Part shown: in pieces, positions 1 through 64,000 of the stretch
Layout: each line of letters opens with the position of its first letter
Position numbering within the stretch: position 1 is the first letter of the stretch
Program-made: the position numbers and the translations under genes
Notes under the pieces: generated by a model
Databases searched by the model: none
The model's input: only the letters and a program-made list of their open reading frames with translations
What the model was told of the DNA's origin: nothing
Origin: a virus
Taxonomy: Duplodnaviria > Caudoviricetes
Reading direction: 5' to 3' (one strand)
IMG/VR virus record: IMGVR_UViG_3300028832_000145
Coordinates: 1,305 to 65,304 of that record
Length of the DNA: 64,000 nt

Positions 1-9
1 TAACCGCCT

Positions 10-540
10 ATGCCCTTCAAAGTGCGCTTCGACATCTACGAACAGGGAAAGCTGGCCCCGTGCTCCGTCACCTACGACCGCAACCTTGCCCATGCACAGG
101 TAAACGACATGATACGCAAGGGAGCGCCACTGCCCCGGCTCGTCCATGACATCACCTGTGAAAACCTCACCAAGCCCGAGGCCTACGTCTTCCTAGTCTA
201 TCGCGTCCTCCGTGCCATCCGCAAGTACTACGACGAACGCGGCAAGGTCTCTAAGCAGCAGAGCAGCGACAACCTCAAAGTGTCGCTGGCACTGGAAAAG
301 GAGCTTGACAGCTGGAACAAACGAACACGGGAGTATCTGAATACCCATTGCCCAGCGGACGCTACAGCGCAATACTCCTTCTTTATTCTCGTTGAGGCTT
401 GGCGCAATCTCTGGCACAAATACTTCTCCTATAAGAAGCAGGCCGACAAAGACCTTATCTTGGAGAAGGAAATGCGCAACCAGTGCTTCGCCTACGAAAG
501 AGAGATAGACAAATATGTAACTAACGCTATAGGATTATGA
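10..540 (+). CDS. Hypothetical early protein with two similar helical segments
   Basis: 176-aa ORF; stop overlaps next start (ATGA at 537-540). Confidence 0.6.
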   Translation: MPFKVRFDIYEQGKLAPCSVTYDRNLAHAQVNDMIRKGAPLPRLVHDITCENLTKPEAYVFLVYRVLRAIRKYYDERGKVSKQQSSDNLKVSLALEKELDSWNKRTREYLNTHCPADATAQYSFFILVEAWRNLWHKYFSYKKQADKDLILEKEMRNQCFAYEREIDKYVTNAIGL

Positions 541-1130
541 AGAAAATAATGTTTAACGACCGCTACGGATTGACGCAAGCCGTATTGGAGGGAAAGAAGA
601 CCATGACGCGGCGCATCATACCGCTATGCGAAAACGATCTCAATTTCTTAAAGATTTCAGAACGAGGTGAATGGCTTTTTTCATCGCGTACATGCCTCGA
701 TGGTGCATACCCTGCCTACAACGTAGGCGAAGAGTTGGCCGTGGCTCAGTCATACAAGGAACTCATCGACGATGGCTATCTGATACCTGTTGAATACGGA
801 GAAAGTGCAGGTTATTGTAACAAGATGTTTGTTAAAGCCGATCGCATGCCGCACTGCATCCGTATCACCGATGTAAAGGCAGAACGCTTGCAGAACATTA
901 GCGATGATGACTGCATGAAAGAAGGAATCTATTACGACAATCCTTTTCCGGAATTATCAGACCGTGACGTTTATGCTTTCAGCGTAATAAGTAAGAAGAA
1001 TCGCCAAACTACATGGTGGAGTCCTACGCCGCGTATAGCATTTGAAAATCTCATTATACACATGATGGGCAAAAAGGTATGGAAAAGCAACCCTTATGTA
1101 TGGGCATATACATTTGAACTAGTAAAGTAG
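537..1130 (+). CDS. ASCH/PUA-fold domain protein
   Basis: N-terminal MKKIMFND..AVLEGKKTMTRR and C-terminal NPYVWAYTF, typical of phage ASCH-like proteins. Confidence 0.6.
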   Translation: MKKIMFNDRYGLTQAVLEGKKTMTRRIIPLCENDLNFLKISERGEWLFSSRTCLDGAYPAYNVGEELAVAQSYKELIDDGYLIPVEYGESAGYCNKMFVKADRMPHCIRITDVKAERLQNISDDDCMKEGIYYDNPFPELSDRDVYAFSVISKKNRQTTWWSPTPRIAFENLIIHMMGKKVWKSNPYVWAYTFELVK

Positions 1131-1141
1131 GAGGACTAGCT

Positions 1142-1690
1142 ATGACCGTCTACGTCCATTGGTATAAGAACGTCCTGAAGGGCGAGCTGCAGGATAGTGA
1201 ATATCTTGGTATGCGTCAAGTCCTGATACCCCTTGACGGCCATCATGTCATTGCTCTGTTCAAACCTGCGCATATCTACTCTACTCTGGCCGAGGCCAAC
1301 AGCGCACTAAGTTGCTCTCCTGTCAAGCCTCAACACACAGCACAGGAACCAGATGCCGGTGAGCTTGTGACCAGCTGTATAGCCGATGTCAAGTGTAAGA
1401 CGTTCTTAACAGAGCACTGGGACCAGGAGCACAACCACTTACAGGTTGATGCCCTCGATACCTTCTATCAGATGTGGCGTAACGAGCACTCCCGCTATGT
1501 CGTTGGAGTTGACCCAGCAGTACCGGGCGGCGACTACTGCAGTGTTCAAAAGTGGCCCGTGTCAAAGGTCGCCACCGTACCCTCGCCATCCAGCGAGGTA
1601 AAGACGCTTACTCGCCGGCAACGGCTCTCAACCAATAACATCATATACCCGGACTCAACAGTACAAACATCAATATTCGACATCATCTAG
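1142..1690 (+). CDS. Hypothetical early protein carrying one hairpin-repeat copy
   Basis: 182-aa ORF in a tightly packed operon. Confidence 0.55.
   Translation: MTVYVHWYKNVLKGELQDSEYLGMRQVLIPLDGHHVIALFKPAHIYSTLAEANSALSCSPVKPQHTAQEPDAGELVTSCIADVKCKTFLTEHWDQEHNHLQVDALDTFYQMWRNEHSRYVVGVDPAVPGGDYCSVQKWPVSKVATVPSPSSEVKTLTRRQRLSTNNIIYPDSTVQTSIFDII
1569..1600 (+). repeat. Dispersed coding hairpin repeat, copy 1
   Basis: GCCACCGTAC-CCTCGCC-ATCC-AGCGAGG-TA; translated on the opposite strand to the other copies (VATVPSPSSEV). Confidence 0.75.
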
Positions 1691-1715
1691 TATTAACCCC
1701 TAAAAACTTACAACT

Positions 1716-2075
1716 ATGTTTGGATTTACAATCATCAGCAATGAAAAGCTTAATCAGCTTCGCAGGAAGTATAGAGAAGGGCTTGAACGCCTCGACACCT
1801 GCCACAGAACGATTGCCGCTTTAAGACGTGACAATACCAATCTGGAAGCACGGCTGAAGTATCAGAAGTGGGCCCATAATATTTTGAAAGAGAAGGTAAC
1901 CTTTGAGGAACATTTCGCCGTCTGCCAAGACACTGGCAGCTGTAACACCTGTTCTCATGAGTATTCCCGCTGCCGTAAGATTACTGTTGGCAAGTCTCAT
2001 GTGTGCATCATTCCCAAGAAAATTACTGTTGGCGAGTCTCATGTGTGCATCATTCCCAAGAAAGTATCACTATGA
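1716..2075 (+). CDS. Hypothetical coiled-coil and Cys-cluster protein
   Basis: 119 aa; starts MFGFTII like the 61271 ORF; CxxxxxCxxCxxxxxxC cluster; C-terminal 14-aa duplication. Confidence 0.55.
   Translation: MFGFTIISNEKLNQLRRKYREGLERLDTCHRTIAALRRDNTNLEARLKYQKWAHNILKEKVTFEEHFAVCQDTGSCNTCSHEYSRCRKITVGKSHVCIIPKKITVGESHVCIIPKKVSL
1980..2063 (+). repeat. 42-bp tandem duplication, 2 copies, in frame
   Basis: ATTACTGTTGGC(A/G)AGTCTCATGTGTGCATCATTCCCAAGAAA twice, 1 mismatch. Confidence 0.95.
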
Positions 2076-2578
2076 GAAAGCTAGCCAGAGAAGGGGTGTA
2101 CCTGCACCCCACTTTGAATCGTATCGTCGAGCATCACGGCTTTTCTACGCGCATCTACTGGAGCAAGGACATGACTGACTTTCTTCGCCGACAGTACGCC
2201 ACCACCACTAATCAGGAGCTGGCCGAGTGCCTGGGCCTCAGCCAAAGAACCATCACGCGCAAGGCCCGTGAACTTGGGCTAAAGAAGGATGCCGACTGGC
2301 TCCGCGATGTCTACGATCGTAACCGCCGTCTCGGTCATGCCTCATCGCGCGTCAACGGCAACAAGGGCTGGTTTACTGCCGGTCATCATGCCAGCCCCGA
2401 CACCGAGTTCAAGCGTGGCCGTACACTCCCGCCAGAGCAGCGTCGTAAGCAGACCGATGGTCTTAAACGCTGGTATCGCCTACACCCTCACGACGCGTCC
2501 GTGAAAGCCGCAAAGGCATGGGTAACAAGACGAGCTAATCAGAAAAAGAAACAGGAGGACAAAATATTAAACAACTAA
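2072..2578 (+). CDS. HTH DNA-binding protein with basic C-terminal tail
   Basis: TNQELAECLGLSQRTITRKARELGL HTH pattern; start moved to ATG 2072 overlapping the previous stop. Confidence 0.6.
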   Translation: MRKLAREGVYLHPTLNRIVEHHGFSTRIYWSKDMTDFLRRQYATTTNQELAECLGLSQRTITRKARELGLKKDADWLRDVYDRNRRLGHASSRVNGNKGWFTAGHHASPDTEFKRGRTLPPEQRRKQTDGLKRWYRLHPHDASVKAAKAWVTRRANQKKKQEDKILNN

Positions 2579-2590
2579 AGAAATAAGTCT

Positions 2591-3298
2591 ATGAAAGCGA
2601 GAATAAAGAAAACAGGCGAAATAGTTAATATTTCCGAATATGCAAGAATAGCACTTGACCAATGTGACTCTTGGGGTTGTACGGTAGAAGTTAAACCAGA
2701 AGATGTAGAGTTAATTCAAGAGAAAACAGAAGATGAACATTGGCAAGAAGTAAGAGAACGTGCTGCAGATAAATCCAAGGCAGATAAAACTCTCATCCGT
2801 CGCCCTTTCAAGCTCCTTGCAGGTCATAGGTACTTTTGTATTAAGACACCTGTCTGGACGGACCATTATTATCAAGTCGGTAAAATGTACGAAAGCATCA
2901 ACGACGATAAGATTGTAGATGACTTAGGCAAAGAACATACCTTTAGCGACAAAATAGACTGTCCGCCTCAGCATTGGTTCTGTGAGGTTGCAGAGCCCGT
3001 TCAGGAGATTAACGTTGGCCCCAAACCACAGCCAAGCAAAGAGTGGAGTGAAGGAGATAAAAATAGATTTAATAATCTTATCTTTCTTGTTGAGCATAGC
3101 GATGAAAATGAAGCAACTAAAGAAGGTTTTATTAAGTTTATAAATAAGCTCAAATCCCTCAGACCACAGAACCAGTGGAAGCCGAATGATAAGCAGATGA
3201 GTGCGCTGAAAGAACAATGTGTCTACAAAAAGAGCACAGTTGCCGGAGAAGTACTTTGTGAATTATATCACGACTTGGAGAAACTAAAGGAGGAATAG
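2591..3298 (+). CDS. Hypothetical mosaic early protein
   Basis: 235-aa ORF, visibly AT-richer. Confidence 0.55.
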   Translation: MKARIKKTGEIVNISEYARIALDQCDSWGCTVEVKPEDVELIQEKTEDEHWQEVRERAADKSKADKTLIRRPFKLLAGHRYFCIKTPVWTDHYYQVGKMYESINDDKIVDDLGKEHTFSDKIDCPPQHWFCEVAEPVQEINVGPKPQPSKEWSEGDKNRFNNLIFLVEHSDENEATKEGFIKFINKLKSLRPQNQWKPNDKQMSALKEQCVYKKSTVAGEVLCELYHDLEKLKEE

Positions 3299-3300
3299 TT

Positions 3301-3456
3301 ATGAAATTTACATTATACATATCCACTGATTCTAAACGCAAGGACATCAAGGAAAGATGCTGTGAAGTTCTTGCTGAGTTCCTAAAGAAAGAGGGTTATT
3401 TCTCGGTAGAGTTTGACCCAAAAGAAATTGATACTGACAAATTAAGTAAAGCATAA
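3301..3456 (+). CDS. Small hypothetical protein, 51 aa, below ORF-track cutoff
   Basis: MKFTLYISTDSKRKDIKERCCEVLAEFLKKEGYFSVEFDPKEIDTDKLSKA fills the gap between neighbours. Confidence 0.45.
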   Translation: MKFTLYISTDSKRKDIKERCCEVLAEFLKKEGYFSVEFDPKEIDTDKLSKA

Positions 3457-3460
3457 AGTT

Positions 3461-3712
3461 ATGAAAGCAAACGCACCAGTGAAGATATATATCCCTCGAC
3501 TTGAAGGGAATGAAACATTTGTTCATGAATGGTCTGCTACTAAGTTTAGGAAATACTTTAGTAGGGAAATAGCAGAAAATGTGGAGTATGTCCGCACTGA
3601 TGCCTTTATTGAGAAGGCTTGTGAGTGGTTAGAAAACAACTTGCAAGGAATTGTTGGGGGAAGTATTTATATGGAGGACTTTAGAAAATATATGAAAGGA
3701 GAAGAAGTATGA
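3461..3712 (+). CDS. Hypothetical protein
   Basis: 83-aa ORF with EYVRTDAFIEKACEWL segment. Confidence 0.55.
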   Translation: MKANAPVKIYIPRLEGNETFVHEWSATKFRKYFSREIAENVEYVRTDAFIEKACEWLENNLQGIVGGSIYMEDFRKYMKGEEV

Positions 3713-3882
3713 CAAAGATTTATTGCAAGTTAAACGGAAGAAATGTTGAATGCGAATATGCAGGAGAAATAACATATTTTGGCAGCAAAGAATTTGGAGA
3801 AAAAGAAGGTATGCACAAATGTACATACTGCTATAATGATTCTATAGGAAGAGATCCAAGTAAATGTAATAAAAAGAAATAA
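3709..3882 (+). CDS. Small Cys-containing hypothetical protein, 57 aa
   Basis: ATGA overlap with previous gene; MTKIYCKLNGRNVECEYAGEITYFGSKEFGEKEGMHKCTYCYNDSIGRDPSKCNKKK. Confidence 0.45.
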   Translation: MTKIYCKLNGRNVECEYAGEITYFGSKEFGEKEGMHKCTYCYNDSIGRDPSKCNKKK

Positions 3883-3884
3883 CT

Positions 3885-4172
3885 ATGAAGTACGACGAGA
3901 TTGAAACGAAGGTGCAGTCATACAGATGGCTGGAGGAAATAGCAAAAGACTATCAAACAATGATAAACCGTATCAATTCCGAGCAGGACTATTTCAGAGT
4001 TGAGAAGATTGCATACATTGCGCGAGGTGATATACAGTACCTCGACCTGAATTGCCACCGCACCATCCCAGGACACTATATCGCCGACGGGTTGAAAGAA
4101 GCTCTGACCGGCATTGATGAAGAGCTCAAACAACTGAAAGCAGAACTGGAAGAAATGAACATTGAACTATGA
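3885..4172 (+). CDS. Hypothetical protein
   Basis: 95-aa ORF, last sizeable gene of the plus-strand early operon. Confidence 0.55.
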   Translation: MKYDEIETKVQSYRWLEEIAKDYQTMINRINSEQDYFRVEKIAYIARGDIQYLDLNCHRTIPGHYIADGLKEALTGIDEELKQLKAELEEMNIEL

Positions 4173-4224
4173 CCGAAGTAATCAACGTAAAGGTATTGCA
4201 CCTCGTACTGAACCTCTCTTAATC

Positions 4225-4266
4225 AATCCCCACTTACCAACGCGGCAGGTGGGGATTCTTTTCTTT
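4225..4266 (+). terminator. Intrinsic terminator of the early operon
   Basis: AATCCCCAC...GTGGGGATT 9-bp stem followed by CTTTTCTTT. Confidence 0.7.
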
Positions 4267-4304
4267 CCTCCGAAAGCTAAAACTTAGTTTTCTATTAACC
4301 TAAA

Positions 4305-4365
4305 TAAAGAAAGCCGATTCTCACGAACAGGCTACTAAAACAATCTAACCTAAATACTATGAAAA
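4305..4365 (-). terminator. Terminator-like hairpin with TCAC loop ending the capsid-to-lysis operon
   Basis: AGCC-GATTC-TCAC-GAACA-GGCT followed on + by AAAACAATCTAACCTAAA; same architecture at 30097-30155. Confidence 0.5.
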
Positions 4366-4413
4366 ACCTTAACTATGAAAAAACACATGACCGCCGCCAC
4401 CGCCGTAGCAACG

Positions 4414-4938
4414 TTATTTCGTATTGATACGCCACTGCACACCTACACCCACTCCCGGCTGCAAGCCCTTGGGAGTAACAAACATTCCTGCCTGCAGGCC
4501 CCATGATATGCGAGGCGGCGCAATCGTCTGAGTTATGACCGTCTGCTCTTGGTATATCTCTATCTCTTCCAGCCTTGGATCGTAACCCGATACCACGGCC
4601 TTATATGTCGAGCTGTCCGTGTACGTCTTCAAGCTGATGGGTATCACTGCCACACCATCCTCCACCCTGATAATGGTGTCGTGCTTGACAAACGTGTCAG
4701 GCGCAACACTGATGGGCACATACTTATACCTAACCACCTCCTGCGTCACTATCTGCGTCTCCAGCTTCTCAAACGGAATCTTCACTGTATCTGTCACCGT
4801 CACCGTGTCGGAGTGCGCTATCAGCCCCTCGTCTGCGCCCATCTGTCCCGTGCATCGTCCGAGACAGAAAGCTGCCACCGTCAGCACCACAATGATAGCC
4901 AACGCTATCAGCAAGTCCTTTATGTCCTTTGTATTCAT
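4414..4938 (-). CDS. Putative spanin-like (Rz-position) lysis protein
   Basis: N-terminal TM helix, last gene of lysis cassette, C-terminal amphipathic beta segment WGLQAGMF..GVGVGVQWRI. Confidence 0.5.
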   Translation of the reverse strand: MNTKDIKDLLIALAIIVVLTVAAFCLGRCTGQMGADEGLIAHSDTVTVTDTVKIPFEKLETQIVTQEVVRYKYVPISVAPDTFVKHDTIIRVEDGVAVIPISLKTYTDSSTYKAVVSGYDPRLEEIEIYQEQTVITQTIAPPRISWGLQAGMFVTPKGLQPGVGVGVQWRINTK

Positions 4939-5096
4939 TATCTTATTTCTTTTACCTCTATCTCTTCGATGGTGGTCTGCCCACTCTCAATCCCTTTCAG
5001 GTTCATCGCCAGTCGCTCCACGTCCCTGGTTATCTCCCTGTCGTTCATTCTTGCTGTCAGCACCTCCAGCTCTATTGTAACTATTCTCTTCTCCAT
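4938..5096 (-). CDS. Small hypothetical protein in lysis cassette, 52 aa
   Basis: MEKRIVTIELEVLTARMNDREITRDVERLAMNLKGIESGQTTIEEIEVKEIR; stop overlaps next start. Confidence 0.5.
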   Translation of the reverse strand: MEKRIVTIELEVLTARMNDREITRDVERLAMNLKGIESGQTTIEEIEVKEIR

Positions 5097-5099
5097 AGA

Positions 5100-5633
5100 C
5101 TATACTCCAAATACGGTCTTAGCCACTCGCGTATAGTACGCCCGCTGGCTGTAGCCGTTATATCCACCGTTAATCTTCCTCGTCACACCTCTGCAGTCGT
5201 CGGCATCGGCATACTTATTCAGATTGTTCCGCTTCCAGAACCACATCGACGCTTTCTGACACCCCGGCTGCTTTGCCAGCCATTCCGGGTGACTCATAAG
5301 GTCGCCCACACAATAGCCGCTGTCCTGATACGCTTGGTAGTTTGCGCGGCCTGTGCATTGCAGGTAGCCACGTCCCTTGAACTTCATGCCGTCGCCCTTC
5401 TGGGTATTCCCCAAGTCCTTACGACCCTCATACTGCTTACCGCTGGCGATCTCTTCCAGCCATTTCAGCTGTCCCGTCTCATGGGCCACCTGTGCTATGT
5501 AGTGCGCCACCCTCATTGGTGTGTTGATACCGAATGTCTCTGCGTAGTCGTTGAACGACTTCACAAACTCCTTCACGCGCTCACTCATTGCCTGCGGCAT
5601 GATGCGCCTTATCTGTTGCTCTGTTATCTTCAT
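5100..5633 (-). CDS. Endolysin, glycoside hydrolase family 19
   Basis: AHYIAQVAHETG, FKGRGYLQCTGRANY and TRKINGGYNG motifs of phage GH19 lysins. Confidence 0.9.
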   Translation of the reverse strand: MKITEQQIRRIMPQAMSERVKEFVKSFNDYAETFGINTPMRVAHYIAQVAHETGQLKWLEEIASGKQYEGRKDLGNTQKGDGMKFKGRGYLQCTGRANYQAYQDSGYCVGDLMSHPEWLAKQPGCQKASMWFWKRNNLNKYADADDCRGVTRKINGGYNGYSQRAYYTRVAKTVFGV

Positions 5634-6175
5634 TGCTTCTTCCCTTTATTCTTTGCTCCCTTTCCATCGGTCTTTGCCGCCGTGCCCTCGCTATCCAGCG
5701 AGGTCTTCTCCTTCTCTATCTCCTTGCGTATCGTCTCGTAAAGCAGCTCTATCTTGTGCGCATCCTTTATCCCGAGGCTCTTTGCCATTGCCTTGGCTAC
5801 GTTCAGCGGGTCTGCCTTGCCATCCTTGATGCGCTTGCGGTTCTCCCACACGCTCACCGCCTCGATAGCAATCTCGCCCACGGCCACAAGGACACACACG
5901 ATGGGAATCTTGCACCACAGACTAAGGCAGGCATCTATGAACACGGCGAGGAAATACAGCATCAGATACGTCACGTCCTTGTTGGCTGTCTCCCGTAGTC
6001 CGTAACTCGTTGTCTTGAATTGTCCTGCCGCCTTACTCGCCTTGATGCCAAAATATAAGTCCATCAGGCTTGATGCCAACACCATTACCGCCATCATGCC
6101 GATAGCCAGTCCCCAGAGCTTGGCGGCCTCAACGTCGCCTGAGATAATGTGCCCAATAAACAATAATTGTTTCAT
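5630..6175 (-). CDS. Holin
   Basis: Two to three TM helices, DLYFGIKA and E..SVWEN patterns, charged tail, overlaps endolysin start. Confidence 0.7.
   Translation of the reverse strand: MKQLLFIGHIISGDVEAAKLWGLAIGMMAVMVLASSLMDLYFGIKASKAAGQFKTTSYGLRETANKDVTYLMLYFLAVFIDACLSLWCKIPIVCVLVAVGEIAIEAVSVWENRKRIKDGKADPLNVAKAMAKSLGIKDAHKIELLYETIRKEIEKEKTSLDSEGTAAKTDGKGAKNKGKKQ
5671..5707 (+). repeat. Dispersed coding hairpin repeat, copy 2 (holin)
   Basis: TTTGCCGCCGTGC-CCTCGCT-ATCC-AGCGAGG-TC; encodes KTSLDSEGTAAK on the minus strand. Confidence 0.9.
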
Positions 6176-6216
6176 ACCTTATTATATATATGTACTAACC
6201 AAATAACAAACACATA

Positions 6217-6741
6217 CTAACGTTGCCATGACTCTTCTTTAAGTAACTCCTCATAGGGTTCCCAATCAATAGAGTCCTTTCGCTGCCAGCCCTCTTGCAA
6301 ACACTGCTGGATATAGGCCATGCCACCCTTGTAGAAGCGGTCAAGTTCGGAGAAAGTGGTGAACGTATGGTATATGGCGTTCTTCTCTTCGTCCTCGTTT
6401 AGCTTGAACTTAACTGGCACTACCTGCAATCGGTGTGCCTCGGAGAAATTCGTCTGATTCTCGTTCGACAGCCACACCACAATTGGCTCTTCCTCGCCAT
6501 CTGGCGTGAACTCATAGCCGTTCAGTATCTTCTCGTCAGTCTGTTTGTTGATGTCCTCATGGATGGCTTTCTTCACTGCCTCCAATGTTGGCTTACCATC
6601 TCTCAACTTGTAGAAGTACACTTCGTACCACTCGTACATGTCATTCACTCCTGTAGCTGTCAGGCCGTAGCCAACCACATATCGGCTGCGCTCTTCTCTT
6701 ACCAGAGAGAAATCTTCTATCTTTCCACTTATCTTTGACAT
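6217..6741 (-). CDS. Tail-fibre-associated protein, DUF4376-like
   Basis: VWLSNENQTNF and YIQQCLQEGWQRKDSIDW motifs; position after fibre genes. Confidence 0.5.
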   Translation of the reverse strand: MSKISGKIEDFSLVREERSRYVVGYGLTATGVNDMYEWYEVYFYKLRDGKPTLEAVKKAIHEDINKQTDEKILNGYEFTPDGEEEPIVVWLSNENQTNFSEAHRLQVVPVKFKLNEDEEKNAIYHTFTTFSELDRFYKGGMAYIQQCLQEGWQRKDSIDWEPYEELLKEESWQR

Positions 6742-6762
6742 AGTTGTATTTTTAAGGGTTAG

Positions 6763-7497
6763 TTATTGGACTGGACGGATCTGCAAGCCGCCGCAGCGCA
6801 TGTTGTTGGCGTTAGGCGACGACATGGACAAAAAAAAGACCAGGGCATGGCCCTGCGTCGCCGTATAAAACGATGACGCCCAGCAACCACCGTACAAGCC
6901 ACGGTAGGACAACGACGTATCACTTCCATAGCCGGAACAGGGGAAGAACAGGATGTTGCCGTTAATCTTTGACTTCAGTCTGATACCAACAATACCGTTA
7001 ATGGTTGTCGTCTTATCTGTTCCGCTAATCACATCGCCGTTGGCATCAACATAGTCGATGTTGTCAAACAACTCTGCAAATTCTTCGCTGCTTGGCATTC
7101 TCCACGGAGCACCACAGTTCACGGCAGCGGCATCGTATCTCAACGAAATGTCTCCTGTTAATGCTGCACCAGGAGTTGAAGCATAAGGGCCATCATTTGA
7201 TGTGCCAAAGTCATAGTCAAAAGCACCTTGCGCATCAGGATTGTGGCCAGCCGTATTACCCCAGCTGAAGAATGAGCAGTCGTAGGTAAATGGCGAAATC
7301 TCACCGTTCACCTCTTGGAACTTACTGTCCGTAGTAAGGTCTATATTTGCCTTTGCCCACAACAGGCCAGAGGGCAGTCCCATATCCACCCAGAAGTCAC
7401 TCTCGACGACTCCCTTCAACTGGTTGAACACATGCACCACTGCGTCGCCTCTTTGCAGTACAAGGTCGTCATTTTCGTCTTTCAGTACAATCCTCAT
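6763..7497 (-). CDS. Receptor-binding C-type-lectin-fold protein of the class targeted by Bacteroidales DGRs
   Basis: WVDMGLPSGLLWA, FFSWGN, WRMPSSEEFAEL, LFFPCSGYG..RG..G.CWASS..R..GLQIRPVQ. Confidence 0.7.
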   Translation of the reverse strand: MRIVLKDENDDLVLQRGDAVVHVFNQLKGVVESDFWVDMGLPSGLLWAKANIDLTTDSKFQEVNGEISPFTYDCSFFSWGNTAGHNPDAQGAFDYDFGTSNDGPYASTPGAALTGDISLRYDAAAVNCGAPWRMPSSEEFAELFDNIDYVDANGDVISGTDKTTTINGIVGIRLKSKINGNILFFPCSGYGSDTSLSYRGLYGGCWASSFYTATQGHALVFFLSMSSPNANNMRCGGLQIRPVQ

Positions 7498-7500
7498 ATC

Positions 7501-7734
7501 TTATTCCTCCTCTTCGTTAATAGGTTCCTCACTATCTTCTTCTCTCACGGGCGGCTCCATGCCGATGCTCTCGTAGAAAGCCTTGTAGCTCTCTTCTGTG
7601 TAGGGCTGTTCCTCGTAGTTGTCAATGCTGTCTGATGCACCTAAGCAGATGTCCTCACCCATGATGAAACCGTCCCTCTTTCTCACTATGAAATTGCCCT
7701 TCTCGGCGTAGTAGTTTCTTCCTTTCTGTATCAT
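7501..7734 (-). CDS. Small acidic tail-fibre accessory protein
   Basis: 77 aa between fibre and lectin genes. Confidence 0.5.
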   Translation of the reverse strand: MIQKGRNYYAEKGNFIVRKRDGFIMGEDICLGASDSIDNYEEQPYTEESYKAFYESIGMEPPVREEDSEEPINEEEE

Positions 7735-7767
7735 AATTTTAGTGTTATGTTTTTATTATACTACTGG

Positions 7768-10593
7768 TTATACAAGCCTTACTACATTGTTGCTCCTCTC
7801 GAATGTAGTGCAGAAGTCATTGCCTGCTGCCACGTCGAGCTGCAAGTACGGACTGTTGTAATTCAGGTTCTTCGGGATGTCGATATGCCGGCATCGCAGA
7901 CTCGATGAGGTGGTGTCGGTACAGTTAATTTTCAGGTAGATGTTCTCGGCCGACAAGTGCAGGGTTCTCAGATGGCTCTGCGGCTCCTTTTCATCCGTTC
8001 CGTATATGATATGCTGGTTACAGTTATCAAAGATACATGACACTATATCGTCTCCGAAATACAAGTATGTACAATTAGGCCCAATCATCAAATTTCGGCA
8101 GTCGTTTCCGAAGTACGCATTACTAATCATTTCAAAAACAGAACCGTTCATATTCTTGCCAAAACACACCTTTGTGCTGTTGGGACCGATTCTGTTCCAT
8201 CTGAAACCTGAATTTACGACAAGGCCAATAGTCTGGTTAATGGTGTTTCTATTACAAGTCGAGAAGCAGATGGACGAATACAGAGACGTAATATTATTTT
8301 CTGTGAAACTATACGTCGCTATTACATCGTGCAATGCAACAATATTGTTTTTCTCTGTATTTTGGCCGAATGTAAGGTTATATGAGTTCGGCCCTATAGT
8401 GTTGTTACGGACCCGCGGATTTGAGGTGTTTGCAATAATAAATACTATACGATTGATGTAGAGTAAATCTCCGCTGCAAAACGCTCCTATCTTGTTTTTG
8501 CGTACGATTCCCTTTCCGAGTGACACGGTAGCATCCGTATAGTTGCTGCCATAGTTGAAGGTGTACATGTGCCTCGCTGACGGAAGTCCTGTACTTGAAG
8601 AAATATTAACCTTCACATATATAGTAGCATATATATTGCTGCTTGATGCCTGGAACGTTAACGGCAGATACAATGCAGATCCGTCAATGACAGCTGCATC
8701 AAGATTACTGTCCACATAGGTGTCTGTCAGGGCGCTGCCCCAAACAGGATTTGAGGTTATCATGCCGAAGAGCAAAGGTCTTCTTTCTCTAGCAGATGTG
8801 CTTTGAAGCATGTCGGCAAGCTGTTTCATGGCGGCCACACCGAAGTAGTTGTATGTTGCATCGTCTATATAGGATGCAGGCATGACGAGTTCGGTTGACC
8901 ACTGCCAGCGCTTCGTCATGATATTCTTGAAGTCGTAGGGAACGTCGTTATCCCTGTCATCAACCATCCTGTAGATGACACCCTTGCCTCCTTCACAGGT
9001 GTCTGCGATGGCTCCGCTTGCCGTCACGGATTCAGCCACGCTGTTGTCGTATGCCGTATCTCCGGCGGCAGGGTTCTCTGTTGCCGTATATACGGTCGCG
9101 GTGCTGCGCGTCCATGCAAACGGGTAGTCACTGCCAGCGTCGTCTGCATTTTCGTTCCTTACGTACCACTGTTCAGACGCGGTACCGACAGGAGCACATA
9201 TCGACTTGCCAGCAACAGCCCACGCGAACTTTGTGGTATCATTGTCAAGGCAGTAGCTTATCTTCCACGCTTCCAGTGGCACGCCGTCGAAGTAATGCAC
9301 CTCGTCATACTTCTCCTGATAGTCCGCTGCCGAGGTGTCCTCTGGGATATAGTCGGCAGGGTACTCATGCTTTGTGGCATAGGCATCCTCACAGAGCGTG
9401 GACTCGTCGAGAGCCAGCACTACAACGTCAAACCTGTGCCCTGCACTTCTTGTATTGCTCTCTGCCGTGGTGGTCACATAGTCGGTGATACGATACCACT
9501 GGCCGGGATTCAGGCCGCTGTTGTCGCGCAGCGACTTCAGGGCGGAGTAGGTGATGTCGATGCACTTGGACAGGAACTTGCCGTCCACATAGCTCTTGTC
9601 CGCCTTCGCACTAATATCCAGCACCGTATATGGCACCACCTTGCCACCCTTGTACCAATAAACAGGGTGTACGGGGTGAAGCTCGAATTTTGATGCCGAG
9701 CCAATATGTCCGATATAGATGTATATCTTGCCATCTTCGATGCTCGGCAGTTCCTGTACGATTGGTGTCGTTGCATCCAGCTTTGCCGTGCCGTCGCTCT
9801 GAGGCACCGCACAGATATATACATCCTTATTACTTGTCAGTGTACTGCCAGTGTTGAATGAATTACGCAAGTCGAACAAAAATTGTTCATATATCATGTG
9901 AGATGATATATTGGCGTTTGCGGAGTAGCTATTTTTGACATATACGATTGCACCAAACGGATTGAACGATTCCGTGGTCAGTACCTTGCTTGTTCCAGTC
10001 CCTCCTGTAGAATTGACTGGTATCAACGTTGTTTCGTTCTTCTGGAGGCATAATACTCCTTCTGGCAGATTGGTGGCAGCGATGAATGATCCTGCATTGG
10101 ACGCGTGTCGTAATTGATATGTATTTTCGGAGTTATAGTCTCCTATCTTCCACACACCCGTAACCGTTGTAGCCGTGCCACTGTCGAAGTATGCTGGTGC
10201 TTGTGCATTAGCATCATATATAAGCGTAATTATACTATCTGCTACATACGCATCTGCCTCATTGGTCACATTCCTGCAAACAGGATGCTCACCAAGCCCG
10301 TTAATATTCAGAACCGTGTGATAGGTTGAGCTACCCTGCACTGGAATCTTGATATTCACCATCATGCCGTCACGCAGAGCCGTAACACCCTCACACTGGC
10401 CTGTCCACTTCACAGAGTAATAGTGACCGCTGGTGGTTACTGCTTCTGTGCCGCTTACATTCGTCACGGGATGAACCAGCTCACCTTCAAGCGCCTCCGA
10501 CACAGCTTCGGCAAGCTCCGCTATTTTCTGCGTAGCGGCCATAGACATCTTTTTCATGGCCATTGCAAGGGCCTTCAACTTAATCTTTGTCAT
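7768..10593 (-). CDS. Tail fibre/spike protein
   Basis: 941 aa, beta-rich, ITYSALKSLRDNSGLNPGQWYRITDY module, C-terminal Asn/Gly beta-helix-like repeats. Confidence 0.75.
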   Translation of the reverse strand: MTKIKLKALAMAMKKMSMAATQKIAELAEAVSEALEGELVHPVTNVSGTEAVTTSGHYYSVKWTGQCEGVTALRDGMMVNIKIPVQGSSTYHTVLNINGLGEHPVCRNVTNEADAYVADSIITLIYDANAQAPAYFDSGTATTVTGVWKIGDYNSENTYQLRHASNAGSFIAATNLPEGVLCLQKNETTLIPVNSTGGTGTSKVLTTESFNPFGAIVYVKNSYSANANISSHMIYEQFLFDLRNSFNTGSTLTSNKDVYICAVPQSDGTAKLDATTPIVQELPSIEDGKIYIYIGHIGSASKFELHPVHPVYWYKGGKVVPYTVLDISAKADKSYVDGKFLSKCIDITYSALKSLRDNSGLNPGQWYRITDYVTTTAESNTRSAGHRFDVVVLALDESTLCEDAYATKHEYPADYIPEDTSAADYQEKYDEVHYFDGVPLEAWKISYCLDNDTTKFAWAVAGKSICAPVGTASEQWYVRNENADDAGSDYPFAWTRSTATVYTATENPAAGDTAYDNSVAESVTASGAIADTCEGGKGVIYRMVDDRDNDVPYDFKNIMTKRWQWSTELVMPASYIDDATYNYFGVAAMKQLADMLQSTSARERRPLLFGMITSNPVWGSALTDTYVDSNLDAAVIDGSALYLPLTFQASSSNIYATIYVKVNISSSTGLPSARHMYTFNYGSNYTDATVSLGKGIVRKNKIGAFCSGDLLYINRIVFIIANTSNPRVRNNTIGPNSYNLTFGQNTEKNNIVALHDVIATYSFTENNITSLYSSICFSTCNRNTINQTIGLVVNSGFRWNRIGPNSTKVCFGKNMNGSVFEMISNAYFGNDCRNLMIGPNCTYLYFGDDIVSCIFDNCNQHIIYGTDEKEPQSHLRTLHLSAENIYLKINCTDTTSSSLRCRHIDIPKNLNYNSPYLQLDVAAGNDFCTTFERSNNVVRLV

Positions 10594-10620
10594 AGTCGTA
10601 TGTTTGGAGGTGTGGTGTTA

Positions 10621-11412
10621 TTATGCTTCGTCCGTCAGCGAATCATCAAAGCCAGCGGCTGCAAAGTTATCTGCAAGGGCTTTTTCTGGTGTTCCTGCAG
10701 TGGTTGTCTTGGTTGGATCGTAGCCGAACCACGAAATAATCTCTGCTGTTGTCATCAGTGTAAGGTCGCTGGCTATATCTTCCTCCTGCGCCTTACCTGC
10801 TGCGCTCTGAGCACCTGCAGCGCTGCGCGTTGCCAATGCCAGCTTTAAGCCAGAAGCCGTTGTGCCAAGGCCGTTGGCATTGCTGGAGTCTATCTTGACA
10901 GACACGACGTTTCCAACTATCTCAATGCCGTTGCCGGCTGTGTATATGTCGATAAGCTCCGACAGGTTGACGCAAAGGTATTCGTTGCTTTCGGGCGACA
11001 GACTATCCACCTTTACATTTACTGTGAAAATAGCCCACAAGCCAGCAGCATCGACGGCCGCAGGGGCTTCGTATGATGTCACGGTAATTCCGTTCTCTTT
11101 GGTGACAAAGTAGCGGCCAGCGTCGGCTCCTGTACCTTCTACAACGGTGCATCTTTTCACGCCCGTTACCAAGAAGTCTTTCGGGATATTGATTTCGCCG
11201 ACGTAGTTCTTGCCTGCCCCTGTCCGTACTACGTTAGCTTCCTCCGTAACGCCCAGGGCAAAGATGATGGTCTTAAGGTATCCGGCATTAGGAGTACCCT
11301 TCTCTATCATGTTCAACTTTGACGCTTCAATCTTATCAAGCGTGAACTGCCTTGAAGTCAAGCTGACCTCTTTTAGCCTTTTGGCTAACTCATTTAATTT
11401 CTTCTTTGTCAT
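10621..11412 (-). CDS. Tail-fibre proximal segment
   Basis: 263 aa; YTAGNGIEIVGNVVSVKID fibre repeat. Confidence 0.55.
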   Translation of the reverse strand: MTKKKLNELAKRLKEVSLTSRQFTLDKIEASKLNMIEKGTPNAGYLKTIIFALGVTEEANVVRTGAGKNYVGEINIPKDFLVTGVKRCTVVEGTGADAGRYFVTKENGITVTSYEAPAAVDAAGLWAIFTVNVKVDSLSPESNEYLCVNLSELIDIYTAGNGIEIVGNVVSVKIDSSNANGLGTTASGLKLALATRSAAGAQSAAGKAQEEDIASDLTLMTTAEIISWFGYDPTKTTTAGTPEKALADNFAAAGFDDSLTDEA

Positions 11413-11424
11413 GGCTATATAGTT

Positions 11425-11886
11425 TTATTCTGTTTCTTCGTCATAAAACCAACCCCTAATCATCTGTGGGGTTATCTCTGCTACGGCAGCATCTAACCAT
11501 GCCTCCATAGCATCCGTCATATTAAGTTGGCGCGACTCTCCGTGACGGTTGGTAATGGTGACAACCATGCCCTCTAGAGTCGCGTCCATGCTGTCCAGTT
11601 CTTGTGCCTTCTCGTTGGCAAGCTCGGCAGCATCGTTGGCGGCATTCGTAGCATGACTGGCGTTATTTATCAGCTCCTGCAGCTCTCCCTCCAATCTTGT
11701 CAGGTCTTCCACCGCCTCCGGTGCCAGCTGCTCATGCCCTACTGACTTGGGAGCAATTTTCTCTGCCGTAACTGCACCCGGCGCAATGTTCTCGCCCGTT
11801 ATGCTGTTATTGAAAATATCGCGTGACTGAACCAGCACGCGATGCTTTCCTATATGTATGTCAAAGTGGAATAGTTTCATCGTCAA
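11425..11886 (-). CDS. Tail-fibre proximal/adaptor segment
   Basis: ITGENIAPGAVTAEKIAPKSV repeats and a coiled coil. Confidence 0.55.
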   Translation of the reverse strand: MTMKLFHFDIHIGKHRVLVQSRDIFNNSITGENIAPGAVTAEKIAPKSVGHEQLAPEAVEDLTRLEGELQELINNASHATNAANDAAELANEKAQELDSMDATLEGMVVTITNRHGESRQLNMTDAMEAWLDAAVAEITPQMIRGWFYDEETE

Positions 11887-12151
11887 GTAATATGTAACAT
11901 TTCCTTACATCTACAGGCGTTGCCAGCCTCAGCACCGCAGGACTTGTAACGTCTAACGACAGCTCGTAGTTGTCGCTGCACTCTGGTGTCTGACCGTAGG
12001 TGGCAAAACCGCCGTCCTCTTCCATCTTTTGTACGACCACAGGAGCCAGTGATGCCAGCTCTATGCGAGCTGTAGCCCGGTGTGGCACTTCAAACGATTC
12101 ACTCAGGTAGCCGTTCATTTCAGCATCAAAGGTAAACTGTGGTACTATCAT
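11861..12151 (-). CDS. Hypothetical virion protein
   Basis: 96-aa beta-rich ORF in the late operon. Confidence 0.5.
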   Translation of the reverse strand: MIVPQFTFDAEMNGYLSESFEVPHRATARIELASLAPVVVQKMEEDGGFATYGQTPECSDNYELSLDVTSPAVLRLATPVDVRKCYILLDDETIPL

Positions 12152-12152
12152 G

Positions 12153-12806
12153 TCAGCTTCTTCCTAAGTATTTCTCCGACAGCTCCAGCAGGCTGCTGGC
12201 AATGTCCTCGCGGAAAGCAAGCATTGTCAGACCTGCCACATGATACACAAAGGCAGGCTCCAGCCTGATAGGTACGCCCACGCTGGCACTATCCTGCGTG
12301 TCGGTATTGTAGATGGCCGTCGGTTTTCTCACTATCAGCAGCTGCAGCGTGTCATCAGCGGTCTTTGCGCTGTACATCTCTAACTGTCGTGTCGTGCCTT
12401 GGTGTGTCAGCACGCTTACAGGGCGGTCCCATGTACCGCGCGTGTAGCGATTCTGCTGCATCAGGTACACCTCCGACTGCGCCGATACAATCTCGGGCGC
12501 ACGGAACCACGATGACAACCGCGCTTCGACGATGCGAAGCAGATCGTCCGGCAGCTGCAGACGACCCACCCCATCATCGCCTATCTGGAAATGAGTAAGT
12601 TCAGTTGGTGTCAGCTCTGACAGGCTGTCGATGTCAAGCAATTCCGATGGGGCATTTTCCAGCACCCAGTTTAGGCCGTAGCCTATCTTATCTACGATAA
12701 CGTCTCGCAGGTTTGCCTCGTCGCTGTTCGACAAGAACCCCGAGTCGTTAACCATCAGTTCGTCGATGGCAGCTCTTACACGCTTGACAACGTCGCCTAC
12801 ATTCAT
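12153..12806 (-). CDS. Putative head-tail connector-type structural protein
   Basis: 217 aa; DVVKRVRAAIDE N-terminus and FVYHVAGLTMLAF C-terminal helix pattern. Confidence 0.45.
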   Translation of the reverse strand: MNVGDVVKRVRAAIDELMVNDSGFLSNSDEANLRDVIVDKIGYGLNWVLENAPSELLDIDSLSELTPTELTHFQIGDDGVGRLQLPDDLLRIVEARLSSWFRAPEIVSAQSEVYLMQQNRYTRGTWDRPVSVLTHQGTTRQLEMYSAKTADDTLQLLIVRKPTAIYNTDTQDSASVGVPIRLEPAFVYHVAGLTMLAFREDIASSLLELSEKYLGRS

Positions 12807-12809
12807 AGC

Positions 12810-13361
12810 TTAACCGCGCTTGATTTTCGGATTGATACCATGCTCTTTGAGCGTCTGACGAGCCTCAGCCTCCGTCTGCACCTGAATCTGCCACGTCTGG
12901 GCAATATACAGGATAGCCTCAGCAGGATTCTGAAACTCCATCGTCTTCATGCCGTCACCCTTCGGTGCCGTCTCTGTCGCAGGCTCTGTTGCAGGTGCTT
13001 CCGCTACAGGCTCGGGCGCTGCTGCAGCAGTCCCCTCGACCTTCGGCGAGGTCTGTGCCGCTGTTTTCCCTGCGGGTGCTTCCATCGGCTTAATGCGGCT
13101 GGCACGGTCTTTTGCCGGTACTGCGGCCTTGCCAGTAGGCAAGGATGCACCAATAACACGAAGCAGTACAACCTCCTTGTTCTTGAACAGCTCACTGGCT
13201 TCAAGAGCTTTCATCTTGAACGGGTTGTCAGTGCGGAGCTTGGGTTTAGTGCCATTATACACGTTGCCGCCTACGAAAGCCACACGAACCTTTACACCTT
13301 TGTAGTGCAAGGTCACCTCATAGCTGTTCTGCAACTTCTGTAATTGATACTCTTTAATCAT
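12810..13361 (-). CDS. Hypothetical late protein with Ala/Pro/Thr-rich linker
   Basis: 183-aa ORF directly downstream of capsid. Confidence 0.55.
   Translation of the reverse strand: MIKEYQLQKLQNSYEVTLHYKGVKVRVAFVGGNVYNGTKPKLRTDNPFKMKALEASELFKNKEVVLLRVIGASLPTGKAAVPAKDRASRIKPMEAPAGKTAAQTSPKVEGTAAAAPEPVAEAPATEPATETAPKGDGMKTMEFQNPAEAILYIAQTWQIQVQTEAEARQTLKEHGINPKIKRG
13022..13056 (+). repeat. Dispersed coding hairpin repeat, copy 3 (degenerate)
   Basis: GCAGCAGTCC-CCTCG-ACCTTCGG-CGAGG-TC; encodes TSPKVEGTAAAA. Confidence 0.6.
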
Positions 13362-13461
13362 AACGATTTGTTTAGGGGTTCTTTCTCAAATATTAAACGG
13401 CTGCAGCTACACCGAGCACGTCAGTCATGCCGCAGCCGTCGTTAATAATGAAAGGAGGATT

Positions 13462-15285
13462 CTACTCTACGCTACCAGTGTAGACCTTCCACTCGTCGTC
13501 GGTCTCACTCCACTGATAGATGTGTTCGCCGTCCAGCACGTCGCCGGTGTACTCGGCCCAGGCGTTGTCGGTATAGATGTAGTACTTACCATTCTCGTAG
13601 GTGACATCGTCGGGGGCTGTGCCTACGGTGATGTCAACGGTAGGAGCGATAATCATATCCTCTGTCGGGTCGGCGGGCAGGGTGCTCACCTTCTCCACGG
13701 GACCGTCCTCACTCAGCAGACCGTCAAACGAGATAAGCATGCCGTCGGTCGGGTTGGCGGGCAGGGATGTAATCAGCGTAACGGGGTTAGCGGCATCGCT
13801 CATGTTCTTGTCTACAATCTCGTCGTTCGGGCCAAACAGCAGACTGGTGTGTCCGCCAAGCTTCAGGGCACCTGCCTCGATGTAGATGTAACGGCTGGCC
13901 TCGCGGGCATCGTTACCGGCCTTCTTCAGGTCAATCTCATACTCCTTGGAGTTACCGCTGATGTTGTGGTAGTACTTGGCCTTCTGGATGGGGATAACAA
14001 CCATGAAGTTCTTGTAGCCGAGGTCATCAAGGGCAGGAGCATGTACGATGTGCCATGTGCCGAAGTTGCTCACCAGGTCGCGTACTACGATGCCGTAGTC
14101 GGTCTTGTGGTGCTTGTACTCTACGGTGTGGTGCAGAATCTCGGGCATGTTCTCCAGCTCGGCAATCTTGTTCATGCCGCAATAGACGTAAGCCTCTTTC
14201 GACTTGCCAAGGCCAGTGCCCATAACCTTACCGATGGCCGAAATATGCTCCCACTTGAACTTACCATCCATACCAATCGTGTTGGTAAGCTGACGAAGAA
14301 CGCCGTTCATGGTGTAGACATATTCCTCGTTGCCGTCCTTGGTGCGCATGATGAACTTACCTTGTGCCATGATCCACAGGCTGTACTCCTGCTTCTTCTT
14401 GAAGTTACGCAGTGCCTGTGCCTTGATGTCGGCAAGTCCCCAGCTGGTCTTCTTGATAACCTCACGCTCCTTGTCGGTAATGAGGATATTAAACTCCATT
14501 TTCTGGAGATAGACGGTTGTCGGGCGGGGCTGGCTGTTGTCAGGCTGCACAATCATCTGGCTCTCGGAAGCGGCTACAGACGTGATGACCATTTCCGTTC
14601 CGGCAGGAATGGCAGGTGCGGTGTAGTCACGCAGGTACTCACTCTTCTGAGTGTCAACCTTGGTAATACCGTTGATAGGACGGCAGGTAATCTTCTCTTC
14701 GTCGTTAGAGACAACAAACAGCACCAGCGGACCACCATCCTTCTTCGACTGACTGCCGTTCTCGTAGCCGTTCACACCCTTCACTACGATGGTGCTCGAT
14801 ACACCCAGCAGACTCAGGTTACCGCTACAGTTCGATTCCGTCAGGATAATCTTCTCACCGGCGGCAATGTCATCAATGACCGTCAGCTTCAGGTCTTCCT
14901 CACCGATGCGGAAGTCGGTAATCTCGTAGTCGTGACCGCCTACGGTGCGCTGCATGGCAATCGTCTGCGCGTGGTTCAGAAGAACATAGTCATCAGCCTC
15001 AAACTCCACAATGTCGGGGTCATACTGGTCTTCCAGCAGCTTGGCACGGCGAAGCTGGGTAGCAGATGCCTGAGTGCCCGGCAGAGACTGACCGGCACCC
15101 TTGCCGTCAGGACTCTTCAGGTCGTTGGTCTCAGGATTCACTGGGTCAGGATTGGAAGGGTCGGGGTCACCTACGGCACCCTCGGCAAGGCATACGCCTG
15201 CGCCACCCGTCAATACTGCCATCACTACGAACATCAGACTGACTACCAGCTGATGTTTCTTAATAAAAGCAACTAACTTTTTCAT
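13462..15285 (-). CDS. Major capsid protein with hydrophobic N-terminal leader and duplicated C-terminal decoration domain
   Basis: 607 aa after scaffold; core motifs (QPRPTTVYLQK, GVLRQL, SNFGTWHIVH..LD) resemble SU10/N4-type HK97-fold capsids. Confidence 0.75.
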   Translation of the reverse strand: MKKLVAFIKKHQLVVSLMFVVMAVLTGGAGVCLAEGAVGDPDPSNPDPVNPETNDLKSPDGKGAGQSLPGTQASATQLRRAKLLEDQYDPDIVEFEADDYVLLNHAQTIAMQRTVGGHDYEITDFRIGEEDLKLTVIDDIAAGEKIILTESNCSGNLSLLGVSSTIVVKGVNGYENGSQSKKDGGPLVLFVVSNDEEKITCRPINGITKVDTQKSEYLRDYTAPAIPAGTEMVITSVAASESQMIVQPDNSQPRPTTVYLQKMEFNILITDKEREVIKKTSWGLADIKAQALRNFKKKQEYSLWIMAQGKFIMRTKDGNEEYVYTMNGVLRQLTNTIGMDGKFKWEHISAIGKVMGTGLGKSKEAYVYCGMNKIAELENMPEILHHTVEYKHHKTDYGIVVRDLVSNFGTWHIVHAPALDDLGYKNFMVVIPIQKAKYYHNISGNSKEYEIDLKKAGNDAREASRYIYIEAGALKLGGHTSLLFGPNDEIVDKNMSDAANPVTLITSLPANPTDGMLISFDGLLSEDGPVEKVSTLPADPTEDMIIAPTVDITVGTAPDDVTYENGKYYIYTDNAWAEYTGDVLDGEHIYQWSETDDEWKVYTGSVE

Positions 15286-15303
15286 ACGTTTTTTAATTGT
15301 TGG

Positions 15304-15468
15304 TTAATATCGTGTTAATTTTCCTCTCCGTATCTGTGTGGCTGATGCCTGCGTACCTGTCAAGTTCTGACCAGCATAGCCGCCAGGACTTCTTAGGTCG
15401 CTCTTTGTCGGGTCTACGGGGTCGCGCTTTCTTGGCGACGGGTCCATCACTGCAGCACTATAGTCCAT
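15304..15468 (-). CDS. Unannotated 54-aa paralogue of the capsid N-terminal arm
   Basis: MDYSAAVMDPSPRKRDPVDPTKSDLRSPGGYAGQNLTGTQASATQIRRGKLTRY; 25 of 37 aligned columns identical to capsid DPVNPETNDLKSPDGKGAGQSLPGTQASATQLRRAKL, with many synonymous codon differences. Confidence 0.75.
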   Translation of the reverse strand: MDYSAAVMDPSPRKRDPVDPTKSDLRSPGGYAGQNLTGTQASATQIRRGKLTRY

Positions 15469-15480
15469 TATGACAATTAT

Positions 15481-16347
15481 TTAGTCCATAAGTTCCTTAC
15501 CCCAGTCGGCAAAGCCGCCTTCCTTCTTCGGCTTCTTCTCGCCGCGTCCGGCTCCACCTGTGCCCTTTGAGGGAGGCAGACCGGTTCCAAAGTCCTTCAG
15601 GCCGTTTTCCACCTTCTCGTTAAGAGCTGTTGCGCGTGCCTTTTCGGTGGCAGCGGCAATGTCGTTGTCGTAGTTCTCGGCTTTCAAGATGGCCTCCCAA
15701 ACTTCCTTGCTGACGATACCGCGAGAGGCTGCGCCAAAGATGCCGTCGCTGATAGGCTCACCGTCCTCTCCAGTCTCGCCAAACATCTTCTTGACAAGGG
15801 CAACAACATCTTCGTTGCTCAGTCCTTTCTCGTCCTGTACCTGTTTCAGCGCATTGAAGGACTCCTGCATGTTAGCACCTATCTCTTTCTTGGTGTCCTC
15901 GTCGGCCTTAGTGGCGGCGGCTGTCGCCTCCTGATTCTTGATAAGGGCCTCGCCCATCTTCTTACCAAACTCCGGATCGTTGGCCAGCTCACGAATATCC
16001 ATGTCGGGGCCGATGTTTTCTGCCAGATAGGTAAACGGGTTCTCGCCTTCCTTTGCTGCCAGCACCAGTCCGGCAAGCAACGGCGCTTTGTCGAAGGCCT
16101 CACCCAGCAGCCGATTGTCTTCACGATACTTCTCCAGCTCGTCAAGATTCGCGTTTGCCTGTGTGTAAAAGGCGTCCTCGTCATCGAGGTTCATGTCCGG
16201 GTGCGCCTTGCTGTAGCGGTCGCGGTATCGGTCACGCGCCGTCGGCTCGGTTGACGCCGTTCCTGCAGCTTCTCCTGCGGGTACAGCCGGTGTAGTGGCC
16301 TCGCCGTTCGGCGGGGTCTCTGCGTTAACTTTCTTCTTCTCTGCCAT
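15481..16347 (-). CDS. Capsid scaffolding protein
   Basis: Acidic helical 288 aa directly upstream of capsid; start moved to MAEKKK at 16347. Confidence 0.6.
   Translation of the reverse strand: MAEKKKVNAETPPNGEATTPAVPAGEAAGTASTEPTARDRYRDRYSKAHPDMNLDDEDAFYTQANANLDELEKYREDNRLLGEAFDKAPLLAGLVLAAKEGENPFTYLAENIGPDMDIRELANDPEFGKKMGEALIKNQEATAAATKADEDTKKEIGANMQESFNALKQVQDEKGLSNEDVVALVKKMFGETGEDGEPISDGIFGAASRGIVSKEVWEAILKAENYDNDIAAATEKARATALNEKVENGLKDFGTGLPPSKGTGGAGRGEKKPKKEGGFADWGKELMD
16291..16320 (+). repeat. Dispersed coding hairpin repeat, copy 4 (scaffold)
   Basis: TGTAGTGG-CCTCGCC-GTTC-GGCGGGG-TCTC; compensatory C-G pair in the stem. Confidence 0.55.
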
Positions 16348-16394
16348 AACTGTTATGTTTATGTTTTGTTTGCCGTCGTTGGCTGGATTCGCCA

Positions 16395-16440
16395 CAAAAT
16401 TAAAGCTGCAAGGGGCTTCATTTTTCACAATATTATCAAA
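16395..16440 (-). promoter_or_regulatory. Late promoter for scaffold-capsid-fibre-lysis operon
   Basis: On minus strand TTTGATAATATTGTGAAAA, 19 nt, then TAATTTTG (Bacteroidota -7 box TAnnTTTG). Confidence 0.65.
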
Positions 16441-16471
16441 CAGCCGAGGAAACAACCGCCAAAATGCCTCT

Positions 16472-16517
16472 TTTGATAATTTTGTGAAAAACATCGCCCT
16501 TTTCAGACCTATTTTTG
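16472..16517 (+). promoter_or_regulatory. Late promoter for portal-adaptor operon
   Basis: TTTGATAATTTTGTGAAAA, 19 nt, then TATTTTTG. Confidence 0.65.
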
Positions 16518-16539
16518 CAACCAAAAGAATCATCACAGC

Positions 16540-18570
16540 ATGACAAAACAGATAAAACCACTACTGACGCTCGACGATGTGAGACCGCTGCCCAGTGGCA
16601 GTCGCCTTGACACTGTCGCCCAGCGACGTAAGCGCTATACACAGCCCGACGAATACGACAAAGACCTGCTCGGATATTGCGCACGCTCATGGATGAATAA
16701 GGATAGCTTTCGTCAGGAGCGTGCCCGCGTACTTCGTTACCTGTTCGGCAACCAGTGGGGCGACATTATCAATGTGCATGGTCTCGGCAACATCACCGAG
16801 GAAGAGCTTATCAAGCTTCAGGGCAACGTGCCGCTGAAGAATAACGTCATGATTTCCCTCTGGTCTACTGTCTATGGCATCCACGCGAAACAGGAGACGG
16901 AGCCGGTATGCTACGCGCGTCATCAGGATGCTAAGGAGCTGTCGGATAATATGTCGGCGGCTTTGCAGACCAACTGGCAGAATACTTACATGTCGGAACT
17001 GCTCGACACGGTCTTTGCCGAATACATTCTTTCCGGAGCTGCCTTTTCCTACGAGACTTTTGAAGAGCGCAACGGACTGCACGATTCCTATACCGACTAC
17101 TTCAACCCATATTTTATGTTCTGGGAGGGTGGCAGCGACCCGGCACACCGCGACATTCACATGATAGGATGCCTCCGCGAATATACGCGCGAAGAGCTTT
17201 ATTTCTGCTTTGCCAAGCCGGAGTACAACCTTACCATCGACAAGCTCAATGAGATATTCCATATTGGCGACACATTACCAGCAGCTCCCACACATCAGCA
17301 GAACGAGGTAAACGAGCTTAACAACGTTTCTTTCTATCGGCCGTCAAATCCTAACTGCTGTCGCGTTATCGAGGTTTGGCGTGAAGAGGTCAAGCCGCGC
17401 TATCAGTGCTACGACCTGCTGGCAACAAGTCAGGTTGACAAGTATTTCCGCGTTGAGAAAAAAGACCTCAAAGCCATCCGAGACATCAACCTCCAGCGCA
17501 AGGCGCTCTATGATGAACAGGGTGTGCCCAACGAGAAGCGGGCCTATATCACCGCAAAGGAGATTGTCGACAAGTACTGGCAGTATTACTTCCTGGCACC
17601 TGACGGCCGCATACTCTGCGAGGGCGAATGTCCTTACGACTACAAGGACCACCCCTTTACGGTTTCTCTCTACCCATATATAAACGGTGAGATTCATCCG
17701 TTCATGAGTTTCTTCATCGACCAGCAGCGTTACATCAACCGCACTGTCATGATGGGCGATATGGCATTAAAGAGTTCGGCCAAGGGCATGACGTTCTTAC
17801 CACTCAGCATGAAGCCCGAGGGTATGACCGTTGAAGAGTATGCCAATCAGAAGACCAAGTTTGATTCTGTCTTTGTCTATGACGATACGAAACCGGCAGC
17901 ACAGCGGTCCGACCGAAAGCCCGAGTTCTATACCCACTCGGCTATGAACATCGGCCATACGGAAATGCTGCAGATTCAGATGAACATGATCCATGAGGTA
18001 TCAGGTGTTCACGATGCCGTACAGGGTAAGACACCCACCTCCGGCACCAGCGCAGCACGCTACGCTATGGAGTCGCAGAACGCCACGACCACCATCTATC
18101 CCCTCATTAAGAAGTTCAACGGATTTGAGGAACGTGTTGCCATGAAGAAGTGCATCACCATGCAGCAGTTCTATGAGGAAGGTCGCGACATCACGCCGCG
18201 AAAGTCCGACGAACAAATCTTCTACCGCGCCAACGCTGCCCGCGATGTCAAGTTCAATGTCTCTATCAAGAACTCGGCCAGCTCGGCTGCTTTCCTACAG
18301 CTTGGTAACGAAATGCTTGACAAACTGCTGCAAGGTGGCCTTATCGACGCACGCACATACCTCAAACACTACGATGCGCCGGGTGTCGACAAGATTCTTC
18401 AAGACCTCGACAGCTACCAGCAGCAGTTGCAGGAGGGACAGCAGCCCGCAGCACCCGTACAGATACCTGGAGCCAACCAGCAGCAGGCAGCAACAGCCAC
18501 ACAGCTGCTTCACGGCCCCGGACAGCTCTTCACACGTCAGAACGGCCAGCTTATGCCAGCCGAACAGTAA
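16540..18570 (+). CDS. Portal protein
   Basis: 676 aa; RYLFGNQW and NNVMISLWSTVYG patterns, Gln-rich C-terminal extension, divergent from scaffold. Confidence 0.8.
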   Translation: MTKQIKPLLTLDDVRPLPSGSRLDTVAQRRKRYTQPDEYDKDLLGYCARSWMNKDSFRQERARVLRYLFGNQWGDIINVHGLGNITEEELIKLQGNVPLKNNVMISLWSTVYGIHAKQETEPVCYARHQDAKELSDNMSAALQTNWQNTYMSELLDTVFAEYILSGAAFSYETFEERNGLHDSYTDYFNPYFMFWEGGSDPAHRDIHMIGCLREYTREELYFCFAKPEYNLTIDKLNEIFHIGDTLPAAPTHQQNEVNELNNVSFYRPSNPNCCRVIEVWREEVKPRYQCYDLLATSQVDKYFRVEKKDLKAIRDINLQRKALYDEQGVPNEKRAYITAKEIVDKYWQYYFLAPDGRILCEGECPYDYKDHPFTVSLYPYINGEIHPFMSFFIDQQRYINRTVMMGDMALKSSAKGMTFLPLSMKPEGMTVEEYANQKTKFDSVFVYDDTKPAAQRSDRKPEFYTHSAMNIGHTEMLQIQMNMIHEVSGVHDAVQGKTPTSGTSAARYAMESQNATTTIYPLIKKFNGFEERVAMKKCITMQQFYEEGRDITPRKSDEQIFYRANAARDVKFNVSIKNSASSAAFLQLGNEMLDKLLQGGLIDARTYLKHYDAPGVDKILQDLDSYQQQLQEGQQPAAPVQIPGANQQQAATATQLLHGPGQLFTRQNGQLMPAEQ

Positions 18571-18586
18571 TATATAAATAAGGTAT

Positions 18587-21500
18587 ATGGATATTACACT
18601 ACAGTTCAGCACTCTCGCCGAAGCAGTCAACCGTTCTCTGGCTATCACCGCCAAGCGACTGCGTAACGCCGATGGAAAGTCGGTGTATGATGACATCACA
18701 CTCAGCACAGCAGAACAGCCGTTGCTCTACGACTACTTCCGAGAGGCTATCGTCCTGCTGAATACCACGACGCAGCACTTCATCACCGATACCCTGTTCA
18801 GTGACGAGATGGAAACGCCGTCCGTCACGCTGACTTTTCCAAACAATCATAACAACGCTATGAATACAACTATCACCGTTGCCCTCACATCGTTCTGTGT
18901 GGCCTACGCCGTCTATGCTTGGCTGTCCGTCGTGAATCCCGGCATCGTCAAGCGCTACGAAGAGGCCATGCAGGAAAAGCTCGATGCTCTTGTGCAGCTC
19001 ATCTTTCACAAAGCACCCCCGCAGTCTTCATATACCTATGATTTACCACCTGTTGTCAACACCCCCGGCGACATCACTCTCTCTTCCGGAGGTCAGTATC
19101 TTCTCGGCTACACTCTTGGCTCTGATGGCGTTGACGATCTGGTGGCAACATCATCCAGCGAGGCTATTGTGGTTACAAAGGTACCTAACAACCGCCTCTT
19201 CTCTATCTACAACGGCAATGTAGGCGAGAACAACATCACCGGCACCGTCACCATCAAGCGCAGCGACAACAGCGTCTTGGCCACAATCAACGTCACTGCA
19301 AAGGCTCCTGCCGCCGATGCCGCCATCGTCACCCACCCCGCCCTGATAGGCTACAGCGCCTTGTCCGATACTATCACCTTGCGTAAGGGTGCAAATATCA
19401 ACATATATTTTACAGGTAATATCACGAGTATAACGGCAAACAACGATAATGTTTCCTATACGCTTACCGATTCTCCGACAAAGGTAATCAACATCCAGGG
19501 CGACGAGGTAGGTACTTCCGTTGTTACTATCTACGACAATGCAGGCTGGCGTTACACACTCTACGTTACTGTTGAGGCCGTAGTGGGAGTATCTCCATAC
19601 TTTACATCACCACAGCACGTCGGAATCGACGTTGGAGAAACAACATATATCACCTATAATCTCGGTGACGAAACCCTTGACGATTTCTATGTAGCTGAAA
19701 GTCGTGGCAATATCACCATCACTAAGGATGCAGCGAATAGAAGATTTGTCGTCACCGGCATATCAGCTGGTGGTGGTTATGTGCGCGTGCAGTCCTCGCG
19801 TCACCCAGAGAGCAACACCGTATTTATGTTTGTTGTCAACTCCACGGATGAGGCACAACTGCCCGATGTGTACGGCTATACAAGCGGAGACACCATCAAC
19901 ATGGTTGCTGGAGCAAGCCCCGTCCGTATCTATTTCTTCCCCGGCTCAGAAGGAACCTTCGATATATCACCATCAGTAGTAGGAAAGGTGTCTCTCTCCG
20001 AATACGACGGCATGGGTTATGTGGACGTGACACCGTTGGAGGCTGGCAACATTACGCTGACCTTTGCCAATCAGGGAATGATAGTCGACGAACAAAACGA
20101 CACAAGTTGGTCGTTCACTCTCACCATTGCCGTTGCAGCACGCCCGGCAGTAGTCACCAATCCTATTGTATATTTCCCAGATAGAGTAGAGGGTTTCTAT
20201 AAGGACGATGTCAGACGATACGACTACGTTCTCGGCAATGACAACACCGATAACCTTACAGTGACTTCATCCAATCAAAATGTCGCTACTGTTGATATTG
20301 ACAGGACGAACAAGAAAATTGTCATTACCGCACAGAGCGCATCAGATGGTACGGCAACAATCACCGTTTCCAAACCTAACACAGGCTGGAGCCAGTCTGT
20401 AGTCGTGTATGTCGATGAGTCTTATGAGGTCATAGCACCTAAGATTAACTACTATCAGATACATGGCTCGTCTGCCGTCAACATATCAAGCGGTCAGACA
20501 TCTGCATCCGTTTCTGTAGAAGGAAAGCGAATCTATGTCAACGCCTCAATGGGACGTAAGAAAAACGGAAGCGTTATTTATACGCGCATCGTCTCTTCTG
20601 ACCAGACCGTCATAGCTGTTACTGACCAAGTTTATACTGGAACCATCAGCTTGATTCCTGTGTCAGAAGGCTCTGCAACCGTCAGTTTCTATAACTCCGA
20701 CACCAACGCCTTGATATTTGCCCTTGGCGTGACCGTGACCGAGGCAACAGAGGATGCTGGAGTGCCGGTTATAAATGGCCTCGCTATTGTTGGTGGGACG
20801 TTCAGCACCAACCCAAGCGAAAATGAGTCGTATATTGCAATACCATCCGACAGCACAAGCTACAATGTATATTTGCCGCTTGATAAATATCTGCTGCTGG
20901 ATATTGACGACACAGCAGCAGAAGTAAGTATTACTTCCGACAACGATTCCATAGCAGAGTACGAACTTATGGGTGGCGGTAGAGGTGTTGCTGGCAATGA
21001 TATGATTGTACCTCACGCCGTTGGCTCTACGGTTATCAGATTCACATCACCCGGTTTGTCGTGGTCGTTCAATCTTAATGTTGCTGTTGTTGGAACATCT
21101 TCAGAGGGTGGTAGCAATACACCTGCCTCCCTTCCCGAGATTACTTCCAGCAGCCATGATGGTACATACTATCTTAAAGGAACTGTTGACGGCGTAACCA
21201 ATCCCGTCTTTATGCATGACTCCCTCGGTACCGGTGTTGTTGTCATACACAAAACTAATAATAACGAAATCTACTGTTACAACGAATCAGCAGGTACCGT
21301 TAGCATCGACACCGTTCACACCCTAAGCGACGTAAGCACTCTTGGGCAGGCCATCGTTAATGCACTGACTACATACGGAGTTGCTGCAGCGACTTATACT
21401 ACAACAACATCACAGCCCGATTCACCTGTTGGCTACGCACTATATTCTCCTGCAAGCTCCGGCGGCTCTTCATCAGGTACAGAAGACTGGAGTGGCTTGA

Positions 21501-21859
21501 CGCTCTGCGAAGACTCTTCTGATTTCGTTGATGGTGAGGTATATGTATTGAAGGGTTATATACAAGATTCGCAATATACCAACCTGCGCAATTACATATT
21601 CCGATACAACAATGGCAAGGTTGCCGCAGTATCAAGCGGGAACGGAAATAGGCTTTATTATTTCGATGCGTCAAACCAGCAAATAAAACAAGAATACTTT
21701 AGTAATGTCTATGACATGGAAGATGCTGCGTGGTACATTGTTACAGCTGTAGCCAACGCATTGAACACAATAGGTATGACTGTAACCGCAGATGAGGTAA
21801 ATGGCACTCCAATACGAACACAAACAGTAACCTCAGTAACTAAATATGTTGAACAATAA
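18587..21859 (+). CDS. Adaptor-ring-like protein with long Ig-like extension
   Basis: N-terminal about 140 aa resembles the next three genes; then repeated beta-rich Ig-like modules and two similar C-terminal domains. Confidence 0.6.
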   Translation: MDITLQFSTLAEAVNRSLAITAKRLRNADGKSVYDDITLSTAEQPLLYDYFREAIVLLNTTTQHFITDTLFSDEMETPSVTLTFPNNHNNAMNTTITVALTSFCVAYAVYAWLSVVNPGIVKRYEEAMQEKLDALVQLIFHKAPPQSSYTYDLPPVVNTPGDITLSSGGQYLLGYTLGSDGVDDLVATSSSEAIVVTKVPNNRLFSIYNGNVGENNITGTVTIKRSDNSVLATINVTAKAPAADAAIVTHPALIGYSALSDTITLRKGANINIYFTGNITSITANNDNVSYTLTDSPTKVINIQGDEVGTSVVTIYDNAGWRYTLYVTVEAVVGVSPYFTSPQHVGIDVGETTYITYNLGDETLDDFYVAESRGNITITKDAANRRFVVTGISAGGGYVRVQSSRHPESNTVFMFVVNSTDEAQLPDVYGYTSGDTINMVAGASPVRIYFFPGSEGTFDISPSVVGKVSLSEYDGMGYVDVTPLEAGNITLTFANQGMIVDEQNDTSWSFTLTIAVAARPAVVTNPIVYFPDRVEGFYKDDVRRYDYVLGNDNTDNLTVTSSNQNVATVDIDRTNKKIVITAQSASDGTATITVSKPNTGWSQSVVVYVDESYEVIAPKINYYQIHGSSAVNISSGQTSASVSVEGKRIYVNASMGRKKNGSVIYTRIVSSDQTVIAVTDQVYTGTISLIPVSEGSATVSFYNSDTNALIFALGVTVTEATEDAGVPVINGLAIVGGTFSTNPSENESYIAIPSDSTSYNVYLPLDKYLLLDIDDTAAEVSITSDNDSIAEYELMGGGRGVAGNDMIVPHAVGSTVIRFTSPGLSWSFNLNVAVVGTSSEGGSNTPASLPEITSSSHDGTYYLKGTVDGVTNPVFMHDSLGTGVVVIHKTNNNEIYCYNESAGTVSIDTVHTLSDVSTLGQAIVNALTTYGVAAATYTTTTSQPDSPVGYALYSPASSGGSSSGTEDWSGLTLCEDSSDFVDGEVYVLKGYIQDSQYTNLRNYIFRYNNGKVAAVSSGNGNRLYYFDASNQQIKQEYFSNVYDMEDAAWYIVTAVANALNTIGMTVTADEVNGTPIRTQTVTSVTKYVEQ

Positions 21860-21871
21860 ACCCGATAAATT

Positions 21872-22471
21872 ATGGCAAATCTACTCACACTTACACTCAA
21901 CCGCGTCAACATCATCGACGCTGTGAAGGCCGACACTTTCATCACTGGTCAGATTGACAAGTCGGCAGATGCAGTCAAGAACGCTGCCCTTGCCTTCCAC
22001 GAGTCCGCTGGCGATGACAACTATCATGAGGTGAAGCTGCTGCGTACACTTCGCGGGGCTATCGCCAAGTTCGAGGCTAACATGGTGGAGTTCGTCGACA
22101 CGTCCGATGCCAATGCGGCCATCACCAACACCCTCAACCCTAACAACGACACCTTTGCCATCACCCTGAACGTGGCTTCGCGTTTCAACAGGGCTTTTGC
22201 AGGCACCCTTGCCTCACTCGCCGAGACATTCCTTATCAATATGATGCTCTACGACTGGTGGCAGTCTGCCAAACCCTCTCTCGCCAAGGACTACTACGCT
22301 GCTGCACAGGACTCCCTTGTTTACGTCCGGCAGTGTCTCGCCAAATCTGCGCCAGCAGTGAGCCAGCAGTCTTACGCAGGCCCCACCGGCGAAGTCGTAG
22401 AACCGCAAGCCCCTGCTGGCTCCGGCACTACTACCGAGACAACCGAGACAACCGAGACAACCAATCCCTAA
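21872..22471 (+). CDS. Neck/adaptor ring protein paralogue
   Basis: FLINMMLYDWWQ helix, same pattern as neighbours; TET x3 tail. Confidence 0.55.
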   Translation: MANLLTLTLNRVNIIDAVKADTFITGQIDKSADAVKNAALAFHESAGDDNYHEVKLLRTLRGAIAKFEANMVEFVDTSDANAAITNTLNPNNDTFAITLNVASRFNRAFAGTLASLAETFLINMMLYDWWQSAKPSLAKDYYAAAQDSLVYVRQCLAKSAPAVSQQSYAGPTGEVVEPQAPAGSGTTTETTETTETTNP

Positions 22472-22489
22472 CGGCTAACAAGTAAAGAC

Positions 22490-23332
22490 ATGAATATCCG
22501 ACTTACCCTTTACAAGTCCCTCATCATCGAGGCCGTCAAAAACGAGACCTTCCACCGGGGACAGTTCGACAAGGCCGCAGACCAGAAGGCCGCTGTAGCA
22601 GCCTTTCATGAACAGGCTGGCGACGAGACCTACCATGAGCGCATCCTGCAGCGATCGCTCACCACTAACTTGTCTTCCTTGAAGACGTTACTCTCCGACT
22701 ACCTCACGGCATCGGGAGAGCTTGCCGGCCATAACATCACCGAGGAAACCAATAACGACCAGATTATTCTTATCCTCAATGTATCGGAGCGTTTCAACAC
22801 CTCCTATACGGACGCGCTGGCAAAACTTGCAGCTGAGTATATCACCAACGCTATGCTCATGGACTGGTGGCGTCCTGTCAACGGAAAGCAGTCGGAACTC
22901 TATGCCACATTCCTGCAGAAGAACACCGCCGACATTCAGCGCTGTTTCTCCAAGACTGCCCCGAAGGTGCCCGTCTATAAATACCCGATAGCCATCGACA
23001 TCAGATACCCGCTTATCGAGACCAGCAACGGCATACCAGGCTACATCACACCATCCAACAGTCAGCTGGCACAGGAGGTTCTCTTTGGCAATCCTTGGCG
23101 CATCAGCGAGGGCGAGGACTCGGAAATCTCCTACACCCTATCGGGCGAGAACGGAGAAGACCCCGTTGACGACATCATGGTGCGCGTCGACAATGGCCAC
23201 TGCTGCCATGCACGCCTCAACGCACAGGGACGTTACTACTTGCACGCCGTCCAAAAGGGCTACGCCATCGTCACCCTGTTCTCACGCCACGACAGCCGTG
23301 TCTTTGCTACCTTTGCCGTCCGTGTAGTATAA
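22490..23332 (+). CDS. Neck/adaptor ring protein paralogue with C-terminal Ig-like domain
   Basis: YITNAMLMDWWR helix; N-terminus parallels the 21872 gene. Confidence 0.55.
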   Translation: MNIRLTLYKSLIIEAVKNETFHRGQFDKAADQKAAVAAFHEQAGDETYHERILQRSLTTNLSSLKTLLSDYLTASGELAGHNITEETNNDQIILILNVSERFNTSYTDALAKLAAEYITNAMLMDWWRPVNGKQSELYATFLQKNTADIQRCFSKTAPKVPVYKYPIAIDIRYPLIETSNGIPGYITPSNSQLAQEVLFGNPWRISEGEDSEISYTLSGENGEDPVDDIMVRVDNGHCCHARLNAQGRYYLHAVQKGYAIVTLFSRHDSRVFATFAVRVV

Positions 23333-23338
23333 AAAGTA

Positions 23339-23836
23339 TTGCTTATGATTGCAGAGATTATCATCTTCAAACAGGAGATTACACACGACATCGAGGCCGA
23401 TGTCCGGCAGCTGGAGCGTATGCGCAAGCTGACAGACACGCCCATACTGACTAACGACGATGCCGACAGGTATAGCCTCAACACGCAGATAGACCTCGCG
23501 CTGTCTATTGCCATATCACGTCTGCAGGCGTATGTCATCAGTACACCGTGCCACTCCCACCAAGTCGCTCACGACCACACCACCGACTGGGACGAGAAGA
23601 AAATCACCCTCGACATGCCCTTTAGCTGGCCACAGCACCTGCTGGAACCTCTTAAAAACGCCGTCCACCGTTTCATCGTCAAGACGGCACTACATAACTT
23701 CCTGCGCGTAGCGTTGCCACAAGACCCTTACACAACGCTCTCGCTGGATGAAGCCAATGAGGCCAGCAACCGCATCAATTCACTTATCAGCGACAGACTA
23801 GGGCCTATAAAGATTCACCCAACACCATTCGGATAG
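23339..23836 (+). CDS. Neck/adaptor ring protein paralogue
   Basis: AVHRFIVKTALHNFL helix pattern. Confidence 0.5.
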   Translation: MLMIAEIIIFKQEITHDIEADVRQLERMRKLTDTPILTNDDADRYSLNTQIDLALSIAISRLQAYVISTPCHSHQVAHDHTTDWDEKKITLDMPFSWPQHLLEPLKNAVHRFIVKTALHNFLRVALPQDPYTTLSLDEANEASNRINSLISDRLGPIKIHPTPFG

Positions 23837-23842
23837 TTAATC

Positions 23843-24136
23843 ATGGCAGGAGGAAAACGTGGACGCCCACCCGGCGCACAGAATAAGGTAGGTCAGGAAC
23901 AGAAGGAATTTATCAAGGGCCTGCTCGGCGAGACTCAGGAAGAGTTTCGTAAATCTTTCGTGTTCTATGCTAAGAACGCAGAAAAAAACGCGGAAGACCG
24001 CGCCCGCTTTGTCAACATCTCTATTGAGCTGTCAAAGATGATTGTCCCCAAGCCTGTAGAGATTGATGCCAGCATCAACGCCAGCGGATTTGAGGAACTG
24101 ATGAAGCTATGCTCCAAATATGATGATGAAGAGTAG
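23843..24136 (+). CDS. Putative terminase small subunit
   Basis: MAGGKRGRPPGAQNK N-terminus typical of TerS; adjacent to TerL. Confidence 0.55.
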   Translation: MAGGKRGRPPGAQNKVGQEQKEFIKGLLGETQEEFRKSFVFYAKNAEKNAEDRARFVNISIELSKMIVPKPVEIDASINASGFEELMKLCSKYDDEE

Positions 24137-24137
24137 A

Positions 24138-26444
24138 CTAAAGGTCTGCTTCTGTGCCGGCTCTTGCTGCCGACAATCCTCCAGTTGATTCTTTTATCCA
24201 CTGAGGTAGTGGCATCTTCAGGCTTACATACAAGCCGATACCCGTTGACATCACAATATCGTCATGGTTGTTCTTGCCTTCTGAGTTACCCATTGTGCCG
24301 TCTTCCTTACGCTCGTATATCATCAGCTCGTCAAACGCCTGTTTGTCAGGTTCCACATAAAGGGCATCCTCCACATACGCCTTGTAGCAGTCTATCACCA
24401 GCTCCTTTGTCACGGTGTTGGTGTGGAAACCGTAGATGTTCGTTACCTTCTGCGTCACCTTGTCAACCTCGGTGGCACGGATATACAGGTTAGGATAGTA
24501 GTCTGCTATCTCGTCGATGATGGTTCCGAAGTGGTCACCCTCTTCATCCAGTCGCTGCTTGCGGGTGTCGGCAGTGTTCTTCTCTATTACCAGCTTCGCG
24601 TCGCCGTATAAGTGCGCAAGCTGCGCTGCTTTCCATGCCAGCAGGTCAAAGCGCATGTGACCGCGCCAACGTGCCACCACCTGCGGCTTTCCATACATAC
24701 CGGGCATCATGCCGAAGCGGTCTATCACCGTCATAACGGTAAAGTCCGATGTGCGGCTGCTACCGCCTATGTCGACGCTCACCACATAGCGGTCCGACAC
24801 TTTCAGGCCGTCCGGCATACGCCATATTCTCAGTACCTGTCCGTCATCCACCTTGTCAACGAGGCGGGCACGCTTAATGGCATTGATGCCTTTGTCGTAG
24901 TCTGACACGATGTTACCCACAAATATAGGCTGCTTCTCCATCGACATGCGCATAGCATCAACACAGTATTTGTCAAAGATAAGGTTACCAGCGGCCATGA
25001 AGCACTCCACATCGTCGGCGGGGAACTCCGTAGCCATGTAGCTGTGTGTGCGGTACTCGTTACGTTTGTTCCTGTACCAGTTGATAGCTTCCATCGAGGC
25101 ACCTTTCTGCCACTGTTGCCAGAAGTATTTGCCACTCTCGCGGTAGCCCTTCGGATTGTTCGGGTTATCTTTGTTCTCTATCAGCCACTCGGCAAACTCC
25201 CTCTCCGCTGCACGATACGCCTTGATGGTCTCCTTTGCTTTCAGCATCTGTGCCTCACCCTTTGCCGCCGTGCCCTCGCTATTGAGCGAGGTCTTCTTAG
25301 TAGCCCTCAGCGCCGCTGCAAACGCTTTCCAGCCACCTTCCATCAGCTCGTCGCGGTATAACTCAATTTCATAGTACGCAACAAACAGCGGCTCCCATGC
25401 GCTCGGTATGTCGGGATTCTTCGCCTCTTGATACATATTGTAGAAGAAGTCGCCGACAGTCCTGCCCGACGATTCCATCACTATCATGGTGTCCGGGCGC
25501 TTACCTACCGTACCATTGATAGATGACAGCACACCCTCCGGCTTCTTCTGCTCCGTCTCTTTCCAGTACGCCACCTCTGACAGATGTGCCATCTTAAGGT
25601 TAGAGCTTCGGCTGGCATCGTAGTTCTCGTATGACACTACCGAGGTCACGTTACCTCTCACCTCTTCGCCTGCAGTGGTCTTCACCACAAAGTCGGTGGT
25701 GCTGCCCTTGAAAGGCGCACTCTTCAGACGGCGACCTTTCAGGCCGACACTCCAGCCGGGCTGATGATCCAGCGCAAGGTCGTACATCGCGCGGATACGG
25801 ATTGATGCTGCCGTCTGGTGGGCCATAATGGCCATGTTCCACCGCTGATGCTTGAAGTCCTGCATCCACTTACCATACAGCTGCGTCTCGGTGGAACCGC
25901 CGAACTGACGCGCCTTTGGCAAAACAATACGGATGGGCCTGCGTTCAAGCCTCATCTTCTCCTGTAGGGCAAGTATCTTGCGCTGGCCGTAGTTAAGGAC
26001 GAAAGGTATCAAGGTGCCCTCTTCCTTATCCACAATCTTGTATATCATGGCAAAGGCAAACGCAGGGTCTTCCTCTGCCCTCATCTTGAACAAGGCACAG
26101 ACAACGTCCTCAAAGGTCTCGTCGTTGAACTCCCAGCCCAGTTCGTCCTCAATGTATTTCCTGATACTGCCGCGTTTCAGTACCTTTTTCAGAAAGATGT
26201 TATGCTCTACGATGCGCTCCGGCATATACTGAACCCTGATGGGGCAGTCCGGAATCTTCACCTTCTTTCGGGGACCAGGGGCGCCGCGTCCGGTAATAGG
26301 GTTGAAGCCGTCAAACATTTCATGGTTGCGACGCTCGTTCTCTTTGACAAGCGCCTCTACCGTCGGCTCACCGTTCCACCATCCCGTCGCTGCTGCCTCG
26401 GTTTTCCCTGATGGCATATCAACCTTTCCACCGTCCATAGGCAA
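24138..26444 (-). CDS. terL: Terminase large subunit
   Basis: PKARQFGGST Walker A, AHLSEVAYW Walker B, MIVMESSG, nuclease motifs VSVDIGG..SDFTV and NHDDIVM. Confidence 0.9.
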   Translation of the reverse strand: MPMDGGKVDMPSGKTEAAATGWWNGEPTVEALVKENERRNHEMFDGFNPITGRGAPGPRKKVKIPDCPIRVQYMPERIVEHNIFLKKVLKRGSIRKYIEDELGWEFNDETFEDVVCALFKMRAEEDPAFAFAMIYKIVDKEEGTLIPFVLNYGQRKILALQEKMRLERRPIRIVLPKARQFGGSTETQLYGKWMQDFKHQRWNMAIMAHQTAASIRIRAMYDLALDHQPGWSVGLKGRRLKSAPFKGSTTDFVVKTTAGEEVRGNVTSVVSYENYDASRSSNLKMAHLSEVAYWKETEQKKPEGVLSSINGTVGKRPDTMIVMESSGRTVGDFFYNMYQEAKNPDIPSAWEPLFVAYYEIELYRDELMEGGWKAFAAALRATKKTSLNSEGTAAKGEAQMLKAKETIKAYRAAEREFAEWLIENKDNPNNPKGYRESGKYFWQQWQKGASMEAINWYRNKRNEYRTHSYMATEFPADDVECFMAAGNLIFDKYCVDAMRMSMEKQPIFVGNIVSDYDKGINAIKRARLVDKVDDGQVLRIWRMPDGLKVSDRYVVSVDIGGSSRTSDFTVMTVIDRFGMMPGMYGKPQVVARWRGHMRFDLLAWKAAQLAHLYGDAKLVIEKNTADTRKQRLDEEGDHFGTIIDEIADYYPNLYIRATEVDKVTQKVTNIYGFHTNTVTKELVIDCYKAYVEDALYVEPDKQAFDELMIYERKEDGTMGNSEGKNNHDDIVMSTGIGLYVSLKMPLPQWIKESTGGLSAARAGTEADL
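25261..25297 (+). repeat. Dispersed coding hairpin repeat, copy 5 (TerL)
   Basis: TTTGCCGCCGTGC-CCTCGCT-ATTG-AGCGAGG-TCTTC; encodes KTSLNSEGTAAK. Confidence 0.9.
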
Positions 26445-26925
26445 GCCCCATCAATACACAATAGGTGTGAATACTCCAGTTGATGTGTGGTATCAGCACG
26501 CCCACCAGCGCAAACGGCAGCATCCTCTTGCAGAACGTCCAGTATGTTGTTGTGCCACAACGACACAACGCCCCCCACTTTACACCGATGATAGCAAACA
26601 ACACGCCGCTGAATCCCATTGTCGCCGCTGCTGCCGCAGTCCCCTCGCTATTGAGCGAGGTAATCATCTCCCACGCCCCCGGCAGCACCGGTAGCCACGA
26701 CGCAAGAAACGCGATAGCTACCGATACCGCCAAGTACAGGCGCTTTGACATTAGCCAAAGCACAAACAGATTCCCGCACAAATGCCAGAAGTTTGCATGA
26801 CACACTATCCACAGCACATGCTCCATGATAGTTCCGTCTTCTCTATAACCCACCTTGACACCCAGCGCCCACACCAGCACCAGCACGATGGTGACAGCCG
26901 TCTTCTCTATCAGCAACCACTTCAT
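26419..26925 (-). CDS. Rhomboid-family intramembrane serine protease
   Basis: HANFWHLCGN (HxxxxHxxxN), GFSG catalytic Ser motif, distal His in WSIHTYC, several TM helices; start at 26925 overlaps the upstream stop. Confidence 0.8.
   Translation of the reverse strand: MKWLLIEKTAVTIVLVLVWALGVKVGYREDGTIMEHVLWIVCHANFWHLCGNLFVLWLMSKRLYLAVSVAIAFLASWLPVLPGAWEMITSLNSEGTAAAAATMGFSGVLFAIIGVKWGALCRCGTTTYWTFCKRMLPFALVGVLIPHINWSIHTYCVLMGLAYGRWKG
26630..26663 (+). repeat. Dispersed coding hairpin repeat, copy 6 (rhomboid)
   Basis: GCTGCCGCAGTCC-CCTCGCT-ATTG-AGCGAGG-TA; encodes TSLNSEGTAAAA just before GFSG. Confidence 0.9.
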
Positions 26926-27332
26926 ACACTCTTCCTTTTGCTTCTCTTCTGCCATATCTGACACATGCGCGTATGACCGATGTAGAACCTCGGTGCCGGT
27001 TGCAGGACGGCAAACTGCAGTACAAAGCTCAGGCTCTTACCGCAATAGGCGCTGTTCTGCCAAAGGCGTAGCACTGTCTCAAACAGGTCTTCATACATTT
27101 TCCTTTTCAAAGGCGAAAGCTTATCAATGGCGCTGCGGTCGCCTCTTGTCAGTGGCGATATATACTGATGCGCTCGTCTGGCATCTATATAGAACCTCGG
27201 TGCCGGATGCTCCACGACACGACGGAAAGCCTCGTCGTTACATCTGCACTCATAGCTGGCACTCACCTCCCGGAACACCTTCATGAGGTCTTCCTCCATC
27301 TCCTTTCTACAGTTAGTATGCTCCTTCATCAT
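26922..27332 (-). CDS. Hypothetical protein with internally repeated PAPRFYI motif, possible regulator
   Basis: HPAPRFYID and QPAPRFYIG; basic C-terminus; start moved to 27332. Confidence 0.6.
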   Translation of the reverse strand: MMKEHTNCRKEMEEDLMKVFREVSASYECRCNDEAFRRVVEHPAPRFYIDARRAHQYISPLTRGDRSAIDKLSPLKRKMYEDLFETVLRLWQNSAYCGKSLSFVLQFAVLQPAPRFYIGHTRMCQIWQKRSKRKSV

Positions 27333-27345
27333 TATCACCTTTTTA

Positions 27346-29961
27346 CTATTCACGCACATTCTCCGTCCTGCGATCCTGCGTCCTGATAATAGTACCGCTG
27401 AGACGCTCATAGGGCTTCATCTTGATAAACAGGGCTATGCGGTAGTACTTGGCGGCAGCACCAAAGCGGCTGCTGCTCTTATACCACTCCTGCAGGTCGT
27501 TGCTCACGAACACCTCTGTCTTCACCATGCTACCCTTACTCTTATCCCACATGCCCACGTTCACAAGCTCACGCAGGCTTGTCACCGTAACAGGCCCGCT
27601 GACCTTCATCGGACGTGTCAGCAGGAAAGCCTCACGCGCTACCTCACTCTCTTCCTCGCGCTTCTTGTCATAGAGGGAGTATATACAGTTATCATCGTCC
27701 TGCAGCAGATAGTCGGGATAGTTGTTCACAACGTTGGAGATATTACAAGAAAGCGTCATCTTACTAAAGCTGCCGTCACGAAGCGAGTACACCCAGCAAT
27801 ACATCTTGTCATCTTTCAGCAGCAGAAGCCGCGAGTCCATGTAGTCATACGCTATGCGAAGTTGCGGCGACTGTATGAACGTCTGGAAGCTATCGGCATC
27901 CCTGCCATACGACACGATGCCTGCCCACATCTGACTCTCCGCTTCGCTGACAAGCGTTCCGGGGTCAAGAGCGTCAAAGTCAGAGGTGTCAAACGCCTTG
28001 CCGTCCAGCTGTTCACTCACACAGCCCACACGGCCGTTCTCGTCAACAACCATCAGGCCCTTCTTCGATACGAAGAACACGGCGTTATCCGTCTGCACGA
28101 TGTTACCAGGATTCACGCACACCTCGCGCGACAGCGGATGACTGCTCTCATACAGGCCGGTATTATCTACCTGCATACCCCATATACCATCATCCGACAG
28201 CACCAGCAAGTCAGTACGTCCGAACTGGTCTTGCGACAGAGCCATCGTTACGCTCGTCATCGCCAGTATGCGCCCTGTGCCTACTTGATGGTAGCCCTCT
28301 GATAAGAATGTGAACGGATTGTTCACTTGCGACTGCACCAGCTGGCCGTCCAGCGTCTCGGGACTGTCACCATATTCCGTGTAGTCACTTCCCGTCAGTG
28401 CCGTGCCGCTATCGTTGTAATAGTTGTTAAATGTGGTTGACTCTGTGAGGAAATAGGCACCATTCAATCCGGGATGCTCTTTCAGTTCTGCATTTAGGGT
28501 AATAGTATTATTGCTGTATATCGTCACGCGGTCGGCACGGGAATCCGGGTAGTAGAAGAAATTACCCATCGCCTCCCTTGTCGTAAACACCTTCTTAACG
28601 ATACGGATGCCGGAATCGGTCTTAATGCGAACGTATGCCGTGTAGGTCTGCGCTGACTGACCGTCCAACGGCATGAAAGTTCTAAAGCCCGGGAAAAAGC
28701 CACGTTCCACTCCAGCTATATTCAGGCGGCGGTTGTACGGATACATCATGCTGCACTTCATCGGACAGCGAGAGTAGTAGTCGTCATGGTCAAGTCGTGG
28801 CTGGTTTGTCAGGTTCTCCAGTATGTGAGTGCCTATCTTGCCTGTCACGTTGACAGCACCAGTGCCTCGCAGACCAAGGGTACATAACTTATAGAATATG
28901 GAGGTTCTGGTTATTTCGTCATATATCTCTTTTCTCTTGCGGGTTTCAAGCAGCTGGGCGCTATAATGTGTGCTACTAGTACCGAATTGATACCAAGTGT
29001 TTGTCTCTTCCACCTTTCTCATCAGCCCGTTATCTTCCCTGATAGCATAACCGGCAGGAGTCTGACCTGTTAGTGACACATATTTCTTTTGGTCAACGAG
29101 GGTATCATATACGTCAATGCCGTCAGAAACGAATAACACCACGTCCTTGATAATGTCAGCAAACTCGGAAAAGTCTTTCGACTGCGTAATGCGAAGCTCA
29201 TAATAGAATGTCTCGCACTTAACGATGTCTGGAGAACTGGATTGTTCTCTCTTTTCTCTTGAATAATATGTGCTGCCGTCTATGGTCGGCCACATAAGCA
29301 GCGGATTGGTAATCTTTGTATAAGTGCCGTCGTACATTTCCAATGCGGCACGGACAAAGAACGGTTTGGCAAAGCCGCCCTTCTGTGCAATCAGCTTGAT
29401 GGTCTCTTGGTAGGAGCCTACCACCATATCATTGTAAGCTTCCTGTTTGTCCGCCTCGTGTTCAAAGGAGCTATACTTTATTATGCCGTTGCCGTTTCTT
29501 TCGACTTCGACAGTACCTTTATTTGGCTTCACCAGCTCTGCTTTGATTTCAAGGTCGGCAATCTCTCCCAAGTTCTTATACCTCGTTCCCGTCCACAGGA
29601 AATGAGTCAGCTGATTGTTGATAATCACCGACAGCGTCTTGCCGATGGCGGCTATCTGAGTCGACTTTATGTCTGCTGAGTGCTCACTGCTCTCTATAGG
29701 GTTTGGGGCATCGTTGAAGTAAAGCCAGCCGCTTCCCTCGTATATCTTATTCTCAACACCGTTTGGCAACCTATGCACATACACCAGCCTCCGGTCACTG
29801 CCCTCGTTGATGTCTGATACCTCCAGCATCGGCACCACCTTCAGCTCTTCGCCGTCAGTTGTCAGGTTGATGCACTCGGCCAGCTCGCCGTCCTCACAAA
29901 GAAAGTCACTTGGCCGACGGGTAATACCCGCCTTGTAGCTTATCCTCTTTTCCTGCTTCAT
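27346..29961 (-). CDS. Tail nozzle/stabilisation protein, podovirus type
   Basis: About 871 aa; GITRRPSD..DGELAECINL start and beta-propeller-like C-half. Confidence 0.65.
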   Translation of the reverse strand: MKQEKRISYKAGITRRPSDFLCEDGELAECINLTTDGEELKVVPMLEVSDINEGSDRRLVYVHRLPNGVENKIYEGSGWLYFNDAPNPIESSEHSADIKSTQIAAIGKTLSVIINNQLTHFLWTGTRYKNLGEIADLEIKAELVKPNKGTVEVERNGNGIIKYSSFEHEADKQEAYNDMVVGSYQETIKLIAQKGGFAKPFFVRAALEMYDGTYTKITNPLLMWPTIDGSTYYSREKREQSSSPDIVKCETFYYELRITQSKDFSEFADIIKDVVLFVSDGIDVYDTLVDQKKYVSLTGQTPAGYAIREDNGLMRKVEETNTWYQFGTSSTHYSAQLLETRKRKEIYDEITRTSIFYKLCTLGLRGTGAVNVTGKIGTHILENLTNQPRLDHDDYYSRCPMKCSMMYPYNRRLNIAGVERGFFPGFRTFMPLDGQSAQTYTAYVRIKTDSGIRIVKKVFTTREAMGNFFYYPDSRADRVTIYSNNTITLNAELKEHPGLNGAYFLTESTTFNNYYNDSGTALTGSDYTEYGDSPETLDGQLVQSQVNNPFTFLSEGYHQVGTGRILAMTSVTMALSQDQFGRTDLLVLSDDGIWGMQVDNTGLYESSHPLSREVCVNPGNIVQTDNAVFFVSKKGLMVVDENGRVGCVSEQLDGKAFDTSDFDALDPGTLVSEAESQMWAGIVSYGRDADSFQTFIQSPQLRIAYDYMDSRLLLLKDDKMYCWVYSLRDGSFSKMTLSCNISNVVNNYPDYLLQDDDNCIYSLYDKKREEESEVAREAFLLTRPMKVSGPVTVTSLRELVNVGMWDKSKGSMVKTEVFVSNDLQEWYKSSSRFGAAAKYYRIALFIKMKPYERLSGTIIRTQDRRTENVRE

Positions 29962-29984
29962 ATAGCTATATTTATAGTACCGCT

Positions 29985-29993
29985 GCAAAGGTA
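29985..29993 (-). promoter_or_regulatory. Bacteroidota -7 promoter box for nozzle-rhomboid-TerL operon
   Basis: TACCTTTGC on the minus strand just upstream of the nozzle start. Confidence 0.55.
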
Positions 29994-30096
29994 AAGAAAA
30001 AACAAACTCACAATCGTTAAGAAACTATAAATAATTAAGCCTTAAAAAGTTATTAAAGTATATTCGATAAAAACTTTAACGCTTTTAATCGGAATT

Positions 30097-30155
30097 AAAA
30101 AAAACGGCGGCTACCCTCACGGGCGGTCGCCGTCTGTAAAAAACAATCTATAACC
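30097..30155 (-). terminator. Intrinsic terminator after the giant gene, TCAC-loop element
   Basis: ACGGCGGCTACCC-TCAC-GGGCGGTCGCCGT stem with an A-run on + (U-tract on minus). Confidence 0.75.
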
Positions 30156-30161
30156 TCAAAA

Positions 30162-33100
30162 CTACTTATCTATGGCTTCTATGGCTTTCAACATGGCGTT
30201 ACGCTGACTGCCGATAAGTTTCATCACAGCCTCATCGTGACCTTTGCCCAGCAGCTTCTTGTTGCCTGACACGGCGCGGCTAAGTCTGTTCACGGTAGTC
30301 TCGGCGGCAAAGTACTTGGCGTATTGCTGGCGGTAGGCGGCTGCTTCTTCCGTCTTTCCTTCTTCCTGCAGGGACTTGTACTTGTCGCTATACACCTTAA
30401 TCTTGGACTTGGCGGCTTTGATGCGGGCATCGTCCTTGATATTCTGAGCTGTAGCAAGCTCAATGTATCGGTCACTGCCCACACTCTGGCTATCGGCATC
30501 ATCGGCCTCAACAAACTGCATAGCTTTCTCAACGTCGGCGCTGACTCCCTTGCTCTTCTGCTCGGTCATCATCCTGTTAATGCGGTTCTGCAGCTTCTTG
30601 CGCTCGGCAGCGTTACGGCTCTTGTCGAACTGCTCCATGATAACCTCCATCGGGTCACGGCCGTCCTCAATAGCCTGTATCTCTTCAAGCATCTGCTCCT
30701 TCCAGTTGGTAATACTCTCCTTGAACATACGCTTGTCGCCTGCATCGCTGACATTCTTTTCACCCTTGCGCAGAACATCAATGATGCCTTTATAGTAGCT
30801 CACCACCTCGGCACGCTTGCCGTCGGTACTCTGCAGCAGCCTCTCCAGCTCCTGACGCGCGGCCTCGTCGCCGTCGGCGGCACGCTGACGCTTCTTGCGG
30901 ATATTATGCTGCATCTCTTCGGTCGATTCTACCAGCTTCCAGTAGTCCTCACCCAGCACTCCGGCATTGTCGCGCTCGAGAGGACGATTGACAAAGCGGT
31001 TCAGGATAGGAGTCTGATATACCTTGGGCACATCACCCTGGGCAGCAGTAGTGGCCACGTCAAACGTCTTGGCTATGGTGTTATACATACCACCGAAGTA
31101 GCCTTGCAGCAAGTGGTTCCATACGGCAGGATTGTTAAGGTAAGCACCGGCCGTTGTACGCTCCAGCCATCCGCGGCTGTCTTCGTCGCCACCTGTGACA
31201 TTATTGACGGCATCGCTGACAGCTACCATCCATTTGGGCGTGCTCACATAAGCCTTGCTATACATCGGGTCGAACTTGTTGCCTTGGTTGTCCTTCCAGA
31301 TGGGCTTGCCTGTAAAGTCCGTGTTAAACGCAAGCTGCATGATGGGTTGTGCGCCTGTAGGCGTGAAGTCCACAACAATGTTTCCACCGTTGCCCGTCGG
31401 GTTGATGGGTACGAGGTCGGCAACGCTCTCCACGATTTCCAGCACGCCGTTGTTGTGCGGATGATCGAGGCAATAGCTGGCAATCATCTCACCGACGCCG
31501 TAGAACACGCGGAACTCCTGCGCCAGCGGTATGGTGACAAAGTTACTTGTTCCCGGCACCCAGAAGACAAGGTTGTTCTTTCTTACCCAAGGTGGCAGGT
31601 TCCAGTAGCTATCCTTGTCATCATCACCACCGAACATATTCAGAAGCCAGCTGTTCAAGATAGGCATCATCACGCCAAAGGCCACGAAACCGAGGGTCAC
31701 GCCTGTGAACTTCAGCGGGTGGCCCTTTGCCATACGGTACATGTTAGACAAAGCCTGAATAGCCGGGTTGACAAAGATGAAGAGGTCGCGTATCTCCGCA
31801 TTACCCTTGTCGCCCGTGCCCTTCCTGTTGAAGTTCAGCGTCACGTCCTTGGCATCGGCAATACTCTCTTCAAGTGTCTTACCCATCTGGCGGCTCGTCA
31901 TATACACGATGAAGCGCGTAGCATCCTCGGCACAGCGGTTATAGAACTCAAAGGTATCACCAAGCAGACGCAAGCCCTTTGTGGCGGCGGCTTCCTTGAC
32001 TTGACCTTTGCTCTTGCCCAGTAAGGAACTGCCGTTCATCTGCCCTATCTCCTTCTTCATCTTCTCCTTGAAGCTGTCGATACTGAGCATGTTGACAAAG
32101 CCGGTCTCACCGCCTTCATCCATGAACTCCTTAAACAGACGCTCGGTCTCGTTGCTCTCGTTGAGCTTGCCGTCCTTCCATTTCTGCATCAGCTTGGGCA
32201 TAAGTCCGGTTACTCCCCTGCCCTTTCCTACCAAGCCCTTTAGTCCCATCTTGCTCACGTCACCGACGGCCATCCGCGGCGACAGCACCTTGGCGACGTT
32301 GGCAATAAACTTGGCATTGTACTTGGCTCCCTCGTTGATGGCAACACTGGCACCGGCCATGTTAAGGTCTCGGCTAAGGTTACTGATGACAAACGCTGGG
32401 TTCTTGCTGGTGAAGAACATGGCCATGTTGCGGTTAAGACTTGTCAGCTTGCGGCCAAAGTATGTGTCGCTGATACGGCTTACGGCTCTTGCTGTGCTAC
32501 CGTTCAGGGCCTGCGCTGCCTTGGGGTTGCCGTTGATATACAGCTCATACGTCCGGCCGGCACGCTGCACCTCTACGACGTGCTCCGACTTCTGTCCCTT
32601 GGTGGCGTTAACGTCGAGCCTCAGCCGTCCGCGGACAGGCATAGCGTAGCCCTCGCGCTGCTTCTCGGCCATCTCTTCATTGAAGTCATTGACTATCTGC
32701 GTCACCTCGTCGGGAGATTTGCCTGCCGTGTCGGCACTGCGATAGATCCAAATAGGCTCTTCAAGACTGCCGATGTTCTCATACCACGACTCGCTGATGC
32801 TTACAAGGCTTGTCGGGTTGTTCATCACATAGTTCAGGAAGTGTTGCTTCATGAGGTTGCGATGACCGCTAATGATGGTGCTCACGGCAACATTACCGAT
32901 ATACGCCAGCGGATTCTCGGCCTTGCTGGTACGGCCCCATGTCTTTTTGACTGCGGGAGAGAAGACGTTATCTTTGCCCATGTATTCATACACGTCACTG
33001 GCTTTGTCCTCTTCCCAGCCACGCAGAGGCACATAGTATTCAAACATATCACGCACCTTATTATAGGTATCGCGCGACATGAGACCACTCTCGTAGCTGT

Positions 33101-36100
33101 CTTTCAGCGTTGCCTCCGTAGCGGCATTGATGGCTTTCCAAAGCTTTGCCACGGTTGCCTCGGCTTCTCCCGACGGTGTTGTCTCTGCAGAGAACACAGC
33201 ATCCTCGGCATAGCCTCTTGCCACCTCATACGCCTCTTTCATCTGCCGGTCGTACTCCTTCCAGAGCATGGCGCGTGTCTTCGGGTCAATGGCACGCTGC
33301 GCCTGACGCTTCGTGTCCTGGGCATCGTCGTACCACTCCTTAGCAAACGTCTCGGTCAGACCGGAATAGTCATGGGCGTAGGTGTCATAGCCGCCCACAT
33401 GCGACTTGATAACGCTTTCTATTCTGCGCAGATACTCGGTATAGCCGATGTCGCCGTTCTCGTAGTCCTCCTTGGCACGCTGGTAGGCCAGCGTCTCACG
33501 AATCTGCTTGATGCGGTCATCAACGCCCGTCTGCTCTTTCTTTGCGAGAAGATTAAGCTGCTCCTTGTAGCTCTTTTCGGCAATCTGCTTTTCCTTGTAT
33601 TTCTTTTCCAGCTTCTTGCGCTCGTCGGCTACCTCCTTCACAAGCTTCTCCTTCACGGCATCACGCATAGCGTAATAGACGTTACGCTCCAGACCATGTT
33701 TGGCAATAAGATACTCCTGCCCTGCCTCAAAGGTCATGTCTTTGGCCTTGATAAAGTCGTTAAAGGCTTTCAGCATGGGGCGGTAGTATCTCCAGTCGTA
33801 TTGCTCGGTGCGGTTCTTTGAACGCCCGTGCATGCGGTTCTCAAACCTATATGCGTCCTCGGCTCCCTTGGCAACGTTACCGGTCTCCTTGGCTATGGCA
33901 TCCTGTATCGCTTTCAGGCTCACCATTGAGTCCTGCCACGCCTCTTGCCACTTCAAGCTGTCTTTGGCTACTGCTGCCTCGTAAGTGTCGCGGGCCACAT
34001 CATCCAGCCATGCGTCCGGGTCGCTATACAACAGTCCCATCTCGTCGGCTTCCTTCATGGCCTTTATCTCGGCGTTAAGCTCGTCGACGATGTCCTGCGT
34101 CAAGATGTCGCCGTCCTGAATCTTCTGAGGTTCACGGCCTGCCTTGCGCACAAGCTCGTCTACCTCTTCACGGCTCAGGATGCGATTCACGCGCATAGCT
34201 CCCGTGATAACCCACTCGTCGGTCTTCGGGTCGGGATTGGTGCGGTACTTGTAGCTGCCGTCCTCGGGCACATGCTTCAGTCCGGCTAAGGAGTGCTGAT
34301 ATTTACCGTTGGCGTTGACACCTTCCTGACGGGCCTCGTCCTGATAGTCCACGTCATCGGCATATTCTACCTCTGCCCACACAAAGTTGTTCGGGAACAA
34401 ACTACGCTCTCCCTCGCGCCCACTGGTTTGCCCAGTGTTGTCTTTTCTGTTGAACTGTAGAGCATAGGGGATAGTACCAAGGTGCCAGCCCGGACGGTAG
34501 GCCAATTGACCGCTGCCGCCCTGTGTGCCCTTGCCACCAGCTTTCACCTGCGGCCTGCCTGTCTTACTGGTTCCAGCTACAGGTGCGGCATCGGCATCGA
34601 GCCATACGCCAATAGGCGTGCCTTCACCACCGGGGTTAGCTACCATTGGCGGGTACAGCTGGCCGTCCTTCAATACGAATACCTTATAACCCTTGCCCGT
34701 CTTCTTTGGCGGTTCCTTGGTGCGGAGGCTATAACGTATGTCGTTATCCTCGGTCATGAACGTACCTACATTATCGGTGGCGCTCTTGATCTGATTCGGC
34801 TTGAAGGCTATCCAACTGTCTGCTGGATGGTCCGGGTCTTCATACTGATTAAGATAGACAATACCATCATAGCCTTTGCCCTTTGAGCGTTCTACCGACT
34901 GCTGCCAGTACTCGCTCATGGTCATGTCCTTCTCGTCAAGTTCATTTTCGTCCGCATCACTTCTGCGCTGCGGGTTACGGATATTCAGGAACACCTCGTA
35001 TATCTTCTTTCCACTTTCAGATTTGTCAAAACGTACACGGTGTATTGCCTGTCCTTTAGTACCGAAATGCTGGTCTTCATAGAACGTCCAGAAAGCTTCT
35101 CCCCTGTTTACGTTGTCAAGGTCTGTACCATGATACATCACCTTTGGTTCACCGTTTTCATCTACAACTTTTGAATAATCTAAAAGTTTTTCGCCTTTTT
35201 TGTGTGATTTATCAATATCTTTTAGTAACTTTGCAGCAGTAATAGAGCTGTTGGAATTGCGGGGAGTCCCTACGGGGGCTGCACTTAGACCGTCCAGCAA
35301 CTCTATTTTTGTTGCTTCATAGCTATAAGCCTTGGTCTTTGTAGCCTGTGTACGGTCTTCCTTAAGAGTAATCTTTACTCGGTAAATCTGTCCGTCAATA
35401 TCAACAGCACCAAACACACGATGTATGGTAACACCTTCGTTGATACCATTCTCTACAGAACGAACACCGTTCACCTTCTTATAGTCAGGATGGCTTTCAC
35501 CAACCATACCGTCATGTATCACGGATGGCAGTACTTTCAGTACAGACATGTGAACATCTTTGCTGTCGCTTTTAGTGACGGCATCCTCAGACATGAACTT
35601 CTCAACAGCTTTGCCGCTAATTTGTATCTTGCCTTTACCACCTGTCTCTTCGTCGCTGTAAGTGCGGACGATGTTCTGCTTTGCCCAGTGACGGGCATCT
35701 GCAAAGTTAGTAAAGCCGTGTTCCTTCTCTGCCGGAACAATACGCACCTCCTGCGCTGCTTTCTCCCAGTCGCCAAACCAGTCCTTAAACGCCTGTGTTC
35801 TCACCTGCGCCCATTGCAGTTCGTTGAGGTTACTGGGTTTGCCATTGGGGGCCAGCATATAAGTACCGTCTGCCTTGGCCTTGTCAACGATGGCGTTTAT
35901 CTCGTCGCTGGCATAGTCTGTACTGTTGAGCAGCACATCATTGGCAACATTGTCCTGCTGTTCATCGACTATGGCAATACGATAGCCATTCCTTACAAGT
36001 CTTGGCAGAATAATGTCAAGCTTGTCTGCAGGGATATTATACTCCGTATCGCTGTTATTACCCCATGCACCACGACCGAAAGCACTACCGACGGGACTGA

Positions 36101-39100
36101 CATCTTCGCCGATGGCCTTATAGTTGCCGTCCTGCATCTTAAACAGAATCAGGGCATCAGGATATTTGGATTTTATCTCGCGGAACTTTCTGTAGAGAGG
36201 ATCAAGCCCGACAACGAGAGCCTGCGGCTCTGCTGCCAGTCCTGTAGGCATCAGACGTACATCGTCGGCGTAAGCACCCACTTTCAGGCGGCTCTGCATC
36301 TGCACGTCCTTGGCCTTGTCGAAGATGCTGCGGCGTCCGGGGTGCAACAGGTTATCGTAGCTGCGCCACAGGATATAGCGAAGCTCGTCATCCGTAATAG
36401 GCTCCGACATGCGAAGGCCTGCCCGCGTAAGCATCTCTATGAAGAAGTCCTTAATCTTCTGCCACCAGCCCTGTGAACTTGCGTGGTCGAAGTCGGTACG
36501 CTCTGCAAGCCTTGCAAGGTATTCCTCGGTAGCTTCGTGACGGCCCCATCCGTTACGCTTCATGGAGGCTTTGATGCGGTCTCTAATCTCCGGCGACACG
36601 TTTTCATACACATTATCAAGGAATGTGTCAAAGTTCGCGCCGAACATCTTACGCAGGCCGGCATGTGCCACACCCTCATGCAGCAGCGTATTGATAAGGT
36701 CGCTCTGGTTACGGTGGTTCGGCAGTACCAGCGTTATCTTGCCGGTCTGCCTGTTGAAGATGCCCTTGGCGCGACGCTGTTTGCCTACCAGTCCGTCGAG
36801 GTCTGTCTTTACCTCCACGTCAAGGTGCATAGCTTCAGCGAGACTTGTCACGGCGGCAATGGCGTTGCGCGTCTTTCTCTCGATGTAGCTCTTCTTTCCA
36901 GCCTCAGCGCGTTTCGTCATTGTTCCAGACGTTTCTACGGCGGGCACCTGCATCACGCTCTCCCAGCTCTCAAACCTTACGTTACCATCCACGATGCTGA
37001 CGTAGTACTCCGGGTATTGTCGGCGCAAGCCGTCCAGAAGCTGTTGCTCAGTGGCATATTCATCCGGCATCAGGTCAACGCTATATGTCCTGTCGCGCTT
37101 CAGCACATGACCGTCCCATACCAAGTTAGTATGAATCGGGAACAGCTCACCCTCGGCAAATGTTTCGGCCTGTCTATACAGCTCGTCATCCTCGCTGTCA
37201 TCGGCCTTGCGGAGGTCAAAGCCACCATCCTCACCGGCTTCCTTAGCCTGCTCGGCATACTTGGCTTCCTTCTCTTCCATTTCCTTTTTCATCAAGGCAG
37301 TGTATTCCTCAACGCGCTTTTCGGCCTCTTCCAGCTCTTTGCCGAACTGGAACGGCTGACCGACACGGCCCTGCATCTGTTCACTCTCGGCTTTCAGACG
37401 CTCAACCTCTTCCTTCATCCGGGCGATGGCATCCTCACTGCGCTGTCCGGTGATACGACTGGTAAGAATCTCTTCGATACCATCCTTAAAGCTGCGCACG
37501 TCGGCAGAACGCTGCATCTTCAAGTCCTCGCTCTTGTAGCTCGTTTCTCTGTGAATGACAGTGTGCATGGCACCATTCTCCCACTTTGATTCACGCACAA
37601 CACCGATGCTGAAAGTGATATTGGCATTGTCTACCTTGACATTGAACTTAAGATACTCATCATTATAGATGGCGTTCTCTCTGTTGCGCTTGACAATAGC
37701 GTTTACGGGGTCGTTGACTTTCTCCTTGATAACCTCTGCAAGCTTCTTGTCGGCATCTGAAGCTGTCAAGTCAACGGTAGCGCCCTCGATGGTAATGCGT
37801 TTTGCCTTGCCATCAGGGAACAAGCTTCTAATATGGTTCAGCAGCTTCTCTTCATTGGGTATGTAGAGGTTCTGATACTCGTTGACGGCTTTCTCGTTAC
37901 GCTTCAGCTTGTCAACAATATACACCTGGTCAGCCTCCCATTGCGATTTCTTACCTTGGTACTTTCTCAGTTCGCGCTCTGCCTGATTCTTCTTCAAGGC
38001 ATACTGGGAGCCGGAGAGAACAGCCACGGGATTGTCAAACAGACCTTCCTCTTCCTCTTCGACGGTACGGTCAACCTGATTGTTCATCAGCGAACCCTTG
38101 CCGTCCATGATGGAGTCAATAAAGCCTGACTTGGTCTTTAGGCGCTGATAGGCGGTCACGTCCAGAGAATCCTCAACACCGAAGCGCACTACCTTGATAC
38201 TCTTGCCCCATTCCTTATGGAGATTACCCTGTCGCTTGATACGTCCGTTACGCTGGGTGTAGTCCATAGGACGGTCGGGAGCATCCATGTGTATCAGCAA
38301 GTGCAAACGCTCCTGAATATTCACGCCTGTTCCCAACGTCTGAGTACTACCCATGATGACACGGATACTGCCAGCGTTGACGGCATCAAATATCTTCTGC
38401 TTGGCTGTGATACTCATGCCACTCTTGATGACGGCAATCTCTGACTCGGGCACGCCCTGCTTCACAAGCTTGGCTTTCATCTCGTCGAAGATGTTGAACT
38501 CTACCGACTTGTCAGCACCCAGTCTGTTCTGATTGTCACAGAACACGGCAACAGTTCCCTTGTAGCTCTTTGTCTTGTCAAGGTCGGCCAGTATCTCCTT
38601 CACGGCTGAATTGGTCTTACTCATCGGCTCGTCGGGGGCCTCAGCGTCTACCAGACGCGGGTCAATGGCGGCACGCTTGGCAATACCATACATTGTCAAA
38701 GGTATGCTGCTGTTCTCCTTCTTCTGCTGACCACTCATCTGCTCAAAGCGTTCCAGCTCCTTGCGGACTGCGGCCATGATGCGCACAAGGCTCGGCGACT
38801 GCGGCAGGAACACGTCTTGATCCTTGCCACCTTCAAGCTCGGGTATCTTCTCCTGCACCTTGCCTACCTCCTTTGTCAGAACGGTGTCGGCAACTTGGCT
38901 CCATATACGGATAAGCTCGGGCTTGTTGACGTAGGCCGCAAAGCGCGTGTTCTCCTTGAACTTGCCGCTGGTAGAGAACTCCAGCATCTGTGAGATACTG
39001 CCAAAGTTATGCACGAAGTCATCAAAGTAGTAGATGTCATTATCGCGCATCACGTCGGCTGGCATGAGGTACTTCATGAACGTCCATATCTCGGCAGCGG

Positions 39101-42100
39101 TGTTGCTGATGGGCGTACCGGTGGCAAAGACAACATTCTTCCAGCCTGCTTTCTCAAAGACGCAGCGGGTCTTGTTATACAGACCGGCACATTTCTTGGA
39201 GTAGCTGGGGTCTATACCTTTGATGCCACGACCAATAGAAGTCTGGAAACCGAGGTGCTTGTATTCATGAGCCTCATCAACGAGCAAGGCATCTACACCG
39301 AGGTCATCAAAGAACTGGACATCGTCGACGGCTCGGTCTAGCTGCTCCTTTGCCCTGGTCTCAGCCTTATCCAAAGAGGCGGCTTCTCTCTTGGCGTCCT
39401 TCTTCTTACGCTTGGGGCCTGCGCCGTCGTTGGCGGGGTCGCTGTTAAGGAACTTGTCGCCATACTCCTGCTCTAGTCCGGCAAGCTCACGCTTCAGCTT
39501 CTCAATACTGCGCTTGTCGAGGTTGGAACCCTCTGCGGCCTCGATGATGTGTTTCTTCTCGTCTATCTTCTCCTGTATGAACTGCAGTTCACGCTCAGGA
39601 GAGTCGGGAATACGCTCAAACGTTGACTGCGGTACGATGATGATGTCCCAGTCGTTGAACTTAATCTTAGCATAGAAAGCACGACGGCCTTCTGCGCTAC
39701 GGTCCTTCTCCGACAAAGAGAGTATCTTGGCGTTGGGATAAAGCAGCTTTGCGTCTGCGGTCATCTGTGCCACGGTGGCGTTCTGAACCACTATCATGGG
39801 CTTCTGTGCCGTACCCAGACGGCGCATTTCCATAGCGGTGGAAATCAGGGTGAAGCTCTTACCGGTGCCAACCTCATGGGCAAGCATCGTCGGAGATGTC
39901 ACACCTCGCATGACACCACGTTTCTGATGGCCGTACAGGCTGATGTTCATGTTTGCACCCTCAAAGACTTCCGGCAGGAACTCGTCACCAATGGTCATCG
40001 GAACCAGCGCATTGAACTTGTCGTTATAAATCTTCTCGATACGTCCGGCAAGCTCTTCGTCGTTCTGCATCTTCTTGCGCATCCACTCCTTAAACTCGCT
40101 CTTGATTTCGTCAATACGGACGTTACAAGCCTGCGTTGCTTTCTGGTCGACGATAGTACGGGTACTGCCCTCAAAGGTCTTCTCCACCTTTGCCACCTTA
40201 TAGGGTCTGTTGTTCAGCGCGGAGTCAATAAGCTGGTGGGCATAGATGGTTGTGTTGAACTCTTCGCTATACACGCCTCCAGCCCTGTTCTTCTCTTCAC
40301 GGAACCATGTACCTACTTCGAGATTCCACGAACCGGCAAGATGTGTAAGCTGCACATTTCTCAGGTCAGTAGAATCCTTGACAAACTCCACATACAGCTC
40401 CTTGGGTATCCATGACGAACCGAGAGAAAAGTCTATCAGGTGGGCGGGAATATCCATCGGCACCACTTTCTTCAGCTCTTCGATGTTGGCATTGTACTTG
40501 CCTCCCTCGTTATAGCTCTCTGCCTGTGCCAGCTTCTCACGCACGTTACCGCTGAGATACTGGTGACGTACCTCTAACTGACCTGTCTTCGGATTCTCAA
40601 AGCCCAGTCTGCTGACGAGGATTCCCTTGCGCACATCGTCTGCAGTCCACTCACCGGCCTGTCCTCCTTCCTTTGGCACATTGCCATCGTTGAGTCTGTC
40701 GGTTATCCATCCGAGGTCAATGCCGTTACTGCGGAAGATGCTGGCAATAAGTGCATCCTTGACGCTCTTCGGCTTAGGCTCGGTCTTGAAGCCGAGGACA
40801 CGCTGCTGCATGACGGGAGCCTTGCTTGTATGCACCGTGACCTTACCCTTGATGTCCTTTGACTCCTTGTAGTTCTCTAGTGCCTGGAATGACGGGAAAT
40901 CAATGTCGTTACGCAGGAAAGAGATAGCGGTGTTCTTATGCAGCGTACCATAACGCTTCGTGAACTTGTCATAGGCGGCGTTAAGGGCTTTTAGCTTCGG
41001 CTCCAGCTTGGCATCGTCCGGATCGTTCAACTGTTGCTGCAGCACATCGTCAACGGCCTGCTGGACGGCCTGATAGTCCTTGAAGCACTCGGCCTTGCTG
41101 TAGCCTTTCACCTTTTGGTCGTTGAGGCCCAAGGGTACGGCTACGCCTCGCTGGCTGACACACAGTCGGCCGTTCTCGTCAACCAACATACGGCCTTCTT
41201 TCTCGGCGGTAAGCTGATTCTCCACCACCGGCTTGGCTTCTTTGGTGGCCTGTTTCTGCTGCTGCGATTGCATTGCACCCACCTGCTCCATCGTCTTGAC
41301 AAACTCCTGCAGCATCTTCTCCTGCTCCTTTCCGCTGACAGGATAGAGTGCATAGCTGCCCGGACGGAAGGTGTCACCCTTCTCATATCCAAAGGCCATT
41401 TCACCGGCCATCATTTCGGGATGCTCCTTGAAGTAGTCGTTGATAACCATCGTCGTTTGCTTGTCATCGCCGTACTTGTCGGTGTATGTACCAACACGCA
41501 ACGGGGAGGCCTTGCTCACGTCAATAGCACCTGCCGACTTTCCGGCGGTTCTCTTACGCACTACGATGATGTCCGACGTCACCTTAGTACCGCCAAACGT
41601 CTCATTATTCATACGGAAAGCACCCACCACGTCGGACTGTCCTTCGCTGGTTATCCATGAACGGAGGTCATTGCTCTTATCCATCGTGCCGGAGCTGGTG
41701 ATGAAGATACCGATACCGCCGGGCTTCAGCTTGCGGATATTCTTCGCAATACAGAAGTCGTGGATATTCACAAACCTGCGGCTAAGGTCTTTGTCCACCT
41801 TGTCAAAGACATGCAGACCTGTGACAAACGGCACGTTGGTAATAGCAAGGTCAACGCTGCCGTTGGGTATCTGTGTGTCCTCAAAGCCCTGAATATGCAC
41901 CTTGGCGTCGGGATAAAGGAGCTTCAGGATATTACCCGAGATACTGTCTATCTCGACGGCCTCAATATCACTGCGACGACTCATTTCACGCGGCATCTGA
42001 CCGATGATGTTACCGATACCGGCACTACCCTCCAGCGTATTGCCACCCTTGAAGCCCATTGCCTTGGCAATGTCCCACAAGGTGTCGATGACCATTGCAG

Positions 42101-45100
42101 GGGTGTAGTAAGCGCTGTTGGCACTCATCACGGCATCGTTATACTCTTCATCGGTGAGCACGTCACGCAGTAACTTATTCTCTGCGCTGCTCTCATCGTT
42201 GAAGTAAGTACCGAGACCGCCCCAGCCGCTATACTGGCGAAGCACCTCCATCTGGTCCTTGGTGGGAGCCTCAACACCATCGTCCATCAGGGCACGCATC
42301 ATCTTCACCGCCTCAATGTTGGCGTTGAAACGTGCTTTGGGTGAGGTGGGCGCATAGTCCTTGCCCCTCTCACCGACATTGTTACGCTTGTTTTTGTGAA
42401 GTTCCTGCTTAGGCTTGGCAGGCTGATTCTCTACGGCACGTCCAGATCCAGAACGCTCAGACCTATTCTGTTCAGCGCCCAGTTCCGTTCCAGCTCCGTC
42501 AGTTCCTCCACTGACTTGCCTTTCTCCTTCGCCACTTGGCGAAGACTCTCCTGGTATCTCTCGTTCTGTTCCATTGTTTAAGAAATCTTCAAATGAAATG
42601 TCGTTGCTGTTCCAAAGTGTCTTTGGCTGGGTGCCAAAAGGCACTACGTTGTCCTTCCATTCGGCATGTGTAAAGATGGGCGAACCATCATTTACCACCA
42701 GTTGCCTTTCGGGAGCTGAAAGTCCTCCATCTCCCACCATGTTTTGAACGTCTGTGTCAGACGCTCTTTCTCCTCTTGCGACATCTGTTCGTAGTTGCCG
42801 CAGTCCCTCTCTTGTTCTTGCTGTTTCGCCAGATAGGCGTTCAGACCTTCTGAGAAGTTTTTGAACTTCGTTCTTAATTCGTTCATAATCACCAATATTT
42901 GCGTCCACAAAGTTACTGAAAATAATCGAAACTTTGTCCCCTATGGTTGTTAAATAATCTAAAGAAAGGTATCTTCCTTTCAATGCAAAGCGAGAAGCGG
43001 CACGCATAACGGAGTCTTCCTTGGAAACATCGTTAAACAGAAGCTCCACATCATAGCCTTTCTTGCGCATTTCAATGGCTCTTTCAACGACGCTCAAACC
43101 ACCAATACGCGGAACAACTACATTCTCACCCTTTTCAATAGCCATGTCAAGGGCCAGCTCGGCAACTATGGTACTGGCTTCATGCACATAGTTGGCTCCG
43201 TAGCCATTGTCATAGCCCTCCAGCCACGGCTTAACCGTATCGGAGTCAATAATGCGGGCTGCATACTGGTGCGAAGTGGGGTCTGCAAATACGCTGCTCT
43301 TACCGGCTGCTGGTCTGCCTACAACGATAAAGGCTTTCTTCTCTGCTCTTACCTCGCCGGTATAGCCAGTAAGTTTCTTTCCGTCATATACAGCGCTGCC
43401 GTGCTCGGCATCAAACAGACGCTCGGCATATCCTTTTATCTGCTCATCCGACAACTCCAGCTTGCCCTTTCTCATTTTACCCTCTGCTTCAATGATGGCT
43501 GGCTCTTTCTTCAGCTCATCGGCAGGTATAAGCACCTCATCCCACACAGCTGCCTGAATAAAGGCAAGTTCCTTGTGAACGTAGTTCTGGAAACGCGGGT
43601 CGTAAGCAAAGTAGGTTCTTGCTTCCTGCGTCATGTACGTTCTGTAGTCGCTCTTGTCAATATTTGGCTTATAAGCATGCGTGGCAATCTCCATCTCCAA
43701 GTCTTTCTCGGAAACGGTAAACGTAGTAGCCGGCTTATTGTTAGTAAAAGCATCGGCATCTTTATAGAAAGCAAATTCATATATACGTTCGCCATCCTTG
43801 ATAATGCTGCCTACAATCTTATTATAAGCCCCTTCCCTCAACAGGACTGTACCATCCTTGAACATCGGTTCATTGGTCTTCTCGGCAGTGCCCTTGCTTT
43901 CGAGCGAGGTTTTCTCTGATACCGTCCCCTCGGTATTTCCTGCGGGTTCACCAAACAAATCAAGCTGTGTAACACCATTGCCAATCTTTGCCGTCACCTC
44001 CTTCTCTATCTTTTTGACGGCCTGCTTGGCTTTCTGCTGACGGACCACCTGCGCTGCCTTTTCCGTAACCGTAGGAGCTGTTTTCTTGTCGAAGTTGTCA
44101 ATATCGAAAGCATTGACATACTCCTGGCTATCCATCAGCTCACGGTATTCTGCGGCTTCCGGCATATTCCTGACGGCCTCATAGAAAGCTTTCAGGTACG
44201 GACGGATGGCGTCGCCTATCTCGTCAACCATTTCACGGGCGTAGTCAGCAAACTTGGTGACACCACGCTCTATCTTACCGACGGCGTACATGGCACCCAG
44301 CAGCATACGCTCAACGTCAATACCGGCGTTAAGAGTGTTGAACTTCTCAATAAGTTTCTTCCTCAGCTCTTCCATCTGGTCGTCGCTGACGATACGCTTA
44401 TGCTCCTTCGGCTTCTTCTCCTGTTTCTTCGTTTCCGTTTCAGCGGCTTCAGCTGCTGGCTTGCTCTCACCTACCTGTACGTCGCCCTGCGTCTTGACGC
44501 TCTTGTATGCAGCAAACGGTTTGGTCTTACGGTGTGAAGACTCTACCCATTTCTTGAACTCCTCACGGCTAACGGGTGTAATAGCACCCAGTCCTTGCCA
44601 GCCCTCTTCGTAGTTCGAGAGATAGGCTGCCTCAGCGCTGGCCATATCAGGAAAACCATACATGACCTTGTGCTCGTCAAACTCGCCGGTCTTCGGGTTC
44701 ACCTGATCTACGACGAACACGTCGCCGCCAATGGGAAGGTCACTCAGGAATACGTCGATGTGGTCGCCGTCAACGCCTTCCGTGCCACGGATATAACCAT
44801 AGGTATTATGCATTTCCTGCTCCCACTGCTGGCCGTTCTGGTCAGTACCACGACGGACGCTACCCTTGGGATTCTCGATGGAAATGTCGTAACCGTCCAC
44901 CTTGATATGTCCCATCTGATAGTTTCCGGCCTCCTTCTGTCCCTCGCTGGGGTTAGTATCAACCTTTGCCTCTTCCTCGGCAATCTCTTCTGCCGAAGAT
45001 GTTGCACCCAACTGCGCTTTCTGCTGGTCGATATATTCAATCAGCTCGCGCAAGCCACCAAACTGCTGACCGTCATATTCGTAGCTGCTTCCGTTATAGT

Positions 45101-48100
45101 AACCCTTTTCGTCGGGGCTATCCACCTTTTCAGCTACATATTTGCCGTCAATCGTTAGCGTCTCACGATATTCCGTGCCGTTGTTGGTCTCGCTTTCCTC
45201 CACATCGCCACTCATTTCATAACGGGCTGCATACTGCTGTTCTTCCTCTGCGTCCTTGTCACGCATACGCATGTCGGCGCGAAGACCTGTAGCAATGTAC
45301 TCCTGGTCTTCATCATCTTCAAGGTATGTGTTCAGCATGGCATGAGTAATATACTGATCCGTCATCAACTCGGGGTTATTGCCCTCGTAGTCCCACACCT
45401 CGTCACGATAGCCACCCTCAAAGTCGCCGCCAGCCTCGATATAGACCTGAATATCGTTAACTGCCTGCTGAATAGCGGCAGCGTCGCCAGTGGCATAGGC
45501 TTTCTGCATCGCCTGTCTCAGGGCGGTTGCACGTTCCTCGTCTACGAAAGGCTCTTTGAGTATTCCTCCAAGTACATTGTTATCAGGTACAGCCGAGCCA
45601 CCGCCAGCATCTTCCTCTCTTTCGGCGCTTTGCTGTTCGCTATTGCGTACACCCTCGACTTGGGCACCTTGTTTCTGTACTTGGCTTTCGCCTCCTTCAC
45701 TTTCTCTGCCAGCTGTTCGCTCGGGATGCTGGCTATCCATTGTAGAGCTGCCTTGATTCTGTTGTTCATCATTTCCTAAATATGGTTCTGACGGCTGCTG
45801 TTCTGCAGCAACCTTTAATGTTTCTTCCATGAAGTCCTCAAACGTCTCGCGCTCTTCTGGTGTCAGATGGTAGGCTTCTGCCCAAGCATCCATTTCAGCC
45901 TCAGCGTCGCGGCGCTGGTTCTCTCTCATGATCTCGCGGGCTTCCTCGATACGATGTTCCTCTGTCAGGTGACGCATACGCATGGTGTTGCCTTCACCGA
46001 ACAGACCGATAAGGGTATTGCGCACGTCTTGGTCGTCGTACATGTTCTTGATGCCTTCCGGCAGCTCTTCCCAAATGTCGTGAACAACCTGACCAAAGGG
46101 CTTGCCACCTCGCTGACGGCTTGCCACAAGGCCACCGATACGCTCTACGTCCTTCTTCTGCAGGCCCAGCTCACTCTGCAAGCCTACGATGGTGCGGCCT
46201 GTTGCCGGGTCTGTCTCGTCATCCCACATCATAGACTGCGGACGGATAAGCGACGATACCCACTCTTCCAGCGAACGAGGCTCCACGTCGTTAAGCACCT
46301 CAACGGCCTGCGGGTCACCGGCCATCTCGTTACGGGCTTTCGACAACGGAGCATAAGGTTTGTTCCAGTTGGCAATCTCTTCTTCTATCTTCTTACGACG
46401 ACGATCTGCGGCAATCTTATCCTGCTGCTCCTTCTGCTGACGGGCGGCTTCTGCCTCACGGGCTTTCTGCTCTGCGCTCTTGGCAGCTTCCTCGGCAGCA
46501 CGCTTCTCGGCTGCTTCGGCGTCCATACGCCTACGGATAGTAGTACCAACGTCCTGCCAACGTTTGATAATTTCCTGCTGCTCCTGCTCGGCCTGCTGTT
46601 TGGCCTTGCGTGACTCGGCAATCTCAAACGGGTCATCACCTTTTATCTTCTGCTTGCGGATTTGCTGGAGCTTCTGCTGCGCCACGTTGATAAGGTCTGT
46701 TGCCGTATCGCGTGCCATCAGCATATCACCGCCTGTGGTCTCAATAAGGGCATCGGTAGCATCTTCCAGACTGGCCTTGTGCCACTCGTATTGTGGACGG
46801 CCTTTCTTTAAGATGGGATTGTCGTACTCATCCTTGACTACGGGAATCCGTGAAATTGCCGAAGAATTTTCCCCAGTTCTTTCTCCGTTTTCTTCGGGAG
46901 TAGCCTTATTTTCCCCGGGAGTAGCCTCATTTTCTCCAATTCTTTCTCCGTTTTCTCCGGGAGTGACCTCGTTTTCTCCGGTTCTTTCTCCGTTTTCTCC
47001 GGAATTTTCCCCGAGAGTAGCCTCGGCGGGCATCGGCATTGACGTTCTCTCGACCTGCTGTCCGTTATGGGCCACAACCATACGATTCAGCTCGTCGGCG
47101 GTAAACTGCAGAGCCTTGTTGTCGGGGGTATAGACCACATAAGCACCGTCTGCGCTGTTGGGCAGCATGGCAATAGTACCTTGTATCTCGTTGCCTCCGC
47201 GGTCACGAAGCACTACCTCGTCTTCGATGTCAAAGACTTCCTGCGCCGGACTGCCATAGGCAATATCATCCTCGGCCTGTTGCATCAGCTGCTGTCTCAA
47301 AACAGTCTCGTTGGCCTGCATCAGCTCTTCGGCGTTCTGTATGTAGTATGGTGCCAGCTCTTCACGCGATTTCACGCTGACCTCGCCAGTATCAGGGTCT
47401 TTCACGATGACGGCTCCACCTGTTCCTGCCACCTCTATCGTGCCGTCCTCGCCCATAACCACGTCACCACCTATAATGTAATAGTCCTGGTCGCCACTCT
47501 TAGCCATGATGAGGTTGCCACTCTGCTGGTGCATGTTACCGCGAATAGAGGCGTTGGCCTCTTCAACTTGCAGGTCAATGCCATCGAGCACACCGTCCAT
47601 CATGCCGTCGGACTTTGCTTTCTTGCTGAAATAGTCGGCTGCGGCTGCTATCTGGTCATCGGTGTAGGTGTCACGATTATTCAGAAGGTAGTCCATTGTC
47701 TCAACAGGATTCTCCGACAATGCCACCATCTTGGCAAACTCTTCACCATACTCCGGCAGCGAAGCCTCAGCGGCCTGTGCCTCGTCGGCAATCTGTTTCT
47801 TCTCGTCGGGAGTCTCTGCCTCTGCGCCTGTTTCGTAGGAGTTCTTGATAAAAGATGCGTCTTCCGACAGGCCACCTTCCATCTTGTTCAGCATATCGGC
47901 AACGTTAGCACCTTGATATTGTTTCAGGCGTGCAGCATAACTGAATAATGCTGCTCTCTGCTCGTTTGTGAAAGCACTGTTATCCTTGATGCTGTAAAGG
48001 TAGTCAACAACATCTTTGTCTTCCATCTGGTCTATGCCACTCTTCAAGACATCCCATTCATCACCAAATGCAAGATGGCCGTTAAGGTCTGCAAGATTCA

Positions 48101-49967
48101 GTTCTTTCTTGATCTGATGACGATAGAAAGGATAGACAGCTGTATTCATACCGGCCATGAAGCCACCAAACCACATCGTACCGGCAAAGATGTCGGCCTG
48201 TTGCTTGCTGTCCCAAAGGTCGCTTATCTTGTTGTCGCCCGTAAGGATAGAGTTAAGGATGATACCATATTCTTCCTCTAACGGTTCCTCTATCATGCCG
48301 TCCCAGTGTGTACGCTCCATAAAACGCTTAGTGGCTTTGGCAAAAGGAGTGCTGCCTATCTTGCTTACCAAGTCGCTGATATATCCTAAGCCAAGCTTTT
48401 TGCCGAGCTTAGAGCCTGCGGCCTTACTCAACATGCCGCTAATGCTGCCACCGGCACCAAGTTCCGTGAAGTTCTCAATGATGCTGGATGCTTCACCTTT
48501 ATATATAGCAGTGGCAAGGTCTTCACCGCCTTCTACGAATACGTCTTCGCCGTTGACGTTCTCATAGTGGCCCATCACGATGTTACCGTCTTCGTCCTCA
48601 GCAAATTGTTTGCCAGCATAACGCTGTGCGATGTCGGCGGCTGTCTTACCTGCTTGTAAAGTGTTGCTGAGAACAGCTGCCTCTCCAATATTACCCAACG
48701 CTCTGGCACCAACACGGGCGACAACAGCTTTCAAACCATCGCGGCCGAATTGTCTTACGGCCTTACGAGCAAATGCCTTTCCAAGGCCGCTAGCGGGATT
48801 TGAAGCCATCTGCGCCATGAACGGAACCATCTCGGCAGTAGTCTTTCCTGCCGTATAGCCTGTAGGAAGGTCTGCAAGCTGCTGTGCCTGGGCTAAGGAC
48901 ATACCGGCAAGAGCAACGCCTGTTTCGCTGTCAGTAAGCTCTTCGCCGTTTTCCATCTTAGCCTTTATTCTCAGGTATGCACCAGCTTTCTCCATGTCGT
49001 TGATGCCGGCGGCATTAAGAGTAACGTCACCTAAAGCATCCCAAACACCATAGCCGAAGTTTTTCCAGTTGTTAAGCCAATCCTTGGTAAAAGGAACACC
49101 GACACCACCTAGGAAGTCGCTGCTCTTGCTCAATTCGCGGTTACGCTGGAGCATGGTCTTGGCTTCCTGAAGGTCACGGAGAGCTACATCAAGGGCTACC
49201 ACGTTTTTATCCTGACGCGCTATATCCATATTAACGTCTCGCGGCGATATTCCTTTGTCGTTGCTCGGTGTGAAGATATTATGAAGGAACTTGCCCACGC
49301 CAGACTGCGGGGTGTTTTCCGACCTTGCTTTCTCTAACGCGGCGGCATAAGCATCGTCACGCTGCTGCTGTAAGTCGGCTATCTGATTGTCAATTCTACT
49401 TTCAAGAGCCTGCTCGGGATGCTGCTCGTCCCACTCTGCTTGATCTATGGCGTTCTGCTCCATGTCGGCAAGTTCGCGGCTCTCATACTCATTGCCGGAT
49501 GGTGTGATATAAGTATTCTCCAGCTTGCCCGTCTTGGAATTTAGGCGCTGAGGCCCTTTTGTTACCTTGCGGTTCTCGCCGAAACGAATAGTCTTGGGCA
49601 CATCGAGGCCTACGCGCTGCTGGAGGTTGCCAATACGGTTGATGGTTCGCCTGTTCTCGCCTAACGTCTTTTGGGTATCGTCAATGTCCTGCTGCATCTG
49701 CTCCTGCCATGTGGGCGCAACAGTGCCCTGCGTTTTTGCCGCAGGTGCTGATTTTTGTGCAGGCGCAAACAAGGTGGCACTGAACGACTCATAGTCTTCA
49801 GGCACATCGTAATTATTTGCTTTTAATGACTTCCATAACGTGAGTCTATTCTGATAACCTTCATTTCCTTTTGCCGTCAGTGTCTGCTCAAACAAATTGT
49901 AGTCCTCGGGGACGTCGTAATTATTTTTGAGCAACGAGCGATGAAGCGTCTGTAATGGCTTTTCCAT
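30162..49967 (-). CDS. Giant DarB-like polyvalent protein, 6601 aa, probably virion-injected
   Basis: In order: hydrophobic N-region; pyrophosphatase-like domain (IENPKGSVR..YGYIRGT.GVDGDHIDVF); P-loop kinase (GRPAAGKS); adenine MTase (YYTP, LEGSAGIG, NVPF); SNF2 helicase (HEVGTGKS, DEAH); HExxH peptidase (HEGVAH); MutS-I-like domain; ART-like domain (VMYHGT); LPD38-like C-terminus. Confidence 0.9.
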   Translation of the reverse strand: MEKPLQTLHRSLLKNNYDVPEDYNLFEQTLTAKGNEGYQNRLTLWKSLKANNYDVPEDYESFSATLFAPAQKSAPAAKTQGTVAPTWQEQMQQDIDDTQKTLGENRRTINRIGNLQQRVGLDVPKTIRFGENRKVTKGPQRLNSKTGKLENTYITPSGNEYESRELADMEQNAIDQAEWDEQHPEQALESRIDNQIADLQQQRDDAYAAALEKARSENTPQSGVGKFLHNIFTPSNDKGISPRDVNMDIARQDKNVVALDVALRDLQEAKTMLQRNRELSKSSDFLGGVGVPFTKDWLNNWKNFGYGVWDALGDVTLNAAGINDMEKAGAYLRIKAKMENGEELTDSETGVALAGMSLAQAQQLADLPTGYTAGKTTAEMVPFMAQMASNPASGLGKAFARKAVRQFGRDGLKAVVARVGARALGNIGEAAVLSNTLQAGKTAADIAQRYAGKQFAEDEDGNIVMGHYENVNGEDVFVEGGEDLATAIYKGEASSIIENFTELGAGGSISGMLSKAAGSKLGKKLGLGYISDLVSKIGSTPFAKATKRFMERTHWDGMIEEPLEEEYGIILNSILTGDNKISDLWDSKQQADIFAGTMWFGGFMAGMNTAVYPFYRHQIKKELNLADLNGHLAFGDEWDVLKSGIDQMEDKDVVDYLYSIKDNSAFTNEQRAALFSYAARLKQYQGANVADMLNKMEGGLSEDASFIKNSYETGAEAETPDEKKQIADEAQAAEASLPEYGEEFAKMVALSENPVETMDYLLNNRDTYTDDQIAAAADYFSKKAKSDGMMDGVLDGIDLQVEEANASIRGNMHQQSGNLIMAKSGDQDYYIIGGDVVMGEDGTIEVAGTGGAVIVKDPDTGEVSVKSREELAPYYIQNAEELMQANETVLRQQLMQQAEDDIAYGSPAQEVFDIEDEVVLRDRGGNEIQGTIAMLPNSADGAYVVYTPDNKALQFTADELNRMVVAHNGQQVERTSMPMPAEATLGENSGENGERTGENEVTPGENGERIGENEATPGENKATPEENGERTGENSSAISRIPVVKDEYDNPILKKGRPQYEWHKASLEDATDALIETTGGDMLMARDTATDLINVAQQKLQQIRKQKIKGDDPFEIAESRKAKQQAEQEQQEIIKRWQDVGTTIRRRMDAEAAEKRAAEEAAKSAEQKAREAEAARQQKEQQDKIAADRRRKKIEEEIANWNKPYAPLSKARNEMAGDPQAVEVLNDVEPRSLEEWVSSLIRPQSMMWDDETDPATGRTIVGLQSELGLQKKDVERIGGLVASRQRGGKPFGQVVHDIWEELPEGIKNMYDDQDVRNTLIGLFGEGNTMRMRHLTEEHRIEEAREIMRENQRRDAEAEMDAWAEAYHLTPEERETFEDFMEETLKVAAEQQPSEPYLGNDEQQNQGSSTMDSQHPERTAGRESEGGESQVQKQGAQVEGVRNSEQQSAEREEDAGGGSAVPDNNVLGGILKEPFVDEERATALRQAMQKAYATGDAAAIQQAVNDIQVYIEAGGDFEGGYRDEVWDYEGNNPELMTDQYITHAMLNTYLEDDEDQEYIATGLRADMRMRDKDAEEEQQYAARYEMSGDVEESETNNGTEYRETLTIDGKYVAEKVDSPDEKGYYNGSSYEYDGQQFGGLRELIEYIDQQKAQLGATSSAEEIAEEEAKVDTNPSEGQKEAGNYQMGHIKVDGYDISIENPKGSVRRGTDQNGQQWEQEMHNTYGYIRGTEGVDGDHIDVFLSDLPIGGDVFVVDQVNPKTGEFDEHKVMYGFPDMASAEAAYLSNYEEGWQGLGAITPVSREEFKKWVESSHRKTKPFAAYKSVKTQGDVQVGESKPAAEAAETETKKQEKKPKEHKRIVSDDQMEELRKKLIEKFNTLNAGIDVERMLLGAMYAVGKIERGVTKFADYAREMVDEIGDAIRPYLKAFYEAVRNMPEAAEYRELMDSQEYVNAFDIDNFDKKTAPTVTEKAAQVVRQQKAKQAVKKIEKEVTAKIGNGVTQLDLFGEPAGNTEGTVSEKTSLESKGTAEKTNEPMFKDGTVLLREGAYNKIVGSIIKDGERIYEFAFYKDADAFTNNKPATTFTVSEKDLEMEIATHAYKPNIDKSDYRTYMTQEARTYFAYDPRFQNYVHKELAFIQAAVWDEVLIPADELKKEPAIIEAEGKMRKGKLELSDEQIKGYAERLFDAEHGSAVYDGKKLTGYTGEVRAEKKAFIVVGRPAAGKSSVFADPTSHQYAARIIDSDTVKPWLEGYDNGYGANYVHEASTIVAELALDMAIEKGENVVVPRIGGLSVVERAIEMRKKGYDVELLFNDVSKEDSVMRAASRFALKGRYLSLDYLTTIGDKVSIIFSNFVDANIGDYERIKNEVQKLLRRSERLSGETARTREGLRQLRTDVARGERASDTDVQNMVGDGGLSAPERQLVVNDGSPIFTHAEWKDNVVPFGTQPKTLWNSNDISFEDFLNNGTEREIPGESSPSGEGERQVSGGTDGAGTELGAEQNRSERSGSGRAVENQPAKPKQELHKNKRNNVGERGKDYAPTSPKARFNANIEAVKMMRALMDDGVEAPTKDQMEVLRQYSGWGGLGTYFNDESSAENKLLRDVLTDEEYNDAVMSANSAYYTPAMVIDTLWDIAKAMGFKGGNTLEGSAGIGNIIGQMPREMSRRSDIEAVEIDSISGNILKLLYPDAKVHIQGFEDTQIPNGSVDLAITNVPFVTGLHVFDKVDKDLSRRFVNIHDFCIAKNIRKLKPGGIGIFITSSGTMDKSNDLRSWITSEGQSDVVGAFRMNNETFGGTKVTSDIIVVRKRTAGKSAGAIDVSKASPLRVGTYTDKYGDDKQTTMVINDYFKEHPEMMAGEMAFGYEKGDTFRPGSYALYPVSGKEQEKMLQEFVKTMEQVGAMQSQQQKQATKEAKPVVENQLTAEKEGRMLVDENGRLCVSQRGVAVPLGLNDQKVKGYSKAECFKDYQAVQQAVDDVLQQQLNDPDDAKLEPKLKALNAAYDKFTKRYGTLHKNTAISFLRNDIDFPSFQALENYKESKDIKGKVTVHTSKAPVMQQRVLGFKTEPKPKSVKDALIASIFRSNGIDLGWITDRLNDGNVPKEGGQAGEWTADDVRKGILVSRLGFENPKTGQLEVRHQYLSGNVREKLAQAESYNEGGKYNANIEELKKVVPMDIPAHLIDFSLGSSWIPKELYVEFVKDSTDLRNVQLTHLAGSWNLEVGTWFREEKNRAGGVYSEEFNTTIYAHQLIDSALNNRPYKVAKVEKTFEGSTRTIVDQKATQACNVRIDEIKSEFKEWMRKKMQNDEELAGRIEKIYNDKFNALVPMTIGDEFLPEVFEGANMNISLYGHQKRGVMRGVTSPTMLAHEVGTGKSFTLISTAMEMRRLGTAQKPMIVVQNATVAQMTADAKLLYPNAKILSLSEKDRSAEGRRAFYAKIKFNDWDIIIVPQSTFERIPDSPERELQFIQEKIDEKKHIIEAAEGSNLDKRSIEKLKRELAGLEQEYGDKFLNSDPANDGAGPKRKKKDAKREAASLDKAETRAKEQLDRAVDDVQFFDDLGVDALLVDEAHEYKHLGFQTSIGRGIKGIDPSYSKKCAGLYNKTRCVFEKAGWKNVVFATGTPISNTAAEIWTFMKYLMPADVMRDNDIYYFDDFVHNFGSISQMLEFSTSGKFKENTRFAAYVNKPELIRIWSQVADTVLTKEVGKVQEKIPELEGGKDQDVFLPQSPSLVRIMAAVRKELERFEQMSGQQKKENSSIPLTMYGIAKRAAIDPRLVDAEAPDEPMSKTNSAVKEILADLDKTKSYKGTVAVFCDNQNRLGADKSVEFNIFDEMKAKLVKQGVPESEIAVIKSGMSITAKQKIFDAVNAGSIRVIMGSTQTLGTGVNIQERLHLLIHMDAPDRPMDYTQRNGRIKRQGNLHKEWGKSIKVVRFGVEDSLDVTAYQRLKTKSGFIDSIMDGKGSLMNNQVDRTVEEEEEGLFDNPVAVLSGSQYALKKNQAERELRKYQGKKSQWEADQVYIVDKLKRNEKAVNEYQNLYIPNEEKLLNHIRSLFPDGKAKRITIEGATVDLTASDADKKLAEVIKEKVNDPVNAIVKRNRENAIYNDEYLKFNVKVDNANITFSIGVVRESKWENGAMHTVIHRETSYKSEDLKMQRSADVRSFKDGIEEILTSRITGQRSEDAIARMKEEVERLKAESEQMQGRVGQPFQFGKELEEAEKRVEEYTALMKKEMEEKEAKYAEQAKEAGEDGGFDLRKADDSEDDELYRQAETFAEGELFPIHTNLVWDGHVLKRDRTYSVDLMPDEYATEQQLLDGLRRQYPEYYVSIVDGNVRFESWESVMQVPAVETSGTMTKRAEAGKKSYIERKTRNAIAAVTSLAEAMHLDVEVKTDLDGLVGKQRRAKGIFNRQTGKITLVLPNHRNQSDLINTLLHEGVAHAGLRKMFGANFDTFLDNVYENVSPEIRDRIKASMKRNGWGRHEATEEYLARLAERTDFDHASSQGWWQKIKDFFIEMLTRAGLRMSEPITDDELRYILWRSYDNLLHPGRRSIFDKAKDVQMQSRLKVGAYADDVRLMPTGLAAEPQALVVGLDPLYRKFREIKSKYPDALILFKMQDGNYKAIGEDVSPVGSAFGRGAWGNNSDTEYNIPADKLDIILPRLVRNGYRIAIVDEQQDNVANDVLLNSTDYASDEINAIVDKAKADGTYMLAPNGKPSNLNELQWAQVRTQAFKDWFGDWEKAAQEVRIVPAEKEHGFTNFADARHWAKQNIVRTYSDEETGGKGKIQISGKAVEKFMSEDAVTKSDSKDVHMSVLKVLPSVIHDGMVGESHPDYKKVNGVRSVENGINEGVTIHRVFGAVDIDGQIYRVKITLKEDRTQATKTKAYSYEATKIELLDGLSAAPVGTPRNSNSSITAAKLLKDIDKSHKKGEKLLDYSKVVDENGEPKVMYHGTDLDNVNRGEAFWTFYEDQHFGTKGQAIHRVRFDKSESGKKIYEVFLNIRNPQRRSDADENELDEKDMTMSEYWQQSVERSKGKGYDGIVYLNQYEDPDHPADSWIAFKPNQIKSATDNVGTFMTEDNDIRYSLRTKEPPKKTGKGYKVFVLKDGQLYPPMVANPGGEGTPIGVWLDADAAPVAGTSKTGRPQVKAGGKGTQGGSGQLAYRPGWHLGTIPYALQFNRKDNTGQTSGREGERSLFPNNFVWAEVEYADDVDYQDEARQEGVNANGKYQHSLAGLKHVPEDGSYKYRTNPDPKTDEWVITGAMRVNRILSREEVDELVRKAGREPQKIQDGDILTQDIVDELNAEIKAMKEADEMGLLYSDPDAWLDDVARDTYEAAVAKDSLKWQEAWQDSMVSLKAIQDAIAKETGNVAKGAEDAYRFENRMHGRSKNRTEQYDWRYYRPMLKAFNDFIKAKDMTFEAGQEYLIAKHGLERNVYYAMRDAVKEKLVKEVADERKKLEKKYKEKQIAEKSYKEQLNLLAKKEQTGVDDRIKQIRETLAYQRAKEDYENGDIGYTEYLRRIESVIKSHVGGYDTYAHDYSGLTETFAKEWYDDAQDTKRQAQRAIDPKTRAMLWKEYDRQMKEAYEVARGYAEDAVFSAETTPSGEAEATVAKLWKAINAATEATLKDSYESGLMSRDTYNKVRDMFEYYVPLRGWEEDKASDVYEYMGKDNVFSPAVKKTWGRTSKAENPLAYIGNVAVSTIISGHRNLMKQHFLNYVMNNPTSLVSISESWYENIGSLEEPIWIYRSADTAGKSPDEVTQIVNDFNEEMAEKQREGYAMPVRGRLRLDVNATKGQKSEHVVEVQRAGRTYELYINGNPKAAQALNGSTARAVSRISDTYFGRKLTSLNRNMAMFFTSKNPAFVISNLSRDLNMAGASVAINEGAKYNAKFIANVAKVLSPRMAVGDVSKMGLKGLVGKGRGVTGLMPKLMQKWKDGKLNESNETERLFKEFMDEGGETGFVNMLSIDSFKEKMKKEIGQMNGSSLLGKSKGQVKEAAATKGLRLLGDTFEFYNRCAEDATRFIVYMTSRQMGKTLEESIADAKDVTLNFNRKGTGDKGNAEIRDLFIFVNPAIQALSNMYRMAKGHPLKFTGVTLGFVAFGVMMPILNSWLLNMFGGDDDKDSYWNLPPWVRKNNLVFWVPGTSNFVTIPLAQEFRVFYGVGEMIASYCLDHPHNNGVLEIVESVADLVPINPTGNGGNIVVDFTPTGAQPIMQLAFNTDFTGKPIWKDNQGNKFDPMYSKAYVSTPKWMVAVSDAVNNVTGGDEDSRGWLERTTAGAYLNNPAVWNHLLQGYFGGMYNTIAKTFDVATTAAQGDVPKVYQTPILNRFVNRPLERDNAGVLGEDYWKLVESTEEMQHNIRKKRQRAADGDEAARQELERLLQSTDGKRAEVVSYYKGIIDVLRKGEKNVSDAGDKRMFKESITNWKEQMLEEIQAIEDGRDPMEVIMEQFDKSRNAAERKKLQNRINRMMTEQKSKGVSADVEKAMQFVEADDADSQSVGSDRYIELATAQNIKDDARIKAAKSKIKVYSDKYKSLQEEGKTEEAAAYRQQYAKYFAAETTVNRLSRAVSGNKKLLGKGHDEAVMKLIGSQRNAMLKAIEAIDK
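43881..43913 (+). repeat. Dispersed coding hairpin repeat, copy 7 (giant protein)
   Basis: CTCGGCAGTGC-CCTTGCT-TTCG-AGCGAGG-TT; encodes KTSLESKGTAEK. Confidence 0.8.
46865..47025 (-). repeat. Degenerate 21-nt tandem repeats encoding GENxxxx heptads
   Basis: GENGERT GENEVTP GENGERI GENEATP GENKATP EENGERT GENSS. Confidence 0.85.
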
Positions 49968-49970
49968 ATG

Positions 49971-50843
49971 CTATTTCTTTGTTTTCCAATTTACACCTGT
50001 TGATATCTTCTGGCCTTTAGTTGAACCACCTTTGCCACCGGAATTACCGCTTTTTGTAGCTGCTGGCTGCGTTTCCACCGTCTTTCGGTGTGTTACGCCT
50101 TTTTCATCAGTCCATGATATCGTCTCTTTGTTGTTGCTGCCAGAACCACTGCTCTTGCCACTCTTCTTGCTACCTCCGGTATTAGACCGATTCGCAGCAC
50201 CCGTCCTTGCTTTCATATACTCAACATATAACGGATCAGTGGGCTTTAGTTCTGTCAGTTCTCCTGTAGACGGGTCGAACGAAACAAGGCTACCATTTTT
50301 GAGTTCCTTGATAGTGATGGCTTTCTTTTTTGCCAGCTCGGCGTCGCTCTGCAGTTTATCATCGCGGCTATTGTAGTAGTTCGCCTGTGCCTCTGCCAGT
50401 ATGTCCTTGCGTCTGTCCTCGCCAGCCTGCCGTCTGAGTGCATACAACTGCTGTGTGTACTGTCTGCGGTAAGTATCGAGGTCATCAGCACGCTTGGTAG
50501 CATCCTGATAGGTCTGCTCCACCTGTTTGTAAGGGTCAGTGAACTGCTGAGGCGTAGCGCCTTTGGTGGCGTAGTACAGGTTACCAAGCTGACGGAGGCC
50601 GTCAAACAGTCCCGTCCATGCTGCCATCTTAGCCTTGCCTTGCTCCAGCTTGCGCTGTCTGGCTTCAAGTTCTGCCGGTGTAGGGCCTAACAGTTGGGCG
50701 AGTGAACCCATCGCGTCACTTGTATCTACCAGCGGCTGTGTCGGTTGAACTACAGGCGAAGGTGTGCTGACAGGCTGCTGCCCACCGCTGAACGGGGTTT
50801 GTATTCCCCTCATCCTTGCGGCATAGTCTGTGAGTCTGTTCAT
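49971..50843 (-). CDS. Internal virion (ejection) protein
   Basis: WTGLFDGLRQLGNLYYA amphipathic helix; lies between the small ejection protein and the giant protein. Confidence 0.55.
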   Translation of the reverse strand: MNRLTDYAARMRGIQTPFSGGQQPVSTPSPVVQPTQPLVDTSDAMGSLAQLLGPTPAELEARQRKLEQGKAKMAAWTGLFDGLRQLGNLYYATKGATPQQFTDPYKQVEQTYQDATKRADDLDTYRRQYTQQLYALRRQAGEDRRKDILAEAQANYYNSRDDKLQSDAELAKKKAITIKELKNGSLVSFDPSTGELTELKPTDPLYVEYMKARTGAANRSNTGGSKKSGKSSGSGSNNKETISWTDEKGVTHRKTVETQPAATKSGNSGGKGGSTKGQKISTGVNWKTKK

Positions 50844-51544
50844 AGGTTCCAGAATAATTGAGGGTTATACAAGTTCGATTTCTGCATGAGGCCGTATCTC
50901 TTATTAGATTGGAAGAGGCTTTTGCCATATCCCATCTGGTCAAGGAGACTTGTCTTAGGTGCTGGAGCCGGTGTAGTACCACCCGCTGCAGGACTGCCGC
51001 CGCTAGGGCCTAGCATTTCCTGACCTGCCTTTGTACCGCCAAAGGTCATTGCGGCACCAGTAGCCAGTGCGCTGCTTACACCGCCTGCGGCTTGGGCTAC
51101 GGCCTGTCCTTTCTGTAAGTCGGTTGCTATCTGCTGCTGGTTGAGGCCTTTCAGCTCCTGACGATACTGTGCATCGACAGCGTCCTTCTTATCCTCAAAC
51201 CTAGCCTCAGCATCTGCAAGCACCTCGGCCTGTTTGTTGTTAAGCAGCTCTTTCTCCTTGGCTACAGCGGCATCGGTAGCACCACCGACGGCGGCAGTAC
51301 CTTGTATCCGCTTCATTTCACGATCTGCCTGCTGCTGGAGCACGCGCAACATGTTCTGTCCTGACTTGGTGTCCGTCCAGCTCTCATTTCTCCGGCGACG
51401 GCGCTCATTCTCCGTAGCCACCTTCTCGGCCTGCAGCTTGGCGGCTGCATCCTTGGCAGCGTCGCTTGACTTCTTGGCACCGAACAATGATGAGGCCAAC
51501 GAAGCACCGGCCATCACCAAAGGTACTGCTAAGGGCAGAGGCAT
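50840..51544 (-). CDS. Internal virion (DNA transfer/pilot) protein
   Basis: MPLPLAVPLVMAGASLASSLFGAKKSSDAA hydrophobic Gly/Ala start followed by coiled coil, typical of podovirus ejection proteins; start moved to 51544. Confidence 0.65.
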   Translation of the reverse strand: MPLPLAVPLVMAGASLASSLFGAKKSSDAAKDAAAKLQAEKVATENERRRRRNESWTDTKSGQNMLRVLQQQADREMKRIQGTAAVGGATDAAVAKEKELLNNKQAEVLADAEARFEDKKDAVDAQYRQELKGLNQQQIATDLQKGQAVAQAAGGVSSALATGAAMTFGGTKAGQEMLGPSGGSPAAGGTTPAPAPKTSLLDQMGYGKSLFQSNKRYGLMQKSNLYNPQLFWNL

Positions 51545-51637
51545 TTCTTTCTTCTGTGTGGCATAGGCAGAGCATACACCAGACGGCAAGGTTATAAATC
51601 TCCAGTTCATAAATTGTACAATTTTGATATATCGTGG

Positions 51638-51682
51638 CAAAGATACATGGTAAAATGCCTAAGTTTTTCACAATATTATCAA
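51638..51682 (-). promoter_or_regulatory. Late promoter for the ejection/giant-protein operon
   Basis: On minus strand TTGATAATATTGTGAAAA, 19 nt, then TATCTTTG. Confidence 0.65.
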
Positions 51683-51830
51683 TCGCACAATAAAGCATGT
51701 TATTTTATTACACAAACCGTTAACCACTGCAAAAAAATCTCTATCTTTGCAGCGACATAATACAAATATGTTCTTTCTAAAGAAGGGAACACGTCGTGAT
51801 GACATGCTCCCTTTCCTTATAGAATAAGTC

Positions 51831-51910
51831 TGTTACAACCTGCTTATTTGCACGCTTTTGTCGAAATAAACATGTTACAACCGTCTTATTTGCACGTTTT
51901 TGTCGAAATA
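51831..51910 (+). repeat. Two 38-bp direct repeats, period 42, downstream of the integrase stop
   Basis: TGTTACAACC(TG/GT)CTTATTTGCACG(C/T)TTTTGTCGAAATA at 51831 and 51873. Confidence 0.9.
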
Positions 51911-51940
51911 AGACTTTTTCGTCAGAATTTCATGCTTACA

Positions 51941-53356
51941 TTATGCCCGTCGCAGTTTCTCAAACTCTGCTGCTGCCAAGATGGCACGCTCCTTATTATC
52001 CAATTTCAAATATTTGCGAAGCATCGCCTCGCTGCTGTGCCCTGTTACCGCCATGATACTTGACAGGCTCACACCATTCTTATACGCATTGGTGGCAAAG
52101 GTACGACGCGCTGTGTGCGTCTTGATGCACTCGTAGAACTTCTTACGGCTACGAAGCTCCATCAGTCCGTGACGCTCCATAATACCCGCTGGCTCCGTCC
52201 ATCCCAGCAGATGCCCCACCGTCTTGATGTGGTCGTTCACTTTCTGGTCGTACACCTTCGGCAGCTTACCACCATACTTATTGAGTATTGCCAGCACGCG
52301 ACTGTCAACAGGCAGGAATATCTCCTTGCCGGTCTTCTCCTGCGTCAGACACACATATTGCCTGCCGTCGCGCAAAGTCTCTATCATGTCGATGCTCACA
52401 CGCTTATAGTCACTCACACGCTGCCCGAGAAGACAGCCCACTACAAACACGTCCTTGGCTTTCTCCAGGGCCACACGCGAGGTCACCTTTTCAGTATCAA
52501 GCCTCAGCTCTTTCAGCTCGTCACCCTTGAACCGGCTCAACGCCTCTTCCATCTGTTGTGTGTCAGTTGGAGTAAATTCATAAAGCTGTTGCACACGATC
52601 CTCTGTCAGATACACATTGTCAACATCTTCCCGGTCGGCAGAAAAACGGCTGTTTTTGAACTCTTCACACGTCACCAGCTTCATGTCCTCGGCGGCAAAG
52701 AGGAAAATCTTCAAGTTCCTCACATGCCGTCCTATGGTGTTGGGAGAGTATTGTTTCTTGATAAAGAACTGCTTCCAGTCATCGTAGAAGTTCAGCGTCA
52801 CGTCATCAAACCCTATTATCTTATGGCGTACCGTCTCGTATTCCTCCAGCTGTGACAGCGTACCTTTATAGCTCTTGATGGTGCCCGGTGTTATCATCCT
52901 AGTAGACTTACGTTTCAGCCTCTCGCCACTCTCGCATTGTCTGATGAACTCCCTTATCCAGTCCGTCACAAGCATCTTCGGCTCTGCTTTCTGTTCCTGC
53001 TCCATTTTCACCTCATGCTGCTCCACCTCTTTAATATACGATTCGTTCATGATGCGGTTAATGACAGCCTTAACGTCATTGACATCTATCTCTTGACAAT
53101 CTTCCATTGATGACAGCGTCTTTCGTATTGACAATATCTTGTTGCCAAGTTCAGCGTACGACATGCCAGATAACTCCTTGACAGGTCTCTCATCTGAAAA
53201 TCTTTTAGGGAGCTGCATGTCTGCGTTCCATTCTTTAGAAGGAATCTTCACCTTCATAGAGACGTAGGTATTGATGTTGCATTGTCTATTCTTGATATAT
53301 ACATTAAGGCTGCATATATCTTCTTTTGTCGTCTTACGAGCTACGATACTAACCAT
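51941..53356 (-). CDS. int: Tyrosine integrase
   Basis: LGQRVSDY, THTARRTFAT and TGHSSEAMLRKY catalytic motifs; N-terminal arm-binding and SAM-like regions. Confidence 0.95.
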   Translation of the reverse strand: MVSIVARKTTKEDICSLNVYIKNRQCNINTYVSMKVKIPSKEWNADMQLPKRFSDERPVKELSGMSYAELGNKILSIRKTLSSMEDCQEIDVNDVKAVINRIMNESYIKEVEQHEVKMEQEQKAEPKMLVTDWIREFIRQCESGERLKRKSTRMITPGTIKSYKGTLSQLEEYETVRHKIIGFDDVTLNFYDDWKQFFIKKQYSPNTIGRHVRNLKIFLFAAEDMKLVTCEEFKNSRFSADREDVDNVYLTEDRVQQLYEFTPTDTQQMEEALSRFKGDELKELRLDTEKVTSRVALEKAKDVFVVGCLLGQRVSDYKRVSIDMIETLRDGRQYVCLTQEKTGKEIFLPVDSRVLAILNKYGGKLPKVYDQKVNDHIKTVGHLLGWTEPAGIMERHGLMELRSRKKFYECIKTHTARRTFATNAYKNGVSLSSIMAVTGHSSEAMLRKYLKLDNKERAILAAAEFEKLRRA

Positions 53357-53403
53357 ATAATGAATGTTTAAGTTACTGGGTGCAAAGGTAGCAAAAATTT
53401 ATT

Positions 53404-53658
53404 TTTGACGGACATTTGACGGACATTTTCTTTCACGGCCTTAAACATCTTTAACTACCACCAAAGCCCACAATAATAACGATTCATTGATTATCAGCAA
53501 CTTACACGTTTTTAGGATTTACAACGCAAATAAGCCCGATTTAACCGTAAGAGGTTTGCTAGGCACCTCAGAGCAAAACCCGGAAACCCCGATAAACAAA
53601 GGGATTCCGGGTTTCTCTTTTTTATAGACTTTAATTTTTGACGGACATTTGACGGACA
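53404..53658. other. Probable intact attP
   Basis: Tandem TTTGACGGACA pairs at 53404-53425 and 53637-53658 flank about 210 bp containing GAGGT-TTGCTAGGC-ACCTC (53551-53569) and an inverted repeat near 53578-53612; immediately upstream of int. Confidence 0.65.
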
Positions 53659-53847
53659 AACAAAAAAGCAAGCCCGCTGGCCTGCTTTGTAACTTCTAGT
53701 TCAGAAATGTCTCTCGACATCTCATCTACTACATTCACTAAATTGTAATTTCTTCAAAAACGTTTTGGCTTTTATGAAAATCGGGTGCAAAGGTAACTAT
53801 ATTTTCGTTACCTTATTGTTAATAATTCATAAACGTATCTCGGATAG

Positions 53848-53887
53848 TAATTTTGTGAAAAACGTAATCAGGATTGTCTTACCTTTG
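53848..53887 (+). promoter_or_regulatory. Late-type promoter upstream of the CCC cassette
   Basis: TAATTTTGTGAAAA, 18 nt, then TACCTTTG. Confidence 0.55.
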
Positions 53888-53889
53888 CA

Positions 53890-54035
53890 GTCGAAATCGG
53901 GGCGATAAAAATCCCCCGACTTTCATTCAAGACGCTTCACTTTCCTACAATGATACCGCAACGCGGCGCCGGGGGATTGATTCCTGTTGGCCACGATGCG
54001 GTATCTACATTATTGCGGAATGGTGAAGCAGGTGC
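53890..54035. ncRNA. Candidate structured leader or antisense RNA
   Basis: Nested helices GCTTCAC/GTGAAGC and ATACCGCA/TGCGGTAT, crossing helix AATCCCCCG/CGGGGGATT, convergent TAnnTTTG boxes at both ends. Confidence 0.4.
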
Positions 54036-54075
54036 AAAGATAGGAAAATAAAATTAACCAACCAAATTTTGCACA

Positions 54076-54303
54076 ATGAAAATCGTGGAATTACTAAAAA
54101 TTAGCAGCCCGGCGTTAAAAATGCTCTCAGATAATGAGGTTCCTAGTGGCGACTGGCGGTTTGTTGCCATGTATGAGGCTTTCCAGAACATGAGAGCCTG
54201 CGGCGTGAAATACCGCGAGGCGGTCAGAGAGCTTGCTGCCGACTACCAAGTCAGCCGTGCTACCATCGAACGTGCCATCAAGAGATTAAGCCTAGAGTGT
54301 TAA
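54076..54303 (+). CDS. Small HTH protein
   Basis: YREAVRELAADYQVSRATIERAIKRL HTH pattern. Confidence 0.7.
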   Translation: MKIVELLKISSPALKMLSDNEVPSGDWRFVAMYEAFQNMRACGVKYREAVRELAADYQVSRATIERAIKRLSLEC

Positions 54304-54434
54304 ACAGCCTCAGCGTTTGAGTGCTGAAACAGCATGCCGGACGAAACAACTATATCAGTCCGGCCGTATCTTTGTCCCCGTCAATGCGCAGTGACAGAGA
54401 TAACCAAATTTATTAACATCTAAAAAGTAGAATC

Positions 54435-55232
54435 ATGGAATACGACAAGATTTTGACCGTGCCGACGGGCGGCACTGATTCAGCCACCGCTATGGCGATG
54501 ATGAACAACAACCCGTGGATGTACCTCGTCATGTTGGCCCTGTTCGGTGGTGGTGGCTTCGGCTTCGGCAACGGACGCGGCGCAGGTGTCGCCGCCAATG
54601 GCGTTCTCGACATGGAGACACAGAACAAGCTGAACAGCCTGCAGGCACAGATCAACGACAACAACAACAATCAGTGGGCACGCGAGGCCATCACTGGTGT
54701 TGGCGAACGCGCTGACTTTGCTATCTCGCAGCTGTCTCAGAACATCGGTGTTGGCGTAGCAGAGCTTCGCAATGCCATCGGTGCCGTCAACGCAGGTATT
54801 GCCCAGCTTGGCGCACAGAACGGCATGGGCTTCGCTGGCGTTACCAACGCTATCAACCTCGGTAACCTGAACCTCGTCCAGCAACTGAAGGACTGCTGCT
54901 GTGGTCTGAAGACTCAGGTTCTAGAACAGGGCTATCAGGGACGCATCGAGACCATCAACCAGACCAACGACCTGCTCACAGGTATGCGCGTAGAGAACGG
55001 ACTCACCCGTGCAGAGATGGCATCGTTCCGTCAGGCATGGGAGAACGCACGCTATCAGGACGTGGTGGCAGAGAAGACGCGCCTCCAGACAGAGCTTGAC
55101 CTGCTTCGCTCTCAGAACGGCACCGCTGCCATGATGGCACCTATGCAGGCCGAACTCCAGAAGCTGGAGTGGCAGATGCAGAACTTCTTCAGCACCTACA
55201 ACGGCGCGAAGACTGCCCAGGCCGCTTCCTAA
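54435..55232 (+). CDS. Membrane-anchored Gly-rich coiled-coil protein with DCCC motif
   Basis: WMYLVMLALF hydrophobic stretch, GGGGFGFGNG, Asn/Gln-rich helices, QQLKDCCCG. Confidence 0.85.
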   Translation: MEYDKILTVPTGGTDSATAMAMMNNNPWMYLVMLALFGGGGFGFGNGRGAGVAANGVLDMETQNKLNSLQAQINDNNNNQWAREAITGVGERADFAISQLSQNIGVGVAELRNAIGAVNAGIAQLGAQNGMGFAGVTNAINLGNLNLVQQLKDCCCGLKTQVLEQGYQGRIETINQTNDLLTGMRVENGLTRAEMASFRQAWENARYQDVVAEKTRLQTELDLLRSQNGTAAMMAPMQAELQKLEWQMQNFFSTYNGAKTAQAAS

Positions 55233-55246
55233 ACTATTCCTCCGAG

Positions 55247-55315
55247 GGGTGGCGGCTGAAAATGCTGCCACCCTGTCGGCGGCAACTTAATAAGAACTTA
55301 ATAAGAACTTAATAA
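55247..55315 (+). repeat. Hairpin followed by three AACTTAATAA(G) tandem repeats
   Basis: GGGTGGCGGC-TGAAAAT-GCTGCCACCC at 55247-55273; 11-nt unit at 55284, 55295, 55306. Confidence 0.75.
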
Positions 55316-55337
55316 ACAAACACGGAGGATAAGAGGC

Positions 55338-55877
55338 ATGAACATATTACTTAAGGACATGACACCCGGACAGATGGTGTACGCGCTGATAAAGGGTGAT
55401 GAATTAAAGTACTTTGAAGGCAGCATCGTAAGTGTTGGTCAGCAGCGCATGGAAATGTCACAGACCACACCAGGGCAGATGCCTATGCAAGTGCCTTCCA
55501 TGAAGAACGTCGTTGATGTGACATACACCATCGACGGAAAGAACTACACCGACACCGTGGATATTACTGCGGCGATGTTCCCAACCGACAAGCCTGGAGC
55601 ACTCTCGCTGGTTGCATCCGACAAAGAGGCCATCGTCCGGGAGCTGCAGGCCACCCTTAACAACAGCGAGAACTATCTGAAGGAGGCCGACCGCGAAGTG
55701 CCTAAGCAGAAGCGCAGGGTAAAGGATGCCAAAGCCTTGATAGCACAGCTCGACACTAACTTTAAGGAGAAGCAGCAGATGGAAGAACGCTTCGGCAAAA
55801 TCGAAGAGACACAAAAAGACCAGGGCAACAAGCTCGACCAGATACTGGCACTTCTGAAAAAGGATGATTCTTTGTAG
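55338..55877 (+). CDS. Hypothetical protein, SH3-like N-half and coiled-coil C-half
   Basis: 179 aa, third gene of the cassette. Confidence 0.7.
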   Translation: MNILLKDMTPGQMVYALIKGDELKYFEGSIVSVGQQRMEMSQTTPGQMPMQVPSMKNVVDVTYTIDGKNYTDTVDITAAMFPTDKPGALSLVASDKEAIVRELQATLNNSENYLKEADREVPKQKRRVKDAKALIAQLDTNFKEKQQMEERFGKIEETQKDQGNKLDQILALLKKDDSL

Positions 55878-55930
55878 TCCTTAAAGAATCAGAACGCTTA
55901 TTAAAGTTTTAACCATAAAAGTAAAATAAC

Positions 55931-56413
55931 ATGAACGCAGAAGACATTATGAGGAAGTACGACCAGCTTTATGATAAGATGGCCACCTCTTGGAAAATCG
56001 ACAACATGAAGTTGTTCGGAAAGGTCGGGCGTGAGTCTATGGTGTTGTTGGCAAAAAACATGCCTGACAAAGCACAAGAGCTGCTTGACAAGCTGTGTGC
56101 CATCAACTGGGACAACTACCTGACGGAGCATGAAGCAGAGACCATCACATTAAAGATGGAGCCTCAACGCCCTTGGACGAGGGAACAGTGGAAAGCAGTA
56201 CTGGAGCAGCACGGCTACAAGCTCGACGAAGAACCATACTACAACCGCTGGGCCTTATACGTCACCATGTGCATGATCTACACCGATGACATTGAAAGCT
56301 TGAAGCATTACGCCAGCGGCGTAGACATGTTTGAGTTTATCCATGCCCTTGCGCTGAACAAACTGAAGGACAAAGATAAGGTCTACGCAGTAAGGGAGTA
56401 TTTTAAGCTCTGA
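55931..56413 (+). CDS. Hypothetical helical protein
   Basis: 160 aa; YYNRWALYVTMCMIYTD and LKDKD motifs. Confidence 0.7.
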   Translation: MNAEDIMRKYDQLYDKMATSWKIDNMKLFGKVGRESMVLLAKNMPDKAQELLDKLCAINWDNYLTEHEAETITLKMEPQRPWTREQWKAVLEQHGYKLDEEPYYNRWALYVTMCMIYTDDIESLKHYASGVDMFEFIHALALNKLKDKDKVYAVREYFKL

Positions 56414-56423
56414 TGCCGTGTTG

Positions 56424-56458
56424 GTCGGGGTGTCTCATTTCTTGGGACACCCTATTTC
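56424..56458. terminator. Hairpin terminator between convergent genes
   Basis: GGGTGTC...GACACCC stem followed by TATTTCTTT. Confidence 0.55.
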
Positions 56459-56790
56459 TTTCTATCGGCTTTCCCTTGAAACTCCATTGCCATGTACGCA
56501 ATAAAGCCCATGCAGGATGCCAAATAAGGAATCTGGTTAAGAAATGAGCCGGTGATAACGTATGCTGCCACAACGTAGGCAACAGTCATAACAACAAAGA
56601 CGCTGCCCCATATAGTATAGGTATTGTCTTCTCCTTTTATAAAGATGTGTAAAGGTATGCTTACTATCAGAGACAGCCACGGCAGCGATGCGCCCAAGCC
56701 CCATAGCCAGCCTACAGGCTTGTTGACAAACAGGCATAGCGCGTAAAATAAGATAGCGGCAGCGCCGACAAACCTTGTAGCAATCTTCAT
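56452..56790 (-). CDS. Four-TM membrane protein co-oriented downstream of CI
   Basis: 112 aa, four hydrophobic segments, 4 nt after the CI stop. Confidence 0.65.
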   Translation of the reverse strand: MKIATRFVGAAAILFYALCLFVNKPVGWLWGLGASLPWLSLIVSIPLHIFIKGEDNTYTIWGSVFVVMTVAYVVAAYVITGSFLNQIPYLASCMGFIAYMAMEFQGKADRKK

Positions 56791-56794
56791 AGCA

Positions 56795-57478
56795 TTACAA
56801 TATTCTCAATACACCAACACACCTATAGAATCCATGTACATATTCCTCTGGAATAAGAAAGTCCGGATATTCCTCTTTATTATAAGAGACACACCTGATG
56901 CAGTCTTTACCATCTTTATTAACAGCCTGATAGATGCGCTTGAACTTTGCGCCATCATCAGTGTCTAGAAGAAAGTCGTTTCCCCATTCTGGAAAACGCG
57001 CTTTCTTGAAAAACAGCTCATCTCCTCTTTCGTATTTTGGAGACATGCGGTTATTTTTCAGAATCAAGGAGAAATCGTATTCCGAAAACTGAGCAATGAC
57101 AGGACGCTCCTGACATAGCACTCTTTTCTTGCCATTGTAGTATTCTTCCAGATGAGCATCGGCCATGAACTTTGGCAATCTCGGTTTGGTCGGCAACAGA
57201 TCCATGTGCTTCTGTAGAGCTTGGGTTTCTGCCAGAAGCTGGTCTTTTGCGTACATCTCACCCTCTCCGTACAGAAGCCAATCCAACCTCACATCTTTGA
57301 AAGCCTCAACAATCTTAGACGGTAAAGTGTTTGGCACCTTTCGGACACCAATCATAATCTTATTAAGGCTAGAATAACTATAGCCTATCTTTTCCGCAAA
57401 AGACCTCTGCGATAAGCCCTCGGTTTCAATAAGCCTATCTATCCTATCCCGTCTTTCCTTATCCAGATTTTCACCCAT
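56795..57478 (-). CDS. cI: CI-like repressor (XRE HTH plus S24 peptidase domain)
   Basis: LSQRSFAEKIGYSYSSLNKI HTH, NNRMSPKYERGD Ser motif, AKFKRI Lys motif; divergent from the early operon. Confidence 0.9.
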   Translation of the reverse strand: MGENLDKERRDRIDRLIETEGLSQRSFAEKIGYSYSSLNKIMIGVRKVPNTLPSKIVEAFKDVRLDWLLYGEGEMYAKDQLLAETQALQKHMDLLPTKPRLPKFMADAHLEEYYNGKKRVLCQERPVIAQFSEYDFSLILKNNRMSPKYERGDELFFKKARFPEWGNDFLLDTDDGAKFKRIYQAVNKDGKDCIRCVSYNKEEYPDFLIPEEYVHGFYRCVGVLRIL

Positions 57479-57688
57479 TTATGGTCGTTTTAATCCTTAA
57501 TATATGTAAATATGGTACAAAATATCCTAATAAATAGGTCAGATATATCCGTTAAAGGATAACTTTGCCTATATTTGCACTCGGAAACCATTCGGGTTGT
57601 GTCCCGAATTAGTCCAAAATGCAACGCAGTTTGCAAAAATACGAAGAAACTTTGAAACTACCAAATAATTCATCAATAAAATATTGCT

Positions 57689-57880
57689 ATGGCTACCAAA
57701 AAGAAAATTATCATGGTTAAACCGCAGATGATTGGAAAGCTCTGCCAGGCAACTGGCAGTAAGAGAACCACGGTCTATAATGCGCTTAACTATTCCTCCT
57801 TCAGCGAAAATGCTGAACGAATCAGACAACTGGCGCTATCCGACTACGGAGGACTAGAAACCACTAAGACATACCTGTAA
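57689..57880 (+). CDS. Cro-like small DNA-binding protein
   Basis: 63 aa divergent from CI; LCQATGSKRTTVYNAL HTH. Confidence 0.65.
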   Translation: MATKKKIIMVKPQMIGKLCQATGSKRTTVYNALNYSSFSENAERIRQLALSDYGGLETTKTYL

Positions 57881-57909
57881 TTATTCAACGTAACTAAAAA
57901 CATTCACTA

Positions 57910-58245
57910 ATGACTACCAAATCCGCAACACAGATGGCCGAGACCTACGGCTTGAAGAGCGCCATTGCCTTCAATAAGCTGCTGGTTAAGTGCGGTGTCC
58001 TCTTGGATACCAACAAGGGCTACATGCTTGCCGACAATCTGCGAGGCCGCAGCCTTGTAAGCGTTATCGACATGCCCTACTGGCTACCTAACGGCATCCG
58101 TGCCACCAAGAAGAAGGCCGTCTGGACGGATGAAGGTCAGAAGTATATCTATCAGCGTCTCGCGCGTATCGGCATCCTGCCTCTTGAAGAGCGAAGAGAC
58201 CTATTCGCAGAGACCGTTTCAATAACTAAAGCATTATGGACCTGA
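57910..58245 (+). CDS. Antirepressor, KilAC-like domain
   Basis: SATQMAETYGLKSAIAFNKLL and WTDEGQKYI motifs. Confidence 0.7.
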   Translation: MTTKSATQMAETYGLKSAIAFNKLLVKCGVLLDTNKGYMLADNLRGRSLVSVIDMPYWLPNGIRATKKKAVWTDEGQKYIYQRLARIGILPLEERRDLFAETVSITKALWT

Positions 58246-58547
58246 ACAGCATCATACGCTCAGACAACGCCGCCAACATACAGTTGGTTGTCAACGCAAA
58301 GGACTTGCGCGACCTCCTTGATACTGCTATGGCTTTTGCCAAGCGCGAGATACAGGAGCACGACGAACCTAAGTACTACACCCGTGAAGAGCTGGAGGCG
58401 CTGCTGCATGTTTCCTCTCCCACCCTTCTGTCCTATCGTAAGAAGGGACTGGTACCTGAGCCTATCACCATCGACGGCCGCGTCCTCTACGACAAGGCTG
58501 CTGTCCGCAAGGCTCTTGAAAATGGCAAACTCAAACTTAAACAATAA
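58236..58547 (+). CDS. Excisionase-like HTH_17/MerR-type protein
   Basis: YYTREELEALLHVSSPTLLSYRKKG...GRVLYDK. Confidence 0.75.
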   Translation: MDLNSIIRSDNAANIQLVVNAKDLRDLLDTAMAFAKREIQEHDEPKYYTREELEALLHVSSPTLLSYRKKGLVPEPITIDGRVLYDKAAVRKALENGKLKLKQ

Positions 58548-58553
58548 CGCCTT

Positions 58554-58775
58554 ATGAAACAACTCTATGCCAAGACCGCTTTAGCCGTAGTCATCGGTAT
58601 TGCCGGTATTCTCCTGCTCGGATGGGCTGGACGTGTAGACTACAACGAACAGGTATTGCTCCACATGTCACAGGAGGACTACGATACCATTGTCAGCCGT
58701 CTCTCATTCCACGGACAAAAGCCTTCAGACGGTGATATTGTCGACTTCTACCGCAAACACTTCAACCATGAGTAA
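58554..58775 (+). CDS. Small protein with N-terminal TM helix
   Basis: 73 aa; ALAVVIGIAGILLLGWAG. Confidence 0.6.
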   Translation: MKQLYAKTALAVVIGIAGILLLGWAGRVDYNEQVLLHMSQEDYDTIVSRLSFHGQKPSDGDIVDFYRKHFNHE

Positions 58776-58941
58776 CGACAAGACCTACAAGCGGAAGCTC
58801 GAAGAGCAGATCCGGCAGCTCGACGCAGACCTGTACCAGGTTGTCGGCTTCATGGACGTCTGCACCGTTGAGAGCCTATGCCGCCGCAAGAATATAACCA
58901 TTATCAAACTACATTCATTCAAAGGAGGCTTATATGAGTAA
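58768..58941 (+). CDS. Small hypothetical protein
   Basis: 57 aa from the ATG overlapping the previous stop. Confidence 0.45.
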   Translation: MSNDKTYKRKLEEQIRQLDADLYQVVGFMDVCTVESLCRRKNITIIKLHSFKGGLYE

Positions 58942-59224
58942 AGACAATATACGTCGCTGTCGTGACTGCAAACATGCCCATCTTATCCAGTATGGCAACA
59001 ATCCCGTTCTCGCTGAGTGTACGCTAAAGCCTCAGCCGGGCAACGAGCGTTTCCCTTATCGCGTCGAGGTCGCCAGCGTCGTGCGCCAGTGTAAAACCTA
59101 CGCTTGCCAGCACACGCAGGACAAACCCATCGAGCACCGGGAGAAACGCACCATCAGCTCCGTCAAACCTTCGTGCACCCAGGCGGCGTTCTCGCCGTCG
59201 CCTGCCACCACTATAGACGCATGA
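58934..59224 (+). CDS. Cys-containing hypothetical protein
   Basis: CRDCKHA...C...C pattern. Confidence 0.55.
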   Translation: MSKDNIRRCRDCKHAHLIQYGNNPVLAECTLKPQPGNERFPYRVEVASVVRQCKTYACQHTQDKPIEHREKRTISSVKPSCTQAAFSPSPATTIDA

Positions 59225-59227
59225 CGC

Positions 59228-60118
59228 ATGAAAGGCTATATCAAACTGCCCAGGGATTTCTTGGAATGGGAATGGTGGGGACGATGGCCCCATCACCTGC
59301 TCTTCGAATGGCTGCTAATAAAGGCGCGTATCTACGACAAGAAGGTGCAGGGCGTTCTCGTCCGTCGAGGCTCCGTCCTGACTACATGGGACGAAATGCA
59401 GAAGGCCGTCAGCTGCTCCCGGGGAGCATTATCGCGCGCCATCAAGGATTTATCCGAGTGTAACGAGATTGTCACAAGAACGGACTGCCGAAAAACCATC
59501 GTAACTATCTGTCATTATGAAGATTATCAAGGCAACGATAACACACTTTGGACTGATAACGGACTGATAACGGACTATGAACGGACTGATACACCTATTT
59601 ATAAAGAAGAAAGAAAGAATGAAAAAGATATATATAGCGCGCACGCGCACGATGATGATGGCTTTGTCTCTGACAGCGACTGCCGCCTATGGATGCAGCG
59701 TTATAATGCTATTGCAGCATCCTTTGGCGCCAAGCCTGCAGACCAGCTCAACACCAAGCGCCGACTGCTCATCAGCCAGCGCGTCCGGGAGAGGGGCCGC
59801 GGTTCCGTCGACATCCTCTTTCAGCAGCTGGAGCGTAGCGTCTATTTCTTCGGTGACGGCTCCCGCGGTTTCCGCGGAGATTTCACTAATCTCTGGACGC
59901 TCGACGTCTACACCAAGGTCTGCGAAGGGTACTATGTGCCTGCCGCCAAGAAAACGGAGACAAGGCAGAAGCCTCAACGGACGCAGGAGGATGCCGGGGC
60001 CCATGTCTTCCAAGAAAAGCAGTCACGCGAAGACTACGAAAAGGAAATGCGACGCTACGCCGCAGAACACCCCGAAAGCAAAGCTGCCCAGGTGGTCGCC
60101 CGTTGGAACGGCGGCTAA
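59228..60118 (+). CDS. Replication initiator, lambda O/DnaD-like
   Basis: MKGYIKLPR..LEWEWW N-terminal wHTH, KTIVTICHYEDYQ, internal iterons. Confidence 0.8.
   Translation: MKGYIKLPRDFLEWEWWGRWPHHLLFEWLLIKARIYDKKVQGVLVRRGSVLTTWDEMQKAVSCSRGALSRAIKDLSECNEIVTRTDCRKTIVTICHYEDYQGNDNTLWTDNGLITDYERTDTPIYKEERKNEKDIYSAHAHDDDGFVSDSDCRLWMQRYNAIAASFGAKPADQLNTKRRLLISQRVRERGRGSVDILFQQLERSVYFFGDGSRGFRGDFTNLWTLDVYTKVCEGYYVPAAKKTETRQKPQRTQEDAGAHVFQEKQSREDYEKEMRRYAAEHPESKAAQVVARWNGG
59550..59640 (+). repeat. Probable origin: four 11-bp iterons plus AT-rich tract inside the initiator gene
   Basis: GGACTGATAAC, GGACTGATAAC, GGACTATGAAC, GGACTGATAC, then an A-rich segment. Confidence 0.75.
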
Positions 60119-60202
60119 CCGCTCAAAGCTCCCCAAGACAAGTGTTAAGTATGTTGCGATGTTATCGCAACCAGTAATAACCCAAATAAAACTCAAAACA
60201 TT

Positions 60203-60508
60203 ATGGACGTACTAAACAAGAAAGTAATCATCCGTGCCGACCGCGCTGGCGTATTCTTCGGCACACTGACCGAGAAGAGAGAGACACCCGCAGGTGTAGA
60301 GGTGGAACTGAAAGATTCACGCCGCCTGTGGTATTGGGACGGTGCTGCCAGCCTCAGCCAGCTTGCAATGGAAGGAACTACAGCCCCTAATAATTGTAAG
60401 TTTACGGTCACCGTACCGCAGCATATCGTCATGCAGGTTATCGAGATACTGCCCTGCACCGATGCTGCTATTAAATCCATTGAATCAGTAAAGGTATGGA
60501 AGCGTTAG
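60203..60508 (+). CDS. Sm/SH3-like hypothetical protein (DUF6948-like)
   Basis: VIIRADRAGVFFG and RRLWYWDGAASLSQLA motifs. Confidence 0.75.
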   Translation: MDVLNKKVIIRADRAGVFFGTLTEKRETPAGVEVELKDSRRLWYWDGAASLSQLAMEGTTAPNNCKFTVTVPQHIVMQVIEILPCTDAAIKSIESVKVWKR

Positions 60509-61212
60509 ATGAACAGATTAAGAAGTTTCTTGCTGTAAGCGACGGCTACGGCGACGGCGACGGCTACGGCTACGGCTACGGCTACGGCTCCGGCGACGGC
60601 TACGGCGACGGCTACGGCTACGGCTCCGGCGACGGCTACGGCGACGGCTCCGGCGACGGCTCCGGCGACGGCTACGGCTACGGCGACGGCGACGGCTCCG
60701 GCTACGGCGACGGCGACGGCTCCGGCATCCCTGAGTTCAACGGCGAAAAAGTCTATCAAATTGACGGCGTAGCTACCATCATTGACTACGTCCGTGGAAA
60801 TGTCGCTAAAGGTTTTATCTTGCAGTCTGATTTCACGCTGACACCCTGCTGGATAGCAAAGGACGGCAACTTCTTCGCTCACGGCGACAATCTGCGCGAT
60901 GCTGTGGCGGCGGTGGAACAGAAGCGCTTAGAGAAATTGCCTGTTGAAGAGCGTATCGCCAAGTTCCGTGAAGAGTTCCCAGATAGATATGCGGCTATTC
61001 CTGCACGCTGCCTGTGGGAGTGGCACCATATCCTCACGGGCTCCTGCCAGGCCGGGCGCAACGCCTTTGCGCGAGACCATAACATCGACCTCGACAAAGA
61101 CGAGTTTGATGTCGGCTCGTTCATTCATCTCACCTGTAACGCCTACGGCTCCGACGTTATCCGCAAGCTGGCCGAGGCCTACAACATCCCTCTCCCCAAG
61201 AACAAGTGTTAA
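60496..61212 (+). CDS. GDGYG-repeat protein
   Basis: About 60-aa G(D/Y/S) dipeptide run, then FAHG and WHHILTGSC..GR..F domain. Confidence 0.8.
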   Translation: MEALDEQIKKFLAVSDGYGDGDGYGYGYGYGSGDGYGDGYGYGSGDGYGDGSGDGSGDGYGYGDGDGSGYGDGDGSGIPEFNGEKVYQIDGVATIIDYVRGNVAKGFILQSDFTLTPCWIAKDGNFFAHGDNLRDAVAAVEQKRLEKLPVEERIAKFREEFPDRYAAIPARCLWEWHHILTGSCQAGRNAFARDHNIDLDKDEFDVGSFIHLTCNAYGSDVIRKLAEAYNIPLPKNKC

Positions 61213-61270
61213 ACCAGTAATAACCCTCATCCCGGGGCACAGTCCCCGGGCCTTTAACAACCCTATAACT

Positions 61271-61534
61271 ATGTTTGGATTTACTATCATCCGTACCGCT
61301 GTCATCGACAAGCTGCAGACCGAGCTCAACGAGCTCCGCGGTCAGCACCTCAACCTGCACCAGCTCAACAAGGGACACTTCAACCGCTACCGCCACGACA
61401 TCGACGAGCTGCTGAAAGAGAACGAAACGCTGGGCAAGGAACTGGCAGACCTCAAACGCCGTCTTGCCACCGTGGAGAATGAACATAACAAGTACCACAA
61501 TAAGCTCCAGAAGTATGAATCACGCAGAAAGTAA
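61271..61534 (+). CDS. Coiled-coil hypothetical protein
   Basis: 87 aa; start moved to MFGFTII at 61271. Confidence 0.6.
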   Translation: MFGFTIIRTAVIDKLQTELNELRGQHLNLHQLNKGHFNRYRHDIDELLKENETLGKELADLKRRLATVENEHNKYHNKLQKYESRRK

Positions 61535-61994
61535 GCTACAGCAGCAGTGCGTCGCATGGTTCCGGGCGCAATACCCGCAATATGCCATGCTCCTGGTGCA
61601 CCCTATCAACGAGGGCAGCGGCCACACCACCGTAGATCGTCGCCGACAGGGTATCCATAAGGCCGAGGGTGCCGTGGCCGGTGTTCCTGACCTGCTGCTG
61701 TTCATGCCAAGTACACATGATGGCTATACCTTCTCTTGTCTCGCGCTGGAGATGAAGACCTCCAAAGGTTCGCAGGCACAGGCACAAAAGGATTTCGAGA
61801 GGTATTTCACGGCTGCTGGCAGCATCTATCTTGTCATAAGGAATATCGACGATTTCAGGAGAGCTGTCAACAACTGGCTCCATAATACGCCCTACGACCT
61901 GAAAGTCGCCATCTCTAATACTCATAAGCTCGTTATTGAAGAGCGCGAGGCCCGAGAGCGTGAACACTTCTATAAAGTACTAGGAAAGAAATAG
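61515..61994 (+). CDS. VRR-NUC family nuclease
   Basis: ESKLQQQC, GAVAGVPDL and LEMKT PD-(D/E)xK motifs. Confidence 0.8.
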   Translation: MNHAESKLQQQCVAWFRAQYPQYAMLLVHPINEGSGHTTVDRRRQGIHKAEGAVAGVPDLLLFMPSTHDGYTFSCLALEMKTSKGSQAQAQKDFERYFTAAGSIYLVIRNIDDFRRAVNNWLHNTPYDLKVAISNTHKLVIEEREAREREHFYKVLGKK

Positions 61995-61997
61995 ACT

Positions 61998-62300
61998 ATG
62001 GGAAGACCAAGAGTAAACCACGATGACATTGCGCCGCAGGTCATCAAAGCATACGAAGAGCTGCACAACATATTGAAGGTGGCCGTGAGGTGTGGCATCA
62101 CGCAGAGGTCTGTGTCTACCATCCTCCGCGAGGCTGGAATCAATCTGCCTCATCACGGAGGACTGCCAAAGGCGAAGCCCGAAGACAAGGACACCTGTTT
62201 CTACTGCCGGGCCTACTCGCGCACAGACATCACCTCCGGCTGGTGCATGACACACCGGCGCATGACAGGAGCAAGCCGGAAGGAAGCATGTTACAAGTAA
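61998..62300 (+). CDS. HTH plus Cys-cluster protein
   Basis: KVAVRCGITQRSVSTIL HTH; CFYC..C..C. Confidence 0.6.
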   Translation: MGRPRVNHDDIAPQVIKAYEELHNILKVAVRCGITQRSVSTILREAGINLPHHGGLPKAKPEDKDTCFYCRAYSRTDITSGWCMTHRRMTGASRKEACYK

Positions 62301-62332
62301 TACATATTTTAACCCCTAAAAAAACAGCATTT

Positions 62333-62770
62333 ATGAACATGAAAGAATTATCAGAAAAGATGTCTCAGTTCACAGGAACTAAGACGGTCAACGCTTGCCG
62401 TATGTCACGGAAAGAAGCTGAGAAAGTAATTGGCCGAAAAGTCTACAACGATTCGGAAGACCGCGAAGACGAAGAAGGCTACCTTGTAAAGTATGCCGAC
62501 GACTATTTGAGCTGGAGTCCTCGAAAGACATTTGAAGACGCTTACTCTTGCAGTGAAACTTTCCTTGAGCGTATGCTTATTGAGCATAAAGAAGTCAAGG
62601 AACGCTACATCAAGGGCCGAGAGTTTTCATTTACGCAGGCATTTCGTCAGCTTAGCGACGAGGAACGTGGTCTCTTGCGCAAGCAGCTTGACCAGATGGA
62701 AGGTTATCTCTATACTCTTACTAAACGTATCGAGGTAGAGCTTTCTGAAACAAAAGGTAGAAGTGAATAA
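62333..62770 (+). CDS. Two-domain phage protein, crAss001_48-like C-terminus
   Basis: FTGTKTVNA..GYLVKY.D.Y.SWSP..FE.AY followed by RMLIE..LL..QL..M..Y...L..RI. Confidence 0.65.
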   Translation: MNMKELSEKMSQFTGTKTVNACRMSRKEAEKVIGRKVYNDSEDREDEEGYLVKYADDYLSWSPRKTFEDAYSCSETFLERMLIEHKEVKERYIKGREFSFTQAFRQLSDEERGLLRKQLDQMEGYLYTLTKRIEVELSETKGRSE

Positions 62771-62803
62771 CCCATTTATATTCACCCTAAAAACAAAACA
62801 ATT

Positions 62804-63001
62804 ATGGCAAACAAAACAAATTCTTCGACTGGAGGTATTGGATTCCTCGGACTTCTCACGATTGTATTTATCGTGCTCAAACTATGTAACGTGATTTCAT
62901 GGTCATGGTGGTGGGTACTCTCCCCGTTCTGGATTCCTATTGCTGTGGCAGTAATCATTGTCGTGGTGTACTTCGGCATAGCCATAGCACGGAATAAGTA
63001 A
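62804..63001 (+). CDS. Small membrane protein with WSWWWV motif
   Basis: GIGFLGLLTIVFIVLKL..ISWSWWWVLSPFWIP. Confidence 0.8.
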   Translation: MANKTNSSTGGIGFLGLLTIVFIVLKLCNVISWSWWWVLSPFWIPIAVAVIIVVVYFGIAIARNK

Positions 63002-63097
63002 CGCTAACTCATACGGGCAGGGCGACACGGAAAATAACTAAAAACAATAAATTCAAAACAGGGAAACTCCACCGCCCTGCCCTTAACACTTTCAAAC

Positions 63098-63301
63098 ATG
63101 AAACAATACTGCGTAACAGGCGTATCGAAGCTCTCAGGACAGCGTGAAATACTCACACCGCCATGCTCACGGCAAAACGCCTTGTATATCCTCAACCGGG
63201 GAAAGGCAAAGCGACTGCGCGACAGGGACTACACCCTCCTGCGGATGGAGCCTTACCCACCCCCTGTTCAGTTAGAACTAAACTTTAAGAATTTATACTA
63301 A
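63098..63301 (+). CDS. Small hypothetical protein
   Basis: 67 aa; YCVTGVSKLSGQREILTPP. Confidence 0.55.
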   Translation: MKQYCVTGVSKLSGQREILTPPCSRQNALYILNRGKAKRLRDRDYTLLRMEPYPPPVQLELNFKNLY

Positions 63302-63314
63302 ATCCCAAACAACA

Positions 63315-63770
63315 ATGAGAACAAGAACAGCAAACTGGTTCGTATGCCGAGTATCATACGAGAAAACAATGGATGACGGCCTCCAGAAGAAAGTGAAAGA
63401 GCTGTACGTCGTTGATGCCCTTAGCTTCACCGAGGCCGAGGCCCGTATCATGGAAGAAATGGCATCGTACATCAGCGGCGAGTATGACATTCAGGAGATA
63501 GACCGCGCTCCCTATAAAGAGATATTCTTCTCCGACATGGATTCTGCCGACAAGTGGTACAAGTCCAAGGTGCAGTTTATCACCATCGACGAGAAGACCG
63601 CCAAGGAGCATAAGACCACCGTGAACTATCTCGTTCAGGGCAGCAGCCTGGAGAACGCTCGTAAGAACATCGACGAGGTCATGGGAGCCACCATGATTGA
63701 CTACACCATCGCTGCCGTGGCCGAGACCACCATCATGGACGTGTTTGAATATACAAAGTCAAACGAATGA
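63315..63770 (+). CDS. DUF4494-family protein
   Basis: WFVCRVSYEK..YVVDALSFTEAEAR and a duplicated second half. Confidence 0.8.
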   Translation: MRTRTANWFVCRVSYEKTMDDGLQKKVKELYVVDALSFTEAEARIMEEMASYISGEYDIQEIDRAPYKEIFFSDMDSADKWYKSKVQFITIDEKTAKEHKTTVNYLVQGSSLENARKNIDEVMGATMIDYTIAAVAETTIMDVFEYTKSNE

Positions 63771-64000
63771 CTCACGCATCAGTATTCAGCGGAATAGGTG
63801 GCCCCGAAATAGCAGCGACGATGCTGGGCTGGGAAAACCTGTTCCATTGCGAGATAAACCCCTTCGGAAAGAGGGTGTTAGATTATTGGTACCCAAATGC
63901 AGAAAGTTATGACGACATCACACGAACAGACTTCACCAAGTGGAGAGGACGAGTTGACGTATTCACTGGCGGATTTCCTTGCCAGCCATTCAGTTATGCC
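63767..64000 (+). CDS. C5-cytosine DNA methyltransferase, 5' part, truncated by window end
   Basis: MTHASVFSGIGG motif I, HCEI, TGGFPCQPFS motif IV. Confidence 0.9.
   Translation, partial: MTHASVFSGIGGPEIAATMLGWENLFHCEINPFGKRVLDYWYPNAESYDDITRTDFTKWRGRVDVFTGGFPCQPFSYA

Follow-up and report, generated by a model that had tools for sequence, protein, structure and literature searches.

Hairpins that recur inside unrelated genes of a Caudoviricetes phage are probably a REP-type mobile element of the Bacteroidales lineage that the phage infects, moved by a Y1/HUH transposase of that host. The carrier is a temperate, Bacteroidales-infecting phage, of which we analysed a stretch of 64,000 nucleotides (the window). 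REP-type repeats of a Bacteroidales host would thus be able to colonise a temperate phage and to be carried, translated, inside its core genes (terminase, holin, a scaffold-position gene and a rhomboid-like gene).

Hairpin copies in the phage genome

The pattern CCTCGCT-N4-AGCGAGG, with at most two mismatches allowed, matched the window five times (1581, 5686, 25274, 26643 and 43892; Table 1), against 0.26 matches expected from dinucleotide shuffles (at least five in 0/100) and a mean of 0.86 and a maximum of 4 from synonymous-codon shuffles that kept all proteins (at least five in 0/300). The codon-shuffle null, named beforehand as a possible refutation, is thereby itself refuted, and the family is real; a repeat search recovered it independently as the main dispersed repeat of the window (D2/D3). 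These five copies are robust. Seven had been described in the sequence-only reading, and an independent model finds five of them but puts hairpins 13034 (E 1.1) and 16299 (E 0.41) at noise level in the window. These two are older, weaker members of the family, taken as real because 13022-13057 resembles the 26626 copy (30/36 identity) and because both have been kept at orthologous positions of sister phages.

Table 1. Hairpin copies and one empty site in the window, with scores from a covariance model built on bacterial copies only (TerL, terminase large subunit)
Feature	Position	Strand	Hairpin	Location	Translation	Model score
Element copy	1569..1604	+	1581-1598, CCTCGCC ATCC AGCGAGG	+ strand gene 1142-1690	ATVPSPSSEVK	24.9 bits, E 2.5e-4
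Element copy	5674..5709	+	5686-5703	C-terminal tail of holin-like gene 5630-6175 (-)	EKTSLDSEGTAAK	45.7 bits, E 2e-9
Degenerate copy	13022..13057	+	13034-13051, CCTCGAC CTTC GGCGAGG	Ala/Pro-rich linker of gene 12810-13361 (-)		
Old copy	16287..16322	+	16299-16316, CCTCGCC GTTC GGCGGGG	Close to N-terminus of product of scaffold-position gene 15481-16536 (-)		
48-nt TerL insertion	25269..25316	+	25274-25291 (model match 25262-25297)	TerL gene 24138-26444 (-)		43.5 bits, E 7e-9
Element copy	26631..26666	+	26643-26660	Rhomboid-like gene 26419-26964 (-), in loop immediately before GFSG motif	ITSLNSEGTAAAA	32.8 bits, E 2.8e-6
Element copy	43880..43915	+	43892-43909, CCTTGCT TTCG AGCGAGG, one G-T pair	Gene 30162-49967 (-), inter-domain linker of the 6601-aa polyvalent protein, between InPase and Zeta-toxin domains		17.6 bits, E 0.015
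Empty site	22472..22479	+		Spacer past stop of gene 21872-22471; 30-nt copy there in sister phage L120		

The element has a G+C stem of 7-8 bp and a 4-nt loop, and on the + strand every copy shows the 5' foot GCNGCNGTNC and a 3' T. The DNA folds of the hairpins lie between -7 and -11 kcal/mol (z about -3 for the four best copies), and a wider scan for the foot followed by any hairpin gave only the known copies above the shuffled level. The host genes agree with those first named: a holin-like gene, a rhomboid-like gene, the terminase large subunit and the gene of the polyvalent 6601-aa protein, which is DarB-like, with methylase, helicase, ART, Zeta toxin and InPase domains. The stretch around the copy in this last gene is not conserved in the related phages G003 and G004, and gene 1142-1690 has no counterpart in the close relatives compared.

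The bacterial family and its candidate transposases

A Bacteroidales MAG of 2.4 Mb (G006) contains at least 31 model matches to the same element, mostly intergenic (150 of 1874 candidates scored), and 20 exact matches to GTNCCCTCGCN6GCGAGG, for which a backward control gave none. Its consensus, GCCGCCGTGC-CCTCGCC-N4-GGCGAGG, agrees with phage copies 5686 and 25274 at 16 of 17 positions of foot and arm. A scan with a covariance model had been proposed as a check on the family; trained solely on 21 copies from this MAG, such a model recovers five phage copies (E 2e-9 to 0.015), all on the + strand. The stem covaries, with CG, UA, AU and UG pairs at the two inner positions (a score reached by 0/500 shuffles) and 97.5% of cells paired in the bacterial alignment; in the foot, G9, T10 and C12 are invariant across the 21 bacterial copies, the tetranucleotide being GTGC in the bacterium and GTNC in the phage.

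The bacterial copies lie between chromosomal genes, e.g., in the trpF/trpA spacer and upstream of a TonB-type receptor, and form clusters (three in tandem on contig C134, an inverted pair on C122); one lies in frame within a P-type ATPase gene. Both orientations are found on single contigs, so strict strand polarity is no property of the family. The foot-plus-stem pattern has no match in 60 relatives of this MAG, and of 400 other Bacteroidales genomes three matched the strict hairpin, once each; the distribution is species-specific within the genomes searched. A high-copy home across Bacteroidales is ruled out by the near absence of the strict hairpin from those 400 genomes. The initial proposal of a selfish micro-element of the REP or RPE kind gains support from this family, which has many copies, mostly between genes, in a genome with RAYT-like genes of its own. 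A species-specific REP family found in a phage as well as in a bacterium provides a new type of clue for assigning hosts to uncultured phages. Apart from the repeat, no attP, integrase-region, TerL or prophage match links the phage to this MAG. Copies are about eight times denser in the phage (about 1 per 10 kb) than in the MAG (about 1 per 77 kb) and constitute a separate subfamily with a T-A closing pair and a 3' T; they may therefore have been amplified inside the phage or derive from some unsampled host.

Two putative RAYT-like HUH genes were identified in the MAG. The product of one (P0001) has the HUH motif DHIHM and the Y motif YVRDNP, and it matches NF047646 with E 8.5e-9 and 35 bits, below the cut-off of 80; against Pfam Y1_Tnp the RAYT-like genes score weakly (21-23 bits). 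P0001 is itself interrupted in frame by hairpins, as already published for Bacteroidetes TnpA_REP; the hairpins within and upstream of it are others than the repeat studied here. The model finds no copy of the repeat within about 1.5 kb of either gene, and RAYT-like homologues are common in relatives of the MAG that are devoid of the repeat; for these two reasons no enzyme is assigned to it. No Y1/HUH gene emerged in the phage, either from about 50 ORFs scanned against Pfam or from a six-frame NF047646 search, as expected from the earlier statement that no mobiliser is visible there.

Turnover among related phages and strand polarity

Comparison with related phages, suggested at the outset as a search for clean presence/absence indels, revealed such an indel in TerL and a patchy distribution in the holin and rhomboid-like genes. 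L116, the TerL of which is 95% identical at the DNA level, has a clean 48-nt gap at the TerL insertion site, and the insertion is absent from more than 100 TerL homologues of 58-78% identity; it is present in L120. In an alignment of the window with L116 and L120, the latter carries a 30-nt copy in a spacer (CGTAGTGC-CCTCGCC-ACCC-AGCGAGG-TCTT, between window bases 22475 and 22476), the site being empty in the window and in L116. This insertion has the same orientation as the window copies and exact ends, with no border repeat, no target duplication and no Ala-rich context. The holin copy is present in L117 (42.4 bits) but absent from the holins of L118, L119 and most cluster members, and the 13034 copy is identical in L117 (13.7 bits, E 0.031) but absent from L119. 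The 16299 copy is conserved in L117/L120 and in L119, which has a better foot at this site (GTAC-CCTCGCC; 16 bits, E 0.012).

The rhomboid-like copy is an insertion of about 12 aa (about 36 nt) relative to G001-G004, and the gene is shorter in 6 of the 9 members of the 90% cluster; L116 shows a remnant there (ACTCGC..AGG). At the same rhomboid site L115 (TerL 79%, rhomboid 54% aa identity) has a different, perfect 8-bp hairpin, which hints at selection for structure. Sister phages that are 93-95% identical are without most copies (L116/L119 retain one plus a remnant), and four fully read relatives (TerL about 72% identical) have neither copies nor hairpin families of their own. The bacterial-only model returned nothing below E 0.4 from 390 kb of related phages, and other IMG/VR phages gave only single matches to the bacterial variants, probably by chance. 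The insertions into phage genes are recent and did not break them, and their turnover is rapid enough for phages of 93-95% identity to differ in them.

All seven copies lie on the + strand of the window, as first described, and the check for orientation bias found eight of eight independent sites in one genomic orientation (p about 0.008), two of them in regions transcribed the other way. Target availability was rejected as the cause, because on the + strand of minus-gene regions GCCGC occurs 40 times and GCGGC 86 times. The cumulative GC skew falls monotonically over the window. As a tentative suggestion, which we hold to be rather doubtful, the uniform orientation might record exposed single-stranded DNA, with a host Y1/HUH enzyme inserting in one strand, or else a strand-specific signal co-opted by the phage. 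The displaced strand of rolling-circle replication is an example of such exposure, considered here beside the roughly eightfold chromosomal density; co-option was offered as a reason why a hairpin persists at the rhomboid site of a diverged relative. The one-strand bias is also a natural record for testing the strand preference of RAYT-type enzymes on phage DNA.

The same polarity lies behind the other explanation in the sequence-only reading, namely a functional, strand-polar phage signal, i.e., an ssDNA or RNA hairpin for replication priming, packaging, ejection, regulation or binding of a phage protein. The polarity is real, and target availability does not explain it, but the signal is not needed, and we consider it unlikely. 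It would fit the eightfold density, the hairpin retained at the L115 rhomboid site despite its changed sequence, the conservation of the 16299 copy in three phages and the G-T pairs, four of five of which are on the foot strand. Against it stand the absence of most copies from close sister phages and of all from the four fully read relatives, positions that are not conserved, and the mostly intergenic location of the same element in a bacterial chromosome. A search of known RNA families (Rfam) returned nothing at the gathering score, nor with E relaxed to 1. As the stem is not followed by a T-run on either strand, the hairpin is not an intrinsic terminator.

Somewhat less likely again is spread independent of a transposase, by microhomology-mediated template switching, gene conversion or recombination between Ala-rich linkers. 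The TerL insertion has the direct repeat GCCGC (5 nt) at both borders, the 9 nt that precede the TerL element on its left (CTTTGCCGC) are native to TerL and recur unchanged as the left flank of the holin copy, and the hairpin element has no assigned transposase, all of which would be compatible with such a process. However, the 30-nt spacer insertion of L120 arose without border repeat or Ala-rich context, the bacterial family is dispersed over many unrelated intergenic sites, and Y1/HUH enzymes recognise just such a layout, a conserved 5' foot adjoining a hairpin (PMC6006769). A candidate similarity between the 3' tail of the TerL insert and a holin-tail repeat of L119 was too weak for use.

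In-frame carriage and comparison with known elements

For a REP-type element of the host lineage, the most likely course is as follows. The element has a core of about 30 nt, in which a guide-like 5' foot, (C)GTGC, is followed by a G+C stem of 7-8 bp with a free 4-nt loop and by TCTT, and a RAYT-like Y1/HUH transposase of the host, acting on single-stranded DNA, would copy it into the prophage or the replicating phage. Since the length of the unit (30, 36 or 48 nt) is always divisible by three, the frame is never shifted, and copies would persist only at places that tolerate an additional 10-16 hydrophilic residues, i.e., in loops, linkers and tails. One orientation would follow if a single strand of the phage DNA is exposed as ssDNA; in rolling-circle replication this could be the displaced strand, and in a prophage that is replicated passively, the template of the lagging strand.

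The six copies in minus-strand genes are read in one common phase, encoding (E/K)KTSL(D/N/E)S(E/K)GTA, and this could suggest that the conserved unit is a peptide, TSLxSEGTAA (a protease site, targeting tag or modification site), its DNA identity reflecting recent duplication; the loop codon, which specifies only D, N or E, would also agree. We regard this as very improbable, since non-coding and opposite-strand copies already contradict it: the 1581 copy is read from the opposite strand as VPSPSSEV (confirming the earlier observation), the ATPase copy of the MAG is likewise read from the other strand, and most bacterial copies and the L120 spacer copy are non-coding. Furthermore, synonymous shuffles do not reproduce the hairpins, and the holin, terminase and rhomboid-like proteins have no common compartment. 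One of the two alternative phases contains a stop, so the choice of phase is largely forced, and survival in stop-free phases alone would result in the common peptide. Together with the covarying stem, these copies uphold the initial view that selection acts on the nucleic acid rather than on the peptide. N4-type virion RNA polymerase promoters, solitary CRISPR repeats or intrinsic terminators, to which the 7-bp stem with its short loop, a size near that of a CRISPR repeat and the giant virion-type protein might point, can be dismissed, as they are contradicted already by a DarB-like giant protein with no RNA polymerase match or domain, by the lack of arrays in three collections (viral, genome and metagenome) and by the missing T-run and Rfam match.

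Among mobile elements that use hairpins, IS200/IS605 members (IS608, ISDra2) combine a hairpin with a 5' guide tetranucleotide and insert strand-specifically into ssDNA at the lagging-strand template, so that their copies would all point one way in a genome replicated unidirectionally. Their ends bear distinct hairpins on both sides, and insertion takes place 3' of a fixed target without duplication. The phage element, in contrast, has a single hairpin, and one of its insertions has a 5-nt border repeat; this 48-nt TerL insertion with its border repeat is unlike the expected IS200-type signature.

The closest likeness is to REP/BIME/REPIN elements with their RAYT (TnpA_REP) Y1-HUH transposases (Nunvar 2010, PMC2817692; Di Nocera 2013, PMC3733652; Quentin 2018, PMC6006769). 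REPs are defined as imperfect palindromes of 20-65 nt with a G+C-rich stem-loop, and the phage element likewise forms an imperfect, G+C-rich palindrome, 30-36 nt long, in which a conserved tetranucleotide immediately precedes the stem on its 5' side, the loop is free and stem changes are compensatory; it belongs to a species-specific, multi-copy, mostly intergenic family with clusters and inverted pairs. It differs in its foot (GTGC, the published ones being GT[AG]G or CGTC, with GTAG or CGTC as canonical forms), in copy number (at least 31 in a single carrier genome, where published families often exceed 100) and in that no RAYT gene is flanked by the repeat, whereas the RAYT of a REPtron is flanked by cognate REPs. 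The copies studied here are also intragenic, in a phage genome and in one orientation.

Intragenic REPs and Rickettsia palindromic elements (RPE) are already in print (PMC3733652), and they resemble the phage copies as in-frame palindromes in functional genes that add 10-30 residues at loops or linkers and appear as clean indels against homologues. The TerL (48 nt), rhomboid (about 36 nt) and bacterial ATPase indels are RPE-like in behaviour only: RPEs (RPE-1 to -8, with a CGTC tag) occur in Rickettsia hosts, RPE-1 measures 100-150 bp, and there is no sequence relation, so the phage element is not a member. In-frame length variants that arise from such repeats can mislead gene and domain annotation. 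Compared with both, the carrier here is a temperate phage, and the genes that accommodate the element include the terminase, the holin and the scaffold-position gene.

The hairpin family in the phage and in a Bacteroidales genome

The hairpin CCTCGCT-N4-AGCGAGG occurs five times in the window with at most one mismatch, compared with 0.26 matches in dinucleotide shuffles, even with two mismatches allowed. Synonymous-codon shuffles, in which all proteins including the TSLxSEG peptides are kept, gave a mean of 0.86 and never reached five in 300 trials; the similar numbers under a shuffled-codon null that would have counted against the sequence-only reading were thus not seen. In an unsupervised repeat search of the window this family was the main dispersed repeat. 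In all copies the plus strand has the foot GCNGCNGTNC on the 5' side of the stem and a T on its 3' side, and the four best fold as single-stranded DNA at -7 to -11 kcal/mol (z near -3). The six copies that lie in minus-strand genes are all read in one phase, encoding (E/K)KTSL(D/N/E)S(E/K)GTA; of their two alternative phases, one has a TAG and the other yields a very basic peptide. The frame of the hairpin at 1581 confirmed that this copy is translated from the opposite strand, as had been proposed (there placed at 1569).

We trained a covariance model on 21 bacterial copies only and scanned the window with filters off; five phage copies were recovered (see table), and 390 kb of related phages gave nothing better than E 0.4. 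Stem covariation was found at two inner pairs, the observed score being reached in 0/500 shuffles. Five of the seven copies originally counted thus stand by an independent model; it does not lift those at 13022 and 16299 above noise, yet sister phages keep both at the orthologous positions, with a better foot for 16299 in L119 (E 0.012).

An 18-base pattern scanned in three public collections gave numbers at chance level. Three records shared the foot too, namely a Bacteroidales MAG (G006, locus L051) and the metagenome contigs L063 and L080, in which copies sit among chromosomal genes (in the trpF/trpA spacer, downstream of trpA, upstream of dnaN, and between glycoside hydrolase genes). A relaxed pattern gave 20 exact matches in G006, none in the backward control and none in 60 relatives of G006, and the covariance model raised the number in G006 to at least 31; the consensus in G006 reads GGCCGCCGTGC-CCTCGCC-RTYN-GGCGAGG-G. 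Across 400 other Bacteroidales genomes the strict hairpin hardly occurs, and four fully read relatives (TerL ~72% identical) and further partial ones showed neither a copy nor a hairpin family of their own. The G006 copies are mostly intergenic, with some clustered in tandem or paired in inverted orientation; a P-type ATPase contains one in frame, between its ERKYMATRI and KGAPE motifs, which is read AVVPSSSDEGF, in the same strand and phase as the phage copy at 1581. This ATPase (L108:1-2982, contig C2) has about 70 extra residues between the two motifs, made up of PLHQTSQAPL repeats and the one in-frame REP copy. G006 carries the family but is not proven to be the host. A T-A closing pair and a 3' T set the phage copies apart as a subfamily; because this subfamily is rare in every collection searched and copy density in the phage is about 8 times that in G006, the copies have probably multiplied in the phage lineage or come from an unsampled host.

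Presence and absence among sister phages

Protein searches provided sister phages with 93-95% identical DNA (L116 and L119 on one ENA contig, L117 and L120 on one Logan contig, and L118). Insertion into TerL, rhomboid and holin genes, which the sequence-only reading had considered, is clean in TerL: in L116 (95% identical) a segment of exactly 48 nt is missing (window 25269-25316; GCCGC at each border), and its absence from more than 100 TerL homologues of 58-78% identity as well makes the empty state the ancestral one. The TerL copy is present in L120, where a partial foot duplication (EGTAAKGEGTAVKGEAQ) adjoins it (L120:10001-12319), showing local duplication around the element. In the 90% rhomboid cluster three of nine members have the element and six a shorter form, which looks like a remnant that has lost the centre of the hairpin; at this site L115, a more diverged relative (TerL 79%, rhomboid 54% amino acid identity), carries a perfect 8-bp hairpin of another sequence. 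The holin and 13034 copies are patchy, occurring in the window and L117 and not in L118 or L119. A new site was found in an L120 spacer, where a 30-nt copy, CGTAGTGC-CCTCGCC-ACCC-AGCGAGG-TCTT, is inserted without a border repeat; the window (22475/22476) and L116 have no insertion there.

Most related holins (L118:49-588, L119:10001-10591) have another hairpin where the window has the REP copy, CGGCGGCG-TTCT-CGCCG(T/A)CG with foot CCGTGCAC, read as GNVKSDGENAAEVHG; in the L119 holin a 42-nt unit occurs twice in tandem. Holins of the shortest form (GNVDKPKKGKK) resemble the empty site, and units of this kind seem to have a hot spot in the holin tail.

Strand polarity and a putative mobilising enzyme

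All eight independent insertions (seven window sites and the L120 site) have the foot on one strand (two-sided p = 0.008; p = 0.03 for the six robust sites alone), which upholds the single genomic orientation noted earlier. The L120 copy agrees in orientation with the window copies, its flanking genes being opposite, and as two of the eight sites lie in oppositely transcribed regions, the polarity follows the genome and not the genes. Target availability is ruled out as the cause, because GCCGC is the rarer motif on the plus strand of the minus-gene regions (40 vs 86 for its complement). In four of five cases the G-T pairs lie on the foot strand. Whatever the gene direction, cumulative GC skew declines monotonically over 1-64000, a pattern compatible with different treatment of one strand along the full length, such as unidirectional replication would give; the bias would be accounted for by a Y1/HUH enzyme that acts on one exposed strand. 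Single G006 contigs carry copies in both orientations.

No Y1/HUH or other transposase was found in the phage, as the sequence-only reading had also reported. G006 has two RAYT-like genes. The product of one, P0001 (490 aa), has the motifs MPDHIHMVLF and YVRDNPFRY; its match to NF047646 (REP-associated tyrosine transposase) has E 8.5e-9, under the curated cut-off. Between its HuH and Y motifs lies in-frame low-complexity sequence encoded by other hairpins, a feature published for TnpA_REP subclass 2.4 of Bacteroidetes and cyanobacteria (PMC6006769). The in-frame interruption of the RAYT-like gene at L095:1183-2655 (contig C59), between the HUH and Tyr motifs, consists of AEKAT repeats and hairpins with a GACGAC loop (CACGCCC GACGAC GGGCGTG and variants), a second hairpin family in G006. 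The present repeat flanks neither RAYT-like gene, and homologues are common in repeat-free relatives of G006; we therefore infer a RAYT-like Y1/HUH mobiliser and assign no particular enzyme.

REPs with a 5' tetranucleotide foot, RAYT/TnpA_REP enzymes, REPs inside genes and Rickettsia RPEs are in print (PMC2817692, PMC3733652, PMC6006769), and our literature search found no paper on REP-type repeats translated within phage genes. Distinctive here are the cross-validated link of phage copies to a bacterial family, the polymorphic insertions, mapped to the base, in core phage genes and the strict one-strand bias.

The phage genome

The IMG/VR record (65,304 bp, rated complete by CheckV) is of a temperate, podovirus-like phage; the window, which covers its bases 1305-65304, is ~64% minus-strand coding, 28% plus-strand coding and 8% non-coding. 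An assembly artefact is ruled out for the phage form that combines the 6601-aa gene with the element-bearing rhomboid protein, since three further samples record it.

Covariance-model matches and phage genes in the window
Feature	Position	Strand	Detail
Model match	1569-1604	+	E 2.5e-4
Model match	5674-5709	+	E 2e-9
Model match	25262-25297	+	E 7e-9
Model match	26631-26666	+	E 3e-6
Model match	43888-43915	+	E 0.015
P22-type portal	16540-18570
Tyrosine integrase	51941-53356	-
S24/HTH repressor	56795-57478	-
Other proteins			SU10-type capsid protein and adaptor, T7 gp14-like internal protein, holin-like protein
Rhomboid-like protein
TerL			768 aa
Polyvalent DarB-like protein			6601 aa; InPase, Zeta-toxin, methylase/helicase, MutS-I, ART, LPD

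The record end (window 63950-64000; genome bases 1-1304) falls inside the motif GFPCQPFS of a cytosine-5 DNA methyltransferase, so that the linear record is cut inside a gene, which probably reflects circular permutation of the genome or an arbitrary cutting point. Gene 60496-61212, which has a weak TrAA12-like Pfam match only, contains a 12-nt unit repeated at least 15 times in tandem (60503-60778). Two separate 42-nt tandem duplications are present, at 1977-2060 (95% identical) and at 51823-51906 (86% identical); the latter is directly downstream of the integrase gene end and could represent arm-type integrase sites at attP. A 33-nt sequence occurs at 1704-1736 and, 59.5 kb apart, at 61259-61291 (88% identical); both copies span a gene start (AACTATGTTTGGATTTAC), so that the two genes have either an N-terminus or a regulatory site in common.

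Follow-up and report, generated by a model that had tools for sequence, protein, structure and literature searches.

A temperate Prevotella phage with a signal-like capsid leader and its own rhomboid protease

The window described here, the whole stretch of 64,000 nucleotides that was analysed, belongs to a temperate Prevotella phage that combines two traits: its major capsid protein begins with a leader resembling a signal peptide, and its genome encodes a rhomboid protease. The best reading of this combination, in which we place moderate confidence, is that the phage rhomboid processes the capsid leader; a wider proposal, advanced with slightly less confidence, is that a large group of Bacteroidota podophages matures its HK97-fold capsid at the cytoplasmic membrane, the rhomboid replacing the prohead protease. 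The general view is that capsid proteins of tailed phages are soluble and cytoplasmic, and that any maturation is the work of soluble proteases within the procapsid. No description of a capsid pairing of leader and rhomboid was found in the literature. The features concerned are collected in Table 1.

Table 1. Coordinates of the capsid and rhomboid regions within the window
Feature	Position	Strand	Basis or remark
Major capsid protein, 607 aa, HK97 fold and C-terminal beta-rich domain	13462..15285	-	Pfam, AlphaFold/Foldseek, homologues
Acidic, Pro-rich disordered linker, codons 35-85	15031..15183	-	pLDDT, charge, alignment
Leader, codons 1-34	15184..15285	-	Sequence, homologue alignment, model
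54-aa ORF, leaderless paralogue of capsid residues ~40-85 (linker and arm motif)	15304..15468	-	Sequence comparison
351-aa gene, phrog_22323 (unknown function)	15481..16536	-	Adjoins capsid gene on upstream side
Portal protein, P22-like	16540..18570	+	Pfam P22_portal, E 4.6e-27
TerL, large terminase subunit	24138..26444	-	PHROG terminase match; 72% identical TerL in relatives
Rhomboid intramembrane serine protease, minimal six-helix, 168 aa	26419..26925	-	Pfam PF01694, AlphaFold/Foldseek
In-frame ~35-bp hairpin element, encodes TSLNSEGTAA	26629..26666	-	Rhomboid TM3-TM4 loop; repeat family D2/D3
162-aa conserved gene, phrog_27246	26922..27410	-	Upstream of rhomboid; between-gene overlap ATGA

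The major capsid protein and its leader

The capsid protein matches the Pfam family SU10_MCP (PF17236; E 7e-10, 39.3 bits against a cut-off of 24.1), and Foldseek searches with its AlphaFold model retrieve the capsids of VP1, crAss001, P1, SU10 and HK97, with E values down to 1e-18; family model and fold together place it among the SU10-like HK97-fold proteins. About 120 homologues were retrieved, and the capsid profile matches 547 clusters (50% identity clustering). Searches of PDB sequences with the capsid and rhomboid profiles gave no match, and neither did tblastn searches of cultured phages with the capsid protein and rhomboid of the window; using distant representatives as tblastn queries, three cultured Bacteroides phages were found. 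All relatives carry a gene of 250-280 aa at the scaffold position upstream of the capsid gene, and the 351-aa gene of the window is, by position, probably the scaffolding protein. The 54-aa ORF is kept 5′ of the capsid gene in nine of ten close relatives and is missing from the more distant G010. It is in frame with the capsid gene in the window and out of frame in five of the nine relatives, which excludes read-through from one into the other; since the relative reading frame varies, the ORF is regarded as a separate gene.

Translation of the capsid ORF opens MKKLVAFIKKHQLVVSLMFVVMAVLTGGAGVCLAEG, as quoted in the first-pass annotation; position 15184, from which that annotation had counted, is the final codon of a 34-residue leader. 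The leader consists of a basic n-region (four Lys), an uncharged stretch of about 22 residues containing the conserved motif AVLTGG, and the residues V-C-L-A, with Glu next; its end has the pattern small-x-Ala, and residues 2-27 are modelled as a helix by AlphaFold. What had been noticed as a hydrophobic, signal-like start of a single ORF is a property of the family: the leader is found in 118 of 118 full-length close homologues (44-97% identity), and of 150 distant cluster representatives, reaching down to E 1e-22, most have it as well. Averaged over pairs, identity amounts to 0.48 in the leader versus 0.56 in the capsid body, and many leader codons carry synonymous differences among relatives. 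Ala occupies the last small position (-1) in 104 of the 118 homologues, Cys, Ala, Ser or Thr is found at position -3 in most of them, and 110 leaders contain a Gly or small-residue pair. The motifs of the leader c-region fall into classes, among them TGG..C.A, GAD..FAMA and DAGAMTAD.

Since what is conserved in the leader is its amino acid sequence, while its codons differ synonymously, capsid translation begins at the leader; a start further downstream, named in the first-pass annotation as a way in which its idea could fail, is ruled out by the same evidence. On these alignments the leader is genuine, conserved and signal-like, and is neither a chance feature nor a mis-called start. A lipoprotein signal for signal peptidase II was rejected: there is no lipobox ([LVI][ASTVI][GAS]C with an invariant Cys), Val or Ile precedes the Cys, and most homologues have Ser, Ala, Thr, Met or Leu in place of the Cys itself. 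One apparently leaderless capsid, P0252, proved to have a mis-called start, its true leader lying within a 105-nt gap upstream.

Judged by its sequence, the leader resembles a textbook signal for the Sec pathway and signal peptidase I: it has a basic n-region with a net charge of +2.85, a short h-region (10-15 residues being the range applied), a helix breaker, small amino acids at -1 and -3, and acidic residues after the predicted cut site. Therefore, the host leader peptidase, likewise named in the first-pass annotation as a way in which its idea could fail, is an obvious alternative to the phage enzyme; host signal peptidase I, or a host rhomboid, would remove the leader, and the phage rhomboid would have only a secondary action on it, such as ridding the membrane of the tens of thousands of leader peptides left over, as a signal-peptide peptidase does. 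This explanation, which we consider unlikely, is favored by the adherence of the leader to the cleavage-site rule; however, the leader sequence is far more conserved than is usual for generic signal peptides, and signal peptidase I cuts after translocation, so that the capsid protein would end in the periplasm. Export of the capsid to the periplasm is incompatible with DNA packaging in the cytoplasm.

The linker that follows, about 50 residues long, has a net charge of about -6 over the 30 residues after the leader; pLDDT is below 50 across capsid residues 27-85. It ends in a conserved arm motif, GAGQxLPGTQASATQ, which is the best-conserved segment of the capsid (identity 0.66), and the capsids of leaderless relatives begin just ahead of this motif.

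The phage rhomboid and its gene neighbourhood

The rhomboid ORF spans 26419..26964 on the minus strand and scores 27.5 bits with the Pfam Rhomboid model, above the cut-off of 22.6. The sequence holds HANFWHLCGN, GFSG and a distal His, and the residues needed for catalysis are in place, with Ser in GxSG on TM4, His on TM6, and His and Asn on TM2; the Ser and His motifs, read as intact in the first-pass annotation, are indeed so, as His43, His48, Asn52, Gly104, Ser106, Gly107 and His153 are invariant in 22 diverse rhomboid homologues with a mean column identity of 37%. The catalytic residues are also kept in the divergent G010, BS-TP4 and L018. The AlphaFold model (pLDDT 88.5) has the six-helix fold, and its top 38 Foldseek matches in the PDB are all GlpG or iRhom (probability 0.9-1.0, TM 0.45-0.59). 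The L1 loop differs from that of GlpG-type enzymes: it is about 13 residues long and has a conserved Gly-Tyr instead of the Trp-Arg motif, which is no catalytic requirement. Thus, as far as sequence and model can tell, the protein has the fold and all catalytic residues of a rhomboid of MEROPS family S54 and is under purifying selection.

The hairpin element lies in a variable loop and leaves the catalytic motifs intact, so that disruption of the rhomboid by this in-frame insert was discarded; a second copy is found inside TerL at 25260-25297, and the 89% identical rhomboid of P0125 is without the insert.

The rhomboid starts with the ATG at 26925, in an overlap (ATGA) with the stop codon of the gene upstream. 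Its own stop is located 1 nt ahead of, or 20 to 26 nt within, the possible TerL starts, and the true start is probably the ATG at 26438 or 26417; the overlap with TerL reported earlier holds for the upstream starts, and gives way to a 1 nt gap for the other one. The 162-aa gene upstream is, by position, possibly the small terminase subunit, and a gene of 126-162 aa occupies its place in all relatives, rhomboid-less ones included. In the window the rhomboid sits in an operon of internal and ejection proteins. The suggestion that processing is coupled to packaging finds nothing in its favor beyond the adjacency of the rhomboid and TerL genes.

Among 28 ORFs tested, no prohead-protease family (S78/U35, S49/ClpP-like, S80 and S21 types considered) was detected by Pfam or PHROGs, the 6601-aa ORF lying outside the scan; the head module contains no recognisable conventional prohead protease gene, as had been noticed on first reading. 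This finding would also fit a leader that stays uncleaved in the virion as a hydrophobic assembly element, which would either tether nucleating procapsids to the membrane or, as a bundle of helices facing inward, serve as a built-in scaffold; the leaders of some distant clades, which are longer and less signal-like, point the same way. However, a separate gene is present at the scaffold position, the leaderless relatives begin directly past the predicted cut site, a capsid with several hundred hydrophobic helices would be without precedent, and the coupled rhomboid would be left without explanation; an uncleaved leader is thus regarded as very unlikely.

Co-distribution of leader and rhomboid

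Leader and rhomboid are found together in 35 related records, which comprise G000-G002, G005-G015, G038 and G039, seven TerL-anchored loci, the contigs L064, L066-L068, L159, L161, L163, L170 and L178, and the cultured Bacteroides phages BS-TP4, BF1-TP2 and BKO1-TP3. All the relatives examined that carry a rhomboid also have a capsid protein with the leader, and searches with Pfam and a family-specific profile found the rhomboid in none of 22 leaderless records, 20 of which are at least 90% complete. The co-occurrence anticipated by the first-pass annotation is therefore largely borne out. Four contigs that were short or unusual (P0349, P0350, P0273 and P0357) added nothing to the comparison.

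The capsid tree offers two matched pairs. In the first, L170 has the leader and the gene order TerL-rhomboid-X and scaffold-capsid, while its leaderless sister contig L160 has the same synteny with the rhomboid slot empty; in the second, L178, with leader and rhomboid, stands against a large leaderless clade. The rhomboid is thus missing in two independent leaderless lineages whose leader-bearing sisters carry it. As only these two independent leader-loss contrasts can be scored, shared ancestry explains much of the raw count. In many rhomboid-bearing relatives the rhomboid is located at most 1.5 kb from the scaffold and capsid genes; its location in the genome shifts in G001 and G002, yet the gene is kept.

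The coupling does not hold in the opposite direction. G040, a 59 kb genome with terminal repeats and 100% completeness, has the leader and encodes neither a rhomboid nor any other multi-pass protein, and therefore a host enzyme may suffice there; in the leader-bearing L162 and L168, the rhomboid was not found in the visible part of the contig. The phyletic link between leader and rhomboid, as read from these genomes, is real but one-sided. Removal of the leader by signal peptidase I is in keeping with G040 and predicts a one-sided coupling equally well; on the other hand, the loss of the rhomboid coincides with that of the leader in two lineages, which speaks against it.

The one-sidedness also bears on a further alternative, in which the target of the rhomboid lies elsewhere, for instance in the host envelope, among lysis or exclusion factors or among ejection proteins, and the link between rhomboid and leader reflects no more than common descent inside a single phage lineage. 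The small number of independent contrasts, the position of the rhomboid of the window among internal and ejection proteins, and the leader-bearing phages devoid of it are all compatible with this; nonetheless, the alternative appears improbable, given the absence of the rhomboid from the 22 leaderless relatives, the syntenic slot empty exactly in the leaderless sister L160, and the proximity to scaffold and capsid genes. Moreover, the only other predicted product of the window with an N-terminal single-pass segment is a spanin-like protein beside the lysis genes. A T7-gp14-like membrane protein was considered as an obligate partner of the rhomboid and rejected, since it is retained in five of five rhomboid-less genomes and hence does not depend on the rhomboid; its persistence likewise argues against another substrate.

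Processing at the membrane and its parallels

If the phage rhomboid does process the leader, the capsid protein would be made as a precursor, brought to and into the cytoplasmic membrane by its N-terminal leader. The rhomboid, a product of the same block of late morphogenesis genes, with translational coupling to TerL, would cut within the membrane segment or at its outer end, near the TGG and small-x-Ala motifs, and the mature subunit would start with the acidic linker and arm motif, where leaderless relatives start. Membrane insertion of the leader, its cleavage, the rhomboid as the cleaving enzyme, and the retention or return of the capsid domain in the cytoplasm are all steps that we infer.

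Topology complicates this scheme. The rhomboid has a Lys+Arg bias of 12.7 versus 0.6, and is therefore predicted to be N-in/C-in, with the active site toward the periplasm. Charge rules predict that the leader is N-in/C-out, i.e., of type-II polarity; well-studied rhomboid substrates are N-out, and the predicted orientation is the reverse of theirs. With such a leader and a periplasmic active site, the capsid domain would lie on the wrong side of the membrane unless translocation stalls; cleavage at the periplasmic face alone leaves a cytoplasmic capsid domain unexplained. As a guess, the leader may insert as a loop, with translocation brought to a halt by rapid folding of the capsid domain, and cleavage may let the disordered linker slip back. 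The earlier proposal of a membrane-anchored capsid released by the rhomboid is therefore favored by the co-distribution and strained by the predicted topology.

The closest parallel is the rhombosortase/GlyGly-CTERM system, whose targets carry a Gly-Gly motif, a TM helix and a basic cluster (Haft & Varghese 2011, PMC3237569); that pairing was inferred from co-distribution, with the protease and a lone target adjoining (PMC3237569). Here, too, the rhomboid is small and limited to the core, its candidate target has a three-part signal, and the pairing is likewise derived from co-distribution. Unlike GlyGly-CTERM, the capsid signal stands at the N-terminus and its parts are mirrored (basic cluster, helix, TGG), with opposite chain polarity, and the target is a phage HK97 capsid protein rather than a secreted cell protein. 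Rhombosortase (TIGR03902) is the only NCBIfam family matched by the phage rhomboids, with weak matches in 8 of 22 (best E 1.3e-4), while the rhomboid of the window does not reach E 0.01; weak matches and an N-terminal, mirrored candidate signal instead of a C-terminal one set the phage proteins outside that family. In Providencia stuartii, the rhomboid AarA removes a short N-terminal extension of TatA (PMC3712462), and in this case also the removal of an N-terminal extension by a bacterial rhomboid activates a protein that forms homo-oligomers; however, the N-terminus of TatA is periplasmic (N-out), eight residues are removed, TatA remains in the membrane, and the system belongs to the host.

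As in the delta domain of HK97 (gp4/gp5) and in T4 (gp21/gp23), the N-terminal segment of the precursor is presumed absent from the mature shell, and the rhomboid gene, like those of prohead maturation proteases, is found among head genes. HK97 gp4 and T4 gp21 are soluble enzymes, co-assembled in the interior of the procapsid, and what they remove is a soluble domain resembling a scaffold, whereas the segment here is a membrane-type leader, and a membrane-embedded rhomboid cannot enter the procapsid. In the filamentous phage M13, too, the major coat protein (the pVIII procoat) is made with a signal peptide that can be cleaved off (putatively so in the present case) and has an inner-membrane stage before assembly; unlike the capsid, this helical coat of 50 residues leaves by extrusion through the membrane and is cut by the host leader peptidase, and neither an HK97 fold nor a terminase nor DNA packaging in the cytoplasm is involved. 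Finally, the capsid proteins of Porphyromonas gingivalis prophages (“Nixviridae”) have signal peptides predicted by SignalP, a finding which also speaks for removal by signal peptidase I; their cleavage was assumed to be due to phage prohead proteases, and no rhomboid was mentioned (Matrishin et al. 2023, PMC10367356). These capsids of Bacteroidota phages resemble the present one in this predicted trait.

BS-TP4, BF1-TP2 and BKO1-TP3 carry both leader and rhomboid, and therefore the idea is directly testable in cultured phages. In GenBank, their TerL is labelled “tail spike protein” and their capsid “DUF2951/DUF5309”, so that the present finding corrects these annotations. To our knowledge, few natural substrates of bacterial-type rhomboids have been described; if the proposal is true, the capsid leader would be a natural, genetically linked substrate for such an enzyme, and the phage protein would be the first rhomboid of a virus to which a substrate is assigned, one whose polarity is reversed. 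The co-distribution of leader and rhomboid points to a possible, previously undescribed membrane step in the building of a tailed-phage head, which would thus be added to head assembly in a large group of gut phages.

Genome features and the capsid leader

The window covers nearly all of the 65.3-kb virus record; the genome is of the temperate podovirus type, and assemblies of Prevotella and Prevotellaceae contain close relatives in the form of prophages. A single 6601-aa ORF, downstream of the T7-gp14-like gene, makes up about 31% of the genome and has counterparts of 3700-5400 aa in the relatives L162, L178 and G040. Adjacent direct repeats of 42 nt occur in two pairs, the first where an HTH-type gene begins and the second between the integrase and gp14-like genes, and may be operator or attachment-region repeats; another ORF carries about 15 tandem 12-nt units, which encode a tetrapeptide repeat.

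Features located in the window
Feature	Coordinates	Strand	Remarks
42-nt direct repeats	1977-2060, 51823-51906		two adjacent pairs
Holin and GH19 lysin	5100..6175		
Capsid protein	13462..15285	-	607 residues; Pfam SU10_MCP over residues 211-461
54-aa ORF	15304..15468	-	between scaffold-position and capsid genes; leaderless paralogue of capsid residues ~40-85
Portal	16540..18570		P22-like
Rhomboid	26419..26925	-	168 residues; above Pfam Rhomboid cut-off
~35-bp hairpin elements	1567-1604, 5672-5709, 13017-13052, 16282-16317, 25260-25297, 26629-26666, 43878-43915		
6601-aa ORF	30162..49967	-	
T7-gp14-like internal protein	50840..51640		
Tyrosine integrase	51941..53356		
Tetrapeptide-repeat ORF	60496..61212	+	12-nt units at 60503-60778
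SU10-like adaptor			encoded in the window

The AlphaFold model of the capsid protein, matched by solved HK97-fold capsids (best VP1, crAss001, P1 and SU10), has a helix at residues 2-27 and, beyond a stretch without confident structure (27-85), the fold, which starts near residue 88. The leader, i.e., the first 34 residues, has a basic start with four Lys, about 22 uncharged residues including AVLTGG, and V-C-L-A before a Glu; the 30 residues that follow have a net charge of about -6, and the start codon is preceded by an A-rich sequence without a Shine-Dalgarno motif. All 118 full-length close homologues (44-97% identity) carry the leader, with a mean n-region net charge of +2.85 and Ala at the last small position in 104; mean pairwise identity is 0.48 for the leader, 0.57 for its c-region and 0.56 for the capsid body. 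A start-codon artefact was ruled out by this conservation, by the identity at the protein level and by the many synonymous codon differences within the leader between relatives. Searched with a profile, 1.84 billion cluster representatives yielded 547 capsid relatives; most of the best 150 have the leader, including capsid proteins of 450 residues (E 1e-22 to 1e-35), while a minority are leaderless and start just before the conserved arm motif. The database protein P0252 (contig L161:1541-1700) begins, as deposited, at an internal Met, and its real start, 26 codons upstream, restores the full leader (MKKLSFVLWLVATIVSVVFGGSASMA); thus, gene callers can conceal leaders and generate false leaderless calls in surveys.

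The 54-aa ORF contains the linker plus the arm motif GxAGQxLxGTQASATQ. Nine of ten close relatives have it, its frame with respect to the capsid gene differing among them, and the distant record G010 lacks it; the product might be a free arm peptide that serves as a decoy, helps assembly as a cofactor or regulates cleavage.

The rhomboid and its co-distribution with the leader

The rhomboid ATG overlaps the stop of an upstream 162-aa gene (ATGA), and its own stop abuts or overlaps the TerL start. The intact Ser/His motifs reported in the first-pass annotation are indeed present: 22 aligned homologues (mean column identity 37%) show no variation at the TM2 His/His/Asn, the GxSG serine or the TM6 His. 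The rhomboid model is confident, with a pLDDT of 88.5; GlpG or iRhom structures account for all of its 38 best matches in the PDB. The Lys+Arg count is 12.7 for the two termini together with loops 2 and 4 vs 0.6 for loops 1, 3 and 5, which predicts a GlpG-like topology whose active site faces the periplasm. Neither the Trp-Arg L1 motif nor any additional domain is present; the protein has no counterpart among the PHROG families, and rhombosortase is the only NCBIfam model matched by the phage rhomboids, weakly and in 8 of 22 members.

The ~35-bp elements, with a CCTCGC..GCGAGG hairpin, lie inside coding regions of unrelated genes, and add an identical decapeptide, TSLNSEGTAA, to TerL and to the rhomboid. 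The rhomboid copy is in frame in the TM3-TM4 loop, leaves the motifs unharmed and is a recent insertion, since the 89% identical homologue P0125 lacks it.

Leader and rhomboid occur together in 35 records: the window plus a further 15 records of IMG/VR, each checked over its whole length, seven TerL-anchored loci, four rhomboid-anchored loci with distant capsid types, five metagenome contigs picked from distant branches of the capsid tree, and the cultured Bacteroides phages BS-TP4, BF1-TP2 and BKO1-TP3. The rhomboid of G010, one of these IMG/VR records, is very divergent and was detected only by a family-specific profile. In most lineages TerL, the rhomboid and a small gene lie on one strand and scaffold and capsid on the other, which places the rhomboid less than 1.5 kb from the capsid gene; G001 and G002 retain it at another location. 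Neither Pfam nor the family profile found a rhomboid in the 22 records examined from a large clade without the leader (20 at least 90% complete), and none of the records examined was leaderless with a rhomboid.

In a FastTree phylogeny of 132 representatives, leaderless forms are nested among leader-bearing ones, seven state changes are needed and two contrasts can be scored. At the leader-bearing locus L170, scaffold and capsid lie opposite TerL, the rhomboid and a 141-aa gene; the leaderless sister, L160, keeps this layout with TerL and a 134-aa gene but no rhomboid, and its scaffold-capsid gap is only 40 nt. L178, with leader and rhomboid, is the sister of the large leaderless clade. G040 (L174-L176), a complete 59-kb genome of a lineage adjoining that clade on the capsid tree, still has the leader, in which the hydrophobic core is followed by an inserted Asp-Glu (capsid gene 35409..36827), and encodes no rhomboid or other multi-pass protein; its position suggests that loss of the rhomboid preceded loss of the leader. 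No rhomboid was found in the available parts of contigs L162, which has a longer leader, and L168.

Relation to known systems

In its logic, the pairing comes closest to rhombosortase with GlyGly-CTERM, where a core-only rhomboid is matched with a target signal made up of a Gly-Gly motif, a single helix and a basic cluster; that link was inferred from co-distribution and adjacency (PMC3237569). In the phage leader, by contrast, the three parts are N-terminal and in mirror order. AarA with TatA is the best-studied bacterial rhomboid trimming an N-terminus (PMC3712462), while the nearest viral analogues are prohead proteases and M13 procoat. Matrishin et al. described signal peptides on Porphyromonas phage capsid proteins and ascribed their removal to prohead proteases (PMC10367356). 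A full-text literature search found no phage rhomboid linked to capsids; the publication on BS-TP4 is silent on the rhomboid and includes no proteomics (PMC12694917). GenBank records of the cultured phages carry the rhomboid label, except that BKO1-TP3 has "glycoside hydrolase"; in all three (L177, L188, L189; PQ571277.1, PQ571263.1, PQ571269.1) TerL is labelled "tail spike protein" and the capsid protein "DUF2951/DUF5309 family protein". The TerL, capsid and BKO1-TP3 rhomboid labels look like mis-annotations.

Candidate substrate of the rhomboid

Rhomboids are otherwise hardly known from phages; this, together with their absence wherever the leader is absent, makes action on the leader the simplest explanation, and we give even weight to the phage rhomboid processing it and to its not doing so. 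An unrelated substrate is an unlikely alternative: the gp14-like membrane protein, present in five of five rhomboid-less genomes, is not the dependent partner, and among predicted products of the window only the capsid protein, besides a spanin-like protein beside the lysis genes, has an N-terminal single-pass segment. Very improbably, the leader stays uncleaved, the start of leaderless relatives being the mature end expected from a cut at the small-x-Ala site. As in the first-pass annotation, no conventional prohead protease was recognised among the 28 ORFs of the window compared with Pfam and PHROGs.

By the positive-inside rule the leader should be oriented N-in/C-out, which would place TGG and the small-x-Ala end at the periplasmic face, where host signal peptidase I (SPase I) acts and where the rhomboid active site is predicted to open. 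In all its properties the leader matches a Sec signal cleaved by SPase I, and it is conceivable, if doubtful, that SPase I makes the primary cut and the rhomboid has a secondary role. For rhomboid cleavage of the leader, the orientation would imply a type-II substrate; well-studied rhomboid substrates are N-out. Without a stall in translocation, the capsid domain would also end up on the wrong membrane side; the linker (about 50 residues, disordered, acidic and Pro-rich) is long enough to span the translocon, and could slip back after the cut.

The observation behind the proposal that the rhomboid sets free membrane-anchored capsid subunits is confirmed and its interpretation partly supported: the co-distribution argues for it, while the SPase I-like signal, the predicted topology and G040 argue against it. 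The leader can persist without a phage rhomboid and the rhomboid is never found without the leader, so the coupling is one-way; as G040 shows, a capsid protein with a leader can do without a phage rhomboid.

Follow-up and report, generated by a model that had tools for sequence, protein, structure and literature searches.

Between the scaffolding and major capsid genes of a Prevotella-associated phage we identified a 54-codon gene, ORF54, whose product is a free-standing copy of the distal part of the N-terminal arm of the neighbouring capsid protein. Comparison with related loci shows that ORF54 is a genuine late gene, accessory and inherited vertically, in a podophage-like virus family associated with Prevotella. 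It almost certainly works as a protein, and we have moderate confidence that this protein is a dispensable assembly helper or a minor internal component of the head. We found no described family of stand-alone capsid-arm copies in Pfam, PHROGs, the Atlas or the literature that we searched. The stretch of DNA analysed here (the window) comprises 64 kb of a 65.3-kb IMG/VR record that is rated complete by CheckV.

The genes of interest lie on the minus strand in the order scaffolding-type gene, ORF54, capsid gene and SU10-type adaptor gene, with a P22-type portal gene diverging from the scaffold gene (Table 1). The structural model of the capsid protein matches 9in6 and 7qof, the capsid proteins of phages VP1 and crAss001 (Foldseek, E 1e-9 to 1e-7). 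In the window the scaffold stop codon lies 12 nt before the ATG of ORF54; in most relatives the stop and start codons overlap as ATGA. The direct repeat ATGGACTA, found unchanged in the 97% relative L060, resembles a local duplication and would have taken the place of this overlap. The scaffold gene, ORF54 and the capsid gene are all in one frame in the window, with a single TAA between each pair, a coincidence given the frame relations in relatives. An A-rich motif of the TAACC...ATTAAAAA type is found 10-25 nt upstream of the capsid ATG family-wide (L001-L056), whether the small ORF is present or not, and is probably a translation-initiation or late-promoter element. A scan for sigma-70 promoters and terminators detected nothing above shuffled expectation.

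Table 1. Features of the scaffold-capsid region, with positions numbered from the first letter of the window.
Feature	Position	Strand	Description
Scaffolding-type protein gene	15481..16350	-	PHROG 22323, E 2e-21; position between portal and capsid
8-nt direct repeat ATGGACTA	15461..15489	-	Copies at the scaffold gene end (15482-15489) and the ORF54 start (15461-15468)
ORF54	15304..15468	-	ATG to TAA, 54 aa; basic paralog of the distal capsid N-arm, free-standing and without the leader
A-rich motif, TAACC...ATTAAAAA type	15289..15309	-	Extends across the stop codon of ORF54 and the 18-nt spacer that leads to the capsid ATG
Major capsid protein gene	13462..15285	-	607 aa, SU10/crAss-type HK97 fold; Pfam PF17236 (SU10_MCP), E 7e-10
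Capsid residues 1-35, Sec-signal-like leader	15181..15285	-	Basic n-region, hydrophobic stretch, Gly break, small-x-small end
Capsid residues 36-83, distal N-arm segment copied by ORF54	15037..15180	-	Acidic, Pro-rich; ends in the invariant core common to ORF54

The product of ORF54 has a mass of 5.9 kDa and a pI of about 10. In a single BLASTP comparison, it was identical to capsid residues 36-83 at 30 of 48 positions (E 1e-16). A sequence-only reading of this DNA had reported 25 identities in a 37-column core, and our recount agrees; the different codons that it had listed for a shared eight-residue stretch are exactly as quoted. At the DNA level, ORF54 and the capsid arm are about 75% identical. 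The longest exact tract that they have in common is 8 nt, on which ground we rejected ongoing gene conversion as the cause of their likeness in the window. Nor are the two copies the template and variable repeats of a diversity-generating retroelement (DGR), since the mismatches between them involve all four bases and about 25% of positions. An arm HMM scored the two copies at 96 and 97 bits, and found no third copy when all six frames of the window and of the complete 65.3-kb record were searched.

ORF54 begins within a few residues of the position at which the hydrophobic leader of the capsid protein ends, and stops three residues past the arm core. It had been described as lacking a transmembrane segment, and indeed no hydrophobic segment is present; homology to capsid residues 36-83, together with the absence of the leader, confirms that it is a stand-alone, leaderless copy of the arm. 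ORF54 has no match in Pfam or PHROGs and no usable match in the ESM Atlas. The HK97 body (P and A domains) is absent from ORF54, as judged by the lack of a Pfam or PHROG match and of a predicted fold, and is present in the neighbouring 607-aa protein. Thus, ORF54 resembles the N-arm of its own SU10_MCP-type, HK97-fold capsid protein in sequence, in the invariant core and in a short predicted helix, but differs from it in being a separate product with no leader, proximal arm helix or HK97 body, and in having changed from acidic to basic.

Searches with the capsid protein yielded two IMG/VR relatives, followed by 13 viral loci, 41 metagenomic loci and one locus from a Prevotella MAG; three more loci were obtained by exact look-up. 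Of these, 37 distinct loci had enough upstream sequence to serve as the denominator. With the arm HMM, 31 of the 37, all from rumen or gut Prevotella-type phages, proved to have a small arm copy that lies between the scaffold and capsid genes and is oriented like them. The sense frame is open in every one of 27 distinct nucleotide versions, with each other frame open in at most 18, and each version has its own ATG. For eight phylogenetically independent pairs of small ORFs, dN/dS was 0.17 and pN/pS was 0.30 (bootstrap 0.24-0.36), at a dS of about 1.1. By comparison, dN/dS was 0.09 for the small ORFs of the most distant clade (type C, below) and 0.08 for the capsid arm itself. Between ORF and arm paralogs of the same genome, synonymous sites are saturated (pS 0.64-0.85). 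The small ORF of L060 differs from ORF54 at three bases, two of the changes being synonymous and one exchanging Ile and Met. Fifteen residues are invariant across 17 small-ORF sequences, and the small ORF is kept across capsid divergence down to 44% identity. This survey of the scaffold-capsid interval in relatives, with its dN/dS estimates, upholds the earlier suggestion that ORF54 is under selection at the protein level and is not a decaying duplicate.

These data bear on two explanations in which the peptide itself would not matter. A non-functional duplication remnant or recombination scar, open by chance, might be expected to be short and to have an evident origin in duplication, as ORF54 does. 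We give this scarcely any probability, since the frame is open in all of the diverged sequences, the ATG is conserved, dN/dS is far below 1 and the ORF has been retained over the full range of capsid divergence. It is also very improbable that the ORF serves only as a translational relay between the scaffold and capsid genes. The ATGA overlaps at the junction of the scaffold gene and the small ORF, and in several type B loci also at the junction of the small ORF and the capsid gene, would suit such a relay; however, it is the amino acids that are conserved, including the invariant residues, while synonymous sites are saturated, and the capsid leader motif is unchanged in relatives that lack the ORF. 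Both explanations are largely excluded by the selection data.

We also considered and rejected other ways of reading the same interval. An antisense ORF (15297..15473, plus strand) is not the real gene, since antisense frames are open in only 5-18 of the 27 sequences. Read-through into the capsid gene would have to pass two in-frame stops before the capsid ATG in L001 and four in L002. Read-through or frameshifting from the neighbouring genes is contradicted by frame relations that vary among loci and by the ORF's own conserved ATG. A long ribosomal hop would have to span a gap of about 285 nt, and is likewise at odds with that ATG.

A small-ORF profile retrieved only 12 proteins among 1.84 billion representatives, all of them small ORFs or capsid N-termini of this same family, and a tblastn search of the phage GenBank collection with the capsid protein gave no match. 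Gene callers annotated homologs in a few assemblies (P0001, P0122-P0125). They often pass over micro-proteins of this size; in L060, for instance, an intact homolog of ORF54 lies in a 195-nt gap (1306-1500) that has no annotated gene.

The small ORFs are of three types, whose distribution follows the capsid tree. Type A, found in the clade of the window, is 54-55 aa long. Type B (47-68 aa) has variable basic tails encoded by the A-rich leader of the capsid gene, into which the frame continues; at several of its loci the ORF runs through the motif as far as an overlap with the capsid ATG. Type C, in the most distant clade (capsid 44% identical), consists of the arm core joined to sequence copied from the final 20 or so residues of its own scaffold protein. 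This scaffold-tail copy is recognisable at the DNA level, its source being the scaffold gene of the same genome; it is absent from ORF54 of the window and occurs only in type C relatives (L014, L015 and others). At type C loci L015, L040, L045, L049 and L053, a GC-rich hairpin lies between the small ORF and the capsid gene. Its stems differ in sequence among loci with pairing kept, and it may be an attenuator or an RNA-stability element. In L015 there is an intergenic hairpin on both sides of the small ORF (2209-2268 and 2428-2500), one of them following the scaffold gene, so that the duplication included the hairpin. ORF54 arose by duplication at the junction of the two genes. The combination of arm core and scaffold-tail copy in type C, and the paired hairpins of L015, bear the mark of a tandem duplication that ran from the scaffold gene end into the beginning of the capsid gene, with later loss of the leader copy. 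The saturation of synonymous sites between paralogs of the same genome indicates that this duplication is old.

Sequence has occasionally passed between the two copies. In L001, the small ORF and the arm have a 29-nt identical tract, and this is the only genome with such a conversion tract. The capsid arms of L016, P0043 and P0046 carry a small-ORF-type patch that includes a one-codon deletion typical of small ORFs (L016 2591-2752). L016 is a Prevotella MAG contig (CAJOEC010000023.1) whose lineage has lost the small ORF; its patch suggests that the small gene had converted this part of the capsid gene before it was lost. Conversely, the small protein P0124 has a capsid-type patch.

The gene is absent from six sampled lineages (L061, the pair L008/L030, L016, L012 and L042). 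L061, with 89% capsid identity, has a clean 45-nt spacer in place of the small ORF, and L016 retains a deletion remnant. Since L061, L008/L030 and L016 are nested among carriers, their lack of the gene reflects loss; L012 and L042 are deep branches. The sequence-only reading had held that absence or frameshifting of the ORF in close relatives would count against a gene. Most relatives carry an open ORF, and to that extent its case for a gene stands; the clean absence from the 89% relative goes the other way. Because six lineages lack it, the gene is not needed for head assembly as such. We conclude that it is accessory, being selected where present but not indispensable.

A gene that is accessory and repeatedly lost, yet selected where present, could be an anti-defence decoy, the free arm peptide, produced along with the capsid protein, saturating or blinding a host immunity sensor of the capsid arm. 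Host systems that sense capsid proteins exist, namely CapRel, and Lit with the T4 Gol peptide. A decoy would also accord with the likeness of small ORF and arm clade by clade, and with the occasional gene conversion in both directions. However, selection on the small ORF is strongly purifying rather than diversifying, the core is invariant, and a fixed place within the head-assembly operon fits an assembly role more simply. We therefore regard a decoy as quite improbable.

The Sec-signal-like leader that ORF54 lacks is present in all 120 capsid homologs that we inspected, down to 44% identity, and is modelled by AF2 as a helix (residues 2-27). The window also encodes a rhomboid-family protein (26419-26964, minus strand; PF01694, 27.5 bits, above the cut-off), and a rhomboid gene is present in five of five related virus records tested, irrespective of the small ORF. 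Together, the sequences of the leader and the phage rhomboid indicate an unusual route of capsid maturation, which limits any analogy with textbook systems. ORF54 corresponds to the capsid arm as it would be once the leader had been removed. The literature that we searched contained nothing relevant on phage rhomboids or signal-peptide capsids, and no prohead protease family was found among the head-module proteins scanned.

Small ORFs and capsid arms have in common 17 alignment columns that never vary; the two groups differ in charge. At two columns, basic residues are present in 95% of small ORFs as against 0-9% of arms, and there is a similar tendency at further columns. The net charge of types A and B ranges from +1 to +7 and that of the arms from -3 to -11, with ORF54 at about +4 and the arm that it copies at about -8. 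Type C small ORFs, which have a poly-Lys stretch as well as the scaffold tail, are net acidic overall. By sequence, ORF54 is a charge-shifted rather than a faithful mimic of the arm, basic where the arm is neutral or acidic, and it may bind something other than the arm's partner. AF2, run with an alignment of 17 sequences, predicted no fold (pTM 0.16). The only helix, of 6 residues, matches one predicted in the capsid arm, and there is no helical oligomerisation domain. The arm is also disordered in the AF2 capsid model, and ORF54 is probably disordered as well.

A small, basic, apparently disordered product would suit a packaged internal peptide, with the arm core as a head-targeting tag and the basic peptide neutralising DNA or acidic arms in the procapsid. 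In phage T4, internal proteins carry a capsid targeting sequence, which has no relation to the capsid protein and which the prohead protease cleaves off. By analogy, a small protein could be guided to the inside of the prohead by a short segment at its N-terminus, and type C adds a poly-Lys stretch and the presumed capsid-binding tail of the scaffold. Whereas the T4 protease cleaves the tag, no such protease is recognised beside ORF54, nor is any targeting system. Moreover, the basic C-terminal tails of type B arise incidentally, where the frame runs into the A-rich capsid leader, and type C products are acidic overall. Packaging of this kind thus seems doubtful.

We favour instead a role for ORF54 as an assembly helper or minor head component, acting in trans during procapsid assembly. 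Judging from the ATGA overlap, its translation would be coupled to that of the scaffold gene. The invariant core would engage the surface on which the arm core docks, either on a neighbouring capsid subunit or at the interface of scaffold and capsid, and the basic residues would provide different electrostatics, for example by pairing with or neutralising acidic arms or DNA-facing surfaces. Since the core is invariant across clades with differing scaffold tails, it would more probably pair with something that is itself conserved, for instance the surface of the capsid body, than with the scaffold tail. In our analysis the most telling clue to an assembly role is the type C chimera, in which the arm core is joined to the C-terminal tail of the scaffold.

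The sequence-only reading had suggested assembly tuning and mimicry of the cleaved capsid terminus as candidate jobs. Its main proposal, a more restricted role within the head, would be that of a filler of the portal vertex or another special site, with few copies of ORF54 occupying the arm-docking sites that are left empty where the portal replaces a capsid pentamer. ORF54 does copy the arm, and there is a precedent in crAss001 gp57, a small auxiliary protein specific to the portal vertex, where it replaces the regular auxiliary protein (PMC10172136). Like ORF54 in this scenario, gp57 is a small accessory head protein of a Bacteroidota phage that acts at special sites; it is, however, a folded, disulfide-linked dimer unrelated to the capsid arm (PMC10172136). 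We consider a vertex filler distinctly improbable. Coupling to the abundant scaffold gene through the ATGA overlap would suggest high expression, and hence an amount of product beyond what a few vertex sites require; with its fixed basic substitutions, ORF54 would be a poor like-for-like fit; and the gene has been lost repeatedly.

Other phages use duplicated head-protein sequence in assembly. In phage T4, gp24 is a paralog of the capsid protein gp23 with a specialised role in head assembly. ORF54 would resemble gp24, and the SaPIbov5 protein Ccm, in being duplicated capsid sequence put to a specialised use in head assembly; both of these are full HK97-fold paralogs that enter the lattice, whereas ORF54 comprises 48 arm residues and cannot be a lattice subunit. 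Ccm is a capsid-protein paralog that modifies assembly (PMC8569155). Another parallel is found in phage 80alpha. There the capsid N-arm is gripped by the C-terminal tail of the scaffold, and a small protein with a copy of this tail is a competitor for the same site (PMC5644958). ORF54 resembles that protein, SaPI1 CpmB, in being a small copy of an interaction segment of a head protein that could compete at the interface of capsid arm and scaffold, and type C relatives are like CpmB in that the scaffold tail is literally duplicated in them. CpmB, which forms a helical dimer, copies the scaffold and is encoded by a parasite of the phage (PMC5644958). ORF54, by contrast, is phage-encoded, predicted to be disordered and copies the capsid arm, with no scaffold tail in the window. 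We think it unlikely that free, charge-shifted N-arm copies make up a general, convergent class of phage micro-proteins that act on the arm's partner, as regulators of the timing or proofreading of procapsid nucleation or as decoys against arm-sensing host immunity, here perhaps alongside removal of the capsid leader by the rhomboid.

Head assembly in tailed phages is thought to need no more than a portal, a scaffold, a capsid protein and, in some cases, a protease. A micro-protein that is under selection and duplicates an interaction arm of the capsid would add a new type of player. Natural pairs with and without the gene are available, in that the window or L060 can be set against the 89% relative L061, as is a natural scaffold-tail chimera; the partner of the distal arm is therefore directly testable. 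ORF54 also offers a handle on the odd, leader-bearing capsid proteins of the abundant Prevotella phages of the rumen and gut. These capsid proteins occur in two forms, of about 545-555 aa and about 600-612 aa. In the window, the extra C-terminal part (residues about 500-607; 13462-13800, minus strand) contains two similar repeats with Pro and Asp, has beta strands in the AF2 model, and is perhaps a surface decoration domain.
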